63,042 nt of DNA, filler included, from Globobulimina sp. (GCA_003354225.1; 44 parts of 44 records of this genome joined end to end with filler, not necessarily neighbours in it); one strand, 5' to 3'. Positions 1 to 63,042 are shown, counted from the whole stretch's first letter. The notes: generated by a model from the letters alone, not told the origin. Numbers and translations are program-made.

Positions 1-186
1 GAAAAATATGTCTGTTCGTTTCGTGTAGAAATTGAGTAAAAAGTTTATTTACTTAAATAACAAATTACGTAAAACTTTTATTCTACGTTCGCTACGCTAC
101 CGTAGAAAACCGATATGTGTTCGCTTGCAATCTGTTTTAGTTTTCACACCTTTATTCAGACCTCACCGTATTACATACAAGATTAA

Positions 187-275
187 TGTATACATCATAC
201 AAGATTATTGTATTACATCATTAAGATTATACTGTATTTACATCATACAACATTACTGTATTACATCAGACAAGT
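187..275. repeat. Degenerate tandem repeat, about 22-bp unit (TGTATTACATCATACAAGATTA-like)
   Basis: About four copies of tgta(t)tacatca visible. Confidence 0.6.
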
Positions 276-528
276 TTATACCATATAACATCATCTCAGT
301 TAATATTTTTTATATCAGAGAATATGTCAAAAAATTTTACACTCTGCATACACCGATTATGTAATTTGACATTACATGAAACACTAAATTAGGTCATTAT
401 TCTAAACAGTAGCTAATTAATCTCCAAGAAAATTCGCTTTACCAATGAGTTCATGTCTTGTAATGGACTAAAATTAAATTCGTACATGTTATAAATGAAT
501 GCACAGGGACAAAAGTTGGGATTTTTCC

Positions 529-705
529 TTATAGGCCCAGAGCACGGCTTATCTTTAATTTATGATGGACAGATGGTCGTACATAGTGGTCAAACGAAGT
601 GTTGCTACGCCACCTTCCGTGCTCACGCACGAATATTCGCTGCCGATGCCATGCTCAACTAATGCAGTAGCACACCCTATATGGAAAGAATGCCTTGTGA
701 ATTTG
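529..705 (-). pseudogene. Tyrosine recombinase C-terminus of a DIRS/Ngaro-type retroelement, frameshifted
   Basis: Manual translation gives FTRHSFHIGCATALVEHGIG, then in a shifted frame EHGRWRSNTSFDHYVRPSVHHKLKISRALGL*, matching HSxRxG.AT...GRWxS...Y. Confidence 0.8.
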
Positions 706-1336
706 TGACTGTGATATAGGTAATGTGCTTAGGGTTGGGTGGGTGGGACATAGGAATAAAACTAAGGGAACCAACAGGACGGTGAGAGGTCTAACGGTTG
801 TGAATGATATGCCGTCCGTAATTTTACGATTATGGAGATAAGCAAAATGAGCATATAATAAAATGCACCAACAAAACAGAAATATAATCATGCGGGAATC
901 ACTAAATTTGAACATTTTTTGTTTCTTATCAATGATTAAGAAAATCAATGGCAAGATGGTCTGCCAAATGTCTTTCATGGAATCGTGTAAGCCTTTCCTT
1001 GATCTCCGCTTCAGCGTGCAAATGAAGGGGGAAGAAATAAGGATACCGTTTGGTGACACAACTGTATCTGGCATGTGTGAGGCGGTACTGCATATTTCCA
1101 TGAGCAGACCATTTACTTTGACTTGGTATCCAAAATCTTTCCAAATGAGCTATTGCTATATCATCTGGAGGAGCAGCGCCTTCTGGGAACTGTGTCTGAA
1201 ATAGTGGAATGTTGCTAATAAACACTTACAACTATGTATGTAAATCATAGGTGCTCCATGGGGGTTTGGGGGTGGGGGTTTTCACCCCCCCCCAACTTAA
1301 TTGCCTTTGGTCGGTCGGCCTGGGGTGGGCGAAAGC

Positions 1337-1436
1337 NNNNNNNNNNNNNNNNNNNNNNNNNNNNNNNNNNNNNNNNNNNNTTAATTAATTAANNNNNNNN
1401 NNNNNNNNNNNNNNNNNNNNNNNNNNNNNNNNNNNN
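1337..1436. other. Artificial contig linker, first of 43 identical copies spaced about 1435 bp apart
   Basis: 44 N + TTAATTAATTAA (stops in all six frames) + 44 N; flanking contigs are 1336/1335/1334 bp in descending order. Confidence 0.99.
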
Positions 1437-1438
1437 CA

Positions 1439-1735
1439 TCATTTCCTGAAGTTATTGACGATTTTTATAGTATGTTTTTTGTGTACCAATTGGACTTAAT
1501 AACGCCTGAAGGTGGAGAAAGTATTCCAGGGGAAAGCACATTTGATATTAATTGGGTAAGTGAAATTATAACTAATGTGAAAATTGAGTTTTCATCTGAT
1601 AATGGTCAAAACTGGAGCACAGTAGTTGGGAGTATCCCAGCCAGCGACTCTACTTATGAATGGACAGTTCCAAATATTAATTCTGATGATAATTACGCTG
1701 AAATTGTATTGATATATTTTGATATCAAAACATAG
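1439..1735 (+). CDS. Fragment of a bacterial-type Ig-like repeat (P-x-GGE...ITW...S-x-DNG-x-x-W...Y-x-WTVP), as in large secreted FCB-group proteins
   Basis: LITPEGGESIPGESTFDINWVSEIITNVKIEFSSDNGQNWSTVVGSIPASDSTYEWTVPN; frame is open from the contig start. Confidence 0.65.
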   Translation, partial: SFPEVIDDFYSMFFVYQLDLITPEGGESIPGESTFDINWVSEIITNVKIEFSSDNGQNWSTVVGSIPASDSTYEWTVPNINSDDNYAEIVLIYFDIKT

Positions 1736-2113
1736 CAAGCAATTATTAAATGGATAAATATCACCAATTTTAATTATTTTACAACATTTACAATTTTTAC
1801 CATTTTACAAATTCAAACAGTTTTACCATCCCATATTATTTACAATTATTTTATCATTTTTATTCCGTTTTACTATGTAAAACAAATTATTTTTACAAAT
1901 CAATAAAAGTATTAATGGACCAATCAAATAAATTCTATTCCAATACAATAAAACAAAATAAAATCACCAATACAGGTTCAATATATCATCACCGCAGATA
2001 TAAACTTATAATTATTTTGCAAACTGTTTATGTGTTTTCAAGAATAAAAAAACAATTAAAAACAATAATTTAAATTATGGTAATATGCGCAAGTAATCCC
2101 ATACCTATCAGCC

Positions 2114-2710
2114 ATGGAAAATGATATCAGAATAATGTGTATGTCCGATCAACTGCCATTGAATACGTATATGGCATACAAGGCAAATAACCATTTATTT
2201 TTGCCTTATTGCAGCCAGCATAGTGACTGTGATACACAACAACTCGATGAAACTCTCATGCATTACTTCATCGAATGTCAGGCCGAGCACTACATTGCAC
2301 CACGAAAGCAATTATTTGATACAATTAAGGCAATATATGGTGCATATAATCGCTTGGTGGCAAAGGAAAGACAGAGATGTAGCTTTGATGAAAATGGCGC
2401 AGTATTTACCATATACAAAAATATATATTCTTTCCACCTTTTAAGTTGGAGATAAAATCGCGTGTGGAAATTATTAAAGCGATTGTAAAATACATCAAAG
2501 ATACAAGACGTGACTTATTAAGAATGTATAACAATGGTAAATGCAAAAAAATGAACCCTCAGCCAATAGATCATAATGAAATGTATCAGTAAAAGTAGGT
2601 AGTTTGTAAAAAATATTGGTTGGTTGACAGCAAAATTGTATTTAGCACACCAATCAAAAATAAAAACAAAAAAAAAACAAAAAAAAAAGTCATATAAACA
2701 AAAAAACAAG
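2114..2710 (+). mobile_element. 3' end of a non-LTR retrotransposon: C-terminal zinc-finger region followed by an A-rich tract
   Basis: LPLNTYM...C..C...ETLMHYFIEC...RKQLF motif; A-rich tract at about 2655-2710. Confidence 0.65.
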
Positions 2711-2899
2711 TACATAAACAGAGAGATCTCTCATTTTTACTTTATTTTATCTTATTTTATTTTATTTTTATTNNNNNNNNNNNNNNNNNNNNNNNNNNNN
2801 NNNNNNNNNNNNNNNNTTAATTAATTAANNNNNNNNNNNNNNNNNNNNNNNNNNNNNNNNNNNNNNNNNNNNTTATATATACCATTGAGTTCAAGGATA

Positions 2900-3024
2900 A
2901 ATATTTTCAGTTTCAAACTGAAATATTGGGTGCTTTTCCAGTTTGAAACTGAAATATTTTAGTTTGAAACTGCAAAAGCGCACTTTTCAGTTTCAAATCA
3001 TAATTAATTTCAGTTTGAAACTGT
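2900..3024. repeat. Cluster of about five copies of the palindrome TTCAGTTT(C/G)AAACTGAA in the PCCB intron
   Basis: Directly visible upstream of the CAG acceptor at 3042-3044. Confidence 0.85.
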
Positions 3025-3044
3025 ATGATAAAAATGCATGTCAG

Positions 3045-3983
3045 GGTCCAGAAGTGGTGAAGGCGGTGACCTACGAAGACGTAACCAAAGAAGAATTGGG
3101 CGGCGCCTCGGTCCACACCAAAAAATCCGGCGTTGCCTGCGGTTCCTTCGAAAACGACATCGATGCCATGGCGTCAATCCGCCAGTTCTATGACTTCCTG
3201 CCTTTGCATTTCCAGGATAAAAAGGAGAATTTCGCGTGTACCGATCCCTGCGATCGCAGCGAAGAAGTGCTAAACCGCATAATCCCCGACGACTCGACGC
3301 AAGCCTATGATGTGCGGGACGTGGTACGTCGCATTGTGGACAACCAAATCATTTACGAGTTATACAAGGACTGGGCCAAGAATATAGTGGTCGGCTTCAG
3401 TCGCATGAATGGAGAGACTGTGGGCATTGTGGCCAACCAACCAAAAGAGAGTGCGGGCGTATTGGACATCGATGCTTCGTGCAAAGCGGCTCGATTTGTA
3501 CGCTTTTGCGACTGTTTCAATATTCCAATCTTGACTTTTGTGGATGTTCCGGGCTTTTTGCCGGGAACGGGACAGGAATATGGCGGCATTATCCGGCATG
3601 GCGCAAAGTTGATGTTCGCCTATGCGGAGGCGACGGTGCCTAAAATAACGGTTATTTTGCGCAAAAACTATGGCGGCGCGTATTGTGTGATGAGTCCGTC
3701 GCATTTGAGAGGGGATAGTTTTTATGCGTGGCCCTCTGCGGAGGTGGCGGTGATGGGCGCAAAAGGTGCGGTGGAGATCATTTGTCGGGGCATGGACCTT
3801 GATGCCGAGGCGAGGAAATATGAGGAAAAGTTTAATTCGCCACTTATTGCAGCGGAAAAGGGATATTTGGATGAGGTTATTCAACCGGCCACGACGCGGG
3901 AAACGATTATTAGGGATTTGCAGTTTTTTAGAAATAAACAGTTGGAGAATCCGAAAAAGAAACATGGAAATTGTCCGTTGTAA
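3045..3983 (+). CDS. PCCB: Propionyl-CoA carboxylase beta chain, last exon (5' partial)
   Basis: GPEVVKAVT..ELGGA, KAARFVRFCDCFNIP, VDVPGFLPG..QEYGGIIRHGAK, KKHGNCPL*; CAG acceptor precedes G. Confidence 0.95.
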   Translation, partial: GPEVVKAVTYEDVTKEELGGASVHTKKSGVACGSFENDIDAMASIRQFYDFLPLHFQDKKENFACTDPCDRSEEVLNRIIPDDSTQAYDVRDVVRRIVDNQIIYELYKDWAKNIVVGFSRMNGETVGIVANQPKESAGVLDIDASCKAARFVRFCDCFNIPILTFVDVPGFLPGTGQEYGGIIRHGAKLMFAYAEATVPKITVILRKNYGGAYCVMSPSHLRGDSFYAWPSAEVAVMGAKGAVEIICRGMDLDAEARKYEEKFNSPLIAAEKGYLDEVIQPATTRETIIRDLQFFRNKQLENPKKKHGNCPL

Positions 3984-4367
3984 ATGTATATATATTTTGT
4001 GTTAGTTTTGACAACTTGAGTTTGTGAGAGATAACTTTAATGTTCAATAAACAAATGGAGTACAGGGGGCACCTCCACGTTCGTAGCCACGAACGAAATT
4101 AAGAAACCAATCAATTCACCAGATGGGTGCATGACTCTTTAATTTTCATAATCATTGTCGTTTATGTTTTAGGATCCATGATTTTTTTTTTTCCTGTGAA
4201 AACCTTTCNNNNNNNNNNNNNNNNNNNNNNNNNNNNNNNNNNNNNNNNNNNNTTAATTAATTAANNNNNNNNNNNNNNNNNNNNNNNNNNNNNNNNNNNN
4301 NNNNNNNNCTTCCATTTTTATTAGTTATAAATTCATTTAATTCGTTTCTGTAAATATTTTTATATTT

Positions 4368-5644
4368 TTGATTTCTATAAATATTGCCAATTGTTTGTCT
4401 CTAAAACGATTAATATCACATTTAGTATTTTATGATCAGCATAACGTGGATCAGCATAAACATTTATTAATGAATCAATTATATAAAAAGAATATTGCAA
4501 ACAAAGAATTGTTATTAAATGATTATCAGCATATAATAATTGAACATAACGATCAATTCAATGAAATCTATGGATATTTAATGAAACAATCAAACCACAA
4601 ATTACTGTGTGCAAACCCTGCAAAATGCGATAAATTGCAAAGAAACCATAGAAATACACAGATTGATAATGTTGGTGAAAATGACAAAGAATATTTATTT
4701 TTAATTTCAACAATGGACAGTATTCATTCTTATTTTTTGCATTCCCATCATCTTGGATTGAGATTGAATACAGAAGAAATAAAACAAATTTATACTGCCG
4801 ACAATGAGGTTAAATCTGACAATCTGTATGAATATAAATATAATGAAACATCTGACTCAAAACTCTCTGATAAACGGATTTTAGAACATACGTATGTTCG
4901 AATGAAGAAAATATTGCATTCAAAACGAAATAAAATATTAAATCTCCGAGGACATAACCGAATGAATCAAAATAAATATAAAACAAATATTCAACAAGAC
5001 ACAATCAAAAATATCGCTACATTTAACGATTCGAATGACACTCGTGATCAAAATAAACATTTTAAATTTTATAGCTTTGGTAACAAACACTTTTACTGTT
5101 CGAAAGATTATAAACATGAATGGTACATCAAAAAGAAATACAAAGATTTCAAAACAGAAATATTGACAAATAAGATCTGCAGAATTACAATAAAACAGTA
5201 TGAACAAGTTTTGACCAAAGCAAATCATAAAATCAACACAGAATACGCAAAATCCATCGCAATGGGCATTGATGTTTACAATAACAGCTGGTTTAACACA
5301 AAAGGAAATCGCGGACAACCAATAAAAATGGAAAATTTGATTTCCTTAATATTATATTGTGACTTTGATGATTTGTCATATCAATTTTGCAAAACATTTC
5401 GATCTACAAATGATGCTGAGATAAAAAATAATAATTCGGAATTTCATCATTGGGGAAAGATATTATTTGAAACAGTAAACAGTTATGGCCAGCAAGTACA
5501 AGAAGGCTCCTTTTACCACGGCACATCATATTTTTTGTTTTTATTTGGTGACTACAAATTTGAAATTCCAACATCAACCACCAAGAAAATTGAGGTTGCT
5601 GCAATTGAAGGAAAGATGGGTGGTAAAACCTATTACATGTTTTC
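4368..5644 (+). CDS. Expanded-family protein with a probable C-terminal ADP-ribosyltransferase-like domain (3' partial)
   Basis: Long ORF; SLILYCD..FCKTFR..EFHHWGKILFETV..FYHG..PTSTT motifs. Confidence 0.65.
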
Positions 5645-5925
5645 NNNNNNNNNNNNNNNNNNNNNNNNNNNNNNNNNNNNNNNNNNNNTTAATTAATTAA
5701 NNNNNNNNNNNNNNNNNNNNNNNNNNNNNNNNNNNNNNNNNNNNAAACGCATGTGCCTATGTTCCACTATAAACCTGAAATTATGCTGTTTTTCACAACT
5801 GTATACTATATTTGTTGAATGAAGTGAACAGAAAATGTTATTTTAACAACATGCACAAAAGTGGATTACAATAAAGAAATTAAACAAATTAGTATAACAT
5901 TATGAAAGGTGGTGGCATGAATAAG

Positions 5926-7080
5926 TCACATTGGAAATGGCATAGTTATATTATATACATTGTGTAAAATCAAAGCAGCAATTTTATAAACATTTATATC
6001 TTTAAATTTCTTCTTCTTCTCATTATTTTCATTTTGTTTTTCAAATTGTTTTTTATTTTTCTTCATCAATTTTTTAATAGCTTTTATTAATCCATTTTTC
6101 TTTTTATATGTCGACAATATGCACGACACCAACACCAAACAATATTCTGTCGCCAATTTTTTTATTTTCATTTTGTCAAACTTTATCGTTGCAATCTGCT
6201 CTCTATACTGCACAGTAATAAATTGTGCCACATTCATACAAACCGTCTCTCGAAAAGGTACAATATGTCCGAACACGGCCATGATTTTGATTTTCTTCAA
6301 CAAACTATGTTCGCTTTTTACATTTTTCACTAAATCTACACATTCAAACGACATATTGCACTCATTGTTATTCAATATATTATCCAACAATGTCGGCGCC
6401 GCATCGCCACCGTGCAACGCACCAAAAGATACCGATCGCATCGATGGCTCCAAGCCAATGGGCGTAAACACCTCATTTAATATTTGATCCGTCGATTCTT
6501 GGCAACAATGTTGAGATCTGCTATCATATCGATTCTTTTTCTCTTTATTGCCATTATTGTCATTATTATGATTCTCATTGTTGCTGCTCACATATTCATC
6601 CATCACCATACAATCGATGATAATGTTATTGATTAATAACACAAACTGAGAGTAAAATACCTTGGTTTCAGCTTTGGAATATATCAAATTGGAGTGGTAT
6701 AATTGCAACGCTTTGTTATAATAATTGTTGCAATCCAACGAGTCGCATAAATATCTGTGCAATGACGCAGTGATCGTAGGCAGCCCTGGCAATTTATAGT
6801 GAGTCTGCAGTTCCCATAACCGATTATTTATTTTATTATACGACAACAAGGAAGATTTTATTAACGATGAATTCTGTTTGTTGATGGCATCGATATTCAT
6901 TTTCAATCGCCGGATCTCACTCCGTTTGTTGTCCGAAACCAGCGACAATTCCTTAATTAATAGCGTTAGCTCATCGATAAATAGCTTGATCGCCTCCACT
7001 TGCAACAAATAGTTGGCCTTTTCGCGCAAATCCACACATTACTTGATTTTGCGGTTAATCGAATCGATATTCTCCGAGTG
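5926..7080 (-). CDS. Hypothetical helical protein (5' partial; in-frame TAA near 7040)
   Basis: 369-aa ORF with Asn- and Lys-rich linkers; no recognisable family. Confidence 0.55.
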
Positions 7081-7884
7081 NNNNNNNNNNNNNNNNNNNN
7101 NNNNNNNNNNNNNNNNNNNNNNNNTTAATTAATTAANNNNNNNNNNNNNNNNNNNNNNNNNNNNNNNNNNNNNNNNNNNNATAATATCTTTTTAATTTAT
7201 TACATTTTTAAATATCACAGCTTCGAAATGCATATTTATTTTTTAATTCTTTTTCAGTTTCAAGTAATTCATTATTTGAGCCATGCTCTGCCAAAAAATG
7301 TGCAAAATCATCAATAAAATCTGTGTATGATTCACTACAAAATTCAATTTATAGTTCTTGGCTTACTAAATGAAAATGGCATGACATGATAAAATAAATA
7401 AGAGCTGTGATCTTTTGCAACGTATACTTCACTGCCTTAGTGCGTATACCTTGCTCATACATAATGCAACGTAATACGCAGTAACGTAGTCATCCATTGT
7501 GGTATAGCCTTTATCGACCACTTGTTGCGTACTCTTTTATGCCTCGTTGACATCCTGAGACAGAGAGAGAGAGAGAAAGAGGATTTTTATTTTTATTTTG
7601 GCTGCGCACTTTGACGGATTTAATTTTATGCCTCGACACATATTATATAGTGAATATATACCGAAACAATATCATAATCGCAATGAAACACAAAAAACAT
7701 AAAATAAAAACACATAAACGTGTAATCCATAACAAATACATATAAAATTGCCAAAAGTAGCAAAAAAAAGCATTACAAAATAATATCGCTTCAGAGTCTC
7801 AATAAAGTGAATAAACAAACTGATGTCTTGGATAATGTCAACAAATCAAGCATCAAATTAAAGGTTAGGTGGAGTATCAAATAT

Positions 7885-8470
7885 TTAATCATCTTGAATT
7901 GTGTTTAAATTAGCAGCCTCGACTTCTGCTGTGCCAACTTTGCCATATTTTGTAGTTTGTGATGTCTTTTCATCAGCATAATAGTGTACATATCCAAAAT
8001 ACACTAAGACTAATCCAGCAACGCCAAATAATACAATGAATACAATAGCTACAACAAACCAACCCTCATCAATTTGCTCAGACGCGGACGTAGGTGATTT
8101 TGTTGGTGTTCCGGTTGGCAATGGTGTTGGTGGTGTGGTTGGCAATGGCGATTGCGTCGGAGACCGTGTTGGATATATTAAACATGAACAATTCCAGCTG
8201 TTATCAATAATACACATGTTATAATCGCTACCGCAAAGCATCATATTTCGATCTCCAACCACTGCTTTATTCTGCCATCCTGATAAATCAATTGCATCCC
8301 AACTTTCTCTTGAATAGATATTAAAATTTGTATTTTCATCTGCTGATAAACCTCTCATTACACAATCACCATATTTTGAACAAAGTACAGTCATATCACT
8401 GCATGAATTAAAATTACCATTGCATTGAATATCAATATTTACAAAATAACCTTCCTCCGAATGCACAGTT
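7885..8470 (-). CDS. Cys-rich single-pass surface protein with PTxxPT stalk, last exon
   Basis: Cys-rich ectodomain, PTRSPTQSP..PTKSPT repeats, TM segment WFVVAIVFIVLFGVAGLVLVYF. Confidence 0.75.
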
Positions 8471-8728
8471 CCTGACAGACAAAAAAATGAAGAAATGTAA
8501 TTCATATATTCAGTGCNNNNNNNNNNNNNNNNNNNNNNNNNNNNNNNNNNNNNNNNNNNNTTAATTAATTAANNNNNNNNNNNNNNNNNNNNNNNNNNNN
8601 NNNNNNNNNNNNNNNNATTTTACGAATGTGGGCAACCGCACCGCTCCCCGGACGAGGACGAGACCCGTTATTACAACGACGACACTGGCGATTATTGCAA
8701 AAAACTCACACTTTGCCGATGGTCCTTA

Positions 8729-9952
8729 ATGAACGTCAACAAAACTCACAGGTTCACCAACATATGTTCGATAAGTCGCGGCTTTGGATTCAACATTTTC
8801 AGCATCGCGACCCGCCGCGACGAGTTAATCGTATTTGGCTTCATGCAGTCCATCCAATCCATATTGGCAGCGCATAGCATCTATATTCCAAACCGAATCT
8901 ATTTGAAAGTGCTTTTGTATTTTGGTCAAACCTACAACGAATATTACAGTGTAGGCAACAATGACTTCGGTGAATTGGGCATAGGACACAACAATTTCAT
9001 CGGGGACAAAGTCACAGCGATCCCGAGCTTTGGCAAAGCAGCAATATACGACATAGGTATTGCTTGTATATATTCATTTTATTTCATAATTTGATTAGTA
9101 TTACTTTTGCTGTGTAGGTATTATCCAAATCTGTACAGGTTCTGCGGCCCGCAATGTCTGTTGGATCACCAACAACGGCGAGCTGTACCTTCACGGCCAA
9201 AACTTGCAGAAATACCAAAATAAAAAAACTGATGAAGTCTACGCCGATGGTTACGAGCTCTCTGACGAACAAGCTTCGCTCCCTACGGAATGGCGCTATT
9301 TTCGCGAGAAAAAGCTAAGTTGCATAGCTGGAGCCAGCTCGTATTTCCATTGCATGATTGTGAGCAACGACGGCAGTGTGTGGTCGTTGGGGAAAGGCAA
9401 TTACGGAGAGTTGGGACATGGAGCAAACCAGCATTTGTTCACAGACAATTTTGTGAAGATCAAAGCATTGAACAAATATAGCATTACGGGGGTGTCCTGC
9501 GGCAGTTATTTTAGCTTATTTGTGTCTGACGGAGGCGATGTGTGGAGCTGCGGGAGCAACAAATATGGGCAATGTGGTCTGGGCTTCGCAGACGAGGACA
9601 AAAACAGATTGCCGCAGCGGATTGAATATTTTTTGGAGGAAGAGATTGAAGTCAAGCGGATTGAATGTGGCTTGTATCACTGTGTGGCTCTGGATGTGGA
9701 CGGCTATGTTTATAGCTGGGGGAGGAATAATATTGGACAATGCGGGAAGGCGGTGAAGGGGAACAGTGATAAAAGTGTATGTGTGCCGAGGTTGGTGCAT
9801 CATTTGATGGAATACCAAGTGAAGGATATTAAGAGTGGCTGTAACCACTCACTTGCGGTGACGGAGGATCGTGACTATTTTATGTGGGGATGCAATGACT
9901 TCAATGAGTGCTGTTTGGATCTGAGTGAGGAGAGTAATGGAGTGGTGGTTGC
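8729..9952 (+). CDS. RCC1-repeat protein with N-terminal box motif; intron 9057-9117 (3' partial)
   Basis: Repeated G.N.YG(E/Q)(L/C)G and V.CG..H/F motifs; splicing 9057-9117 joins the two ORFs in frame. Confidence 0.9.
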
Positions 9953-10052
9953 NNNNNNNNNNNNNNNNNNNNNNNNNNNNNNNNNNNNNNNNNNNNTTAA
10001 TTAATTAANNNNNNNNNNNNNNNNNNNNNNNNNNNNNNNNNNNNNNNNNNNN

Positions 10053-11320
10053 AGGAGATAGTAACCCATTATTGAAATAATGGGAGTGATGTATATTCAT
10101 GTTTTGTTGATGCTACAAAAGCATTTGACAGAATTTCTTTTTCTAAACTATTTGATTTATTAATAAAACGCAATATGCCTGCATCATTCTTAAGAGTGAT
10201 ATTTGATGGATACATCAGACAGGAAGTTTCCGTCCTCTGGAATGGAACCCAGTCTGATCCATTTTCTGTCACTAATGGGGTAAGACAAGGAGCTGTTATA
10301 TCAGCAGTATTATTCACGGTATATATGGATGAATTATTAGCGCGACTTCGACAAGATGGTGCTGGCTGTTATGTGTCAGAAACATATGCTGGGGCTTTAG
10401 CCTATGCAGATGATCTGACACTCCTAGCTCCTTCTTACAGTGGTTTACGTCGCATGATTAAAGTTATAGAACAATTCGGTAATGAGTATGCAATGAATTT
10501 TAATCCAAAGAAAACAAAATGCATGTTATTTTCAAAGAAACGCTATGTAACAACTGATATGTTGCCTATAATGGTTGCTGGAAAAACTGTTGGATGGGTG
10601 TCAGAGTTTAAACATCTGGGTATTACAGTGAAACCTGACCTCACAGATGGTACAGACATCGAAACAAAACGGATTCAATTTATTCAAAAGGCTAATTATG
10701 TACAACATGCATTCTCTGTGGCTTCCTCCCAGCTGCGATGTCGTTTGGTGCAGACCTTTTGCACTTCGATGCACGGGAGCCAGGCCTGGAGACTGGATAG
10801 AAATAATATGCAGCTTGACAGGGTAAGAACTGCCTGGAACTGTGTGCAGAGACGGGTCTGGAAACTTCCAGCCAGAGCTCACTGCAGGCTACTACCTGTA
10901 CTTGCCAACAACAATAATCTACTCAGTCAAATACAGAAAAGGACAGGCCGCTTTTTGACAAACTGGCAATCTTCAAATAATGTGCTGTTGAAAGTAATTT
11001 GGAATAATCGTTGCCAGAATGAAAACTCAGTTTTGAGAGCAAACGAGTTATTTCTGGCTCAACAAATTACTGAGACTACTGATTCAGAAATCATACAGAT
11101 AGCAGCCCAAATAAAGGAATTAAATTGTTGCCTTGATGACAAGCAGATGACATGTGGTCTGGATGCCAACCAGATTATGGATGTTTTACGATATATATCA
11201 ATGTCATAAATTTTAACATTTTATCTAACCATTATTTTTGCAATTTTTCTGTGATTAATTTTATTTTTTGTCAATCTTATTAACCTACTGTGCTTAACGG
11301 CGAATAAATAATACATATAT
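10053..11320 (+). mobile_element. Non-LTR retrotransposon reverse transcriptase (RTEX/CR1-like group) with 3' UTR; premature TGA at 10073
   Basis: FVDATKAFDR, GVRQGAVIS, YADD, FKHLG motifs; AATAAA then short TA run after the stop at 11209. Confidence 0.92.
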
Positions 11321-11490
11321 ATGGTATCAATTCATGTGTGAAATTATGTTATTATTGTTATATGTTACAACTGTTTTATAAAGTTATANNNNNNNNNNNN
11401 NNNNNNNNNNNNNNNNNNNNNNNNNNNNNNNNTTAATTAATTAANNNNNNNNNNNNNNNNNNNNNNNNNNNNNNNNNNNNNNNNNNNNAT

Positions 11491-11694
11491 AATGTAATAT
11501 TCATTGGTGATGATGTTACCGATGAAGATGGATTTGATGCATTGTTAAATTATGGCAAAAATAACTATAATGATAATATATCCGCCATATTAGTCACTCA
11601 CAATAAAATGAGGCAAACAAAAGCAACTTATTATGTCAATACTGTTAAAGAAGTGGAAGCATTATTAAACAAAATCGCTCAAACTTTGACTTAA
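11491..11694 (+). CDS. Trehalose-6-phosphate phosphatase (HAD IIB) C-terminus; not in the ORF track
   Basis: NVIFIGDDVTDEDGFDAL...TKATYYVNTVKEVEALL. Confidence 0.85.
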   Translation, partial: NVIFIGDDVTDEDGFDALLNYGKNNYNDNISAILVTHNKMRQTKATYYVNTVKEVEALLNKIAQTLT

Positions 11695-11820
11695 ATAAAG
11701 CAAAAACTTCCTTGAGTTTTAATAAATGCATTAAAAAAATGTTAGTTGAAAGTTCCTGTATCAAACTTAATAATTAATCAAATATTCACTCAAAACACAC
11801 ATTACATCATATTTGTTATT

Positions 11821-12824
11821 TTATCGAAGAACATCAAAATTAAGGGATATTTCTTTTGTTTTATGCTTACCATCGGCTTGAATCATATCAACAAATACAC
11901 GAATTGTAGTATCATTAAAAATAAATATAATTGGTATTGGTTCTTTATTTAATTTATAACTGTCCGATAATTCAACCTCTATTTTATTTGCTTGTCTCTT
12001 ATCATCAACAAACATTGGATCCGATTCATATGAATCATATAACCGTATACTTATTTTATTTGCTTTAATATCTGCTGCTTCCACCCAATAAATTACTGGC
12101 TTGTCATTGTTGCGAATTAATGTATTTTTCCGCACAAATGGTAGAAACACATCATTTATAACCTGTTTTGATATCATCTGTTTCTTATTATGTTTGGAAT
12201 AAACCAATCTTTTACTCACTTTAATTTTTGGTACCACTGAATGTGGATAAATTGATTTAAATTCAAATAAATCTTTTTGTATCGCAATACCATACGTTTT
12301 AGCAATGGTTCTGGCTGAAATAAAATCGGGTTTTAGACCCATCCGAGCTGCCCCATCGACTACGGATAGATTTATATGTATTTGATTGTGAATATTTGAG
12401 TGAATATTTGATTGTGGATTAACATACCTACGGATAGCACTGGTCGCATTGGTGTAAATATATGCAGATTATATCGCGATTTCCGACCAAAATTACTAAA
12501 CATTTTAGCCTGTAAATGTTTAGATTCACTAAAACCTCCAACCAAACATAAATATTTACAGCTATCCATTTCTGGCAATAACAATAATTTTTTACAATGG
12601 CAAACAATACAATCGACCACTTGATCAAATAAATAATTCCAAATTGTATAGCTTAATTCCAAATATTCTCCATTTAATGCCATTATTCCTGCAACAGAAC
12701 AAACAAACATACAAACAAAATAAATATATTGTATACTGCAATTCACTTACCTTTTTTTCCAAATTTAGTAAAATTTTTGACAATATTCCCCAACATATCA
12801 TCATCATCATCTTGCTCGGCAAGG
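11821..12824 (-). CDS. HSPA12: Heat shock 70 kDa protein 12-like (5' partial); introns 12360-12427 and 12689-12750
   Basis: YLCLVGGFSESKHLQ, spliced PVLSVVDGAARMG..SARTIAKTYGI. Confidence 0.85.
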
Positions 12825-12924
12825 NNNNNNNNNNNNNNNNNNNNNNNNNNNNNNNNNNNNNNNNNNNNTTAATTAATTAANNNNNNNNNNNNNNNNNNNN
12901 NNNNNNNNNNNNNNNNNNNNNNNN

Positions 12925-12962
<38 letters not shown>

Positions 12963-13240
12963 TCTATTTTTATTGCTCTTTTTTTTCGTTTGAGTTTATG
13001 AAAGACAACACACATTTTTTTGATTATAATGTGTTGATCGATCTGAAAGTATATTTATATGTATATTTTTTTTATCACATTTTGCCCTGTTTTTTTGTAC
13101 TAATTTAATTATTGCAAAATACCGTTTGTTTGTTATGGTGAATTCGTTTTGGCAGATTATCCTTACACAGTCCTTGCACATTCACAGTGGTCGAAATTTT
13201 CAACAAAAACATGCAAATTATCATCAACAGCTATTAAACA

Positions 13241-14014
13241 ATGACATTTCATGATTTCCCTCGTATCTCTTCAATGAATTTTGAAGAGGTATTATCAAAC
13301 AAACTGTATTTATTTGATCCAGAACAATTAAAAACTCTGCGTTTCCATCCAGAAGAATTGCAAAAACGTGATATATTAATTAGTGGCTATTTAAGAGAAG
13401 AAACGAATGATGAATTATATTTTCCAATGGTTGTAGTACATTTAATATTGATTCGTTTACCAAAATTTAAGCCAAGTGATGACGTCAAATTAGTCATTGC
13501 TGGATATATATCATCGGGGAAAACATCATTAATTCGACAAATTACAGATCATACAAATTCATATAGATTTAAATATAGCCAAAGGGCTACTTTCTGCGCA
13601 GATTTTTACACAAACAGATATTTTAATAAAATGATGGATAAAGAAATAAGATTAAATGTTCACGATTTAAGTGGTAATATCAAATATAAAAATGTAGTAA
13701 AGTGCTATTTTCGAGATGCAGATATTGCAGTTATTGTTTATGATATTACAAAACATGAATCGTTGGAATATGGATTGGCTTTAATTGACAAAAATGTTGA
13801 TAAACATTCAATAGTTGCTTTAGTTGGAAATAAATTGGATCTAGAATTTGATCGGAAAGTTGATAAAAAATATGCATTGCGTATGGCTGAAGAAAGAGGA
13901 TGTTATTATTTTGAAGTGACTGCTACAGAATATGATAAGGTTCAGACTGTGTTTCAACAGATTACTGATATGATGATGTACACATTTCCGAATGACTCTG
14001 TTTTTGTGAGATAA
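13241..14014 (+). CDS. Divergent Rab-like small GTPase with N-terminal box motif
   Basis: G1 GYISSGKTS, G3 DLSGN, VYDIT, G4 GNKLD, G5 EVTA. Confidence 0.9.
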   Translation: MTFHDFPRISSMNFEEVLSNKLYLFDPEQLKTLRFHPEELQKRDILISGYLREETNDELYFPMVVVHLILIRLPKFKPSDDVKLVIAGYISSGKTSLIRQITDHTNSYRFKYSQRATFCADFYTNRYFNKMMDKEIRLNVHDLSGNIKYKNVVKCYFRDADIAVIVYDITKHESLEYGLALIDKNVDKHSIVALVGNKLDLEFDRKVDKKYALRMAEERGCYYFEVTATEYDKVQTVFQQITDMMMYTFPNDSVFVR

Positions 14015-14071
14015 ATATTACTGCGCTTATTATGAATGCTATAAATATAAAACAGATACCGTTCCTATATA

Positions 14072-14156
14072 CAGAGGCTGGGCGTTCTAAATAGTTACAA
14101 AATAGTTACGCCTAACTATTTTGTAACTATTTTTGTAACTATTTAGTAACTATTTA
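14072..14156. repeat. TAGTTAC/GTAACTA repeat hairpin, possible DNA-transposon end
   Basis: Perfect 20-bp arms aaatagttacaaaatagtta / taactattttgtaactattt with a CGCC loop, plus extra GTAACTATTT copies. Confidence 0.6.
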
Positions 14157-14360
14157 ACAATGGTGCGAAACCATTATTACTCGTACATTTGTGTCATTGC
14201 CGACATTTACAAATCCTCTCAAAAGTCAACAACACTCCAAAAATCATCACCATACAACAANNNNNNNNNNNNNNNNNNNNNNNNNNNNNNNNNNNNNNNN
14301 NNNNTTAATTAATTAANNNNNNNNNNNNNNNNNNNNNNNNNNNNNNNNNNNNNNNNNNNN

Positions 14361-15643
14361 TGTTTCCATTATAAATATTTTAAACGTTTTTGCAAATCGT
14401 GTCAATCCGTCATATAATTTTTTATCCGTATACATCGCATATATTTTACCTAACTCTTGCTCAACATTTCGATGTTTAAATGCTATGCAAAGTATTGGTT
14501 TTAAGCTATTTTCCTGTGAATAATTATAAATAATTCCATATGTCAATGCATTGTGATATACAACATCACCATTTAGTTTATGTTGGATAAAATTAAATAT
14601 TCTATCAAATAAATCGGACAATGACACATTTTCAGCCGTATTAAATATTCTTTTTATTATATCACAAATATAATCCACAAACATTGATTTTGTGTCAGAG
14701 TTAGATATCATTTCATAGACATTTATCAATCGATTTATATCATTTAGCACCGATTTATCATCAAAAACTATCATTTTTACCAAAATATTTGAATTTAATT
14801 GAGATTCTTTCATTAATTTTTGGAATTTAATATTATTGCAATCAACCAATTCACTCAATATTGCATCAATTATATTCTTTAAATCATACTCGGTGCAAAA
14901 ATGCTTAATAAATGGAAATAATTCTTTCTTCTCCGCATTTAAATAATATTCGACTTTAATTAAATATTGATTGAACGAAAGCGAATTTGTTGACAATAAC
15001 TGATTACATTTGTGTTTATAATGCTTTTTGGCCGTTGAAATTAACATTTCTGTAAATTTATCATTCACTCCATACACATATTTATATTTATTGTAGAGAT
15101 TCCATAATTGTTGTTTGCTATTATTATTTTTGATATTATTCTTCTCAAATATATTATGCAATATATCTTTTATTTTAGTGGCTTTATTAAGTACTGATGG
15201 CATTAAAATGGAGGTGATTCTAAATATATTACTAAATTCTGTCCAAACAGAATGTATCCACTCCATATGAGATAAAAGCAGACGAATCTTTAGAAATAAT
15301 TGAATATATTATGCTTTTTTGTGTCATCATACATTGCGTTTATTGTAGCAATCCTCAAATCAATACCTTCATTGTAACTGTCTGTGGATGAAATTTGAAT
15401 CGCTCTCCAATGATTTGAGACGTAGCGTGCCCATAAAATTTCATTTTGTTGAGTTTCGATATCCGCAATATAACAATAATATAATTCATAATATTTTATT
15501 TTATTTTGATACCGCAGATTGAAAGAAAAATCCAATACAATTTTCCCATTTTCATTCCAAGTCACATTAGATATCACTGGTAGCGATTGCTTGCAATCAG
15601 AAGCATCGGCATCGCTTTTCGTAGTGTATAGATCAATATCCAT
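14361..15643 (-). CDS. Divergent cullin-like protein, apparent frameshift near 15300-15320 (3' partial)
   Basis: YLIKVEYYLNAEK..ELVD..FQKLM..DINRL helical cullin-repeat pattern; the two ORFs overlap in different frames next to an A6 run. Confidence 0.55.
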
Positions 15644-16029
15644 TAATTAAAAAACGAGTTTCTAGTACACAAAAACAGCCCAAAGAAGCAGTTTTTNNNN
15701 NNNNNNNNNNNNNNNNNNNNNNNNNNNNNNNNNNNNNNNNTTAATTAATTAANNNNNNNNNNNNNNNNNNNNNNNNNNNNNNNNNNNNNNNNNNNNATAT
15801 TTTTTTTTCCTAAATTTTTTTCAAAATTATGATGTTATATAAAATCACCATTCATCTTGTAATCGTGCCGCTTGCACCCTGGGCTCTTGCCTCTGTGACT
15901 ATCTTGCCTCTGGGTCTATCGCCCCGCAATGCAACTCTGTTGCCCCCTAATACATGTTGTACAATGAGTCCATACAGTGTTGATTTTAGAAGGTTTTATT
16001 TCTCCACTAAACCAATTTTCTACAATTAA

Positions 16030-17132
16030 CATTCAAATTATTCACAATATTCTGGCTATTTAGATTTAACAAATGAACGTCATTATCATTACTGGCTGAC
16101 ACAATCACAAAACGATCCTGATAATGACCCTGTAGTTGTATGGTTAACCGGTACCTTTACATAATTATATCCCATTACTATTTCCACTTTATTTGTATAT
16201 CTGCCAGGTGGTCCAGGTTGTTCTTCGATGCTTGGCTTATTATATGAACTTGGCCCATTACACGTGAATCCCAACGGGAGTTTATATGACAACTCTAAAT
16301 ATTCCTGGAACAACAATGCAAATATATTATTTTTAGAATCCCCGATTTGTGTTGGATTTTCTTATCAAACTGATCAAGATAATAATTTATTAAATTGTAC
16401 AATGAATGACACCACCACAGCACAAGATAATTACCAATCCATTGTTAAATTCTTAGAGAAATTCCCTATCTATGCAGCAAATGACTGGTATGTAACAGGC
16501 GAGTCTTACGGAGGAGTATATGTACCAATGTTGGCCAACAATATCTTACTCGGCGAAGCAAAGATAAATTTGAAAGGATTTGCTGTTGGAAATGGTGTAT
16601 CGTACAGGCCATTCATGCAAAATAGTCGATATTGGTATTATTATCATCATGGTATGATATCAGAGGCAGTGTGGAATGCAATGTTGACTAATTGTTGCAG
16701 CTCACCCTATGACAGAGAGTCTTGTCCATTTGTTCAATCTGTCAATCAGCAATGCACAGAGGCAGTAAACGAGGCGAATGTAATCTGTTGTTCCGGAGTG
16801 AATTTGTATAATATATATGGACCATGTTATCATTATAGCACTGAGGAGGAATTACGTATGTTTTCGTATCCAGCAAAAAGATATGAAACAGAAATGAAAA
16901 TGAATGGCTTTATGGGTATGGTAAAAGATAGTGATGCTTGTTTGGATAATCGTGGAAGTGAAATATATTTAAATCAAATGAAGGTAAGACGTGCTTTGCA
17001 TATTGCACCAATTTTAGATAATATTACATGGGATGTTTGTGTTGATAAAACAACCAATCCTTTGTTGAATTATACTGCTTATTATACGAAAGATATGAGG
17101 CCAATATATGATTCAATATTTGAAGCTGATGC
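16030..17132 (+). CDS. Serine carboxypeptidase S10 (cathepsin A-like); intron 16151-16207
   Basis: QYSGYL, WLTGGPGCSS (spliced), [20 protein letters not shown]. Confidence 0.95.
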
Positions 17133-17355
17133 NNNNNNNNNNNNNNNNNNNNNNNNNNNNNNNNNNNNNNNNNNNNTTAATTAATTAANNNNNNNNNNNN
17201 NNNNNNNNNNNNNNNNNNNNNNNNNNNNNNNNTCAAGAAAAATTTAATTTATTAAAATGACAAATATGCATTGTTTAATCATACTAACCTAATATTCCAC
17301 ATTGCACACATTTAAAAAACTGCGAAGTGAAACGAATTCTTTCTAGCTAAGCAAA

Positions 17356-18486
17356 ATGAGAAGGATTGTGCCAATCGCATATCGAAATTTCAGACATCCA
17401 CAAATTACCACATCAATGAAAAATTCTGTAGCGCAACAAATGGATGACACTATTTCAATTTATGACCATTCTGGAATTTATAAAGAATTTGAACAAAGAT
17501 TTTCTGAGGTTATGTGTTTGCAAACACCATACAACAAATATTGCGATTTACAAATGATGATTACATTGAAGTGATCGTTCCATCATACACCTTTTTTGCA
17601 ACAGTAACACCTTTATTACAATTACACAATATTTCGAATAAAATCAAGATTACATTTGCAGACTGCCAGATTTCAAATGGCAATATTTGTCCGAAATCCA
17701 TACTGACCCAAATCACAAATAAAACCAAAGCCATAATAATCACCCATATGTGGGGAATACCGTGTGATTTGGACCAAATTGTAGAAATCTGCGATGCGAA
17801 TAAAATCCTGCTATTCCAAGACTAAAAAGTTTGCAAGGCAAAAAACTAATAACTGCTGGAGAAGGCGGTATATTGTCCACAAAACACTGCGACATATTTG
17901 AGATCGAAGTGTCGATCTGTTAATCGGTCATTATAATAAACGTGCAATACAGCAAATCACCACAGAAGAAAATTTGCAATTTGCTGCAACTGGAACTGGC
18001 TTAAAATTGCGAATGAATCCTATGGGCACTGCATTAGCAAATGAACAATTAAAAAATCATTACTTTGAGAATCTGTTATGCGACAAACAGCAAATTGCGC
18101 ATTATATTTATGATAAAATTGGAGGTGATGCATTTAACGGATTATCGCCGGCTTTGATTCCTTTGAATGGTACTGCTGCTTTTTATGCTTTGCCGATATT
18201 ATTTGATGATGCTTATTTTCGGTGCAGTATGCATGAGTTTGTTAAATCGTTGAATGAGTTTGGAGTTTTAAGCGCAGACATACCAAATTCAACGTGTCCA
18301 TTGGATAAATACAGTATATTTCAACAATATGCTGAAGATGGTTCAAATCGACACCAATTCAAACAAGCACACATGTTTCATGCCTCTATGTTTAAGATTG
18401 ATGTGTGGTATGGACATGAAAAAGAACAATATGCTGACCATTTTTTAAATGCTTTGGAGGATGTTTGTAATTTGCATAAAAAATGA
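17356..18486 (+). pseudogene. DegT/DnrJ/EryC1/StrS PLP aminotransferase, disrupted
   Basis: EVIVPSYTFFAT, TKAIIITHMWGIPCD, SLQGKKLITAGEGG, GHYNKR; several frameshifts and missing conserved blocks. Confidence 0.85.
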
Positions 18487-18667
18487 ATCTGTTTTGTTCA
18501 TTTTTATATAAGTGTGTTAGATAAACTTCCCCCATTTGATTCGTCATCAAACATATTTTGAAGGGACNNNNNNNNNNNNNNNNNNNNNNNNNNNNNNNNN
18601 NNNNNNNNNNNTTAATTAATTAANNNNNNNNNNNNNNNNNNNNNNNNNNNNNNNNNNNNNNNNNNNN

Positions 18668-20002
18668 CTGTTAATTTTTCTTGATTGAGTATAAGCTGTT
18701 GACAATAATACTTGTTCATTTGTGTGCACTGTGGCAACATGTGTAATATTCGATTTGGTGATTGTAGTTGATACTTCGTCTGTCTCTTTTTTCACTTCTT
18801 TTTCTGTGCCTTGAGTTTTGTCCTCGTCTACGTCCACTATCAATATATGTGTTTTTGTTTTAGAACATAATGTATAATGATGTGGCTTATTTCCAGGTGT
18901 ACCTTTACACTTGTTACAATCTGTGTATTTTTGTTTACAATCTTTTACAATATGATTTCGTCGTAAACAAATGAAACATCTATTTTCCTTTGTAACAATT
19001 TCAAGGCGATCCTTTACTGTTGGGTACTTTGTACATTTGTCTGTATAATGCTTGAGGTCTCCACAATACATACATGGTTTAGGTGTAACTGTTTTACCAC
19101 TTCCGTTATTACCCTTAGGAAAACGTGTCTCAGGTTTTGAATATTTATTACCATTTGAACTACTTCTTGGTATCATAGATTTATGTTCAAAGGGAGTTTT
19201 TGATTCTTCTTGATGCATAATCGCTTCCAACTGATACTGTTTTAACTTTGTTTTTAATTCGTCTAGTATGTAATCGACGGGTCTGGTTTTTCCATGTATA
19301 GCTAAAGACAATTTTGTTTTCAATTTGTCTGGCAATTTTGATAGAATAATTTGCGCTAACATGTGACCATTCGTGTCTGTACCTAATCCTTTCATGCATC
19401 TGACATGTCCTTCGACCTGATTTAAAAATATTTCCATTGATTTTAGATTACATTCGACTACTGGTAAATTCATCAGTTTTTGCGAATAACTTTGAATAAT
19501 GATGTTTTTGTCATCATATCTTTCGGTCAACCGTATAACAGCATTGTCGTAATTTAAATCAGTGACCGGTATGTTATCTAACATTCTAAGTGGCACTCCG
19601 CGTAAATGTTTTTTCAAATAAGTGTACTTGGCCACATTAGAAATGGATTCGTCATTATGGATTGATGCACAAAAAATATCCCAGAATTGTCTCCATTTTA
19701 GAATGTCACCGCTAAAAGGTTCAATTGAGATTTCCGGTAATTTAATGTTTGTCATAGATGAATTTGATTTTTGACTATCACCATTTTTCTCAAGAATTTT
19801 AGAAAGCATTTCGCGATTTAATTGTGCTTCCTCTTTACGATTTTGTTCGATATACTTCATGAATTCAAAAAGCGATGATGCTTGACTCGGATCTGTATTT
19901 GGTGGTTCACGAGTCGTATTAAAAACCTCTGGGGGACCTTGTGCTGTCGGTTCCTCTCCATGGTTATGTGCCTCAGTCGCATTAGAAACCCTTGAAGAAT
20001 CG
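18668..20002 (-). mobile_element. BEL/Pao LTR retrotransposon gag (DUF1759 plus three Cys/His knuckles) and start of the protease region
   Basis: LPEISIEPFSGDILKWRQFWDIF; CMYC..H..C, CFICL..H..C, CNKC..HH..LC; VLLSTA. Confidence 0.9.
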
Positions 20003-20295
20003 NNNNNNNNNNNNNNNNNNNNNNNNNNNNNNNNNNNNNNNNNNNNTTAATTAATTAANNNNNNNNNNNNNNNNNNNNNNNNNNNNNNNNNNNNNNNNNN
20101 NNCTTGCTAAATTACTGAATTAACATACATCTAAACACCGTGTGTTACAAACTCCTATGGAGATTTACATGCAGTGCAAGGATAAGTATACAGTTTCAAA
20201 AGAAAAGTGTTTCTATTCTAAAGTATACACAATGGGTTCATTATAAGTTAACAATAAAACAAAAAATAAAATAAATGGTTAGTCGTCATGCGCAT

Positions 20296-20928
20296 TTAAT
20301 AAAATGTACCATTGGCAATCTCATACCCTCGCGAGAATGGATGGGTATTAATAAATCTTGCGACGAACATTTTAAATGCATCATAAACTGAACAATCTTT
20401 ATTAATATGAATCGATTTTTGATCAGTTTTTGCATTCCACCAATAATTTCCTTCAAAATTCTTCAATTTATTATGAAATCTGATCGACTCATCGGATGTA
20501 ATAATTTCCTTTGTAATTGGTGGCAGAACAAACACAATGCTTTCATTTGTAGCTCGTGATGCTGACAATGAATTATATCTTGCTTCAATTGCACGAATTG
20601 AATCTAAATTACCATATTCCACCACATAAATTATACCCCATTCATATATAAATAAACCGCCCGGATCATCGTAAATTTGTCCTTCATAGGCTTGGTTGTT
20701 TAACATTAAACGATTCATCACATCCGTATAACATCCAAGGCCAAACACTCCTGCTTCTTTATAAGGTATTTCTAAATCAATATATTGTTTGCTTGGGTAA
20801 CAATATGCATTTCGTTCTGCTGCATTTAATAGAATGAGTTGCATCAATCTTTGCTGCAATGTAAGTTCTCCAATCACATGGAGGCCATATCTGCCCCATG
20901 ATAATATTTCGGGATTTTTTTCATTCAA
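20296..20928 (-). CDS. Hypothetical protein, possibly a highly degenerate small-GTPase fold
   Basis: 210-aa ORF; IIYVVEYGNLDSIRAI and NAKT..SVYDAF loosely resemble Ras elements; no P-loop. Confidence 0.4.
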   Translation of the reverse strand: MNEKNPEILSWGRYGLHVIGELTLQQRLMQLILLNAAERNAYCYPSKQYIDLEIPYKEAGVFGLGCYTDVMNRLMLNNQAYEGQIYDDPGGLFIYEWGIIYVVEYGNLDSIRAIEARYNSLSASRATNESIVFVLPPITKEIITSDESIRFHNKLKNFEGNYWWNAKTDQKSIHINKDCSVYDAFKMFVARFINTHPFSRGYEIANGTFY

Positions 20929-21213
20929 TCCATGCTGTTTCTTTTTTTTTCACGTAAAAAACATGGGCAACGACAACAACACACAACAAACAACATTCTA
21001 AACAATTTTCTAATCCAAATGAAATAGGATTTCTTTGTTGGCAGAAACACCATACTCATGTTCAAAAATTAAAGTTTGACGGACGAACTTTTCTTGGTTT
21101 AAAGATCGAAGTGGTGGGTCAAAATGCAATGGTGAACTGACAAATATTGTTGTTTTTTACTTTTTTACTAGAAGTTTTCGAACTCCTTATGCCGCCCGTC
21201 CATATATGAAACA

Positions 21214-21437
21214 ATGCAAGCACAACGCAAAATCATCATTGAAAGCTGGATGCGAAGGTCTTTAAATGGGGTTGAATATCCAGTGGAACTTATACCACTT
21301 ATGATTCAATACGGAGAACAACACGACGATATATTGGAGTTAGCAGAAAATAAAGATGTGCTAAAAATGTTGGCTAAAATGGGTGACAATTTCCCTATAA
21401 AAGAAAAGGTTGTACTCTCAAGAGATGTTATTAAAAT
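21214..21437 (+). CDS. Protein with N-terminal box motif followed by a myosin TH1/PH-like domain (3' partial)
   Basis: IIIESWMRR..YPVELIPLMIQY, then DILEL..LAKMGD..EKVVLSRDVIK. Confidence 0.55.
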
Positions 21438-21537
21438 NNNNNNNNNNNNNNNNNNNNNNNNNNNNNNNNNNNNNNNNNNNNTTAATTAATTAANNNNNNN
21501 NNNNNNNNNNNNNNNNNNNNNNNNNNNNNNNNNNNNN

Positions 21538-22129
21538 ACCCACTAACTACTAATAGTCCGTCAGTGTCGCCAATAACACTGCCAGACCTCACTAATGTCG
21601 ATGTATGTCTGTACTTGCATGAAATTTCTGGAAATTTATTTCTACACAAACTCATGCAATGATAATTGTATAATTGTAGCTAGGCGCAATGCCAATGTTA
21701 GCCCAGCAAAAAGCAAGCATGTCCTTTGCCAATGAGTTAACAAATCGATGTGGAATATCTTATTTTAGTGGTTTAGTGGCCTCTGGTTTTTACGGTGCTT
21801 TTCGGGGATGGCGGTTATCTCAAACTGGAATACCAATGAGATTAAGGTTCAATTCATTATTAAATCATGCAATGAAATTAGGAGCACACAATGGAAATAT
21901 GTTTGCTATCTTATCGATGTATTTTGTTTGCTCAAAGCGATTGATACCCAAATTATCACCTATTGATATACCAAATGGCGGCACTTTGATATTATCCGGA
22001 GCCTCGGCAGGCGTTATATACAAATCAATGCATCCCTGGAATGTCACAGCTAAATGGGGTTTGGTTGGTGCTGTGCTACCCACTGTTTACGTCGTGTTCG
22101 AATATTTGAAGGATGAAGGCATATTATAA
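21538..22129 (+). CDS. TIM23: Mitochondrial inner-membrane translocase Tim17/Tim23 family; intron 21603-21679
   Basis: CGISYFSG..GAFRGWR..RLRFNSLLN..G..GN.FAI..SGASAGVIYKS. Confidence 0.85.
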
Positions 22130-22457
22130 TCGCACCAATGACTCCGTACACTGCTCATTGTTCATATTAATGTTTGAGATTGCTAACTTTTTTTCTTGTT
22201 TTTTAAAAATTAATAGTAGCCAATTAATATCAGTATTTATCCGGATTTTTATAATGTATAGAAATGAAAAAAAAATCAGTGCGCTAAGAAGAATGCACTG
22301 GTCACTTCAGTCGAAAACAAGACGTGCTACATTTTAATAACGCAGACAAACCAGAAACGTTTCACTTCTTTCAAATGTTAGCATGAAATTAAATGAGATG
22401 CCAATTAAATTTAAACATTTGGAATTGAATGCATTATAAATTTATAACTATTCCTAT

Positions 22458-22872
22458 TTATTGATTTGATTTCTTTTGCTTTGCTTGTTTTAATTGTTTG
22501 AATTTTTTACAAATATTATCTTTCATTGTTTGTAAAATGAATGGTCCTTTAACATTTAAATGAGATTTAATGTCACGTACAAAATCAAATACTTTGCCAT
22601 GGATTACAACCTCAAATGAGTTCTCATCAAAGACAGTCTCAATCAATTGATAAACATCCAAATGATTCTTAAAATGGTACAAACAACATCCAATATTATA
22701 ACCTTCACTAAGTCCCAATTTATCACATATTCGCTTCATTTCATCCTTATCCTCTTTGCTTAGCAACCTCTCATTCTCTGCTATGATGTCCTTTCTTTTC
22801 CTTTGTTTCTTCCTTTTTTTTATCTGCTTTTTCTTTTTATTTTTATTATCTTTTGCATCATCATCATCACAG
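22458..22872 (-). CDS. Hypothetical protein C-terminus
   Basis: 102-aa ORF preceded by a Lys-rich stretch running to the contig edge. Confidence 0.45.
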
Positions 22873-22972
22873 NNNNNNNNNNNNNNNNNNNNNNNNNNNN
22901 NNNNNNNNNNNNNNNNTTAATTAATTAANNNNNNNNNNNNNNNNNNNNNNNNNNNNNNNNNNNNNNNNNNNN

Positions 22973-24183
22973 GTGCTTTGCCAGAGTTGTTGGCCAAATT
23001 GGAGGAGATTATGAAACCGACCATTTGTAAGCTATTCACTGCGGATTTTTTGTACTTTCAGTTCTACAAAGAAGAAGTTTTGGATTTCCTGCACTTATTT
23101 AGCTTTTATATGGAGCCGCTGAGCATTTATTGTTGGCAGATTTTCCCGCAAATCTTGTCCGGATATTGCTGTGGTTTATGGAGCGAAGAGTTTAACCGTT
23201 GCATGCAATGCGCGGTCAATTATGTCCGTGCTGCAGCGGTGAATAACTTGCCTTTCGAGGACTTTATAAATCAGAATTTCATGGATGTGGTGTTGACCTT
23301 TGCAGAGACCGCCATCCACGACGACAATATTAACATTTTAATGTTTACGTCGTTGTTTGAGAATTTGTTATGTTGCTTCAAAGCGAATAATAAAGCTGAT
23401 AACAATAACAATATGGATGGATATTTGGGCAGGATCTTGGAAATGGCGATGAATAAATATACTTCGTCGGAGTTGCAGCCATCGACACAAGGCGCTATGT
23501 TGGCCATTGTGTCGTTGGTCGCCTTTAATAATCCACTGCGATTTGTGCAGTTATTGCAAGAGAATGGCACTACGAACACAGTGTTGCATATATTGATGAA
23601 TAATACGGAAGATTTGATGTGGCCGCAACAGAAAGCAATGGTGTTTGGGCTGAGTTCGTTGCTGTTGCTCAGTAAAGATAATATTCCATCGGAATTGGGT
23701 GAGAAATATACGCGGATTATTGATGTGACTGCGAAGGCGGTGATTTTTATGAATTGGGAGGAGGATGATGAGGAACCCGAGGATGTGGAGGGGGATATTG
23801 AGGAGGAAGAGGAGGAGGAAGATATTGCGGAAGAAGAGGAGGAGGACAGTGTAGAGGTAGAGGAGGAGGAAGAAAAGGGGTCGGATAGGGATGCTTTGAT
23901 TGATGTGTCAGCAGAGGCGGACTATGTGGATTGCTCAGATGTGAAATATATGCAAAATTGTTGTGACATGGAGGACAATCCGGAATGGATGATGTCGCTG
24001 TTGGATGACTGGGAGGATAATTCGCAGATTGTGCCTCGGTCACAGCTGGATGAGAAGAATGAAGTTATTTATTTTTATCAATGTTTGGGCCGGTTTTCGG
24101 AGCAATTTCCGATGATTGTAAACCAATGGAAGGCGAATTTGGATAAGAGGAATGCGCTGTTCGATTCGGCAGGGACTGTTTGA
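22973..24183 (+). CDS. Importin-7/8-like karyopherin C-terminal region with acidic loop (partial; chimeric after about 24150)
   Basis: HEAT-like helices (FYKEEVLDFL, KAMVFGLSSLL), long D/E tract, LDEKNEVIYF. Confidence 0.7.
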
Positions 24184-24437
24184 CTCCCAGAATTGGGTGG
24201 GATCGTTGGCCAGTTCGATGCGCATCGCTTCCGGCACGTCGCCCACAGCGGCTTTCACGGGCTCGATGGTACTGATACCCGTGTTCAGTATCAGCACCGC
24301 GCACGCANNNNNNNNNNNNNNNNNNNNNNNNNNNNNNNNNNNNNNNNNNNNTTAATTAATTAANNNNNNNNNNNNNNNNNNNNNNNNNNNNNNNNNNNNN
24401 NNNNNNNAAATATAAACATACATATAAATAACACTCA

Positions 24438-25742
24438 GAAAGGCAAAAAAGCGCATAAGTACATCGGAATGGGCTCTCTCGTGCCGCAATTGGACCATCA
24501 TAGCTGCAAAACCGCCAACAAAAAGTGGCCCTTCGTCTTCGACGTGCCGCAGGGCCAAGGCAGCAAAACCGGCATTATGGTGTTTGCCGGCGAGTCGCAA
24601 GCGGTGCGCGCCTCCTTCATCCAGGTCGTCAGCAAACACTTATTCTTTCGCAAATGCGCCATGGTCTTGAACATCTTATCGTGTCTATACAATGAGGACT
24701 ATGCGACGACCACCGGCATCTTCCGCATCGCCGGCGAGAGCACCAAAATCGCACACTATCAATCGCAAATTGACTGTGGTATCATCCCTGACTTTGGCCA
24801 CATAATTCAGCTTAAAAGCATTCATAACTTCACCGGTTTGCTAAAACGCCAGTTACGTTTTATGATTTCGCCCATTATCCCCGAGACGCATTACGAGGCC
24901 TTCATCGATATCGGCCGACTCTTGACGTTGGACAAACGCATCGAGCAATTGAATTTTGTCATAAAATCGCTGTCTTCCACCAGTGTGTTGGTGTTGGCCG
25001 AATTGTGCCGTTTTTTGAATTACGCGGTGCAGTTCGAGGCCAAATCGAAAATGGACGCCACTAACTTTGCCATCGTCATTGGACCGAACATACTACGCTC
25101 GGCGCAGCAGGAACTGAGCAATCCTATGAAGGCGATCGAGGACAACAAGCACATGCAAACCACCATCGGTACGATGATCGCGTACTACACCAAAATCTTG
25201 CCGGACATGAACGATTTGTACAAATTCGACCGTGCCACCAACACCAAATGGAAGTATGGTGTCATCGACGATATGCCCCAAACGCAAATAAAATCGGTGC
25301 CCAGCACGGGCTTATTTGAGATGACCCAAAATTTGCAAGGCAGCAATAACAACGGCAACGTATTGAACACCGATACGATGAGGCAATTCAGCAAAAGCAT
25401 CGGCAGTTTGCCCAAGAACAGGAAACAAATTCAAATGAAACAGGACGAGCTCCAACACGTACGCTTGAAAAAAAGACACAGCAACAAATCGCCGAAAAAC
25501 ATCGCGCCGCAGTCGTCGTTATCCAACAACGTGGATTTCCGCGCAGTGTTAAAGAAAACGAGCAAAGAAAAGGCAGCCAAAGCCAAAGAGGACAACCATT
25601 TGTACCATTCGCATGTGGTCGATTTCCGCGCGCAAATGAAGCAAAAACGCAAACCGAGCGCACACAAACGGCAGTCGCTAGAGGCGGATGAGGAAAAAAA
25701 GGAAGACGAGAGCATGAATACGAGTTCACCCAAATCGCCGCC
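24438..25742 (+). CDS. RhoGAP-domain protein with upstream PH-like segment and C-terminal DFRxxL/WH2-like motifs
   Basis: GIFRIAG arginine finger, LLKRQLR..PIIP, SKMDATNFAIVIGPNILR. Confidence 0.92.
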
Positions 25743-25845
25743 NNNNNNNNNNNNNNNNNNNNNNNNNNNNNNNNNNNNNNNNNNNNTTAATTAATTAANN
25801 NNNNNNNNNNNNNNNNNNNNNNNNNNNNNNNNNNNNNNNNNNCTA

Positions 25846-27177
25846 ATGCAATTCGAAAATAGAAAAACTGTTATGATCGAACAATCATTTGTGGATCCTT
25901 CTACAATAATACCAGTTGAAAAATCAATATCACCAGATTCACCGAGACCCCCGACACCGGGACAACCGACGTTATCACAATCAGGAAATCAATATCAATA
26001 CAATGAACAATATCGTCAGAATCTACAACGACACGGCGGTCAATGGAGTAATTTTCAATTTAAAATGCCATCACAACAAGATCAATTACCACCTAGACCG
26101 TCAAGATCGAGTTCACCCAAACATGAATATCCTCTTGAAGATAAAAGAACTTCAACAAGATCACAACCAAAATCGGCTTCCTCCAATTCAAGATCATCAT
26201 CTACTGACAAAAATACCGGAGTATATAAAACCATTATGCCAAGTATGGCTAATTATGGGAAACGAAATGTTGAAGATCGGTCAGACTCAAGTACTAGAGA
26301 CCCACACAGTGGTGAACCTAGACCCAAATCAAAACCGAAAACCATAACAAAATCGGGGACGGATACTATTCGAGATTCTAGAATAATATTAGAAATCGAT
26401 AAAATTCCTTTACGATATACCGTTGCCTGGGAAGATAAAAACCAATACAAAGCAAAAATATTAGAAAACGAAATCGATCGATGGTATGACAATAAATTAC
26501 ATGCATACTATGTAAAGCATGTATTTGAGGAAGTAAAAGGCAAAGAAAGTGATATGACAGTACTACCAATACCATTATCAATATTAAAACCGAGAACGAC
26601 TATATCGGAATTCGGAAATGACTTCGATACCCGATCTGCATACCGTATACCCGTAAAACAGAAATTCTCTGTAATCGGTGATTCAACAGTAATTGGACTT
26701 GAAAATTTTTTAACCCAAACCGCGAGAGAACAAAATGTACAGGATTTTCTAAACTATACCGGAACTAAAACGTCGGGAAACGCCCTTTCTGGACTCAGAA
26801 TAAGGGAAATGGGACCAGTTATACCAGCTTTTGTAACATATGATGAAACCGTCTTAATAATCAAAGGAGTTATGGATTGCGCCGATATCATTAAAGATCA
26901 TATGTCAAATTTCATTGATGAACCAGACCTCTGGAAATATCATTGTGATGAAGTTTTGAATGAATTACAAAAAACCGTTTTGAATATCAATACCGTATAC
27001 AAAAATGTACTAATACTAGTATCATTGACACAACCGATTCTACCGTATACCAGTTATTTATGTAATAGAAGTGACATCGGGCATATGCGGATGGTTCAAA
27101 CAATAGAAGACTATATGTATAAAAAAATCGATATTATGGCAAGACATTACAATGTCCCCATTAAATACATAATGTTA
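25846..27177 (+). CDS. Low-complexity protein with a C-terminal SGNH/GDSL-like domain (retroelement ORF1-like?)
   Basis: VIGDSTV, SGLRIRE, VLIIKGVMD blocks. Confidence 0.5.
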
Positions 27178-27277
27178 NNNNNNNNNNNNNNNNNNNNNNN
27201 NNNNNNNNNNNNNNNNNNNNNTTAATTAATTAANNNNNNNNNNNNNNNNNNNNNNNNNNNNNNNNNNNNNNNNNNNN

Positions 27278-28612
27278 TCTCATTCACAAATGCCGGAATA
27301 TTTCTTATCGACAGCCTGGTGAGCGATATATGGAAATTTGGGTCCTGTAATTTGATTTTCTTGGCTTTCCATTGTGTTATCCGTCGCTTTAACTCACTTT
27401 TTTCCATTCCATCCATCTCCGCCGCCGATAACATAATGCCTTCTTTCGCCAAATATAAATTCCTTTTGTCCTTGTTTTGGATGGATTTCTTCTCAATTTT
27501 CCGCGCTGCCTTTTTATTCACAGCAATATTCACAATTAATTTGCGTCCATTCAATAAGATATTCGTCTCATTATCCAATATATTGTCCACATCGTCGCAG
27601 TTATCATACTGAATGAAGGCAGACCCTTTTGCATTTCCAGTGATTTTATCATATACAATTTTAATGGAAATGATAGTGCCAAATTGTGCGAATTTATTAC
27701 GAATCGCTTCCTCGCCAATGTCATACGGCATATTCCGCACAAAAATAGTTCTCCCTTCATTGGCATCGCCAGAATAAAACCAAAAACGTTTGTTTCTCTC
27801 CGTTTCGGCCTCGGGCTTATTTTTCTTATTTTCCCTCTCTTTCCTCAGCCACTCACGAATTAATTTGCATCCTTCTTTCAAATCAGCTTCATTTTGCGCC
27901 ATAATCTTAAAATACGTTTTGGTTTTTTTCCTATTCGCAAATTGAAACAACAACGAACCAAACACACGAATCCTGCAATTGGTGCTTTTTTCAATCTGTT
28001 TTATATCCCTATTTTTCGCACAATTCTGGTCGTAAATCCTTGCAATATGCTTATATCCCATCTCCTTTTCTCGATTATCTCTGTTAAATCTATCCAAACA
28101 GTGCTTATTTTTAATAAAATGCACACCGCGCTGCAAAGTTTGATGCGTGGCGCCGGCGAATTCAATTTGCATTTTGAGCCCTTTGCCCTTGAAATGGAAG
28201 GAACAGCCGGTCTCAAATTCGAACTTTTTCCTCTTTTCAAAGCCATCGCCGTTAAAATACAATTTCCAATCAAAATCTTTGGGTTCAGCGTCAAATGGAA
28301 TGTTCATAATTTGCGTATAGCCCACTTCCCGAATCACTTTATTGTGCAAAATCTCGTTGACAATCTTGGTACATTTGCCTAGCGATATTTTACTATCACT
28401 CAGAATGTCGATATAATTGTTATTTACATTGACATTTATCTCCAGTTTGCAGTTGCATTCATATTGAATTATATTCAGACGGTGCCGCCATAGGAAATAT
28501 TTCAACCAATCATAGTCTAACGGCTCGCTGCTAATTGGAATATAGACCCTTTCCTCGATCTTTTCCGCTTTGTCGCGCTGTTTTTTTAACATATATTTGA
28601 CGAAAAACGAGC
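27278..28612 (-). CDS. NOP4: Nop4/RBM28-like nucleolar RRM protein preceded by three KH-like repeats
   Basis: GRTIFVRNMPYD, KGSAFIQY, DKRNLYLAKEG, KLQDPNFHISLTRLSIRNIP. Confidence 0.8.
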
Positions 28613-28858
28613 NNNNNNNNNNNNNNNNNNNNNNNNNNNNNNNNNNNNNNNNNNNNTTAATTAATTAANNNNNNNNNNNNNNNNNNNNNNNNNNNNNNNN
28701 NNNNNNNNNNNNATTTTATTACAAGTGTCACATCCACAGCTACAAACATTTCGCGTATTCATCTCAACTGCGATATTATTCAAATCCATATTTATTTTTG
28801 GACCAATATAAAATGCTAAAACAAAAGCCATAGGTGTCGATTGATATTGAGATTTTTG

Positions 28859-29050
28859 AACAATTCTCATGCTATCCATGACTGACAGACAAAGATACCG
28901 GACTGACAGACAAAGCTCATGCTATCCCGGACTGACAAACAAAGCTCATGCTATACCGTAATGACAGACAATTCTCATGCTATACCTGACTGACAGACAA
29001 AGCTCATGCTATCCCGGACTGACAGACAAAGCTCATGCTATACCGGAATG
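28859..29050. repeat. Minisatellite, 29-bp unit GACTGACAGACAAAGCTCATGCTATCCCG
   Basis: About six head-to-tail copies with no unique spacers. Confidence 0.9.
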
Positions 29051-29450
29051 AGACATTTTATTACAAGTGTCAAATGATTCAAATGACAGCGACAAGAATA
29101 ATGATAATGATAATAATAATTTGAACATGCAAAAATTATCAATATTTCACTTCACTTCACTTAAAAATACATGCTTTGTTGCTCTTGTTTAAAAAACTCA
29201 ATATTTGCTCTTACTATTACGCTCCTGTATTCCAGTCATTATACGCTCCCTCCTACGCTCCGTATTGTATCACCCTGTGGTACTCTCAAATTTTTGGCGA
29301 TAACTTATTTAATCTCCTTCTTTGGATTTCACTTTTTGTACAGTTGTGGTACATTCACCTACCAGGAATCCAAATTATTTGTGTGGTTATATTTAACATT
29401 AGTTGCCTGCTATATATCCATATTATTTATATTTTAAATTCTCTGTTTTA

Positions 29451-30047
29451 ATGTCTCAACAACCCCTCCAACAACCTCCTACGAAAGATATTTTTGACCC
29501 AGTCACTGGTAAGAATTTGAAGAGACCTTTCTGTGAAATTTGTGGTGCAGATTATGTCGGTGATATGCATTCTGCAGACAATTCTTGGACATGTGTGCAT
29601 TGCAATGAATTGTATGCATTTGAATATCGACCGCGTTCTCCGGCTTCCAATCAAAAACGGAAACATACACAAAAGAAGTCTCGGAAACATGTTGAACAAC
29701 ATAGTAACGTTGGAGCAACAATAAATACACAGTTTGAACAAAAACAGGCGCATAATCAACAACTTTCAAGTCCTCAACAACAGGAACCAAATCGTATTCG
29801 TTTCCAGAGGCAATTCCAACAAACACATGATATCATCCGTCAATATGGCAGACAGTGTATTAGCTTTATTGAGACAAATCGTCAACATGCGTACTACCAC
29901 TTTCCTTTGGAAAATGCGCTTGTTTCACATATTGATCCCGTATGCAAAGGTTTTGCGTTTGTTACTGGCTCCAAACGCTCGCCGAATCGTCGTTGGTATC
30001 AAAAAGTGATGTTAGAATATCCAGTGTTAAATAATGACTTTCTTGAA
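29451..30047 (+). CDS. Hypothetical zinc-ribbon protein (3' partial)
   Basis: CEIC..(16)..CVHC followed by basic and Gln-rich regions. Confidence 0.5.
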
Positions 30048-30689
30048 NNNNNNNNNNNNNNNNNNNNNNNNNNNNNNNNNNNNNNNNNNNNTTAATTAAT
30101 TAANNNNNNNNNNNNNNNNNNNNNNNNNNNNNNNNNNNNNNNNNNNNTCACCATCACCAAATTACAACAACAAATAAACGTAATGATTATTCATAAATAA
30201 TATAAGAAAACATCACAAAAAATATAGATTAAATAACCATCATTATGACACAAGAACAACAACGCAACATATTTTACATCATCTTATATTTAACACTCGA
30301 CAGTATTTCAATAATTCCATCTATAATCAGAGAATACATATGGCAAAAAATACATAAGATTAGTTTGTCAAACATTTTGTGATGAAATTCGAAGCTCTAG
30401 TCACAGCATTCTTTGCTTCTGGAAATACATTGACAAACATTGGATAGGTATGACATAAAAATGGAGAGCATATATATTATTTGGGTTCAAATCCCAACAT
30501 CACGTTGGGTCCTGTTTTGTTTGTTTTGTGTGTGAATTAGTGCAAGGATCTATAGAAACGGCAAACAAAAATATAAAAAAAGAGTAGATTGATTGGTCTG
30601 CGTTTGTAATTTGATAAACGTCGTTCAATGATATATTTTGATAATATAATCAACATATAATGATGAGACACAGACATAGTGACTATTTG

Positions 30690-30770
30690 CAAGGTGTTTG
30701 ATAAGATCAGTACTCAAAAAAAAAACCTTTTCAAACAGGAAAAAAAATCAGTACTTATCGGACACCCCTA
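30690..30770. mobile_element. Short MITE-like element whose right end matches the terminus at 40427-40457
   Basis: Reverse complement of 30740-30770 is 29/31 identical to 40427-40457; degenerate left arm ggtgtttgataag. Confidence 0.65.
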
Positions 30771-30948
30771 TTGATCGCATTTCTATTGATCGCATACTTT
30801 GTATCGCATCATTTCTATTGATCGCATACTTTGTATTGATCGCATACTTTTTATTGATGACATAATTTCTATTGATCGCATACTTTCTATTGATGACATA
30901 ATTTCTATTGATCGCATACTTTTTATTGATCGCATAATTTGTATTGAT
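30769..30948. repeat. Minisatellite, about 18-bp unit TATTGATCGCATACTTTC
   Basis: About ten tandem copies. Confidence 0.9.
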
Positions 30949-31934
30949 TATCTGTTGAGTTTGTTGCGTGTAATGTTTGACATGATCTTTTTGAGTAAGT
31001 CACTAGTTTTACATGACAAACTTTTAATTTCTTTCATTTCCCGTCTCTATACTATTTAGAATTGAATTATGATTAATCGCAAAAACAAAGGAAACCAACC
31101 ACATTGCTGGCAAAAGAGAAGAAATGGTAAAACGCAGTTGCCAAAGTGGCGCCAAGTAATGATTCGCGGGAAATTAGAATCAGAGAAGAAATGGATTGGT
31201 ATCGTAAAACATGTTATATCCATCCAAAGCATCCATATCATGGAAAATTGAAGCCAATGCATGTTAATAAACCAATTCCTGTATGGATGATTTTAGTCCC
31301 TTCGCATATTCAAGAAGCGACTCTTATTGGATATTGGCATTGTTTATCGAAGAAATTGACTCTATCGAAGATTAAAAATAATGCAAATTATGTGCCATTA
31401 TGGACGACGCAAATGTCAACAAATCGAAATGTGGATTTTAAAAAAATATTGTATACGCCGGCGACTATGAAGAGTTATATGTNNNNNNNNNNNNNNNNNN
31501 NNNNNNNNNNNNNNNNNNNNNNNNNNTTAATTAATTAANNNNNNNNNNNNNNNNNNNNNNNNNNNNNNNNNNNNNNNNNNNNACGATCACAGTATTATGG
31601 CGTTGTTTGTCGCGTTGTTTGTCGCGCGTTGTTTATCGTTGTTTGTCACTTTAATGTTTCAAAGTACATCAAAAATGTATTAATTAGATTTTTAATTAAA
31701 AAGTGAATCACGCAAAAATTATACAAAAACAAAACAAAACAAAAAGGGGATTCAAAAACAATTATTACTGTCAAATGCTCATTTTCAGAACAAACTGATT
31801 TATTTTTAGAACAAGAATGTCTGAACGAGCACTGACCAGTCAATTAAGGTCGGATACAAATTGCAAACACAAATACAAGGATTCAATTGTGGATTGTTTT
31901 TAATACCACAATAAAGTATTTGGTCCGGTTTAGA

Positions 31935-32450
31935 TTACTCTTTTCTTGCTTCTTCTAAACATTTATCAACGGCGGCATCTACTAATGCATCGATGGTTTG
32001 TTCTTTAAATTTGTCCTTTGCTTTGGCCACCATTACCGCGGGAAGTGCCGGTTCAACGCTGCCTAATTGTTCATCGATTTGTGGCTCAAATTGACCCCAA
32101 ATACTATCCTAAATATATTAATTAAAAAATGTAATGCATACAATTTAATATATATATAAATTGAAACAAACTTTAATTGCATCTTTCACAGCATTACCAC
32201 AGGCAGACACAATGGCGGCTTGCGTAATTTCATCTTGTGTGGATTTTTTATTTAATGTCATTGTGGTATCAGGTACCGGCCACTCATAGTCAGCAGAACT
32301 GGCAATCTCTCCTGGAAACTCTCTTTTGTTATTCTCTATACTTTCAGGAATACCTTTAACTGCGTCTGTAATTGCTTCACCAACTGCTTCCATATCAAGT
32401 TCAATTTCTGGGGCGGATGGCATTCCTGGGACAGATCCAATACAACCCAT
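31935..32450 (-). CDS. Complete 150-aa protein with MGC N-terminus (putative myristoylation/palmitoylation); intron 32109-32171
   Basis: In-frame GT-AG splice gives ...KDAIK|DSIWGQFEPQ...CLEEARKE*. Confidence 0.75.
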
Positions 32451-32560
32451 TATTTTTTATTGTGTTGTAGTTTGGGGATTTGGATTTGGATTTAGTTGTA
32501 AGGATGGATGGATGGATAAGTTAGTTTTGGGGAGCAAAGAGTTGAGTTTAGTAAGATTGA

Positions 32561-32693
32561 AAACAGCTTAAATAAATCTCTCTGTTCGCTGGCCACAGGA
32601 TTAATCCGATCACCAAGATAACGGTAATTACAGTTTTTTGCGTGGTCGGATTAATCCTGTCAACTCGAACAGAAATATTTATTTAAGCTGTTT
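32561..32693. repeat. Foldback palindrome (MITE-like)
   Basis: Arms aaacagcttaaataaat..tctgttcg..acaggattaatccga match their reverse complements. Confidence 0.85.
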
Positions 32694-32728
32694 ATAATAA
32701 CCAATTCAATCATTTATAATTAGTATAT

Positions 32729-32891
32729 TATTCATATGCAACTTTTTCGTTGTCGAGGCAGAGTAACGTTTCCGAAAACACAGTTTTTGGCAGAGGGTGC
32801 TCCGGGGGGTGGTGGGTGGGGAGCCCCCAAGGCCAAAAACTGTGTTTTCGGAACACGTTACTCAGCCAAGATATAAAGTTGCATATGAATA
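32729..32891. mobile_element. Foldback/MITE with TA ends and G-rich core
   Basis: tattcatatgcaacttt / aaagttgcatatgaata and ttccgaaaacacagtttttggc / gccaaaaactgtgttttcggaa. Confidence 0.8.
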
Positions 32892-33017
32892 CGATGCTTT
32901 ATTCCCAAAAATGACCANNNNNNNNNNNNNNNNNNNNNNNNNNNNNNNNNNNNNNNNNNNNTTAATTAATTAANNNNNNNNNNNNNNNNNNNNNNNNNNN
33001 NNNNNNNNNNNNNNNNN

Positions 33018-34352
33018 GTCATATCTTCTCCTGAGGAACAATTTGCCATTGGTATAAACATTCCCTTCTTTCGTCCAACTTGTACTACATCTTTTGGTAT
33101 TTGTTTCACATATGCATCTATCTTAGATGTGTACATTACTGGCAATTCTGGACTGGCACAACTTGATGCAAATTTGTCTCCAAATGTTGGTATATTTGTT
33201 GGTATTCCGGGTAACTGTTCTGTATCCCTTTTCACATCTTCAATCGGTCTCAAGTATCCTTCTGCATCTCTCCAGTGATCCGGATATAAATGCATATATT
33301 GCATCATCATCTCCACTCCTGATGGCATAAAAACTCCATTTGCTATCGCCCATCTGGTCAACGCATAGCTTTCAAAGATCACATCGGTGGTCATTGGATC
33401 ATCGATAATAATTAAGCAGTGACTGGCTCTTGTTTTTCCTACTAATCCACGGCCTTCATCTTTCAAAAAGCCGGTTAGTGCAATTGCCGTTCTTTCTCCA
33501 ATATCTTCGTGATCATATCCTGGGAAATGTTCCAAATGTGGATCAATTTCCTCTGTTGTTACCATATCATTCACCAATGCTGCTTTCATTTCTCCATGTG
33601 TTTTTCTCAATCCTTCCAATATTTTCGTTGGGGCACTACGGCCTCCGATCCAAATAACACATCGATATTCGTTTCCTTGTGCACTATCTGCATTTAGCAC
33701 CTGTACTTCATTTTCTGCTCCATACAAGATTCGCAACGCTTCTTTTGTATATAATCGATTGCCTTCATATGGTGTAATCATTGTTATATCATGGTGCGAA
33801 AATGCTTGTGCCTTCACTATCATTGTTACTATTGACAGTCCTTCATTGCACTGTGCTTTGTTCACCCGGCTATTGCCTCTCTTTTCTTCTGCTCCTCTTA
33901 CTCCAATTATCATCAATGGCACATTCAGTCGAGGTATAGGCAATCTATTCATACAAGCATTTCTTTGTTTCTGTGTCTCTTCATCCAGTCCACTCACCAT
34001 TGCTCCATCATAATGAATAGCTGACCATGGATAATTCATCACTTTTGTAAATCTGAAGGATTTCGACAGTGTGATCTGTACTACTGATGGTCGTGGCGCT
34101 GGTTCCACTTGTTCCATTTGTCCCAGTTGTTGGTCTTCCAGACTTTCATTTGACACTACTTTCATTAATTTTCTCAACATCTTCTCTGGATCTGTCAGTC
34201 TTTCCATTGCACTGGTACATCCCATTATCGCAATCTTTCCTTTACACATTGTAAATGGAGACAATTGTTTAGTGTCACCCAGCAGTACCATTCTTCTTGC
34301 ATATGTAGGATCCAACAACCTCACTGCACTAATTCCTTCCAACATGGTCGCA
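33018..34352 (-). CDS. Upf1/DNA2-like SF1 helicase C-terminal domain (partial at both ends)
   Basis: LLGDTKQLSP, LSKSFRF, ITPYEGNR, ADSAQGNEY, GFLKDEGRGLVGKTRA. Confidence 0.85.
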
Positions 34353-34521
34353 NNNNNNNNNNNNNNNNNNNNNNNNNNNNNNNNNNNNNNNNNNNNTTAA
34401 TTAATTAANNNNNNNNNNNNNNNNNNNNNNNNNNNNNNNNNNNNNNNNNNNNGAAAATTCTGGTAAAATCAAAAAAAAATGCAGCAAAGTCGCGCAATGT
34501 TGTTGTACTTTTATCAGGAAA

Positions 34522-35283
34522 GTGAGTGATTTATCTGGTGATGATGCGCCAGCGTCATATGTGAAAAATGTATATTTTAATTATGGTGATGGTGGTCGCA
34601 GGTTTTGTAGATATTGCCGAGAATATATTGGCGAAAGGAATGGAGATATCAGTGATTATTTCGATTTATTTATTACGTATCGATTGGATGAGGAGGATGT
34701 TAAGTTGATGAGGCGAATAATGCGCGGAAGTGGTGTCTGTCCAACGTGTTATCGGCCGTATAAAACATTTGATGATGGCACAACGGATCGATTGCAAAGA
34801 TGGGAGATACAAATTGAAGTTATCTCATATTATGTTTTTCGAATATTTGTGCATATTCCCATGATATTAATATTATTATTACCGGCGTTATTCGGAGGGT
34901 TAGCGTCTTGGATCACATCCATTGCCAAAGATTCACATAAAATTACATCGGATGCTGTCGATGACAAAGATATTCAAAATATAATCACAACAGACGAATG
35001 TTATAGGAATTTGGTACAAAATGTAATTCAAAATGAAATGCAACAAAATATGGATGTATTAAGTACACAAATTGAGTCATTAAATAAAAAATTTATTAGC
35101 ATATCAAATCAGCAAAAAAAATATAATTCTCAATTGACAAATATTACAAATCTGTTAACTTCAATTGATAATAAATTGGCGGATAATACGGAAAGTAAAC
35201 AAGAGAGCAAATCACAACAAAAGAGAAAAGAATTAGGTGGTATATTACAATCTGAATTTCATTCTGGAACAACAACTATTTGA
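34522..35283 (+). CDS. Hypothetical membrane protein with C-terminal coiled coil
   Basis: Two CxxC pairs, one TM segment, heptad-rich tail. Confidence 0.55.
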   Translation: MSDLSGDDAPASYVKNVYFNYGDGGRRFCRYCREYIGERNGDISDYFDLFITYRLDEEDVKLMRRIMRGSGVCPTCYRPYKTFDDGTTDRLQRWEIQIEVISYYVFRIFVHIPMILILLLPALFGGLASWITSIAKDSHKITSDAVDDKDIQNIITTDECYRNLVQNVIQNEMQQNMDVLSTQIESLNKKFISISNQQKKYNSQLTNITNLLTSIDNKLADNTESKQESKSQQKRKELGGILQSEFHSGTTTI

Positions 35284-35950
35284 AGAATAATTTTTTTTTT
35301 GTATATACATTTTTTCTGACTTTCTGACAAAACATTGCTGTGCTCATCGAATAGCTCCGTTTATATCGTAAACAAATCACCCACGTAATCACCTATACAC
35401 TTGTTAAAGGTCTAAAGTAAGTACAGTGATAAAAACGTTTTAATAAAAGTTAAAAAAAATGATTTAACAATACTTGGAATCTCGTAGATGTCTGATTGTG
35501 AGGTAGCACGAGCTATTAGTTAATTATTTTGCCATTTATATTTTCTTACCGTTTTTTATAGACTCTCCAGTATCACAATTCAAATCACCAGTTTATTGTA
35601 TTTATATTTAGATAATGGCAACCTTTTACATGTGTTACAATCCAATGTGCTGTGTTTTTTATCCATTATTCTTTTTTTTAATTCTCCCAATGAAATACAT
35701 GTCTTATTTGCTCTCATCAATTTTTTTTTTTGGTGGTTCCTCCTCATTATTTGCTGGCTGTGTTGCTCTGTTTCTTTTTCTTTGCTANNNNNNNNNNNNN
35801 NNNNNNNNNNNNNNNNNNNNNNNNNNNNNNNTTAATTAATTAANNNNNNNNNNNNNNNNNNNNNNNNNNNNNNNNNNNNNNNNNNNNTTAATGCGACACA
35901 CACACAATTGCAGATCGACATTTGCTCCCTTTGTGATTTATATGCGTTTT

Positions 35951-36862
35951 CTAATTTGTTGGGAGCTCATACCGATACATTGAGGATGCGCCACCCATTG
36001 CAAGTATTGCAAAATATTTTACATTTTTATCAATGGCAAGCACTTGAGACCAACATTCATTATGACAGTATTGCAAGCACCAATTATCGCAATCAATTCT
36101 CATTTTAATATAACTCCCAACATTCCAATGATCAATGCCTTCCAATTTTATTCTGCCACAATGTGTTCGAACACGGCCAGTATGTCTCCACCAAAAATAT
36201 CGATGACTACCAAACGCCTCATTATATAAATAAATATGTCCCAATTGTTGACTTTTTAAGATATTTAAATCAGTTTCGGAAATTATACCAATTTTATCAT
36301 TTGGATGGCATGCAATGCATTGAAATGTTAACTCGTGAATACCAAAATAAATCGGTATCTCCGAAATAAAAACAATATCTGTTGTGAAATCTGTAGTGTT
36401 TTTCCCTTGCAATAATTGGTACTGTTTGAATGGATTTGGCTGTTTAACCATACAAACTCCACAAAACCAATCAGTTAAAGGCATGGTTGCTAAACCTGAA
36501 CAAAATAAATCTGACGAATTTGAACATCCAGCACAAAATAGTAATACTTGAGAACCTCCACAAAGATAACAATTGCCATCAACATCTAACGGCTTTGTCT
36601 CGTTAATGTTTTGTTTATCACTTTGTTGCCGTTCATATATTGTTTTTAAAGTTGAATGCGTTTCATCATAAATAGTGAAATATGAATTTATTTCTAGTAT
36701 GTATGGAAAGCATATTTTGTTAATAGCTCGCGGTATTATTGAATATAAAATATATTGTACTCTGCGAATATAACCATCAATGACAATATTCAATGAACGT
36801 GCGTCTCTGAAACATGAGTTGGCATCTTCTATTCTGCGATAATTGCAAGTATAAAATGACAT
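35951..36862 (-). CDS. Box-motif + PHD-like finger + SPRY-like protein
   Basis: IVIDGYIR..IIPRAINKIC; CYLC..CAGC..DWFCGVC; GIHE..DKIGII..WNVGSYIKMRIDCDNWCL. Confidence 0.75.
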   Translation of the reverse strand: MSFYTCNYRRIEDANSCFRDARSLNIVIDGYIRRVQYILYSIIPRAINKICFPYILEINSYFTIYDETHSTLKTIYERQQSDKQNINETKPLDVDGNCYLCGGSQVLLFCAGCSNSSDLFCSGLATMPLTDWFCGVCMVKQPNPFKQYQLLQGKNTTDFTTDIVFISEIPIYFGIHELTFQCIACHPNDKIGIISETDLNILKSQQLGHIYLYNEAFGSHRYFWWRHTGRVRTHCGRIKLEGIDHWNVGSYIKMRIDCDNWCLQYCHNECWSQVLAIDKNVKYFAILAMGGASSMYRYELPTN

Positions 36863-36926
36863 TCTGGTTACAGTTTTCAGTGAGATATAGGTTCAGTGCT
36901 TCATCCAACAGATACGTACTAGACTG

Positions 36927-37193
36927 ATGAAGGTGGCTTTGTTATTGATTCTATCATGTATTTATTGTATGGTCGTATCAAAAATTCCAAAAAAATATAA
37001 ATCCAAAGAGGATAAATCTTTGTATTGCAATATTTGTGAGAATATAATGATCGATGTCGCAGAAGCTGTTATGGAGAATGTAGCAGATTTAAGTGGCACC
37101 GTGAAATCATATAAAATGGATTCCAAAGGAAATCGGAAAGAAAAAACATTTTCTTATGAATTTGACGAAGATGATATACTTAACGCAATTGAC
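36927..37193 (+). CDS. Canopy/saposin-like (DUF3456) ER protein, first exon
   Basis: Signal peptide, LYCNIC, SYKMDSKGN..SYEFDE; GT donor near 37195. Confidence 0.7.
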
Positions 37194-38757
37194 GGTGCGC
37201 AATATATATGAATTAGTTTTGTNNNNNNNNNNNNNNNNNNNNNNNNNNNNNNNNNNNNNNNNNNNNTTAATTAATTAANNNNNNNNNNNNNNNNNNNNNN
37301 NNNNNNNNNNNNNNNNNNNNNNATTACATAATTACTTATACAGACTGACTCGATGGTTGCAGTCGATAGGGGAAAAATGTCACTCGATCAGGGAAAAAAC
37401 ATTTACGCTCAAAACTCCTTAAAGCTCAATCACCGCACTCGAAATCATGTGAGCTCAGCTGAATCTGACTAGTTCAAGAGTCAGGTAAACGCCGGATATC
37501 TGATTGACTAAGTTTTTTAAAGCTTTTTGCCAATAGACCACATTTAGGGACAGAATCGCAAAAGAAGTGTATATATATTTAGTATATATATTTAGGATAC
37601 CTCCAATTGCCATCAACGATAGATTTAGAAATCAAAGAGGAAGATTTAAGTTATTTTGATGAATCAAAGATTACCACGCATTTAAATGATATTAACTTGG
37701 ATTTGGATTTGACTTTTAACGCAGTTGAGACTGGTGAGGAAGTCTTGGATTTATTTGATGACATTGAAGATATCAACAATACGATGGATATCAGCATGGA
37801 AAACACAGTAAATGAGTCATTTGCGAATAAGTGGAAGAATTGGGAGAAAAAAGAATTGTTGAATCTGAAGGATGGAGATTATTACAAGCCATTTTCGTCG
37901 ATGTTATGATTGGAGCAAAGTAGTCGTATTGGATGTATTTCATGTATGTGATTTGCGCGTTTTTATTTATTTTTGTTATGTGAAATTACATTGTTTCTTT
38001 ACATTTTTCTTTTATTTTTATCATTATGGTTTCGGATTTATTTTTTTCACTTTGATTTATTTAATAATTGAGTTTTTTGTATATTAGCTCAATTTTTGGT
38101 GTGTAGATGCTTTATTTTTTCATCTGTGTTGTTTCTTTTGTGTAGTGTGTCGTTTTAGTGTGTGTAAGTTTTTTGTTTGTGATTTAAGTTAGTCGAAAGC
38201 TCAGTGAAATAAACAACAAATAGAACAAACTAATTCGTACTATAAATCTATAAACAGCAGATTCTTTCTATAAATTTAGCGAGACTTATATCGTTTAGGT
38301 ATGAAGTATGGGTATATTTATATTTATATCTATATTGAGAAAAAAAAAGATAAAACGTCAATCAATAATAATAACATCACTTAGTTCCCGTTTCCTTTGT
38401 GGTGTGAAAGCAAATAATTCAAATTGTTGCTCCATATAATACCCTAATATTTGACAATGTTGTTTAAATTTTACATTTTTTTTGGCCATTTCTAATAATA
38501 AAACAATTGTGTAAAGATATTTGTAATCTGGTTGTAATTTACAATTATTTGCTGCATGAACAACACCTAAAATCATAGACTGAGCACCAAAAAATGCCAA
38601 ATTCTGTGCAGTTGATTTATATTCATTAAAATATCCGTAATATTTATTAAATTTTGCNNNNNNNNNNNNNNNNNNNNNNNNNNNNNNNNNNNNNNNNNNN
38701 NTTAATTAATTAANNNNNNNNNNNNNNNNNNNNNNNNNNNNNNNNNNNNNNNNNNNN

Positions 38758-40092
38758 TTAGATCGCCCGATTCGCCATAAAAATGAATCAAAGTGTTCAA
38801 CAGTTGAATGGTAATGCGGTTGTAATCCATATTCGTTATATTGAGTATATTTTGACCACGTTCAAAGTCTTTCAGAGATATACAGGCCTTCAATGCAAAT
38901 ATATGAGATATATCATCGTATTCGCTCCATTGACTGTATAATTCCAATGTATGTACATATTGTTGATTGTTATACAATGCTTGTAACATACAATTGAGAC
39001 TGGACACGTTTTTATTTTGCATTTGGTTGAATATATTTGAGGCAGATTGGAGATCTCCAAAATGGCCATAAAAATGGATTATCGTGTTTTGAAGCTTAAC
39101 CTCCAATGCATTATTTACATTACAATTGATTATATTTAGGCCCTTGTTATAATCATTAATATTTATACACAGTTTAATGGCTAACATATGTAATATATCA
39201 TTATGTAATGTATTATATTCATGGTACAGCAACAAAGCATTGTTATGTTCATTGTTATTCATCAGACATTTCATCATTACACCAATGGTAATTGCATCTT
39301 TTTTGCAATCATCAATGGAGTAAAATATATTTTTTGCATCGTCAACTTTTCCAAAATGTCTGTAAAAATCAATCAATGTGTTCTTTCCATTTATATTTAT
39401 ATTTATATTGCTGTCAATTATTTTATTTCCACGCTCAAAATTATTTAACTTTAGACAGGCTCTGATGGCCAACAAATGATAAACATCGTTGTGCTCTTTA
39501 TGTGATGCATCGATATCGATATCGTCATATAACAACAATGCTTTTTCACATTGATCACAAACTATAAAACATTTCATCATCGCCCCAATACATACAATAT
39601 CCATTTTTTTATTCGGAATAGAATTAAAAATATTTACCGCTTTATCCATTTCACCTAATTGGCCATAAAAATTAATCAAACTGTTTTTCAATTCAACACT
39701 CAAATATTTATTGTTATCGTTATTGTTTAAGATATTTGTTTCAATCAATTGCAATATTTTGCCAGTTTGATAATTATTACTCTTTGTCAATGCTTTTAGG
39801 AACAAATTATTGGAGAAATTATCATGTTGCAATGGATCCAATTTATAATACACATTGATGGCTTCGTCATATTTTTCTTTCTCAATCAGACATTTCATCA
39901 TTGCACAATAAGTAATTACATCTTTTTTATCATTCGGTATCGATTCAAATACATTCCACGCATTATCTAAATCATTAAAATATCCACAAAATGTAATTAA
40001 TGTGTTTAATAATTTAATATTTGTGTTATAATTAATATCTATGTTCTCGTTAATAATTTTTATTCCGTTTTCATAGTTATCCGCATTTATAC
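38758..40092 (-). CDS. Pentatricopeptide-repeat-like protein (partial at both ends)
   Basis: Repeated NTLIxFYGxxGDxxxAxxIF and xMMKCL helices. Confidence 0.88.
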
Positions 40093-40426
40093 NNNNNNNN
40101 NNNNNNNNNNNNNNNNNNNNNNNNNNNNNNNNNNNNTTAATTAATTAANNNNNNNNNNNNNNNNNNNNNNNNNNNNNNNNNNNNNNNNNNNNCCCATTGA
40201 TGATCTTAAATGTGGTGCCATAGATGTTGGCGGATTTACATTTTGCGGCAGGAGTTTATATTTATTATTATTAATCGCCGGTATATTTGGTATTATTAAT
40301 CCATTAGTTCTACTCCGGCCAATCGGATCGCCGCCGCCACCTCGTTTTTTATTTCCAAAAATATCTACTGTTGCGTCAGCGTTTTTCTTTCTCCAATTTG
40401 ATGATGGCCTCATCACCTGACCTTAC

Positions 40427-41418
40427 TAGGGCTTTCCGATAAGTACTGATTTTTTTTACAGTTCAAAAACGCTTTCCAAGCATAGTCACAATCCTATCGA
40501 ACAGGCCTTAAATCGCTATGCCTGTGTCTCATCGTAATGTCGTAATGCTATTATTATTAATATCATTATATCTCGTCGAGCCGCGTCTATTTGCGGCAAA
40601 GTACAAGCAAAGGATCCCTTTAATATCAACAAAGGCATTGCATTTAAACAATAGGAGCCAATTTATTAGTTTATTTGGATTTGAGTATCAATTTATTAAA
40701 AGCAAATTTTTAGATGTTATTCGGCCCATTTTACGCTATACAAGGGAGAGTATTAAGGATTGGATCAATGGCGGAATATTAAGGTTGTCAAATAGCGGGA
40801 GACGTTATCGATTGACCCCCTATGATCGCTGCTTAATGACATTAATGGTGTTGCGAGATTTTAATGTAAAAATGTTGGAAATTACGTGGGGATTATGTAA
40901 ATCAATTATTTATATGGACGTTTATTTAATTTTAGAAGTATTTTTGAATTTGCGCGGCAATGAATTAGTATTACCCTTAGTGGGTTCAGTTGATTATAAC
41001 GCGTTGGTTGGAGCTGGTGTCTTTGAAGGTAAATTCGATCGGGCCGTATGGATGATGGATGGCCACAATGTTAATTTTCTTTCAGTTTGAAACTGACTCT
41101 ATTTTGTGTGAATATATACAAATAATATAGGTCAGTATAGTAAAACCGCCGCGACAACAAAGAGAATATTATAATGGAAGATCGAAAAAGCATACGGTTA
41201 ATTTTTTAACTGTTCATTCTGGATTTGGAAGATGTTACCATTGCCATGGAGGTGAACCAGGTCGTATAAACGACATAGATTTATTACGGCGGAGTGATTT
41301 TGCGATTAATATTAATGTTTATGTGGCTATTAATGCGGGACATTGGGTGATGTGCGATGTGATTTGGAGATTTGAGGGTATTATACCTAAATTTATTCAG
41401 TTTCAAACTGAAACCTAG
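40427..41418 (+). mobile_element. PIF/Harbinger-type DDE transposase with putative left terminus; intron 41070-41130
   Basis: HTH region, spliced MDGHN|VSIVKPP, YYNGRSKKHTVN, GEPGRIND, VMCD; ATG at 40518. Confidence 0.85.
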
Positions 41419-41627
41419 GAGGGGGCAAGCCCCTAAAACCCTAGAGGAATTTTTAATCCATGAAAATGAGAATAATCCATGGACAATCCATGAAAATGAT
41501 AATAATCGATGAAAATGAGAAAAATCCNNNNNNNNNNNNNNNNNNNNNNNNNNNNNNNNNNNNNNNNNNNNTTAATTAATTAANNNNNNNNNNNNNNNNN
41601 NNNNNNNNNNNNNNNNNNNNNNNNNNN

Positions 41628-42881
41628 TGTTGCTTTGTTTCATTAATACCGTTTTTATTCGTTGTATTTGATGAATAATTTAGTTTTGTGAATAATGTGG
41701 GGTTTAATGTGGGTTCAAAAGTGGGGTTCAATGTAGGATCCAGTGTAGGATTAAATGTTGGATTTGAAGTTTGAGTCATTCTGAATCCCTGATGATATAC
41801 AATATTATTCTCATTATTTTCAAATCCAAATATCCAGCTACTATCATCTGATATGAATATTGTATTCCTATCATTCCCGTTATACCTCGCAACTGTTATT
41901 ATTGTATAATTATTTTCATTTAAGTTTAATAATTTTGGTATTTGGATTGAGTCAAATTTAGAGCCATAAATATAACTGTTATTATTTTGTTTTTTGTAAA
42001 ATAATCCTAACTTTATTTTATTATAAATATATGATGAATTAATATGGTTGTTATTCAATGAATAATCAAACCATTCATTTCTACTCAAATCATATGAGAA
42101 ACCATCAAACCATCCCAATATACCATTTACTTCTACATTGCAACTAATTACTGATTGTAGCTCTGACTCTGAAATATCTAAAAATTAAAAAATAAACATT
42201 AATAAAGAAATAGAGGGCAGTATCTAAAAAAATATAACTTTGTCGAAATGGGGGCGTTATGGGATCATTGATATATGTTATTTTGTTGGTGTTTATTGTA
42301 TCATTTATTGACAAAATAATGAAAATCGAAAATATTACGAAAATGATATAAATTGGTATTAATACGATACAATATCTTTCTCCACGATGATTCATAGCAA
42401 ATTCTGATCGGTATTTGTAATATTTATTCACGTGCACACCAGCATCATTTGGTGCATTTGGAGTACCATTAATTTCTGCGATTATTTCATTTGGTGCGTT
42501 TAATTTGTATGCAACATATTTTAGTTCAAATTGATGTTCGTTATTATCTCTTAAATGATTTGAATGAGTGCGTGATTTCGTGTTTAATAACGTTTCTTCG
42601 CTTTCGTTCAAAATATTAATTTCTTGCGATGTTTGGATATGTAATTCAAGTTTATGTGGATATTTCTCATCTTCTGTAGAATTTAGTGCCTCGTCTTCTG
42701 CTTTTAAAATTGAATTGATTTGCAATTCAATTTCATGTGGGTATTTTTGCTCTTCTTCGGATGCCGATGGGTTAATCATCAACAAAATGTTTTTTAAGTG
42801 AGTATGAACTGTGAAAAATTGTAATATTATAAACGATGAGCTCTTCTCCTGTTTCCTCATTGCTGCCAACTGATTTATCAT
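41628..42881 (-). CDS. Type II membrane protein with LamG/ConA-like lectin domain and PT repeats; intron 42178-42238
   Basis: Splice joins two ORFs in frame (FRQ|NISES); WFDYSLNNNH..YIYG..NYTIITVARYNG..IF..WIFGF..YHQG. Confidence 0.7.
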
Positions 42882-43223
42882 CGTTTATAGCCACACCACC
42901 ATCAACATATGAATACAATTCTGGCTTTTCTCAACAATCATTTTTAACGACCGGTTTCAATGNNNNNNNNNNNNNNNNNNNNNNNNNNNNNNNNNNNNNN
43001 NNNNNNTTAATTAATTAANNNNNNNNNNNNNNNNNNNNNNNNNNNNNNNNNNNNNNNNNNNNTATTTGGAAGCTGTGAAGCACAGATTTGTGTTAGACAC
43101 ATCTTTGGGGACTAGCTGTTACAATATTTGAAGAAAAGTACAACAGGTTCTTTACGAATTTGCATGTTTATTTTTGCATACAATATATTTATTATTTATT
43201 AATAAAATAAAATAAATTATTTA

Positions 43224-44268
43224 CTAACAAAATGAAAATCCAAACAACAAATCACAACTAAATGTTGATGTATCTCTATTTGTATTATTTTCTTGACGAT
43301 TTTCATCGTTTACCAATGGTTGTAATTCTTCAACACTTTTACTTTTACTGTTTAAATCATCAACATTTTCTTTTACAAGATTGGAATTGGACGCAACTGC
43401 AGGCGCAGCTGCATCGATATTGATTCGCGAACTGCGTCGTATCTGACTATTCTTTAATTCCTGCTCCATTTTCAATTGAATTTCATTCTCTAACGCTTGA
43501 CTTTTGCGTTGTTCATCCAATAATTGCTGCTTTAATTCATTTATTTGCATTCGATAAAAGTTATCGTTTCCAGACGAAATTGGCGAAGTCATAGATTCTA
43601 CACTCAACACATTGCGCATGCGTTGCGTAACTAATTCATACTCAATATCTAGATCTGCATCGGGTGTGGTTGCCAATATATCATCGTGAATTGATGGACT
43701 TTCATCACCATACACGTCCGTTGTGGTTATACCTAAAATGCCATCAACATCATCCATCGGACGCATCAAGTTTATTTTAATAGTTTCATTGTTCTGGTCA
43801 TGATCATAGGATTGATTTTGTAAGAAAACAATCTCTTGCGCCTGCTCTGTGCACTCTGATTCCAATAAATTTATGTCAATTTGTTGTTGTTGTATCAGTT
43901 TGTTTAGATCTTCAATCTGTATTTTTATAGAATTGTATACAAATTCATAAAATAAAATATAACACAACTTTTGCAATTAAATTGGCTTTATCCATCCTCA
44001 AAGATTTGATAAATAAATCTTTATCTTTCAACTGCTGCTTACTGTGTTCATTTGATTCGACATTTTGTAGTTTTAAAGCGTTTAATTCGTTTTGTGTGTC
44101 AGAGGTATTTTTTACTGACTGTCTGCTGTTTAATTCACTTACTATGTCAAGAAAGTTTTTTTCTTCATAGGATAGATATTGTTTATGCTGCTCATATTCA
44201 TCGTGGACCATTGATATTTGTTCTTGTAAATTGTCGCCGCGTTCTTGCAATCGGCGGCTGTCAAACAT
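43224..44268 (-). CDS. Coiled-coil protein, spliced (intron about 43918-43969)
   Basis: Heptad-rich ORFs joined by a GT-AG intron. Confidence 0.65.
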
Positions 44269-44497
44269 AAATTGACAAAAATTTCATGCCAGATATCATA
44301 CTGTTGATTGTCACGCATAAAACAGATTCTCCCCGTAATTGAATGTATACTCAATCTGTTTTTATATATAAGAAATTTCAGATTGTTTTCTGAAATGNNN
44401 NNNNNNNNNNNNNNNNNNNNNNNNNNNNNNNNNNNNNNNNNTTAATTAATTAANNNNNNNNNNNNNNNNNNNNNNNNNNNNNNNNNNNNNNNNNNNN

Positions 44498-44974
44498 TAA
44501 TTCAAAGTCTTCTATATCTCCCACAAAATGCGATATTAAATGAATTAATATCATACCAATTGCTAAGTGTTAAGCTAGTGTTATTGTTATGTAATATAAA
44601 ATAAATAAATGATTTTGAGTTTATATACCTGTGTACAGTGTAATCCACATCAATGATGGTTCAAATGCCAGAGCTTCGATAAATAAAATTATGGAACAGC
44701 CGGACATTAAACCTGCGGCAAAAATAAGGGATAATCCCATGATATGTTCAGGTAATTCACCTACTAAATATAAGGGGAATCCACCCAAACCAGTTGTGAG
44801 TGCTGCAATGGAAGCTTTGAATAATAATATGCTCCAATTTGAAACATCGTTATGTTCAGTAACGGACGTTTCTGTCGTTTGTTTAGAATATAAATTCAAT
44901 CGATAAGCTATATAACACATTATTGCACCCACTACAAATGTCAGAAAGTATCGTATGCCATTCATTTCTATCAT
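44498..44974 (-). CDS. ZIP-family (ZupT/ZIP11-like) metal transporter, 5' part
   Basis: AALTTGLGGFP..GLSLIFAAGLM..S; intron donor near 44628. Confidence 0.8.
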
Positions 44975-45932
44975 TGTCAGAGCTGTGTATGTTTTTTTTA
45001 TTATCTTTTCTTTTTTTATTCCATGTTTATTTTATATCTCACTTATGAAGACAAATCAAGACATATACTGTTTTTCCCACGTCCCACGAGTTATATAGAT
45101 GTAGTTTGACCAAATTAAAAAAATAAATAAACTGACAAAAAATACTTTCATTAATTCAAATAAGCATCACAATCGAGTTCTAATTAATTGAGCAGACGCA
45201 CCATCACAAAATTCAAACACAAAAAAAATATAAAATAATATAAAAGCTCACAAAGTCCATACACAAGAATTAATTAAAAAGTTGCTGATATATAGCGTCT
45301 AATAGCGATGCGTCAACCAACAACACTTAACTAACCACAATATTACGTATAAAACTTTTGTTTATTCACCCTTGCAGCCGCCTCAATTTTCCTCCAACAA
45401 TGTCTACGCTTGCCATATTTCTCTGCATTGGTAAGTTTTTTCCCTTTATATTTATGCCAACATATGGTAAGTTTTTTCCCTTTATGTCTCAAGCTTTTGT
45501 TTAATGCCAACATATGGATCCTCATTTTTCCTCTCTGCGTCTGCCACAGCTCGCGCACTCTTCCTCTCGTTCTTAACCTGTCGAGCAAAATATTCACGCA
45601 TCTTTTTAAAATATTTTTTATCTTTTTCCCTATATATCTTTTCAACCTCTTTTGAGCGCTCACAAACTGTACATTCTCTTTCTTTAATCCGACATCCGAC
45701 ATCTCCCATTTTATTCTGCCTGAATGCAAACACAAACAAACGAACACAAACGCAAACAAACGCAAAAGATGTAAGACATGAAATAAAAGCATGATGTAAG
45801 AGCTTAGCCCACTCAAAAACAATGACAAACAANNNNNNNNNNNNNNNNNNNNNNNNNNNNNNNNNNNNNNNNNNNNTTAATTAATTAANNNNNNNNNNNN
45901 NNNNNNNNNNNNNNNNNNNNNNNNNNNNNNNN

Positions 45933-47267
45933 CACGGTATCGGTATTCATATACAATTGCTTTTGTTCCTTGATCCTTTCATTATTAATTTTATGGTGAC
46001 ATACTTGAATTTATTCTATCGTTTGGGATATTTTCCACGCATACACAAAATCACATATATTACAGCTATCCCTAAACCAAAACGTGACCCTCATCTTATT
46101 GATAATTACCGGGAAATATCTCTGAATGGCTGTGTCAAAAAGATCTACGAATTATGTCTCTTGCATAAAGGGATTGAATTTGTGGTGGTTTGCGATTCGA
46201 TCCACCCAAATAATACTACCAACATGAAGGGGAACTCTACGCGAGATATTGTAGCATTAATGATAAATGATATTCATACGGGATGGAATAAGCACATTCC
46301 AACATATGCAATTTTCTCTGATATTTCCCAGGATTTCCCCTCCGTTTGCTATGACATTATGATCCAACGATTACATCGATACTTTGGTTTCTCTTTAAAA
46401 TATGTACAAGTTATATATGATCTATTTATTAATTGTTGGTGCGCTGTGATTGTAAATGGGATACGCTCAAAATGGTTGTTACAACTTATCGGATTAGCAC
46501 AGGGCCGGCCATTGAGCCCATTTCTCAATATGCTATATTTAGATCCTTTGTACTATGCCATCCCACGATATCTGCCCATAAAGTTATATATATACGTCGA
46601 TGATTTAGTGATTTGGACCATATTAAAAACGATATTTACGTATGATATTGAGGCAGGATTACAATATGCAATCAATAATATTGTGAGTTGGCTGTATTTT
46701 AATGGCATGCAGCTATCTGAAAATAAAACAAAATACATCATTTTTTATACAAATCATATGAAGAAAAATCACTATGTACCTACACCAAAAATAACCATCA
46801 ATAATATCATCAAAACAAAACCTGCGAAATATGTCAAATACGTTGGCTATTATTTAACGTATAATTTATCGCCACGTACCCACATAAATCATATTGTCCA
46901 ACGCATATATTTGGACTTTAGAGACATACAAAACGTTCGTGTCCATACTCAACAATTTCGCACAAAAAAATTATTTCATTATCTTTCATCTGTAATATTG
47001 TCCAAAATTGAATATCCCGTATTATTATTTGCGTGTTCATCCGCTAAAAAAGACAGTAAATCATTGAAACAAATGTATTATCGGATTATTAGATCGCTTT
47101 TCAATGCGTTACATACGATACCTTTGGATATACTTATTATACTCACTCCATTTGTACATTATGATAATTATATTAATATTAAATTGATTAAAAATTGGAT
47201 TAGTTTGCTATATATACATGATCGCAATATTTTGTTTGACATAATTGCCAATCATTGGATGCCAATT
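45933..47267 (+). mobile_element. Non-LTR retrotransposon reverse transcriptase (partial)
   Basis: IPKP..NYREISL, DISQDFPSV, GLAQGRPLSP, YVDD, KYVG. Confidence 0.92.
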
Positions 47268-47367
47268 NNNNNNNNNNNNNNNNNNNNNNNNNNNNNNNNN
47301 NNNNNNNNNNNTTAATTAATTAANNNNNNNNNNNNNNNNNNNNNNNNNNNNNNNNNNNNNNNNNNNN

Positions 47368-47872
47368 AATTAAATACTTTGATGCACTGTAAATCAGGAA
47401 AGAATAAAGCAGCATTATTGGCGCAAATGAATTACGCCATTTATTTGACGACAAGCTATTAAAACCTGCCTACATTTTTGTGAAAAGTTGGGGATTGAAC
47501 TGTGAAGAATATGCATTTGATATTGGTATTACATCTGTTTGTGCAGAAAGTAGTTATTTAGCGGCAGCCAAACATTTATTAGTAACAGCAAATAATTTTT
47601 ATAATCATAAAATAAACAAATATAAAAAATATGTAATTGATAATAAAATTAATACGAGACAATTAATATATGTCCCAATTATTATTGAGGACTATGGCGG
47701 TTTCCATCGTGAAGCTGTTAATTTAATCAAACAAATCGCAAAGAAGAGAGCGGCGAATATGAATATCGAAGTTCCCGACTCTATCGGCTATTGCTTTCAA
47801 TATATCAGTTCATGTCTGATGAAAGCCAATGCCATCGCCACTTTAAATCATTATGACATCTATCGGACATAA
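47368..47872 (+). mobile_element. C-terminal restriction-like endonuclease of a CRE/SLACS-type non-LTR retrotransposon, degenerate
   Basis: LMHCKSG, KPAY (for RPAD), AFDIGIT, KINKY, PIIIEDYGG, FQYISSCLMKANA. Confidence 0.75.
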
Positions 47873-48802
47873 ACCAACTAAATCTATTCAATTTTTATCC
47901 CATTCCGCGTAGTATTGCCTGTTATAATTAATTAAAGTTATTGATTGTTTGCATAAATTCTTATTTTCTAAGTGTATTCATTTTATTTGTTTACAATTTT
48001 CATTTACAGTTTTTTTGTGAAATTACTTAACAATTTCTTTTTATTCTTTTTATTAAGTTACTGTTTTAATTATCTATTATTTAATGTTATTCCTTTTTCT
48101 TTTTGCATTTATTTTCGTTTCATTTTGAGTTTTTGGTTCTTACGCGAACTTTAATTTAATTTATTTGAGGTCATTTTACTTCTCCTTGGGAAAAAAAAAT
48201 ATGTGAGTTATTGAATGAGTGTTAATTAGTACCGCAAATGATTTACCATCATAACATTTTCACTAAGTTTTAGTAAGATGCTACATGATTGAATGGTAAA
48301 TTCTCGACACCGCTTCACTTTGCGATCAACATATACAAAGTTTAGATATGTAGTTCATTTTTGACCAGTTTGTTGTAGTATTGACCAATCGCAATCATCA
48401 GTTTGTCAAAGGTTTGGGGAATAACAACATCGCATTTATTGAGAAATCTTCAACAAAACAACTTTTATTTCAAATTCTCATTCTAATTATAATTCTAATT
48501 CATTCTCTGCTTTATTTATTATTTATTATATATCGAATCGATATTGACATTATTTACACTGTTTCTTGACATTGTATACAGACAAAGCAGTATTTATATG
48601 TTTGTAAGACCTATTTTACACTAATTCGATGTTTATTTTAAGATTTATTTCGTGCTCATGGTGCTTTTCATGTTTACGGGTTATTTCTATGTTGATTCCT
48701 TTNNNNNNNNNNNNNNNNNNNNNNNNNNNNNNNNNNNNNNNNNNNNTTAATTAATTAANNNNNNNNNNNNNNNNNNNNNNNNNNNNNNNNNNNNNNNNNN
48801 NN

Positions 48803-49005
48803 GGAAAATAGGTTAATAATAAAATGTTAATGGTTCCCGATGAAACACAACCTTTAAGAATTCAATTTCGACTTTCAATGTTTTTATTTTGAATAATCTG
48901 TAAAAAACTGTAAATTCAAAGAGTTTACAGTAAAAACAGTGATTTCAAACTGAAAAGAAAAAAGTTAAATGTTACCTTTAACATTTTATTATTAACCTAT
49001 TTTCC
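48803..49005. mobile_element. MITE-like element with perfect 28-bp inverted repeats
   Basis: ggaaaataggttaataataaaatgttaa / ttaacattttattattaacctattttcc. Confidence 0.8.
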
Positions 49006-49137
49006 TTCCTTATTCTTTCATTTTTGGTAATTTTGGCAAATGGTTGTAATTTTGTTGACAACAAAGTGGATTTAAAAAAATAAATATACAAAAAAATTAA
49101 ATTAAATATTCGTAAAATATGAATGTGATTAACACAA

Positions 49138-49560
49138 TTAATTTATAGTAAAGAAAATAAAAATTGAATGTAAATAACAACTAATTTCTTTACAAATGGT
49201 CCAGCGGTTGCCGCTGGTTTCTAATTTTGATTTGTATTCATCAATTACATCATCATTATAATCTCTTTGCGGCATTGCTTTTGCATTTAATTTATTTTCA
49301 TCAAATATATCACCAAATATATCGTCAATTACATCTCTTTTCGGCATTGTTTTTGCGCCATCAACAATTTGAGTGTTTAATATTTTTCCTTTGTTTTTTT
49401 CATTATGTAAGGGCTTATCTCTCTGGATGGATATGCCAGGCATTTGTTGTTGAGATCCGGTGGTTTCTGCGGGCCTTTTGACGGCACCATATGGTGTGTG
49501 TGGTTTACGCAAACCAACCGCGCCCCAACGGGCTAATGGATTATAGGCACCATCAACATG
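49138..49560 (-). CDS. Hypothetical protein exon with internal AKxMPxRD repeat
   Basis: ORF with AKTMPKRD and AKAMPQRD. Confidence 0.4.
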   Translation of the reverse strand, partial: HVDGAYNPLARWGAVGLRKPHTPYGAVKRPAETTGSQQQMPGISIQRDKPLHNEKNKGKILNTQIVDGAKTMPKRDVIDDIFGDIFDENKLNAKAMPQRDYNDDVIDEYKSKLETSGNRWTICKEISCYLHSIFIFFTIN

Positions 49561-49894
49561 TACATGTTGCGTGTTTAATATTTTCCCTTTGTTTTTATCA
49601 TTCCCTATATATTCATATTAATATATATCAGATACAGTATAAATTGAGCATATATAATATAGAAAAAAAGCATGCCTGCAATGTTGTATTTTTCTCTTCG
49701 CTTTTGTTTGTTTTGTTTTTTTTTGTTTTTTTTCCCTATTAAACGGTGAAGATGTACTTGTTAAATAATGCAAAATATTTTTTTTACATACCATGTTGAA
49801 TTTTTTTCTGATTTTTTTTAGCTTGCTTCTTTTTTTGTAATTTTTTTAGCATTCGTTCCTTTCGCTATTTATATTATATCATATTATATTTATA

Positions 49895-50011
49895 TACTTT
49901 CGCTGTAGATTGGTTTTTAGAGGGATTAGTTTTTAGATGTTTTAGATCCTATGTATTTTTATCGCCATCTCCCTGCACAAATAATCTTAAAACCAATCTA
50001 CAGGGAAAGTA
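49895..50011. mobile_element. MITE-like element, 23-bp inverted repeats with TA ends
   Basis: tactttcgctgtagattggtttt / aaaaccaatctacagggaaagta (one mismatch). Confidence 0.75.
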
Positions 50012-50528
50012 CCAGACATAGTTGGTAATTATACCTGATTTAACGATCCAGGTCGACCTGAATTATCACCGGAGAATAATATATGTTCCAATCTCTGTTT
50101 ATCCATTTTATCTTTATATTGCAATTGTTTTTTATTNNNNNNNNNNNNNNNNNNNNNNNNNNNNNNNNNNNNNNNNNNNNTTAATTAATTAANNNNNNNN
50201 NNNNNNNNNNNNNNNNNNNNNNNNNNNNNNNNNNNNGTGTTTATGTTATTTGAATGTTATTTAACAGTACATATTACCAAATTTCGCAAAAAATATCGCT
50301 AATCTTTTTTTTGCATGGAGATGGTGATTCTGGATGGTGAAGTTTCGAAAGTACCTGTCCCCGGTCGTTTGAGGCAGTCTAAAGGGTACCACGTGATTTG
50401 CCAGCAAAAATAATGGTTTGTTTCAGCCCTCAGATCTGTCATAGTTCCAATACAGAAGGCCCTAGAAACAGATTCCCGAATTCCTGCAAGTACAGGTTAT
50501 ATACTATATGTCATATATGCAGTAAAAC

Positions 50529-50999
50529 CTGTGTTAAAATGGTTGCAAGGTCAGTCCCAAAATCTGCCATACATTTGTGTCGTGCTGCAGCATACCCTCC
50601 GCATGAAGTTGTTGCAATATATTGTCTAATACCACTGCATAAGAATGGTCTTAAAGTGCCACATGATATGTTATGATCAGCAGCAAACTCATCGCCACCA
50701 CGATATAATACACAATAATTATTATATGCATTACATTTTGGTTGATGGACTCCAATCTTTTCATAGGTCCACCATCCTACTGCAGTTGTGCCAGATAAAT
50801 CAACATATGGGGCGTCATTTGAACCAATTGCAGTATTCGCATTTGCGCGGTCTTCTGCAGTAATAATTGTAGCAAGATTTAATCCTTGAGATTCACAAAA
50901 TGATCGCGCATCATCATAAGTTTTAACTTCTGAATGGTATTCCCAAACGATTTTACTTTGTACTGCTAAAATTAATGACAGATAAATTAAGCAACCCAT
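50529..50999 (-). CDS. Secreted C-type lectin-like protein, first exon; downstream part looks disrupted
   Basis: Signal peptide, TYDDARSFC..LATI, CV..C..RPFLC, second repeat C..TDLATI; intron 50484-50528. Confidence 0.75.
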
Positions 51000-51046
51000 A
51001 ATCTTCAAAAAAGTTTTTTCTGCTACACATTTTTGGGTTCTTAATA

Positions 51047-51376
51047 ATGTCAGATTCTGAGTCCAAAGATGATGACAAAGAAGATGATGATGAATTTGAA
51101 GATTATCCACCAATTATCATCGATAATGGTGGTGGCTCAATGAAATCTGGCTTTAGTTCATTAACAAACGATTTCCCCGAATCAGTCTTATCCACAATCG
51201 TAGGACACTCACTAATAAATGATGCATCTGAATACAGTTCAACCTATGTCGGTGAGGAAGCCATTTTAAAAGGATCGAAAAAATTATCATTAAAACGCCC
51301 CATCAAATCTGGTCGGGTCACCAACTGGGAGGACATGACCACTATTTGGAAGTATATATTTGAACCTCAAGGGTAG
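51047..51376 (+). CDS. Actin-related protein N-terminus, truncated or chimeric
   Basis: IIIDNGGGSMKSGF..YVGEEA..LKRPIKSGRVTNWEDMTTIWKYIF. Confidence 0.85.
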   Translation: MSDSESKDDDKEDDDEFEDYPPIIIDNGGGSMKSGFSSLTNDFPESVLSTIVGHSLINDASEYSSTYVGEEAILKGSKKLSLKRPIKSGRVTNWEDMTTIWKYIFEPQG

Positions 51377-51670
51377 GGAGAGGAATGGTATCGTTGAGCC
51401 GGGGGCTGAAGCTTATTTGGAAATGCAGAAGGATCGTCGATTATCTAGTATGAGGTCTCAATTAAATGAATGGGGATTTTCTGCTATGAAATCTTTTGTA
51501 AATTGAGTGTGCTCAGTAATAATTTCTTGAGAACGAATTTGTAAAGAATCTTTTACTTTATTTATTTCTGNNNNNNNNNNNNNNNNNNNNNNNNNNNNNN
51601 NNNNNNNNNNNNNNTTAATTAATTAANNNNNNNNNNNNNNNNNNNNNNNNNNNNNNNNNNNNNNNNNNNN

Positions 51671-52951
51671 TATTAAATGTGTTATATATGACATATTCCA
51701 TGATAGCGATTCGACCAATTCTTTATCCAATTTCTTCATATTTTTACATAACATATTGAAGAAAAAATCAAATATGCGAAAAAATGCGTGTTTACTCGCT
51801 GCATTTAATTTGTTACCAATCCATTGGTTGTAATCATTTTCGTATTTATCTTTGGAGCATAATAAACTAATCAATAAATCATAAAAACGAATAAATGTGT
51901 TATCCACAATTTGTTTATATTCAGCATATTCATACAGCAACAGCCATTTTTCGCAGATTGGTACGATTTTTATTAGTATCTTTTCTAAGATTTGAAATGC
52001 ACGCAAATCAATGGAATTATTCTTTAAATCATTATATATTTTGCCAATAATTTCTTTCAACATACACTCACTAATTTTTATTAAATCATCGACAAATTTC
52101 AATGTTTTTTTATCGGTAACACAAAAATCGATGATGTTATAAATGTTTTCCAGAATAGATACAAGAATCACCACATAATTTTGTGATTCGCTGCGCTTTT
52201 TTTTCCATAACTCCGCAAAATTGCAACCGGCATTGTCGTCTTTTAAAAAGTAATTGCAAATTGCATCAAATATTACATCGGTATCGGAATTCACGTGCAC
52301 TGCGCCAACCATTTTATTGATTTTAATCAATATATCATTCATTACAATTAATATATCTTCTAAACTCGTATAAATTAAATGGAAAAAATGCTTGGATAAT
52401 GCATTTAAAATTGATTTTATGTCATTATCCTCAAAGATATCTTTATTCGACCCATTCATGAATGTATTAAATCTGTCGATATCAGTACGAAATTTGTCAT
52501 TTATTTTCAATTGTTTTGGTATTTTATCCTCGCCGCAATGCAATAATATCCACACTAAACCACAACATGTGTGATTTAATAATGATAGTAAATAAAATAT
52601 TTGTTGCCGACAATAATTATAAATCAATTTATCATTTTTAAATACATGAAATGCAGCAAAATTATCAGTACTTGTTTTATTTATTAAATGCATAAATTTT
52701 GTAATTAAATCCATCAAAACGACAATAGCTCGGCAACTGATTTCTAGTTCAAATGGTTTAAATAATTCAATATCTTCTCGATCGTCTTCCTGTTCTTTTT
52801 CTTCTCGTTTTGATACATTTTCATACATTTTGGCAGTTAATGACATAATAATTTCATGTGATTCTAATGTTTCTTCATTTATTTTAAATTTACCATTTAT
52901 CATTAACCATTTCTCAATGAACTGAATAATTTCAATAATGGAACCACGCAA
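51671..52951 (-). CDS. Hypothetical alpha-helical protein (partial)
   Basis: Over 420-aa open frame in AT-rich DNA. Confidence 0.6.
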
Positions 52952-53111
52952 ATAAATAAATTGTATATATGTGGATAGTATGAGATTAATATCGATATCG
53001 CTCTNNNNNNNNNNNNNNNNNNNNNNNNNNNNNNNNNNNNNNNNNNNNTTAATTAATTAANNNNNNNNNNNNNNNNNNNNNNNNNNNNNNNNNNNNNNNN
53101 NNNNGGCGATT

Positions 53112-53203
53112 TTTAGATTACTTTAAATCGGTTTCATATGAATTTAATACTTAATTGGGTTAAATTCATTAACAGAAAACCGATTTAAAGTTGGCAATCT
53201 AAA
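53112..53203. repeat. Foldback palindrome
   Basis: tttagatt..actttaaatcggttt..atgaatttaa / ttaaattcat..aaaccgatttaaagt..aatctaaa. Confidence 0.75.
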
Positions 53204-53451
53204 GCGTGAGTGCCCTTAAACTGAAGTTTTTGTATTGCCTCTTAGAAAAACGTTAGTTGGCATGAGTCTAATATAAAAATGATTTTCGTTTAAAATATAA
53301 ACTAAATTACAATTTTTACATTGATAATTTTCAATATCTTGTTTTAATGCATCACTTACTGTGAATACTGTCATACTCTTGTAATTGTATAAATTATTTT
53401 AATTTATAATTATTATTATTTTTATCGCCAACATATTGAATCATATCTGGT

Positions 53452-53976
53452 CAAAGGAGGTCGAAGAAAGTTTTTTGAATATATCATATCAATATTGATA
53501 ATATTTTCTGTGAGGCACGCAGGCATTGCCAAAAAAAGTTTATTTTGCTGTTTTTGAAATTATTAGGCGGGCAGGCAAGCACTTTAGTACTAAAAAAAGT
53601 TTTTTGGTGAATCATGACAATTCATGTCTGACAAGCCAAGTAAAAATGATGGAGAAGAAATCTGGGAATGTGAATGTGGAAAACAAATAAAAAAATCAAA
53701 TGGAGGCAGATCGATATGGTTCAAGGAAAAGAAAGAGAGATGAAAGTGATAATAATGGTGGACCAAATAACAAGAAACGAAGACTTGAATAATCATAATA
53801 AAAGCAATTGACATCTCGTAAATATTTCTTGCAAAAAAAAGTTTTTCACTACAACTTCACAAAAATTTAGGCAAAAGGCACTGTAAAAAAAAGTTTTTTT
53901 AGAACAATGACTTTTCGTGAGGCAGGCAGGCAACTGCCACATGATATATTCAAAAAACTTTCTCCGACCTCCTTTG
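53452..53976. mobile_element. Non-autonomous DNA transposon with 36-bp TIRs and possible transposase remnants
   Basis: caaaggaggtcgaagaaagttttttgaatatatcat and its reverse complement (one mismatch); subterminal GAGGCAxGCAGGCA motifs. Confidence 0.8.
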
Positions 53977-54550
53977 TACGGCTGGATGTTGCCGATCTCC
54001 ATTCATAAGTTATTGTTTTTGGACCTGTCGGAATAGAGAGCACCTATTTTATATGTGATTCCAAACGAACATACGACATTTCCAATTATTGTGAAATTTA
54101 ATGGGTAATTTGAAGGATTAGAAAATATTAAAGCAACATCAATTAAAGCATGCTCTACAATGTTTACACTTTGTGATACTTGCAACTCACAAGATGTATG
54201 ATTAAAATTGAAAGCTGTTGGAACTGGAGAATAATTCCAAATTAATGTCGGGTCACATAATAGATTATATGAGTACGAATTCGATACTTGTTTATTGCAG
54301 AATATTATATATAGAGCAAGAATTGCAGAATTTAAAGATAATAAAAACGTTATTAATTGTACCTAACAATAGCAGTGCAAATAACTGTGGTGGAATATGC
54401 GAAATCATTATTTAACTTGGTTGGATGAGGCCATCGCGNNNNNNNNNNNNNNNNNNNNNNNNNNNNNNNNNNNNNNNNNNNNTTAATTAATTAANNNNNN
54501 NNNNNNNNNNNNNNNNNNNNNNNNNNNNNNNNNNNNNNTTTGAACATTTA

Positions 54551-55872
54551 TCACAATGTCTGTGTCAATGTCAATTTAAGACAAGAATTGGAATCAATTT
54601 TATTATTAAATAATATTACTACAAAATCATTGGATTTATCAACTAATTTATCCACTCGGAAATGTTCCATGTTTACAATTTCATGCTTCCCGTTGTTCCG
54701 TTTATTGATGTAATCCATGCGGAATTTGTTATATTCAGAGGTGGATATTTTAAATTTCTTCTCTTGCTCTTTGGCGATAATATACGCTTCATTGATTTTG
54801 TCCGATTCCGAGTATGTTTTTGCGATCCTTTCGGACATATTAGTCAATATATTATGTTTTTTATTCACATCTTTCGGTTTATATTTCTCATTTTGTTTCT
54901 GCATTTCGTGCCGTTGCCGGACAATAATTACCTTTTCCGCAGAGGATTTATGCATTTTGCGTTGTTTCTCAACATCATGCTTCAAATCGGATAGCTTCTT
55001 ATCTTGCACCTTGCTCAAATGATAGATTTCTTTATATTTCTCATCACATTGCCTCTCTAACTCGGATATCATCGGCAAACACGAGATTTGAATGAATTTT
55101 GCAAATTCGGCGCTTTGTTTGACAGTCTCTTCCAATAAGCTATGGATTAAAGATATGGCGTAGAAAAAATTAGGCATTGTGTCGAGTTTAGCATAGCGGT
55201 TTTTTGATTTTTTAAATAATTTCAAGAAATTCGCACATTGAGTCTGCTGCTGTTTGCCAAATGTTGCCAACGCGCCATGGAAATATTTTAAACATTCAGA
55301 GCCTTCGTGCATACAACCTAACAATGTCTCCATATTACATTTATCAATCTCATGCAATGTGTGCTCAGAAAAACCTGTCAAAAAAAAACATTCAAGGTTT
55401 TTTCTAGTGAAAGCATGGCAAATCCAGCTAAGTCACTTTACAAACAAAGATCACGTTAAGTACACGATCTTTGTTCTAAAGTGACTGCATGCTTTTGCTA
55501 GAAAAAAAACGGTTAATTGCAACAGAAATTAACCTGCAATATTTTTATATTGCCTCTGCGGATCAGCCTGACTATGAGTAGTCGCATCGCGCCTCGCTTG
55601 TTTTCCAGGCGCAGGAGGTGGCCGCCCCGGTCTGCCCTTATTGCTATTGCTTTTTGTGTCATCGTCGTTGCTCATATACAATTTAGCGTGCGGGTGATTC
55701 CTCCATCGGGATACCTTTTGTTTTGGCGCAGAATCACTACTGATACTCCTGTCCGTAGGCACAGTCTGTGGCGTTGTGGGCACTAAAGGCGGCGATTTAG
55801 ATTTGACAGTGTATGACTTTGATTTTGATTTTGCCATTATTTGGGATAAGGCGGTGTGTTGCAATGATGCGC
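54551..55872 (-). CDS. F-BAR/FCH-like protein; intron 55375-55533
   Basis: Spliced KNIA|GFSEH; long helical FCH-like pattern followed by coiled coil. Confidence 0.65.
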
Positions 55873-56100
55873 NNNNNNNNNNNNNNNNNNNNNNNNNNNN
55901 NNNNNNNNNNNNNNNNTTAATTAATTAANNNNNNNNNNNNNNNNNNNNNNNNNNNNNNNNNNNNNNNNNNNNTTAGTAATATCGAGGGCCAAGATACAGT
56001 TTTTTCCGCTTCAACCACTCATTCAAATTCTGAATTGTTGCTTCAATTATTTGATGTCCTTTTGTGTTAATGTTGGTATCTCTTGATTTTAAATACAAAC

Positions 56101-57306
56101 TTAATTTTTTGGCAACTTTATGATAATTTTTAAATTCATTTTGAATATACGTTTACGTTTGTTTTTCTTTACAAATTTCATAATATCTTTGCATGCCATT
56201 TCAATGGGATATTGTTTAAATTTTGCATTTGCCAACAAAACGTTAAAAACAAGATTAATCGATATCCATTCTCTTGTTAAGCTGAAATATAATAATCCTT
56301 CCATATTCACATTTGAATTCGATAAAATATATTCAATCGCTGTCAAACAATCTAATTCAATATCTCTATCACAATCGCGTAACAATCTTGATATCAATTT
56401 GGTTATTATCTGATTTATCTCACAATTATCATCAATATAAATTGGTATTTCTGCATTGTTACCAACTTCATGATCAACAGCATTCCATGAATAGTTGATA
56501 TCAAAAGTTGCTGGATACACTGATTGAGCATGTCTTAAAAATGCAATTAAATAATTATTATCAGATTCTTTATAATTCCTGAATTTACGCCCAACGAATC
56601 CAAATAGAAAATAGTAATATTGTTGAAGTGTTGGTGGATAAATCACAAACAATCGGAATAAATATTCCAAATCGGCATGATCCTCCAAGAGAAACATCAC
56701 TATGACTTCATAACAATACTTATCAATTATAGTTTTCGCAAATTCTGCATTGTTGAATCTTTCATCAAAAATTCTGTTGAATATACCATTATCCTTCATC
56801 GATATTTGGCCGATCCAATTGAAAAATTCAAATATGTTTATCATTAATTCGTTTTCGAGATAAAACGTTTCATCATAAAACTCATATTTATCGCAAACAA
56901 ATAAATATGATACAATAATATCAGTTATATCTTTCAGTACAATATTTTCATAAATTATATCAAACATTTTAGCTTTGGCTTCATTCAAATATGGAAACAT
57001 AATCAATGGACTGCACATCACTGCTTTATCAAACGTATCATATCCCTCAGATAATAAATCTGTAAAATATGTATGAAACAGGTTTCTATCCAAATCATAA
57101 CAATCGTCGACGTCAGACTTTTCATCCTGTTTTGTGATAGTAATAGAAAAAAGTGCTATTCCATGAAAGAATAATCTTTGAATAATGTTGGTTTTATTTG
57201 CTATGAAGCAGTTCGACTGAAAGCCAACATACATAGAATAAGAGCACGAAGCAAACATATTGTGATACCGCCAACGTCCATTTTGCATTCGTCGCAGCTG
57301 AATGAA
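56101..57306 (-). CDS. Hypothetical protein
   Basis: 395-aa ORF; contains KDITDIIVSYL half-box. Confidence 0.55.
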   Translation of the reverse strand, partial: FIQLRRMQNGRWRYHNMFASCSYSMYVGFQSNCFIANKTNIIQRLFFHGIALFSITITKQDEKSDVDDCYDLDRNLFHTYFTDLLSEGYDTFDKAVMCSPLIMFPYLNEAKAKMFDIIYENIVLKDITDIIVSYLFVCDKYEFYDETFYLENELMINIFEFFNWIGQISMKDNGIFNRIFDERFNNAEFAKTIIDKYCYEVIVMFLLEDHADLEYLFRLFVIYPPTLQQYYYFLFGFVGRKFRNYKESDNNYLIAFLRHAQSVYPATFDINYSWNAVDHEVGNNAEIPIYIDDNCEINQIITKLISRLLRDCDRDIELDCLTAIEYILSNSNVNMEGLLYFSLTREWISINLVFNVLLANAKFKQYPIEMACKDIMKFVKKNKRKRIFKMNLKIIIKLPKN

Positions 57307-57406
57307 NNNNNNNNNNNNNNNNNNNNNNNNNNNNNNNNNNNNNNNNNNNNTTAATTAATTAANNNNNNNNNNNNNNNNNNNNNNNNNNNNNNNNNNNNNN
57401 NNNNNN

Positions 57407-58103
57407 ACCGGATTTCTTTGAGGGTGGATTCTTACAAATATTGTACATGCCCGATATACTCATCACAAACAATAAAAACGATCCAAAACTACCGCCAACG
57501 AGTATTTGTTTGGAGGGTAATTGTGGTTCCATTATAAAGTGATCCATTATCCATAATATAAAGCGTAAAAATATCATTATTCGATACGAATAATTTACAA
57601 CGACATTGACGACAACTGGCTTATTATCATTCTCTTCTATATCATCAATATAATTCATTATATCATTCTCGTTTTCATTATTTGCTGCATGTTGATACGG
57701 TGAGGGGTATATATGTACCGGTGATGGATAAAAATGAGGTTTTTTATTGTCATTGTTTTGTTTTTTGTTTTCTTCAGCGATTTGGCCATTGGATACGCGC
57801 TCGTTTCTAAGGGATTGGATTGCTGTTTTTAATCTTATCTTAAGATGTGGTTTATTATTTAATTCAAGACAGGCATCGCCGCATAAATCATCAAATTCTG
57901 GATGCTGTACATTAATGGTTGTAAGATGGTCAATATATAAATTTAAAGCTTTTAGTTGATCATATATTATTAATAAATTGTTATCTAATAAAAACGTGTA
58001 TAATTCTTGTTCTTCTTCATTTGCATATGCGTATGCATATGGATTATCATTTTCACCTTCAACGGGCAGAGTTTGTATTGAACCTTCTTCTTCTAAAAGC
58101 ATG
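57407..58103 (-). CDS. SAM-like domain protein with C-terminal TM segments (3' partial)
   Basis: LYTFLLDNNL..YDQL..L..DDLC..KIRLKTAIQSL. Confidence 0.55.
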
Positions 58104-58227
58104 GTTTCATTAACTAAATGAACAAAAATGAGACACAAATGTTCGCAAAACAAATAAAAACCACAGTTAGTAGTGGAACAATTCAGGTAAAAACACGTGC
58201 AACGAAATATAATTTAAAGAGATTTAA

Positions 58228-58740
58228 TTAATAAGACCATGATTCAGCTAATATCGGAGAGGGTGAATATTCTCTTCCACATACTATGCTATTTGCAATT
58301 GATTGACTGACAGCATTGGCACTTTCTGATAATGGTTTATTTTTTTCCTTTTTATCAGATGCATTTCCTGTGCCTGATTCATCATTTTTTTTAGTTAAAG
58401 CTATTCGTTGTACTCCATCTATTTCATCAATAATGGCACAACAAAAGTCGTTCCCGAACAGCAATTGTTTTGTGCTCCGTGCTATTAATACTTCACATTC
58501 GTCCGGGAATTTGGATATCCATGAAACATCACAACAATTTGTCCATCGGCCTTCCCGATAACTTTCATCAATTTCAATAATCATTCCTTTATCTCCTGTA
58601 AATGTGGACGATACTTCTTTAACCCATGTGGTAGACACATATGTTACAAAATATCCATTCCGAATATTGCGTTGAGTCAATTTAACATTACTTAATCCTG
58701 AATATAATTTATATGATCCCGTTTCTTTGTCGCCCAATTT
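58228..58740 (-). CDS. ARTC-like mono-ADP-ribosyltransferase catalytic domain (5' partial)
   Basis: LYSG..YVSTT..KEVS..F..GMIIEI..DVSWISKFPDECEVL. Confidence 0.75.
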   Translation of the reverse strand, partial: KLGDKETGSYKLYSGLSNVKLTQRNIRNGYFVTYVSTTWVKEVSSTFTGDKGMIIEIDESYREGRWTNCCDVSWISKFPDECEVLIARSTKQLLFGNDFCCAIIDEIDGVQRIALTKKNDESGTGNASDKKEKNKPLSESANAVSQSIANSIVCGREYSPSPILAESWSY

Positions 58741-58840
58741 NNNNNNNNNNNNNNNNNNNNNNNNNNNNNNNNNNNNNNNNNNNNTTAATTAATTAANNNN
58801 NNNNNNNNNNNNNNNNNNNNNNNNNNNNNNNNNNNNNNNN

Positions 58841-60042
58841 GCTGCCACTGCCATCGTGCCGACTTATTTGGGCGAGATAGCTCCGGCGAAGATCCGGGGC
58901 GCCATTGGGACGTCCAACCAATTGACGATCTGCTTTGGTGTGGTGGTGGTGGAGTTGATTGGCTACAAACACATTTTAGGCGGCGGCGACTCGTGGCAGT
59001 ATTTGTTTGTCGGCAATGCGCTGCCGGTGGTCCAGCTGCTGACTGTGTGGACCTTCCCGGAGTCGCCCAAATGGCTGGTCCAGAAAGGGAGGGACTCGGA
59101 GGCTCGGAGTGCGTTACAACGGCTGAGGTATGCATTTGTTATATATAGTTATCTGACGATGGAATATGGTGATTTGTGTGCTATTTAAATAGAGAGATTA
59201 CTGACGTTCGCGTTGATATGATGCTGATGAAAGGCGGCGTGTTGCAGCAAAATGAGTTTTATTCACCGCACGTTTCACCGAAAAGGAGCAAGTCCAAAAA
59301 TAAAAGCCTGATCGAGCCGTTGTTGAGCGAGCAAATCGTAAACCAGCAACCGAGAGTGGTCTCGCATGTCTCATTGAACCAGCCAGTGTCTGTCGGGCGC
59401 TTTGGAATGACGGCGGAAATGTGGAAAGCAGTGCGGTGGGCCACCTTCATTGCCATCGTGTTGATGTTGATGCAGCAGTTCAGCGGCATCAATGCGGTGT
59501 TCTATTATTCCGCCACCATTCTGGACAATGCGGGGATCACATCGGACGAAGCAGTGTGGTTAGGTTCGTCGGGCATATCGGTGGCGAACTTCTTTGCTGT
59601 TTTCATTGCGGTGTTTAGCATCGACAGAGTTGGCAGGAAGTTGTTGTTGATTCTGTCCTGCATTGTGATGGCCAGCGCTTCCGTGTTGGTTTCCGTTGCG
59701 ATCATGTTGGAGTCGCATGGCACATTTTGGCAGTATTCGTCGATTGCCTTTTTGGTGCTGTTTGTGATTGGATTCGAGATTGGTTTGGGTGCGATTCCGT
59801 GGCTCATGATGGCGGAGTTGGCGCCCATGCGGTATCGAGGCGTGATTGTGGCGATTGCGACTGCCAGCAATTGGGCCTCCAATTTGTTGATTGCGCAGTT
59901 TTCGGGGCCCATTATTAAACTCTTTTATTTCTATCCATTTGCGCTCGTCTGCTTTTTGGGCGTCTTGTTCACTGTGAAATTTATACCAGAAACAAACGGC
60001 AAAACTGCCCAAGAAATACAAAAAGAATTGCAAAATATGTGA
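58841..60042 (+). CDS. Sugar porter (GLUT/SLC2-like MFS); intron 59128-59192
   Basis: YLGEIAP..RGAIG, PESPKWL, QQFSGINAVFYY, DRVGRK, GAIPWL, PETNGK. Confidence 0.95.
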
Positions 60043-60367
60043 CTGCTGACTGCTGACTGCTGACAGACTTGTATACGTTGTATTATATTACTTTTAATAT
60101 TAAATTGTAAGTGTAAATTAAATATTCACTTTTTAACACAATACCGGCAAAAAATCCGAACTTACCCGAACAATNNNNNNNNNNNNNNNNNNNNNNNNNN
60201 NNNNNNNNNNNNNNNNNNTTAATTAATTAANNNNNNNNNNNNNNNNNNNNNNNNNNNNNNNNNNNNNNNNNNNNAATTCCATGTTTCCCAGATTGAGCAT
60301 AAAAGAAAAAAAAACAAAAATAAATTTGATTCATCATTAAATAGAGAATAATAAAATAATATGAGTG

Positions 60368-61420
60368 TCAATAAACAGCTTTGAACATTTCAACAGATTT
60401 CTTAAAAAACGATTGAGTGAAAACAGAATTTTTGCCATTTTTTTTAGTATAGAATTTATCCCCAATTTGGCGCACTTTCTTCAACAAAGAAGGCGATCTT
60501 TGCATCACGTGGACATTACGCGAGTTTGAGTCAAATTGCAGGCCGATTAAGTTCGATCTGTGATGCGTCCGATCGATGATCTCATGGATATGGATCCAGC
60601 AATGAAATTTGCTGCCTTGTAAGAAGGAGAAAATATGCCGCAATACATCCTCTCCCAATGAATCAATGCGGGTCATATTACTTTGAAAAGCGGCCAAATG
60701 GTAATTCTTATACTTTTTAGTCTTTTTATGAATGTGCCGATGCGATGAGCTGTGATCACGGAGCGGCTTCAAACCGAGCGCATTTTCAGCAGCTTTCGTA
60801 ATAATCCACGCATTGAACAATGTCTGCTCGCCTTCAAATTGATAGATTCTCCACAATGAGACATGCTTTGTTTGGGTTGGTCCTCTGTTTCGAAAACGGA
60901 TGAATTTGTTGTTGATGATGTACTGTGTGAATGATGCGATTGATTTGAAATTAAATTGTAATGCAAAATGTGTTGGGATTGTGGCTAATAATAAGACACA
61001 ATTATTATGGTTGGCGTCCGTCTTTGCTTTGCCTTTGCCGACGTGCCGCTCATTGATGTTATATCGCACCTGATACTGAGTGTGTTGCTTGACATATAAT
61101 AATTGGTCATAAGGTAACGCCCCTTTCAATATAATGATTTGTAAGGAATCATCAATCGAAGCAGTTGTACGCAAATTTAAATGTATTTTTTTGGTACAAC
61201 GAACAAATTTTTTGATTTTCCTAATTGCTGGAAGTGCTGGAAGGTTATTGTTATTCTGTGGTTTATGTCCATTGACTCCATTTGGGGCTGTTAACGAGAA
61301 TTCATTTCGAGACTTATTATTGGTGTGATGAGGAGTGTTATGGCCGTTATTTAGATGGCTGCCGTGACCATTTGCATTCGTTTTAGTATCATCGTTTTTA
61401 GTCTCTGCTGTGGGGTCCAT
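60368..61420 (-). CDS. Hypothetical protein with an internal F-box-like motif
   Basis: About 350-aa ORF; IDSLGEDVLRHIFSFL. Confidence 0.5.
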   Translation of the reverse strand: MDPTAETKNDDTKTNANGHGSHLNNGHNTPHHTNNKSRNEFSLTAPNGVNGHKPQNNNNLPALPAIRKIKKFVRCTKKIHLNLRTTASIDDSLQIIILKGALPYDQLLYVKQHTQYQVRYNINERHVGKGKAKTDANHNNCVLLLATIPTHFALQFNFKSIASFTQYIINNKFIRFRNRGPTQTKHVSLWRIYQFEGEQTLFNAWIITKAAENALGLKPLRDHSSSHRHIHKKTKKYKNYHLAAFQSNMTRIDSLGEDVLRHIFSFLQGSKFHCWIHIHEIIDRTHHRSNLIGLQFDSNSRNVHVMQRSPSLLKKVRQIGDKFYTKKNGKNSVFTQSFFKKSVEMFKAVY

Positions 61421-61708
61421 GATCCAGTGATGTTTACGAGTAGAAGTGAACAAAAACTTTGTTGCAGATCGGACTTGGTTGAAATAGTATGTATTGATAT
61501 AAATTACACATCAAACAATAATTTTTTACTTTTTACTTTTATCCTAGCCATAGTAGCACTTCTTGATAATTTTCGTTTTTTCTGTTTATATAAAATTAAA
61601 ACATCATCNNNNNNNNNNNNNNNNNNNNNNNNNNNNNNNNNNNNNNNNNNNNTTAATTAATTAANNNNNNNNNNNNNNNNNNNNNNNNNNNNNNNNNNNN
61701 NNNNNNNN

Positions 61709-61859
61709 CTTTGGTGAGTGGAAACGTAAAGCGATTTGATTTTGTATTGCCCCAATTTTTGCGGTCTGTGTCATCGATTTGTTTGGATGTTTCTGCAGGA
61801 AGAGCTTTCCATTTGTTATCATCAAAACAACTCCAGTCGCTACTACTGCCAACACCCAT
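61709..61859 (-). CDS. N-myristoylated WWE-like protein N-terminus (3' partial)
   Basis: MGVGSS; WSCFDDNKWKAL..SKQID. Confidence 0.45.
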
Positions 61860-61946
61860 CGTTATAACGTGAACACTGTTTTTGTTTGTTGTTGAAAGAA
61901 ACTATATATTCTTGAACAGTGAGAGTGAGAAAGAAAGGAACAAGAT

Positions 61947-62789
61947 TTAAAGGTCAACATATAGTAATTTCATAATAAAATCACATGGCTCATCTAAAAT
62001 ATCAGACTGCGTACCAGCTAATACCACAACTTTATCATTTTTCTTTTTAATTAATTTATATTTATATGCAATATAAAGTGCCCTTGAAATCAATGAATCC
62101 GTACCATTCATATTCAGCACTAACACGGGAAATATCGCCGATATAAACATGCATTGTTTAGCAATAATCTCAGAATCCGTAATAGCTAAAATAGTACAAT
62201 GTGGTCTATATTTACTTACAATCCTTGCAATCCGACCACTTTGTGTTAAGACAATAATCAATGAACATTTCAAATCAAATGCGGATTTTACCGCAGATGA
62301 TGCCATTGAATTAAATATCGTATCCACTTCAATTATTTTCCGCTGTTCATCTGAATCACTGTACGAGTCCACCGACGATGTGCCATCCATTGATATCGTA
62401 TCCTTTATTGTGATATCTCTGATTATATTTAAATTTGGTATCGACATGAAATGAAAATAATTGTTCATATTATTGATATTTTCATTCAATATCACTTCTT
62501 CTTTATTTTTAATGATATTACCAACCGATTTTATGATCCCATTCAAATATAATATATGATAATTATCGTAATAATAACCATCATTCTTTTCCTTGTTCCC
62601 ATCATAATAATCACTAAATACCTCAACCAATCGGTTGATATCTGTCAATAAACAAATTGAATCCGCGCCGAATGCCACACAATCCTCAATACAACAAATA
62701 TCGTCAAACGTTAAAAACGAGCTTGGATTTATTGCCTTTGTTGGTGCTGAATTCAATAATTTTAAGTCTCGGAAAATATTCGCTGACAA
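61947..62789 (-). CDS. Divergent pyruvate kinase-like protein, C-terminal part
   Basis: ASSAVKSA..IIVLTQSGRIARIVSKYRP..ILAIT..AKQC..IFPV..DKVVVLAG (PK_C domain). Confidence 0.85.
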   Translation of the reverse strand: MSANIFRDLKLLNSAPTKAINPSSFLTFDDICCIEDCVAFGADSICLLTDINRLVEVFSDYYDGNKEKNDGYYYDNYHILYLNGIIKSVGNIIKNKEEVILNENINNMNNYFHFMSIPNLNIIRDITIKDTISMDGTSSVDSYSDSDEQRKIIEVDTIFNSMASSAVKSAFDLKCSLIIVLTQSGRIARIVSKYRPHCTILAITDSEIIAKQCMFISAIFPVLVLNMNGTDSLISRALYIAYKYKLIKKKNDKVVVLAGTQSDILDEPCDFIMKLLYVDL

Positions 62790-63042
62790 TAAATTTGTTT
62801 TGGTGGCGATATGTCAACAACCAATGTACTGGTGGCGTTATAGGTGAAGGCAAAAGCAAATCCTTGAATTACACGCAAAAAATTTAATAAACGAAAAGGA
62901 GTATCACTGCAAAGTGATTGAGTAATATGGTCTGTATGAATCATTAAAAACATGTTTCTTTTTTTTATTGCTTCGAAAACAGGGAACAAGGATTTTTGAT
63001 TCAAATGTGTATTCTGCCAGGAAGGAATAATTTTTACCCCTT
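62790..63042 (-). other. Bacterial-like fragments: amidohydrolase piece fused to an MFS transporter piece
   Basis: KGVKIIPSWQ..LFPVFEAI..LMIHTDH, then LRVIQGFAFAF..TSTLVVDISP. Confidence 0.5.

Follow-up and report, generated by a model that had tools for sequence, protein, structure and literature searches.

A 38-residue N-terminal module shared by SPRY, RCC1, and Rab-like GTPase proteins of foraminifera

Introduction

The F-box is formed by three helices in about 40-50 residues, with helices 2 and 3 and a conserved tryptophan after the L-P helix, and it is combined with a SPRY domain in FBXO45, named 'F-box/SPRY domain-containing protein 1', and with RCC1 repeats in FBXO24. The SOCS box, in which a Cul2/Cul5 box comes after a BC-box helix, lies C-terminal to the binding domain, which is SPRY in the SPSB proteins and a Rab domain in Rab40. 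Another arrangement is found in the H-box of the DCAF receptors, a helix-loop-helix located N-terminal to the propeller, which docks on DDB1 and whose short motifs have low conservation.

Foraminifera, which rank among the major marine calcifiers, have huge and poorly annotated genomes, and, to our knowledge, their lineage-specific protein modules are for the most part uncharted. Here, we analyze a window of 63,042 nucleotides (the whole stretch of DNA under study), made of 44 unrelated contigs of foraminifer origin, each of 1334-1336 bp, joined by N44-TTAATTAATTAA-N44. In this window, an earlier note had proposed that four different domains share one N-terminal box related to the adaptors of ubiquitin ligases.

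Results

The four peptides flagged in the window were all found at the coordinates given for them, the one at 36701-36790 being readable only on the minus strand. They sit on contigs 7, 10, 15, and 26, and because spacers join these contigs, the four segments are independent, as the earlier note had claimed. A direct comparison reveals little likeness among them, with a MAFFT identity to the first segment of just 8-21%. Profiles made from the contig 26 family, or from the families of contigs 26 and 10 together, leave contigs 7 and 15 at noise level, and hhalign of contig 7 against the contig 10 family gives P = 0.22. A regular expression fitted to all four segments has four matches in the window and none in 300 shuffles, a result that was given zero weight because it is post hoc.

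A broader profile was built without any window sequence, from 26 N-termini of outside proteins that had been identified through their SPRY domain, and compared with 1264 six-frame pieces of the window. The segments of contigs 26, 7, and 10 occupy ranks 1, 2, and 3 (31.1, 11.3, and 8.7 bits, respectively), the best reversed decoy reaching 7.1 bits. With hhalign, contig 7 obtains P = 2.8e-6 over 54 columns and the contig 10 family P = 6.6e-6; the lowest P of 224 control segments is 6e-4, none of them being at or below 1e-4. The contig 7 value holds when the closest look-alike, P0033, is left out (5.4e-6). The contig 10 value weakens to 5.6e-4 without four intermediate sequences, and the best control is then equally good. 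Moreover, two orthologues of the contig 10 protein, P0014 and P0010, reach 17.7 and 17.4 bits with the module profile, the best unrelated protein having 2.4 bits. At the level of sequence, these comparisons show that the segments of contigs 26, 7, and 10 represent a single homologous module (Table 1), their resemblance being beyond chance via the broader family and not by direct comparison of the four segments.

Table 1. Positions of the module copies and of the domains that accompany them in the window.
Feature	Position	Strand	Remarks
Module copy, contig 26	36692..36793	-	Residues about 24-57 of a 303-aa product; outside profile E 9e-9
Contig 26 gene (module, PHD, SPRY)	35951..36862	-	ORF, stop codon included; start Met aligned with homologues
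PHD finger, contig 26	about 36452-36571	-	PDB profile E 2.6e-7; Pfam in homologues
SPRY domain, contig 26	about 35966-36424	-	Pfam in family members, Foldseek
Module copy, contig 7	8813..8920	+	Outside profile E 0.014
Contig 7 gene, partial	8729..9950	+	Runs off the contig; spliced open frame of 387 codons
Exon 1, contig 7	8729-9056	+	Start Met inferred
GT-AG intron, contig 7	9057-9117	+	61 nt, between module and RCC1
Exon 2, contig 7	9118-9950	+	RCC1 repeats
Module copy, contig 10	13361..13465	+	Most divergent copy; second half very hydrophobic
Contig 10 gene	13241..14014	+	80-residue N-terminal extension with module, then Ras/Rab-type GTPase
GTPase domain, contig 10	about 13487-13975	+	Pfam Ras E 3.8e-27
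Flagged segment, contig 15	21229..21312	+	Not a demonstrable module copy

The shared box proposed earlier stands, then, for three of the four segments. The contig 15 segment could not be shown to be a module copy, since it appears only at rank 233 of 1264 (-0.1 bits) and its hhalign P of 0.013 is matched by 10 of the 224 controls; with two other profiles, its ranks are 251 and 30. Its ORF leaves the contig end 41 residues past the motif, a Pfam scan of this ORF gives no match, and a search for longer relatives found none. The TH1/PH-like partner assigned to this segment was likewise not confirmed, the next ORF being located on contig 16 and corresponding to a Tim17-family protein. By contrast, the other downstream domains named in the earlier note, RCC1, Rab-like GTPase, and PHD with SPRY, are borne out.

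The module spans about 38 residues and follows the pattern h-h-x-G-[YF]-[ILV]-R, loop, [IV]-P-x-[DE]-I-x-x-[LI]-C-x-x-[YF] (h, hydrophobic), the loop between both halves being highly variable in length, from about 2 to 47 residues. In 32 aligned copies, the glycine is present in 31, the aromatic residue in all 32, the arginine in 25, and the cysteine in 17. At the hydrophobic-Pro start of the second helix, proline is present in 30/32 and an aliphatic residue at P+3 in 32/32, a pattern too short for specificity. Across the same alignment, the hydrophobic faces of both helices are wide.

Outside the window, the module heads at least 27 other proteins (profile match of at least 29.7 bits), SPRY proteins in the main. 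All 27 matches fall in the first 90 residues, with a start at or before residue 40 in 25 of them and at residues 70 and 84 in the remaining two, which agrees with the N-terminal position described before. Pfam does not capture the module, so the expectation that standard models would miss it was also correct. The domains that come after it are SPRY (the majority), PHD plus SPRY, an RCC1 propeller, and a Rab-like GTPase without C-terminal cysteine, separated from the module end by between a few and about a dozen residues; for the proteins of contigs 10 and 7, too, no more than about a dozen residues lie between the second helix and the next domain. The module is kept within each family examined, namely those of contigs 26 and 10. 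Among 20 proteins looked up, the source names include Bolivina argentea (six), Nonionella stella (one), and an MMETSP transcript (one), and the module is thus present in several foraminifera and, as found so far, in foraminifera. It is apparently undescribed, no description having been found in the full-text literature searched, a search that had the Reticulomyxa genome paper outside its scope.

In the contig 26 protein, G-Y-I-R lies in predicted helix 1 and P-x-x-I-x-x-I-C in predicted helix 2, and the G, Y, I, R, P, I, and C of this copy are invariant in five family members. The AF2 model of a module-bearing SPRY protein (32 sequences) places helices at residues 21-39 and 45-58, with pLDDT of 57-72, and a SPRY strand from residue 62, with pLDDT of 91, the SPRY domain that comes directly after the helices being modelled at pLDDT above 90. 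The Pfam SPRY family matches 20 of the 32 members of the contig 26 family (best E 3.5e-7), a scan of the window protein itself giving no match, and the top Foldseek matches of the family are the SPRY domains of HERC1 (E 6.4e-8), TRIM9, TRIM67, and RanBPM, with E from 6e-8 to 1e-6. On both the profile and the beta-sandwich fold, the C-terminal part of this family is a SPRY domain (PF00622).

The C-terminal part of the contig 7 protein is, according to its Pfam matches, an RCC1-like domain (WD40_RLD, E 1.5e-49; RCC1, E 1.4e-37; RCC1_2, E 3.7e-27). No orthologue of this protein was found, the contig 7 case being a single sequence.

For the contig 10 protein, the best PDB matches are Rab6 and Rab5, with E 7.7e-29 for Rab6, whose match is confined to residues 80-242. 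As judged from these matches, the GTPase domain has the Ras fold and is closest to Rabs. The Rab subfamily is defined by a C-terminal cysteine motif for prenylation, and no cysteine is present near the C-terminus of the contig 10 protein or of five full-length homologues, so we term it 'Rab-like'. The N-terminal extension is conserved in six homologues and is invariant at many positions across the seven proteins, which come from at least two other foraminifera. AF2 draws this copy as a beta-hairpin and not as helices, with low confidence (pLDDT 41-50).

Discussion

The available data point, with moderate probability, to a lineage-specific docking module for a putative common partner. It would fold as a helix-loop-helix hairpin, perhaps held together by small residues (Gly in helix A and Cys in helix B) and an Arg/acidic pair, leaving two wide hydrophobic faces that would exceed what a lone two-helix hairpin can bury. 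As the domains that follow are unrelated, they would offer no common intramolecular surface, and, with faces of this width, the module would most likely dock to a common partner protein. It would then act like an adaptor box of the F-box, BC-box, or H-box kind, that is, a constant handle for interchangeable binding or regulatory domains. The confidence of the helices in the contig 26 AF2 model is only moderate.

The same hydrophobic faces, and that moderate confidence of the monomer, would also suit a self-association element, where the helix-loop-helix pairs into a four-helix bundle (of the HLH, LisH, or RIIa type) and dimerizes the following domain. Two amphipathic helices with a connecting loop that varies greatly in length are indeed typical of HLH dimerization domains. 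However, the HLH, LisH, and RIIa families of Pfam match 0 of 21 module segments at E <= 10, and self-association is quite unlikely. The module also differs from HLH domains in that it has no basic region and that its downstream domains are of cytoplasmic type. Even less probable is that the module serves the SPRY family as an intramolecular cap or folding element, and that the RCC1 and Rab-like cases are secondary acquisitions without shared function or false positives. A SPRY-type domain comes after the module in all 27 strong outside matches, and the module runs directly into the first SPRY strand in the model (pLDDT 91); because of this contact, an intramolecular role in the SPRY proteins is possible. 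Nonetheless, those 27 proteins were themselves found via that domain, so the sample is biased toward SPRY by a query that carried it. Also, although the contig 10 link depends partly on intermediate sequences, the contig 7 result survives removal of its nearest look-alike, and the invariance of the contig 10 extension means that selection acts on it in a protein without SPRY.

The docking module may be compared with the boxes of ubiquitin ligases, of which the earlier note had taken it for a relative. According to this proposal, the module would be a degenerate F-box, BC box, or H-box-like handle with Skp1, Elongin C, or DDB1 as its binding partner, and the proteins would be cullin-RING substrate receptors expanded in foraminifera, which we consider possible but doubtful. 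Boxes of this kind are known in combination with each of the three domain types, SPRY, RCC1, and Rab (FBXO45, SPSB, FBXO24, and Rab40). Like the F-box, the module is a short N-terminal helical unit before interchangeable protein-binding domains, including SPRY and RCC1, and its second helix, with a hydrophobic-Pro start and an amphipathic I/L pattern, resembles the F-box start L-P-x-E-I-x-x-x-I. However, it has two helices instead of three, the next domain occupies the place of F-box helices 2 and 3, and it has no conserved tryptophan, whereas the G-[YF]-[ILV]-R helix upstream of the proline helix has no counterpart in the F-box or the BC box. F-box profiles also miss the module: of 32 full-length proteins, one has a match to F-box_4 (E 0.28) and none to SOCS_box, and the F-box, SOCS_box, BTB, and Skp1 families match 0 of 21 module segments and 0 of 9 homologues at E <= 10. 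Likewise, a PDB search with the module profile returned a single chance match and no F-box or SOCS-box chain at E <= 10. For residues 18-78 of the contig 26 protein, the ESM-feature neighbors that have a family name are all rotifer F-box clusters, a weak resemblance whose score of 0.82 is also attained by one third of shuffled proteins; the contig 10 copy has no ESM-feature match.

The SPRY-type copies share with the SOCS/BC box an amphipathic helix with the spacing h-x-x-x-C-x-x-x-h, and both elements are fused to SPRY or Rab-type domains. Nonetheless, the module is N-terminal and not C-terminal, the Cul5 box is absent and the SPRY strand comes directly after the second helix, and the cysteine, retained in about half of the copies, is replaced by I or V in the Rab-like and RCC1 proteins of contigs 10 and 7. 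The module is, then, a demonstrable member of neither the F-box nor the SOCS-box families.

A bolder possibility would be that foraminifera evolved a two-helix 'G-Y-I-R / I-P-x-D-I-x-x-I-C' handle of their own for substrate receptors of cullin-RING (or other multi-subunit) ubiquitin ligases, distinct from F-box, BC box, BTB, and H-box. Each genome would encode hundreds of proteins with this handle, their substrate-binding or regulatory ends being SPRY, RCC1, and Rab-like domains. We regard this as unlikely, although a very large family would be compatible with the three copies seen in 44 random contigs of 1.3 kb. More generally, that SPRY, RCC1, and Rab-like domains all carry one constant handle on their N-terminal side points to a shared hub that receives many binding domains. 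Should this hub be a ubiquitin ligase, the module would define a new class of receptors, one occurring outside animals, plants, and fungi; should it be a scaffold of, for instance, the cytoskeleton or a membrane, a large and unexplored network of interactions would be marked by the module. Either way, the module profile is a direct means to count and classify the family.

Finally, the contig 7 protein, with an N-terminal helix-loop-helix directly before a beta-propeller, may be likened to the H-box receptors. Its codon usage, which speaks against this copy, differs from that of the other two genes, with a GC3 of 0.55 against 0.20-0.24 in contigs 10 and 26.

The flagged segments and their downstream domains

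The four peptide segments for which an earlier note had proposed a common N-terminal box are all present in the window at the coordinates given there, the fourth on the minus strand. Each is found close to the beginning of an ORF, and each has a contig of its own (contig n being the nth part). Of the partner domains assigned to them, those of contigs 7, 10 and 26 stand. In contig 7, RCC1 is found in the second exon (Pfam WD40_RLD, E 1.5e-49), and contig 10 carries a Ras/Rab-type GTPase (Pfam E 3.8e-27), whose best PDB match, Rab6 (E 7.7e-29), covers residues 80-242 only. The contig-26 window protein has no Pfam match of its own; within its family, PHD is found in homologues and Pfam SPRY in 20 of the 32 members, and its AF2 model resembles the SPRY domains of HERC1, TRIM9/67 and RanBPM. 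However, the TH1/PH-like partner described for contig 15 is lost, the ORF leaving the contig 41 residues past the motif, with no Pfam match and no longer relatives in a homologue search. The following ORF encodes a Tim17-family protein on contig 16, which is probably what had been read as the rest of the contig-15 protein.

Features of the window, with the match of each flagged segment to the external profile
Feature	Contig	Positions	Strand	Remarks
Module copy before RCC1	7	8819-8923		rank 2/1264, 11.3 bits, E 0.014; hhalign P 2.8e-6, 54 columns, probability 88%
Module copy before Rab-like GTPase	10	13370-13459		rank 3/1264, 8.7 bits, E 0.097; hhalign (family alignment) P 6.6e-6, 38 columns, 85%
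Flagged segment, copy not demonstrated	15	21229-21312		rank 233/1264, -0.1 bits, E 53; hhalign P 0.013, probability 3%
Module copy, PHD/SPRY family	26	36701-36790	-	rank 1/1264, 31.1 bits, E 9e-9
Rab-like GTPase	10	13241-14014	+	
Tim17/Tim22/Tim23-family protein	16	21680-22126	+	Pfam E 1.1e-10
RVT_1 reverse transcriptase	8	10076-11206	+	retroelement remnant
DUF1759 (retrotransposon gag-like) ORF	14	18670-20001	-	retroelement remnant
Y-V-D-D frame	33	45933-47267	+	retroelement remnant; 445 codons, motif spotted by eye alone
Long open frame		4341-5642	+	434 codons
Long open frame		5929-7038	-	370 codons
Long open frame		25843-27177	+	445 codons
High-G+C contig	3	2873-4208		
High-G+C contig	7	8617-9952		
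High-G+C contig	17	22973-24307		
High-G+C contig	18	24408-25742		
High-G+C contig	42	58841-60174		

A module shared by three contigs

By themselves, the four segments show no significant likeness, their identity to the first being 8-21%. A regular expression matching all of them had 4 hits, with none in 300 shuffles, and was discounted because it had been fitted post hoc and is circular. Neither a profile of the contig-26 family (PHD/SPRY homologues) alone nor a two-family profile including the contig-10 family (Rab-like GTPase homologues) recovered the other segments: with the former, a chance F-D-G-Y-I-R-Q within a reverse transcriptase outranked them, and with the latter contig 7 reached 3.0 bits (rank 23) and contig 15 1.4 bits (rank 65). 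A comparison of both families with hhalign gave P = 0.0023, and that of contig 7 with the contig-10 family P = 0.22.

The addition of outside sequences changed this picture. Five proteins of the contig-26 family, at 41-64% identity, keep G, Y, I, R, P, I and C invariant, and seven proteins conserve the Rab-like protein's 80-residue extension over its whole extent. When 1.84 billion representatives were searched by HMMER, the contig-26 family as query had 899 hits at E <= 0.001, and the best 150 of these 899 comprise many PHD-only proteins and a set of short SPRY proteins, the outside sample being skewed towards SPRY because the query carried this domain. The N-termini of the 28 short SPRY proteins retrieved show the motif in a more typical form; one of them, P0033, bears a striking likeness to the contig-7 segment, and P0130 and P0158 are intermediate towards the contig-10 version. 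Together with P0141 and P0151, the last two form an SPRY subgroup with a variant module (S/N-G-Y-I-[RK], then Y-P-x-E-L or a Pro-less version). This subgroup bridges the typical and the Rab-like forms, and its removal leaves the contig-10 link about 100-fold weaker.

An external profile was built from 26 outside N-termini and zero window sequences and compared with the window's 1264 six-frame pieces. Contigs 26, 7 and 10 take its first three ranks, with matches located precisely where the segments had been flagged; among reversed decoys, the highest score is 7.1 bits. As hhalign controls, 224 segments of 88 residues from the window's other ORFs underwent the same comparison; their best P is 6e-4, none reaches 1e-4 and 10 fall below 0.013. 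Moreover, the contig-7 link is kept without P0033 (P = 5.4e-6) and that of contig 10 without the contig-26 family (P 3.1e-6), the latter weakening to P = 5.6e-4 once the four intermediate sequences are removed. Among 163 collected proteins, the external profile finds 27 SPRY-type proteins at 29.7 bits or more and contig-10 orthologues at 17.7, 17.4, 11.1 and 9.7 bits, against 2.4 bits for the best unrelated PHD protein; the orthologues P0012 and P0013 are absent from these matches. By the profile ranks, the controls and the robustness checks, the copies of contigs 26, 7 and 10 are real, whereas contig 15, ranked 233, 251 and 30 with three profiles, is at noise level and is not demonstrated as a fourth. 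Hence the box claimed for four contigs is retained for three. In several foraminifera, a single homologous N-terminal module stands ahead of domains that are unrelated to one another. The nearest relatives of two flagged proteins are named by source as Bolivina argentea and Nonionella stella, both foraminifera, which bears out the earlier note's assignment to Retaria. The family counts at least 27 external copies and three copies in 44 contigs.

For the contig-7 N-terminus, no relative was found in metagenome contigs, and the GC3 of this contig is 0.55 compared with 0.20-0.24 for contigs 10 and 26. The contig may stem from a genome region of different composition, or the sample may contain another foraminifer-like organism to which it belongs. 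Also, a degenerate DNA pattern for the module found 10 stretches in metagenome contigs, all judged to be chance: 6 are out of frame, 1 has an in-frame stop, and the 3 in frame are unlike foraminiferal genes and owe their 7.9-14 bits to pattern-forced positions alone.

Anatomy of the module

In 32 aligned copies, the module starts with an aliphatic pair (second position V, T, I or M), followed by Gly (31/32), an aromatic residue present in every copy, an aliphatic one (31/32) and Arg (25/32). After a loop of about 2 to 47 residues that joins both halves, a Pro (30/32) precedes an aliphatic residue at P+3 (32/32), L/I at P+6 (25/32), Cys at P+7 (17 copies, with Ile in 11) and Y/F at P+10 (23/32). 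For the contig-26 copy, AF2 with 32 sequences gives helices at 21-39 and 45-58 (pLDDT 57-72), which run directly into the opening strand of a SPRY domain modelled with confidence; for the contig-10 protein, the model from 7 sequences has a mean pLDDT of 42.7, too low to be used. About a dozen residues at most separate the second helix from the next domain in contigs 7 and 10. The N-terminal placement that had been claimed is borne out by all 27 strong external copies, which lie in the first 90 residues, 25 of them starting in the first 40.

In the full-text literature searched, the Reticulomyxa genome paper aside, no description of the module was found. It is a real, lineage-specific N-terminal module, and apparently an undescribed one.

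Comparison with ligase boxes and possible mode of action

The earlier note proposed a box of cullin-RING substrate receptors, which would make the module a degenerate F-box or BC box. SPRY, RCC1 and Rab domains do all occur behind such boxes, as in FBXO45, FBXO24, SPSB and Rab40, and the second helix has an F-box-like start, with BC-box-like spacing in the SPRY-type copies. Also, in the ESM atlas, residues 18-78 of contig 26 lie nearest to rotifer F-box clusters, although the score of 0.82 is reached by one third of shuffled proteins, and the contig-10 copy gave no usable match. However, Pfam F-box_4 matches 1 of 32 proteins (E 0.28), and no F-box, SOCS_box, BTB, Skp1 or HLH family appears at E <= 10 in 21 module segments or 9 homologues, in agreement with the claim that standard models miss this box. 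Against the PDB, the module profile finds no chain except one chance histidine kinase match, and matches of the family profiles are confined to the PHD or GTPase parts. Moreover, F-box and SOCS box have three helices, whereas the module has two, and the next domain fills the room for the missing elements. Given these profile negatives and the two-helix unit, the module is not filed as an F-box or SOCS box; it seems rather unlikely that the module serves as one, and recruitment of a ubiquitin ligase is an appealing but unsupported reading.

For the lineage-specific helical module itself, the conserved Gly, Cys, Arg/acidic pair and helix-capping Pro would be the residues that determine the fold of a helical hairpin, and the double hydrophobic row on each helix would exceed what a two-helix hairpin can bury alone. 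Since the SPRY, RCC1 and GTPase folds would have no surface in common, the simplest interpretation has the hairpin docking either on one external partner shared by all or on itself. Then, the module would function as an adaptor handle, akin to an F-box, BC box or H-box.

The Rab-like GTPase

The Rab-like protein of contig 10 has the G1, DxxG and NKxD motifs, with D-L-S-G-N where D-T-A-G-Q is usual. It lacks the C-terminal cysteine, which in Rab proteins is the prenylation site, so the usual prenylation is impossible; both features are kept in the homologues named Bolivina and Nonionella. The module could perhaps stand in for the absent lipid anchor, giving localisation.

Other genes and composition of the window

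The window (63,042 bases) is a chain of 44 separate contigs, each 1334-1336 bp long, ordered by size, with N44-TTAATTAATTAA-N44 between them, and ORFs that span the joints, for example several stop-to-stop frames of 476 codons, were rejected as concatenation artefacts. The genes are eukaryotic (contig 7 contains a 61-nt GT-AG intron), and the Pfam matches of other contigs are to RhoGAP, an importin-like protein, PPR, RRM, Tim17, serine carboxypeptidase and reverse transcriptases. For three long open frames, Pfam finds nothing at E <= 0.001, and they may be lineage-specific genes. Finally, five contigs have a G+C of 44-48% compared with 27-40% in the rest, and carry eukaryotic genes (carboxyl transferase, RCC1, importin-11-like protein, RhoGAP). 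Together with the GC3 of contig 7, this suggests either that composition is strongly heterogeneous or that the assembly contains a second eukaryote.
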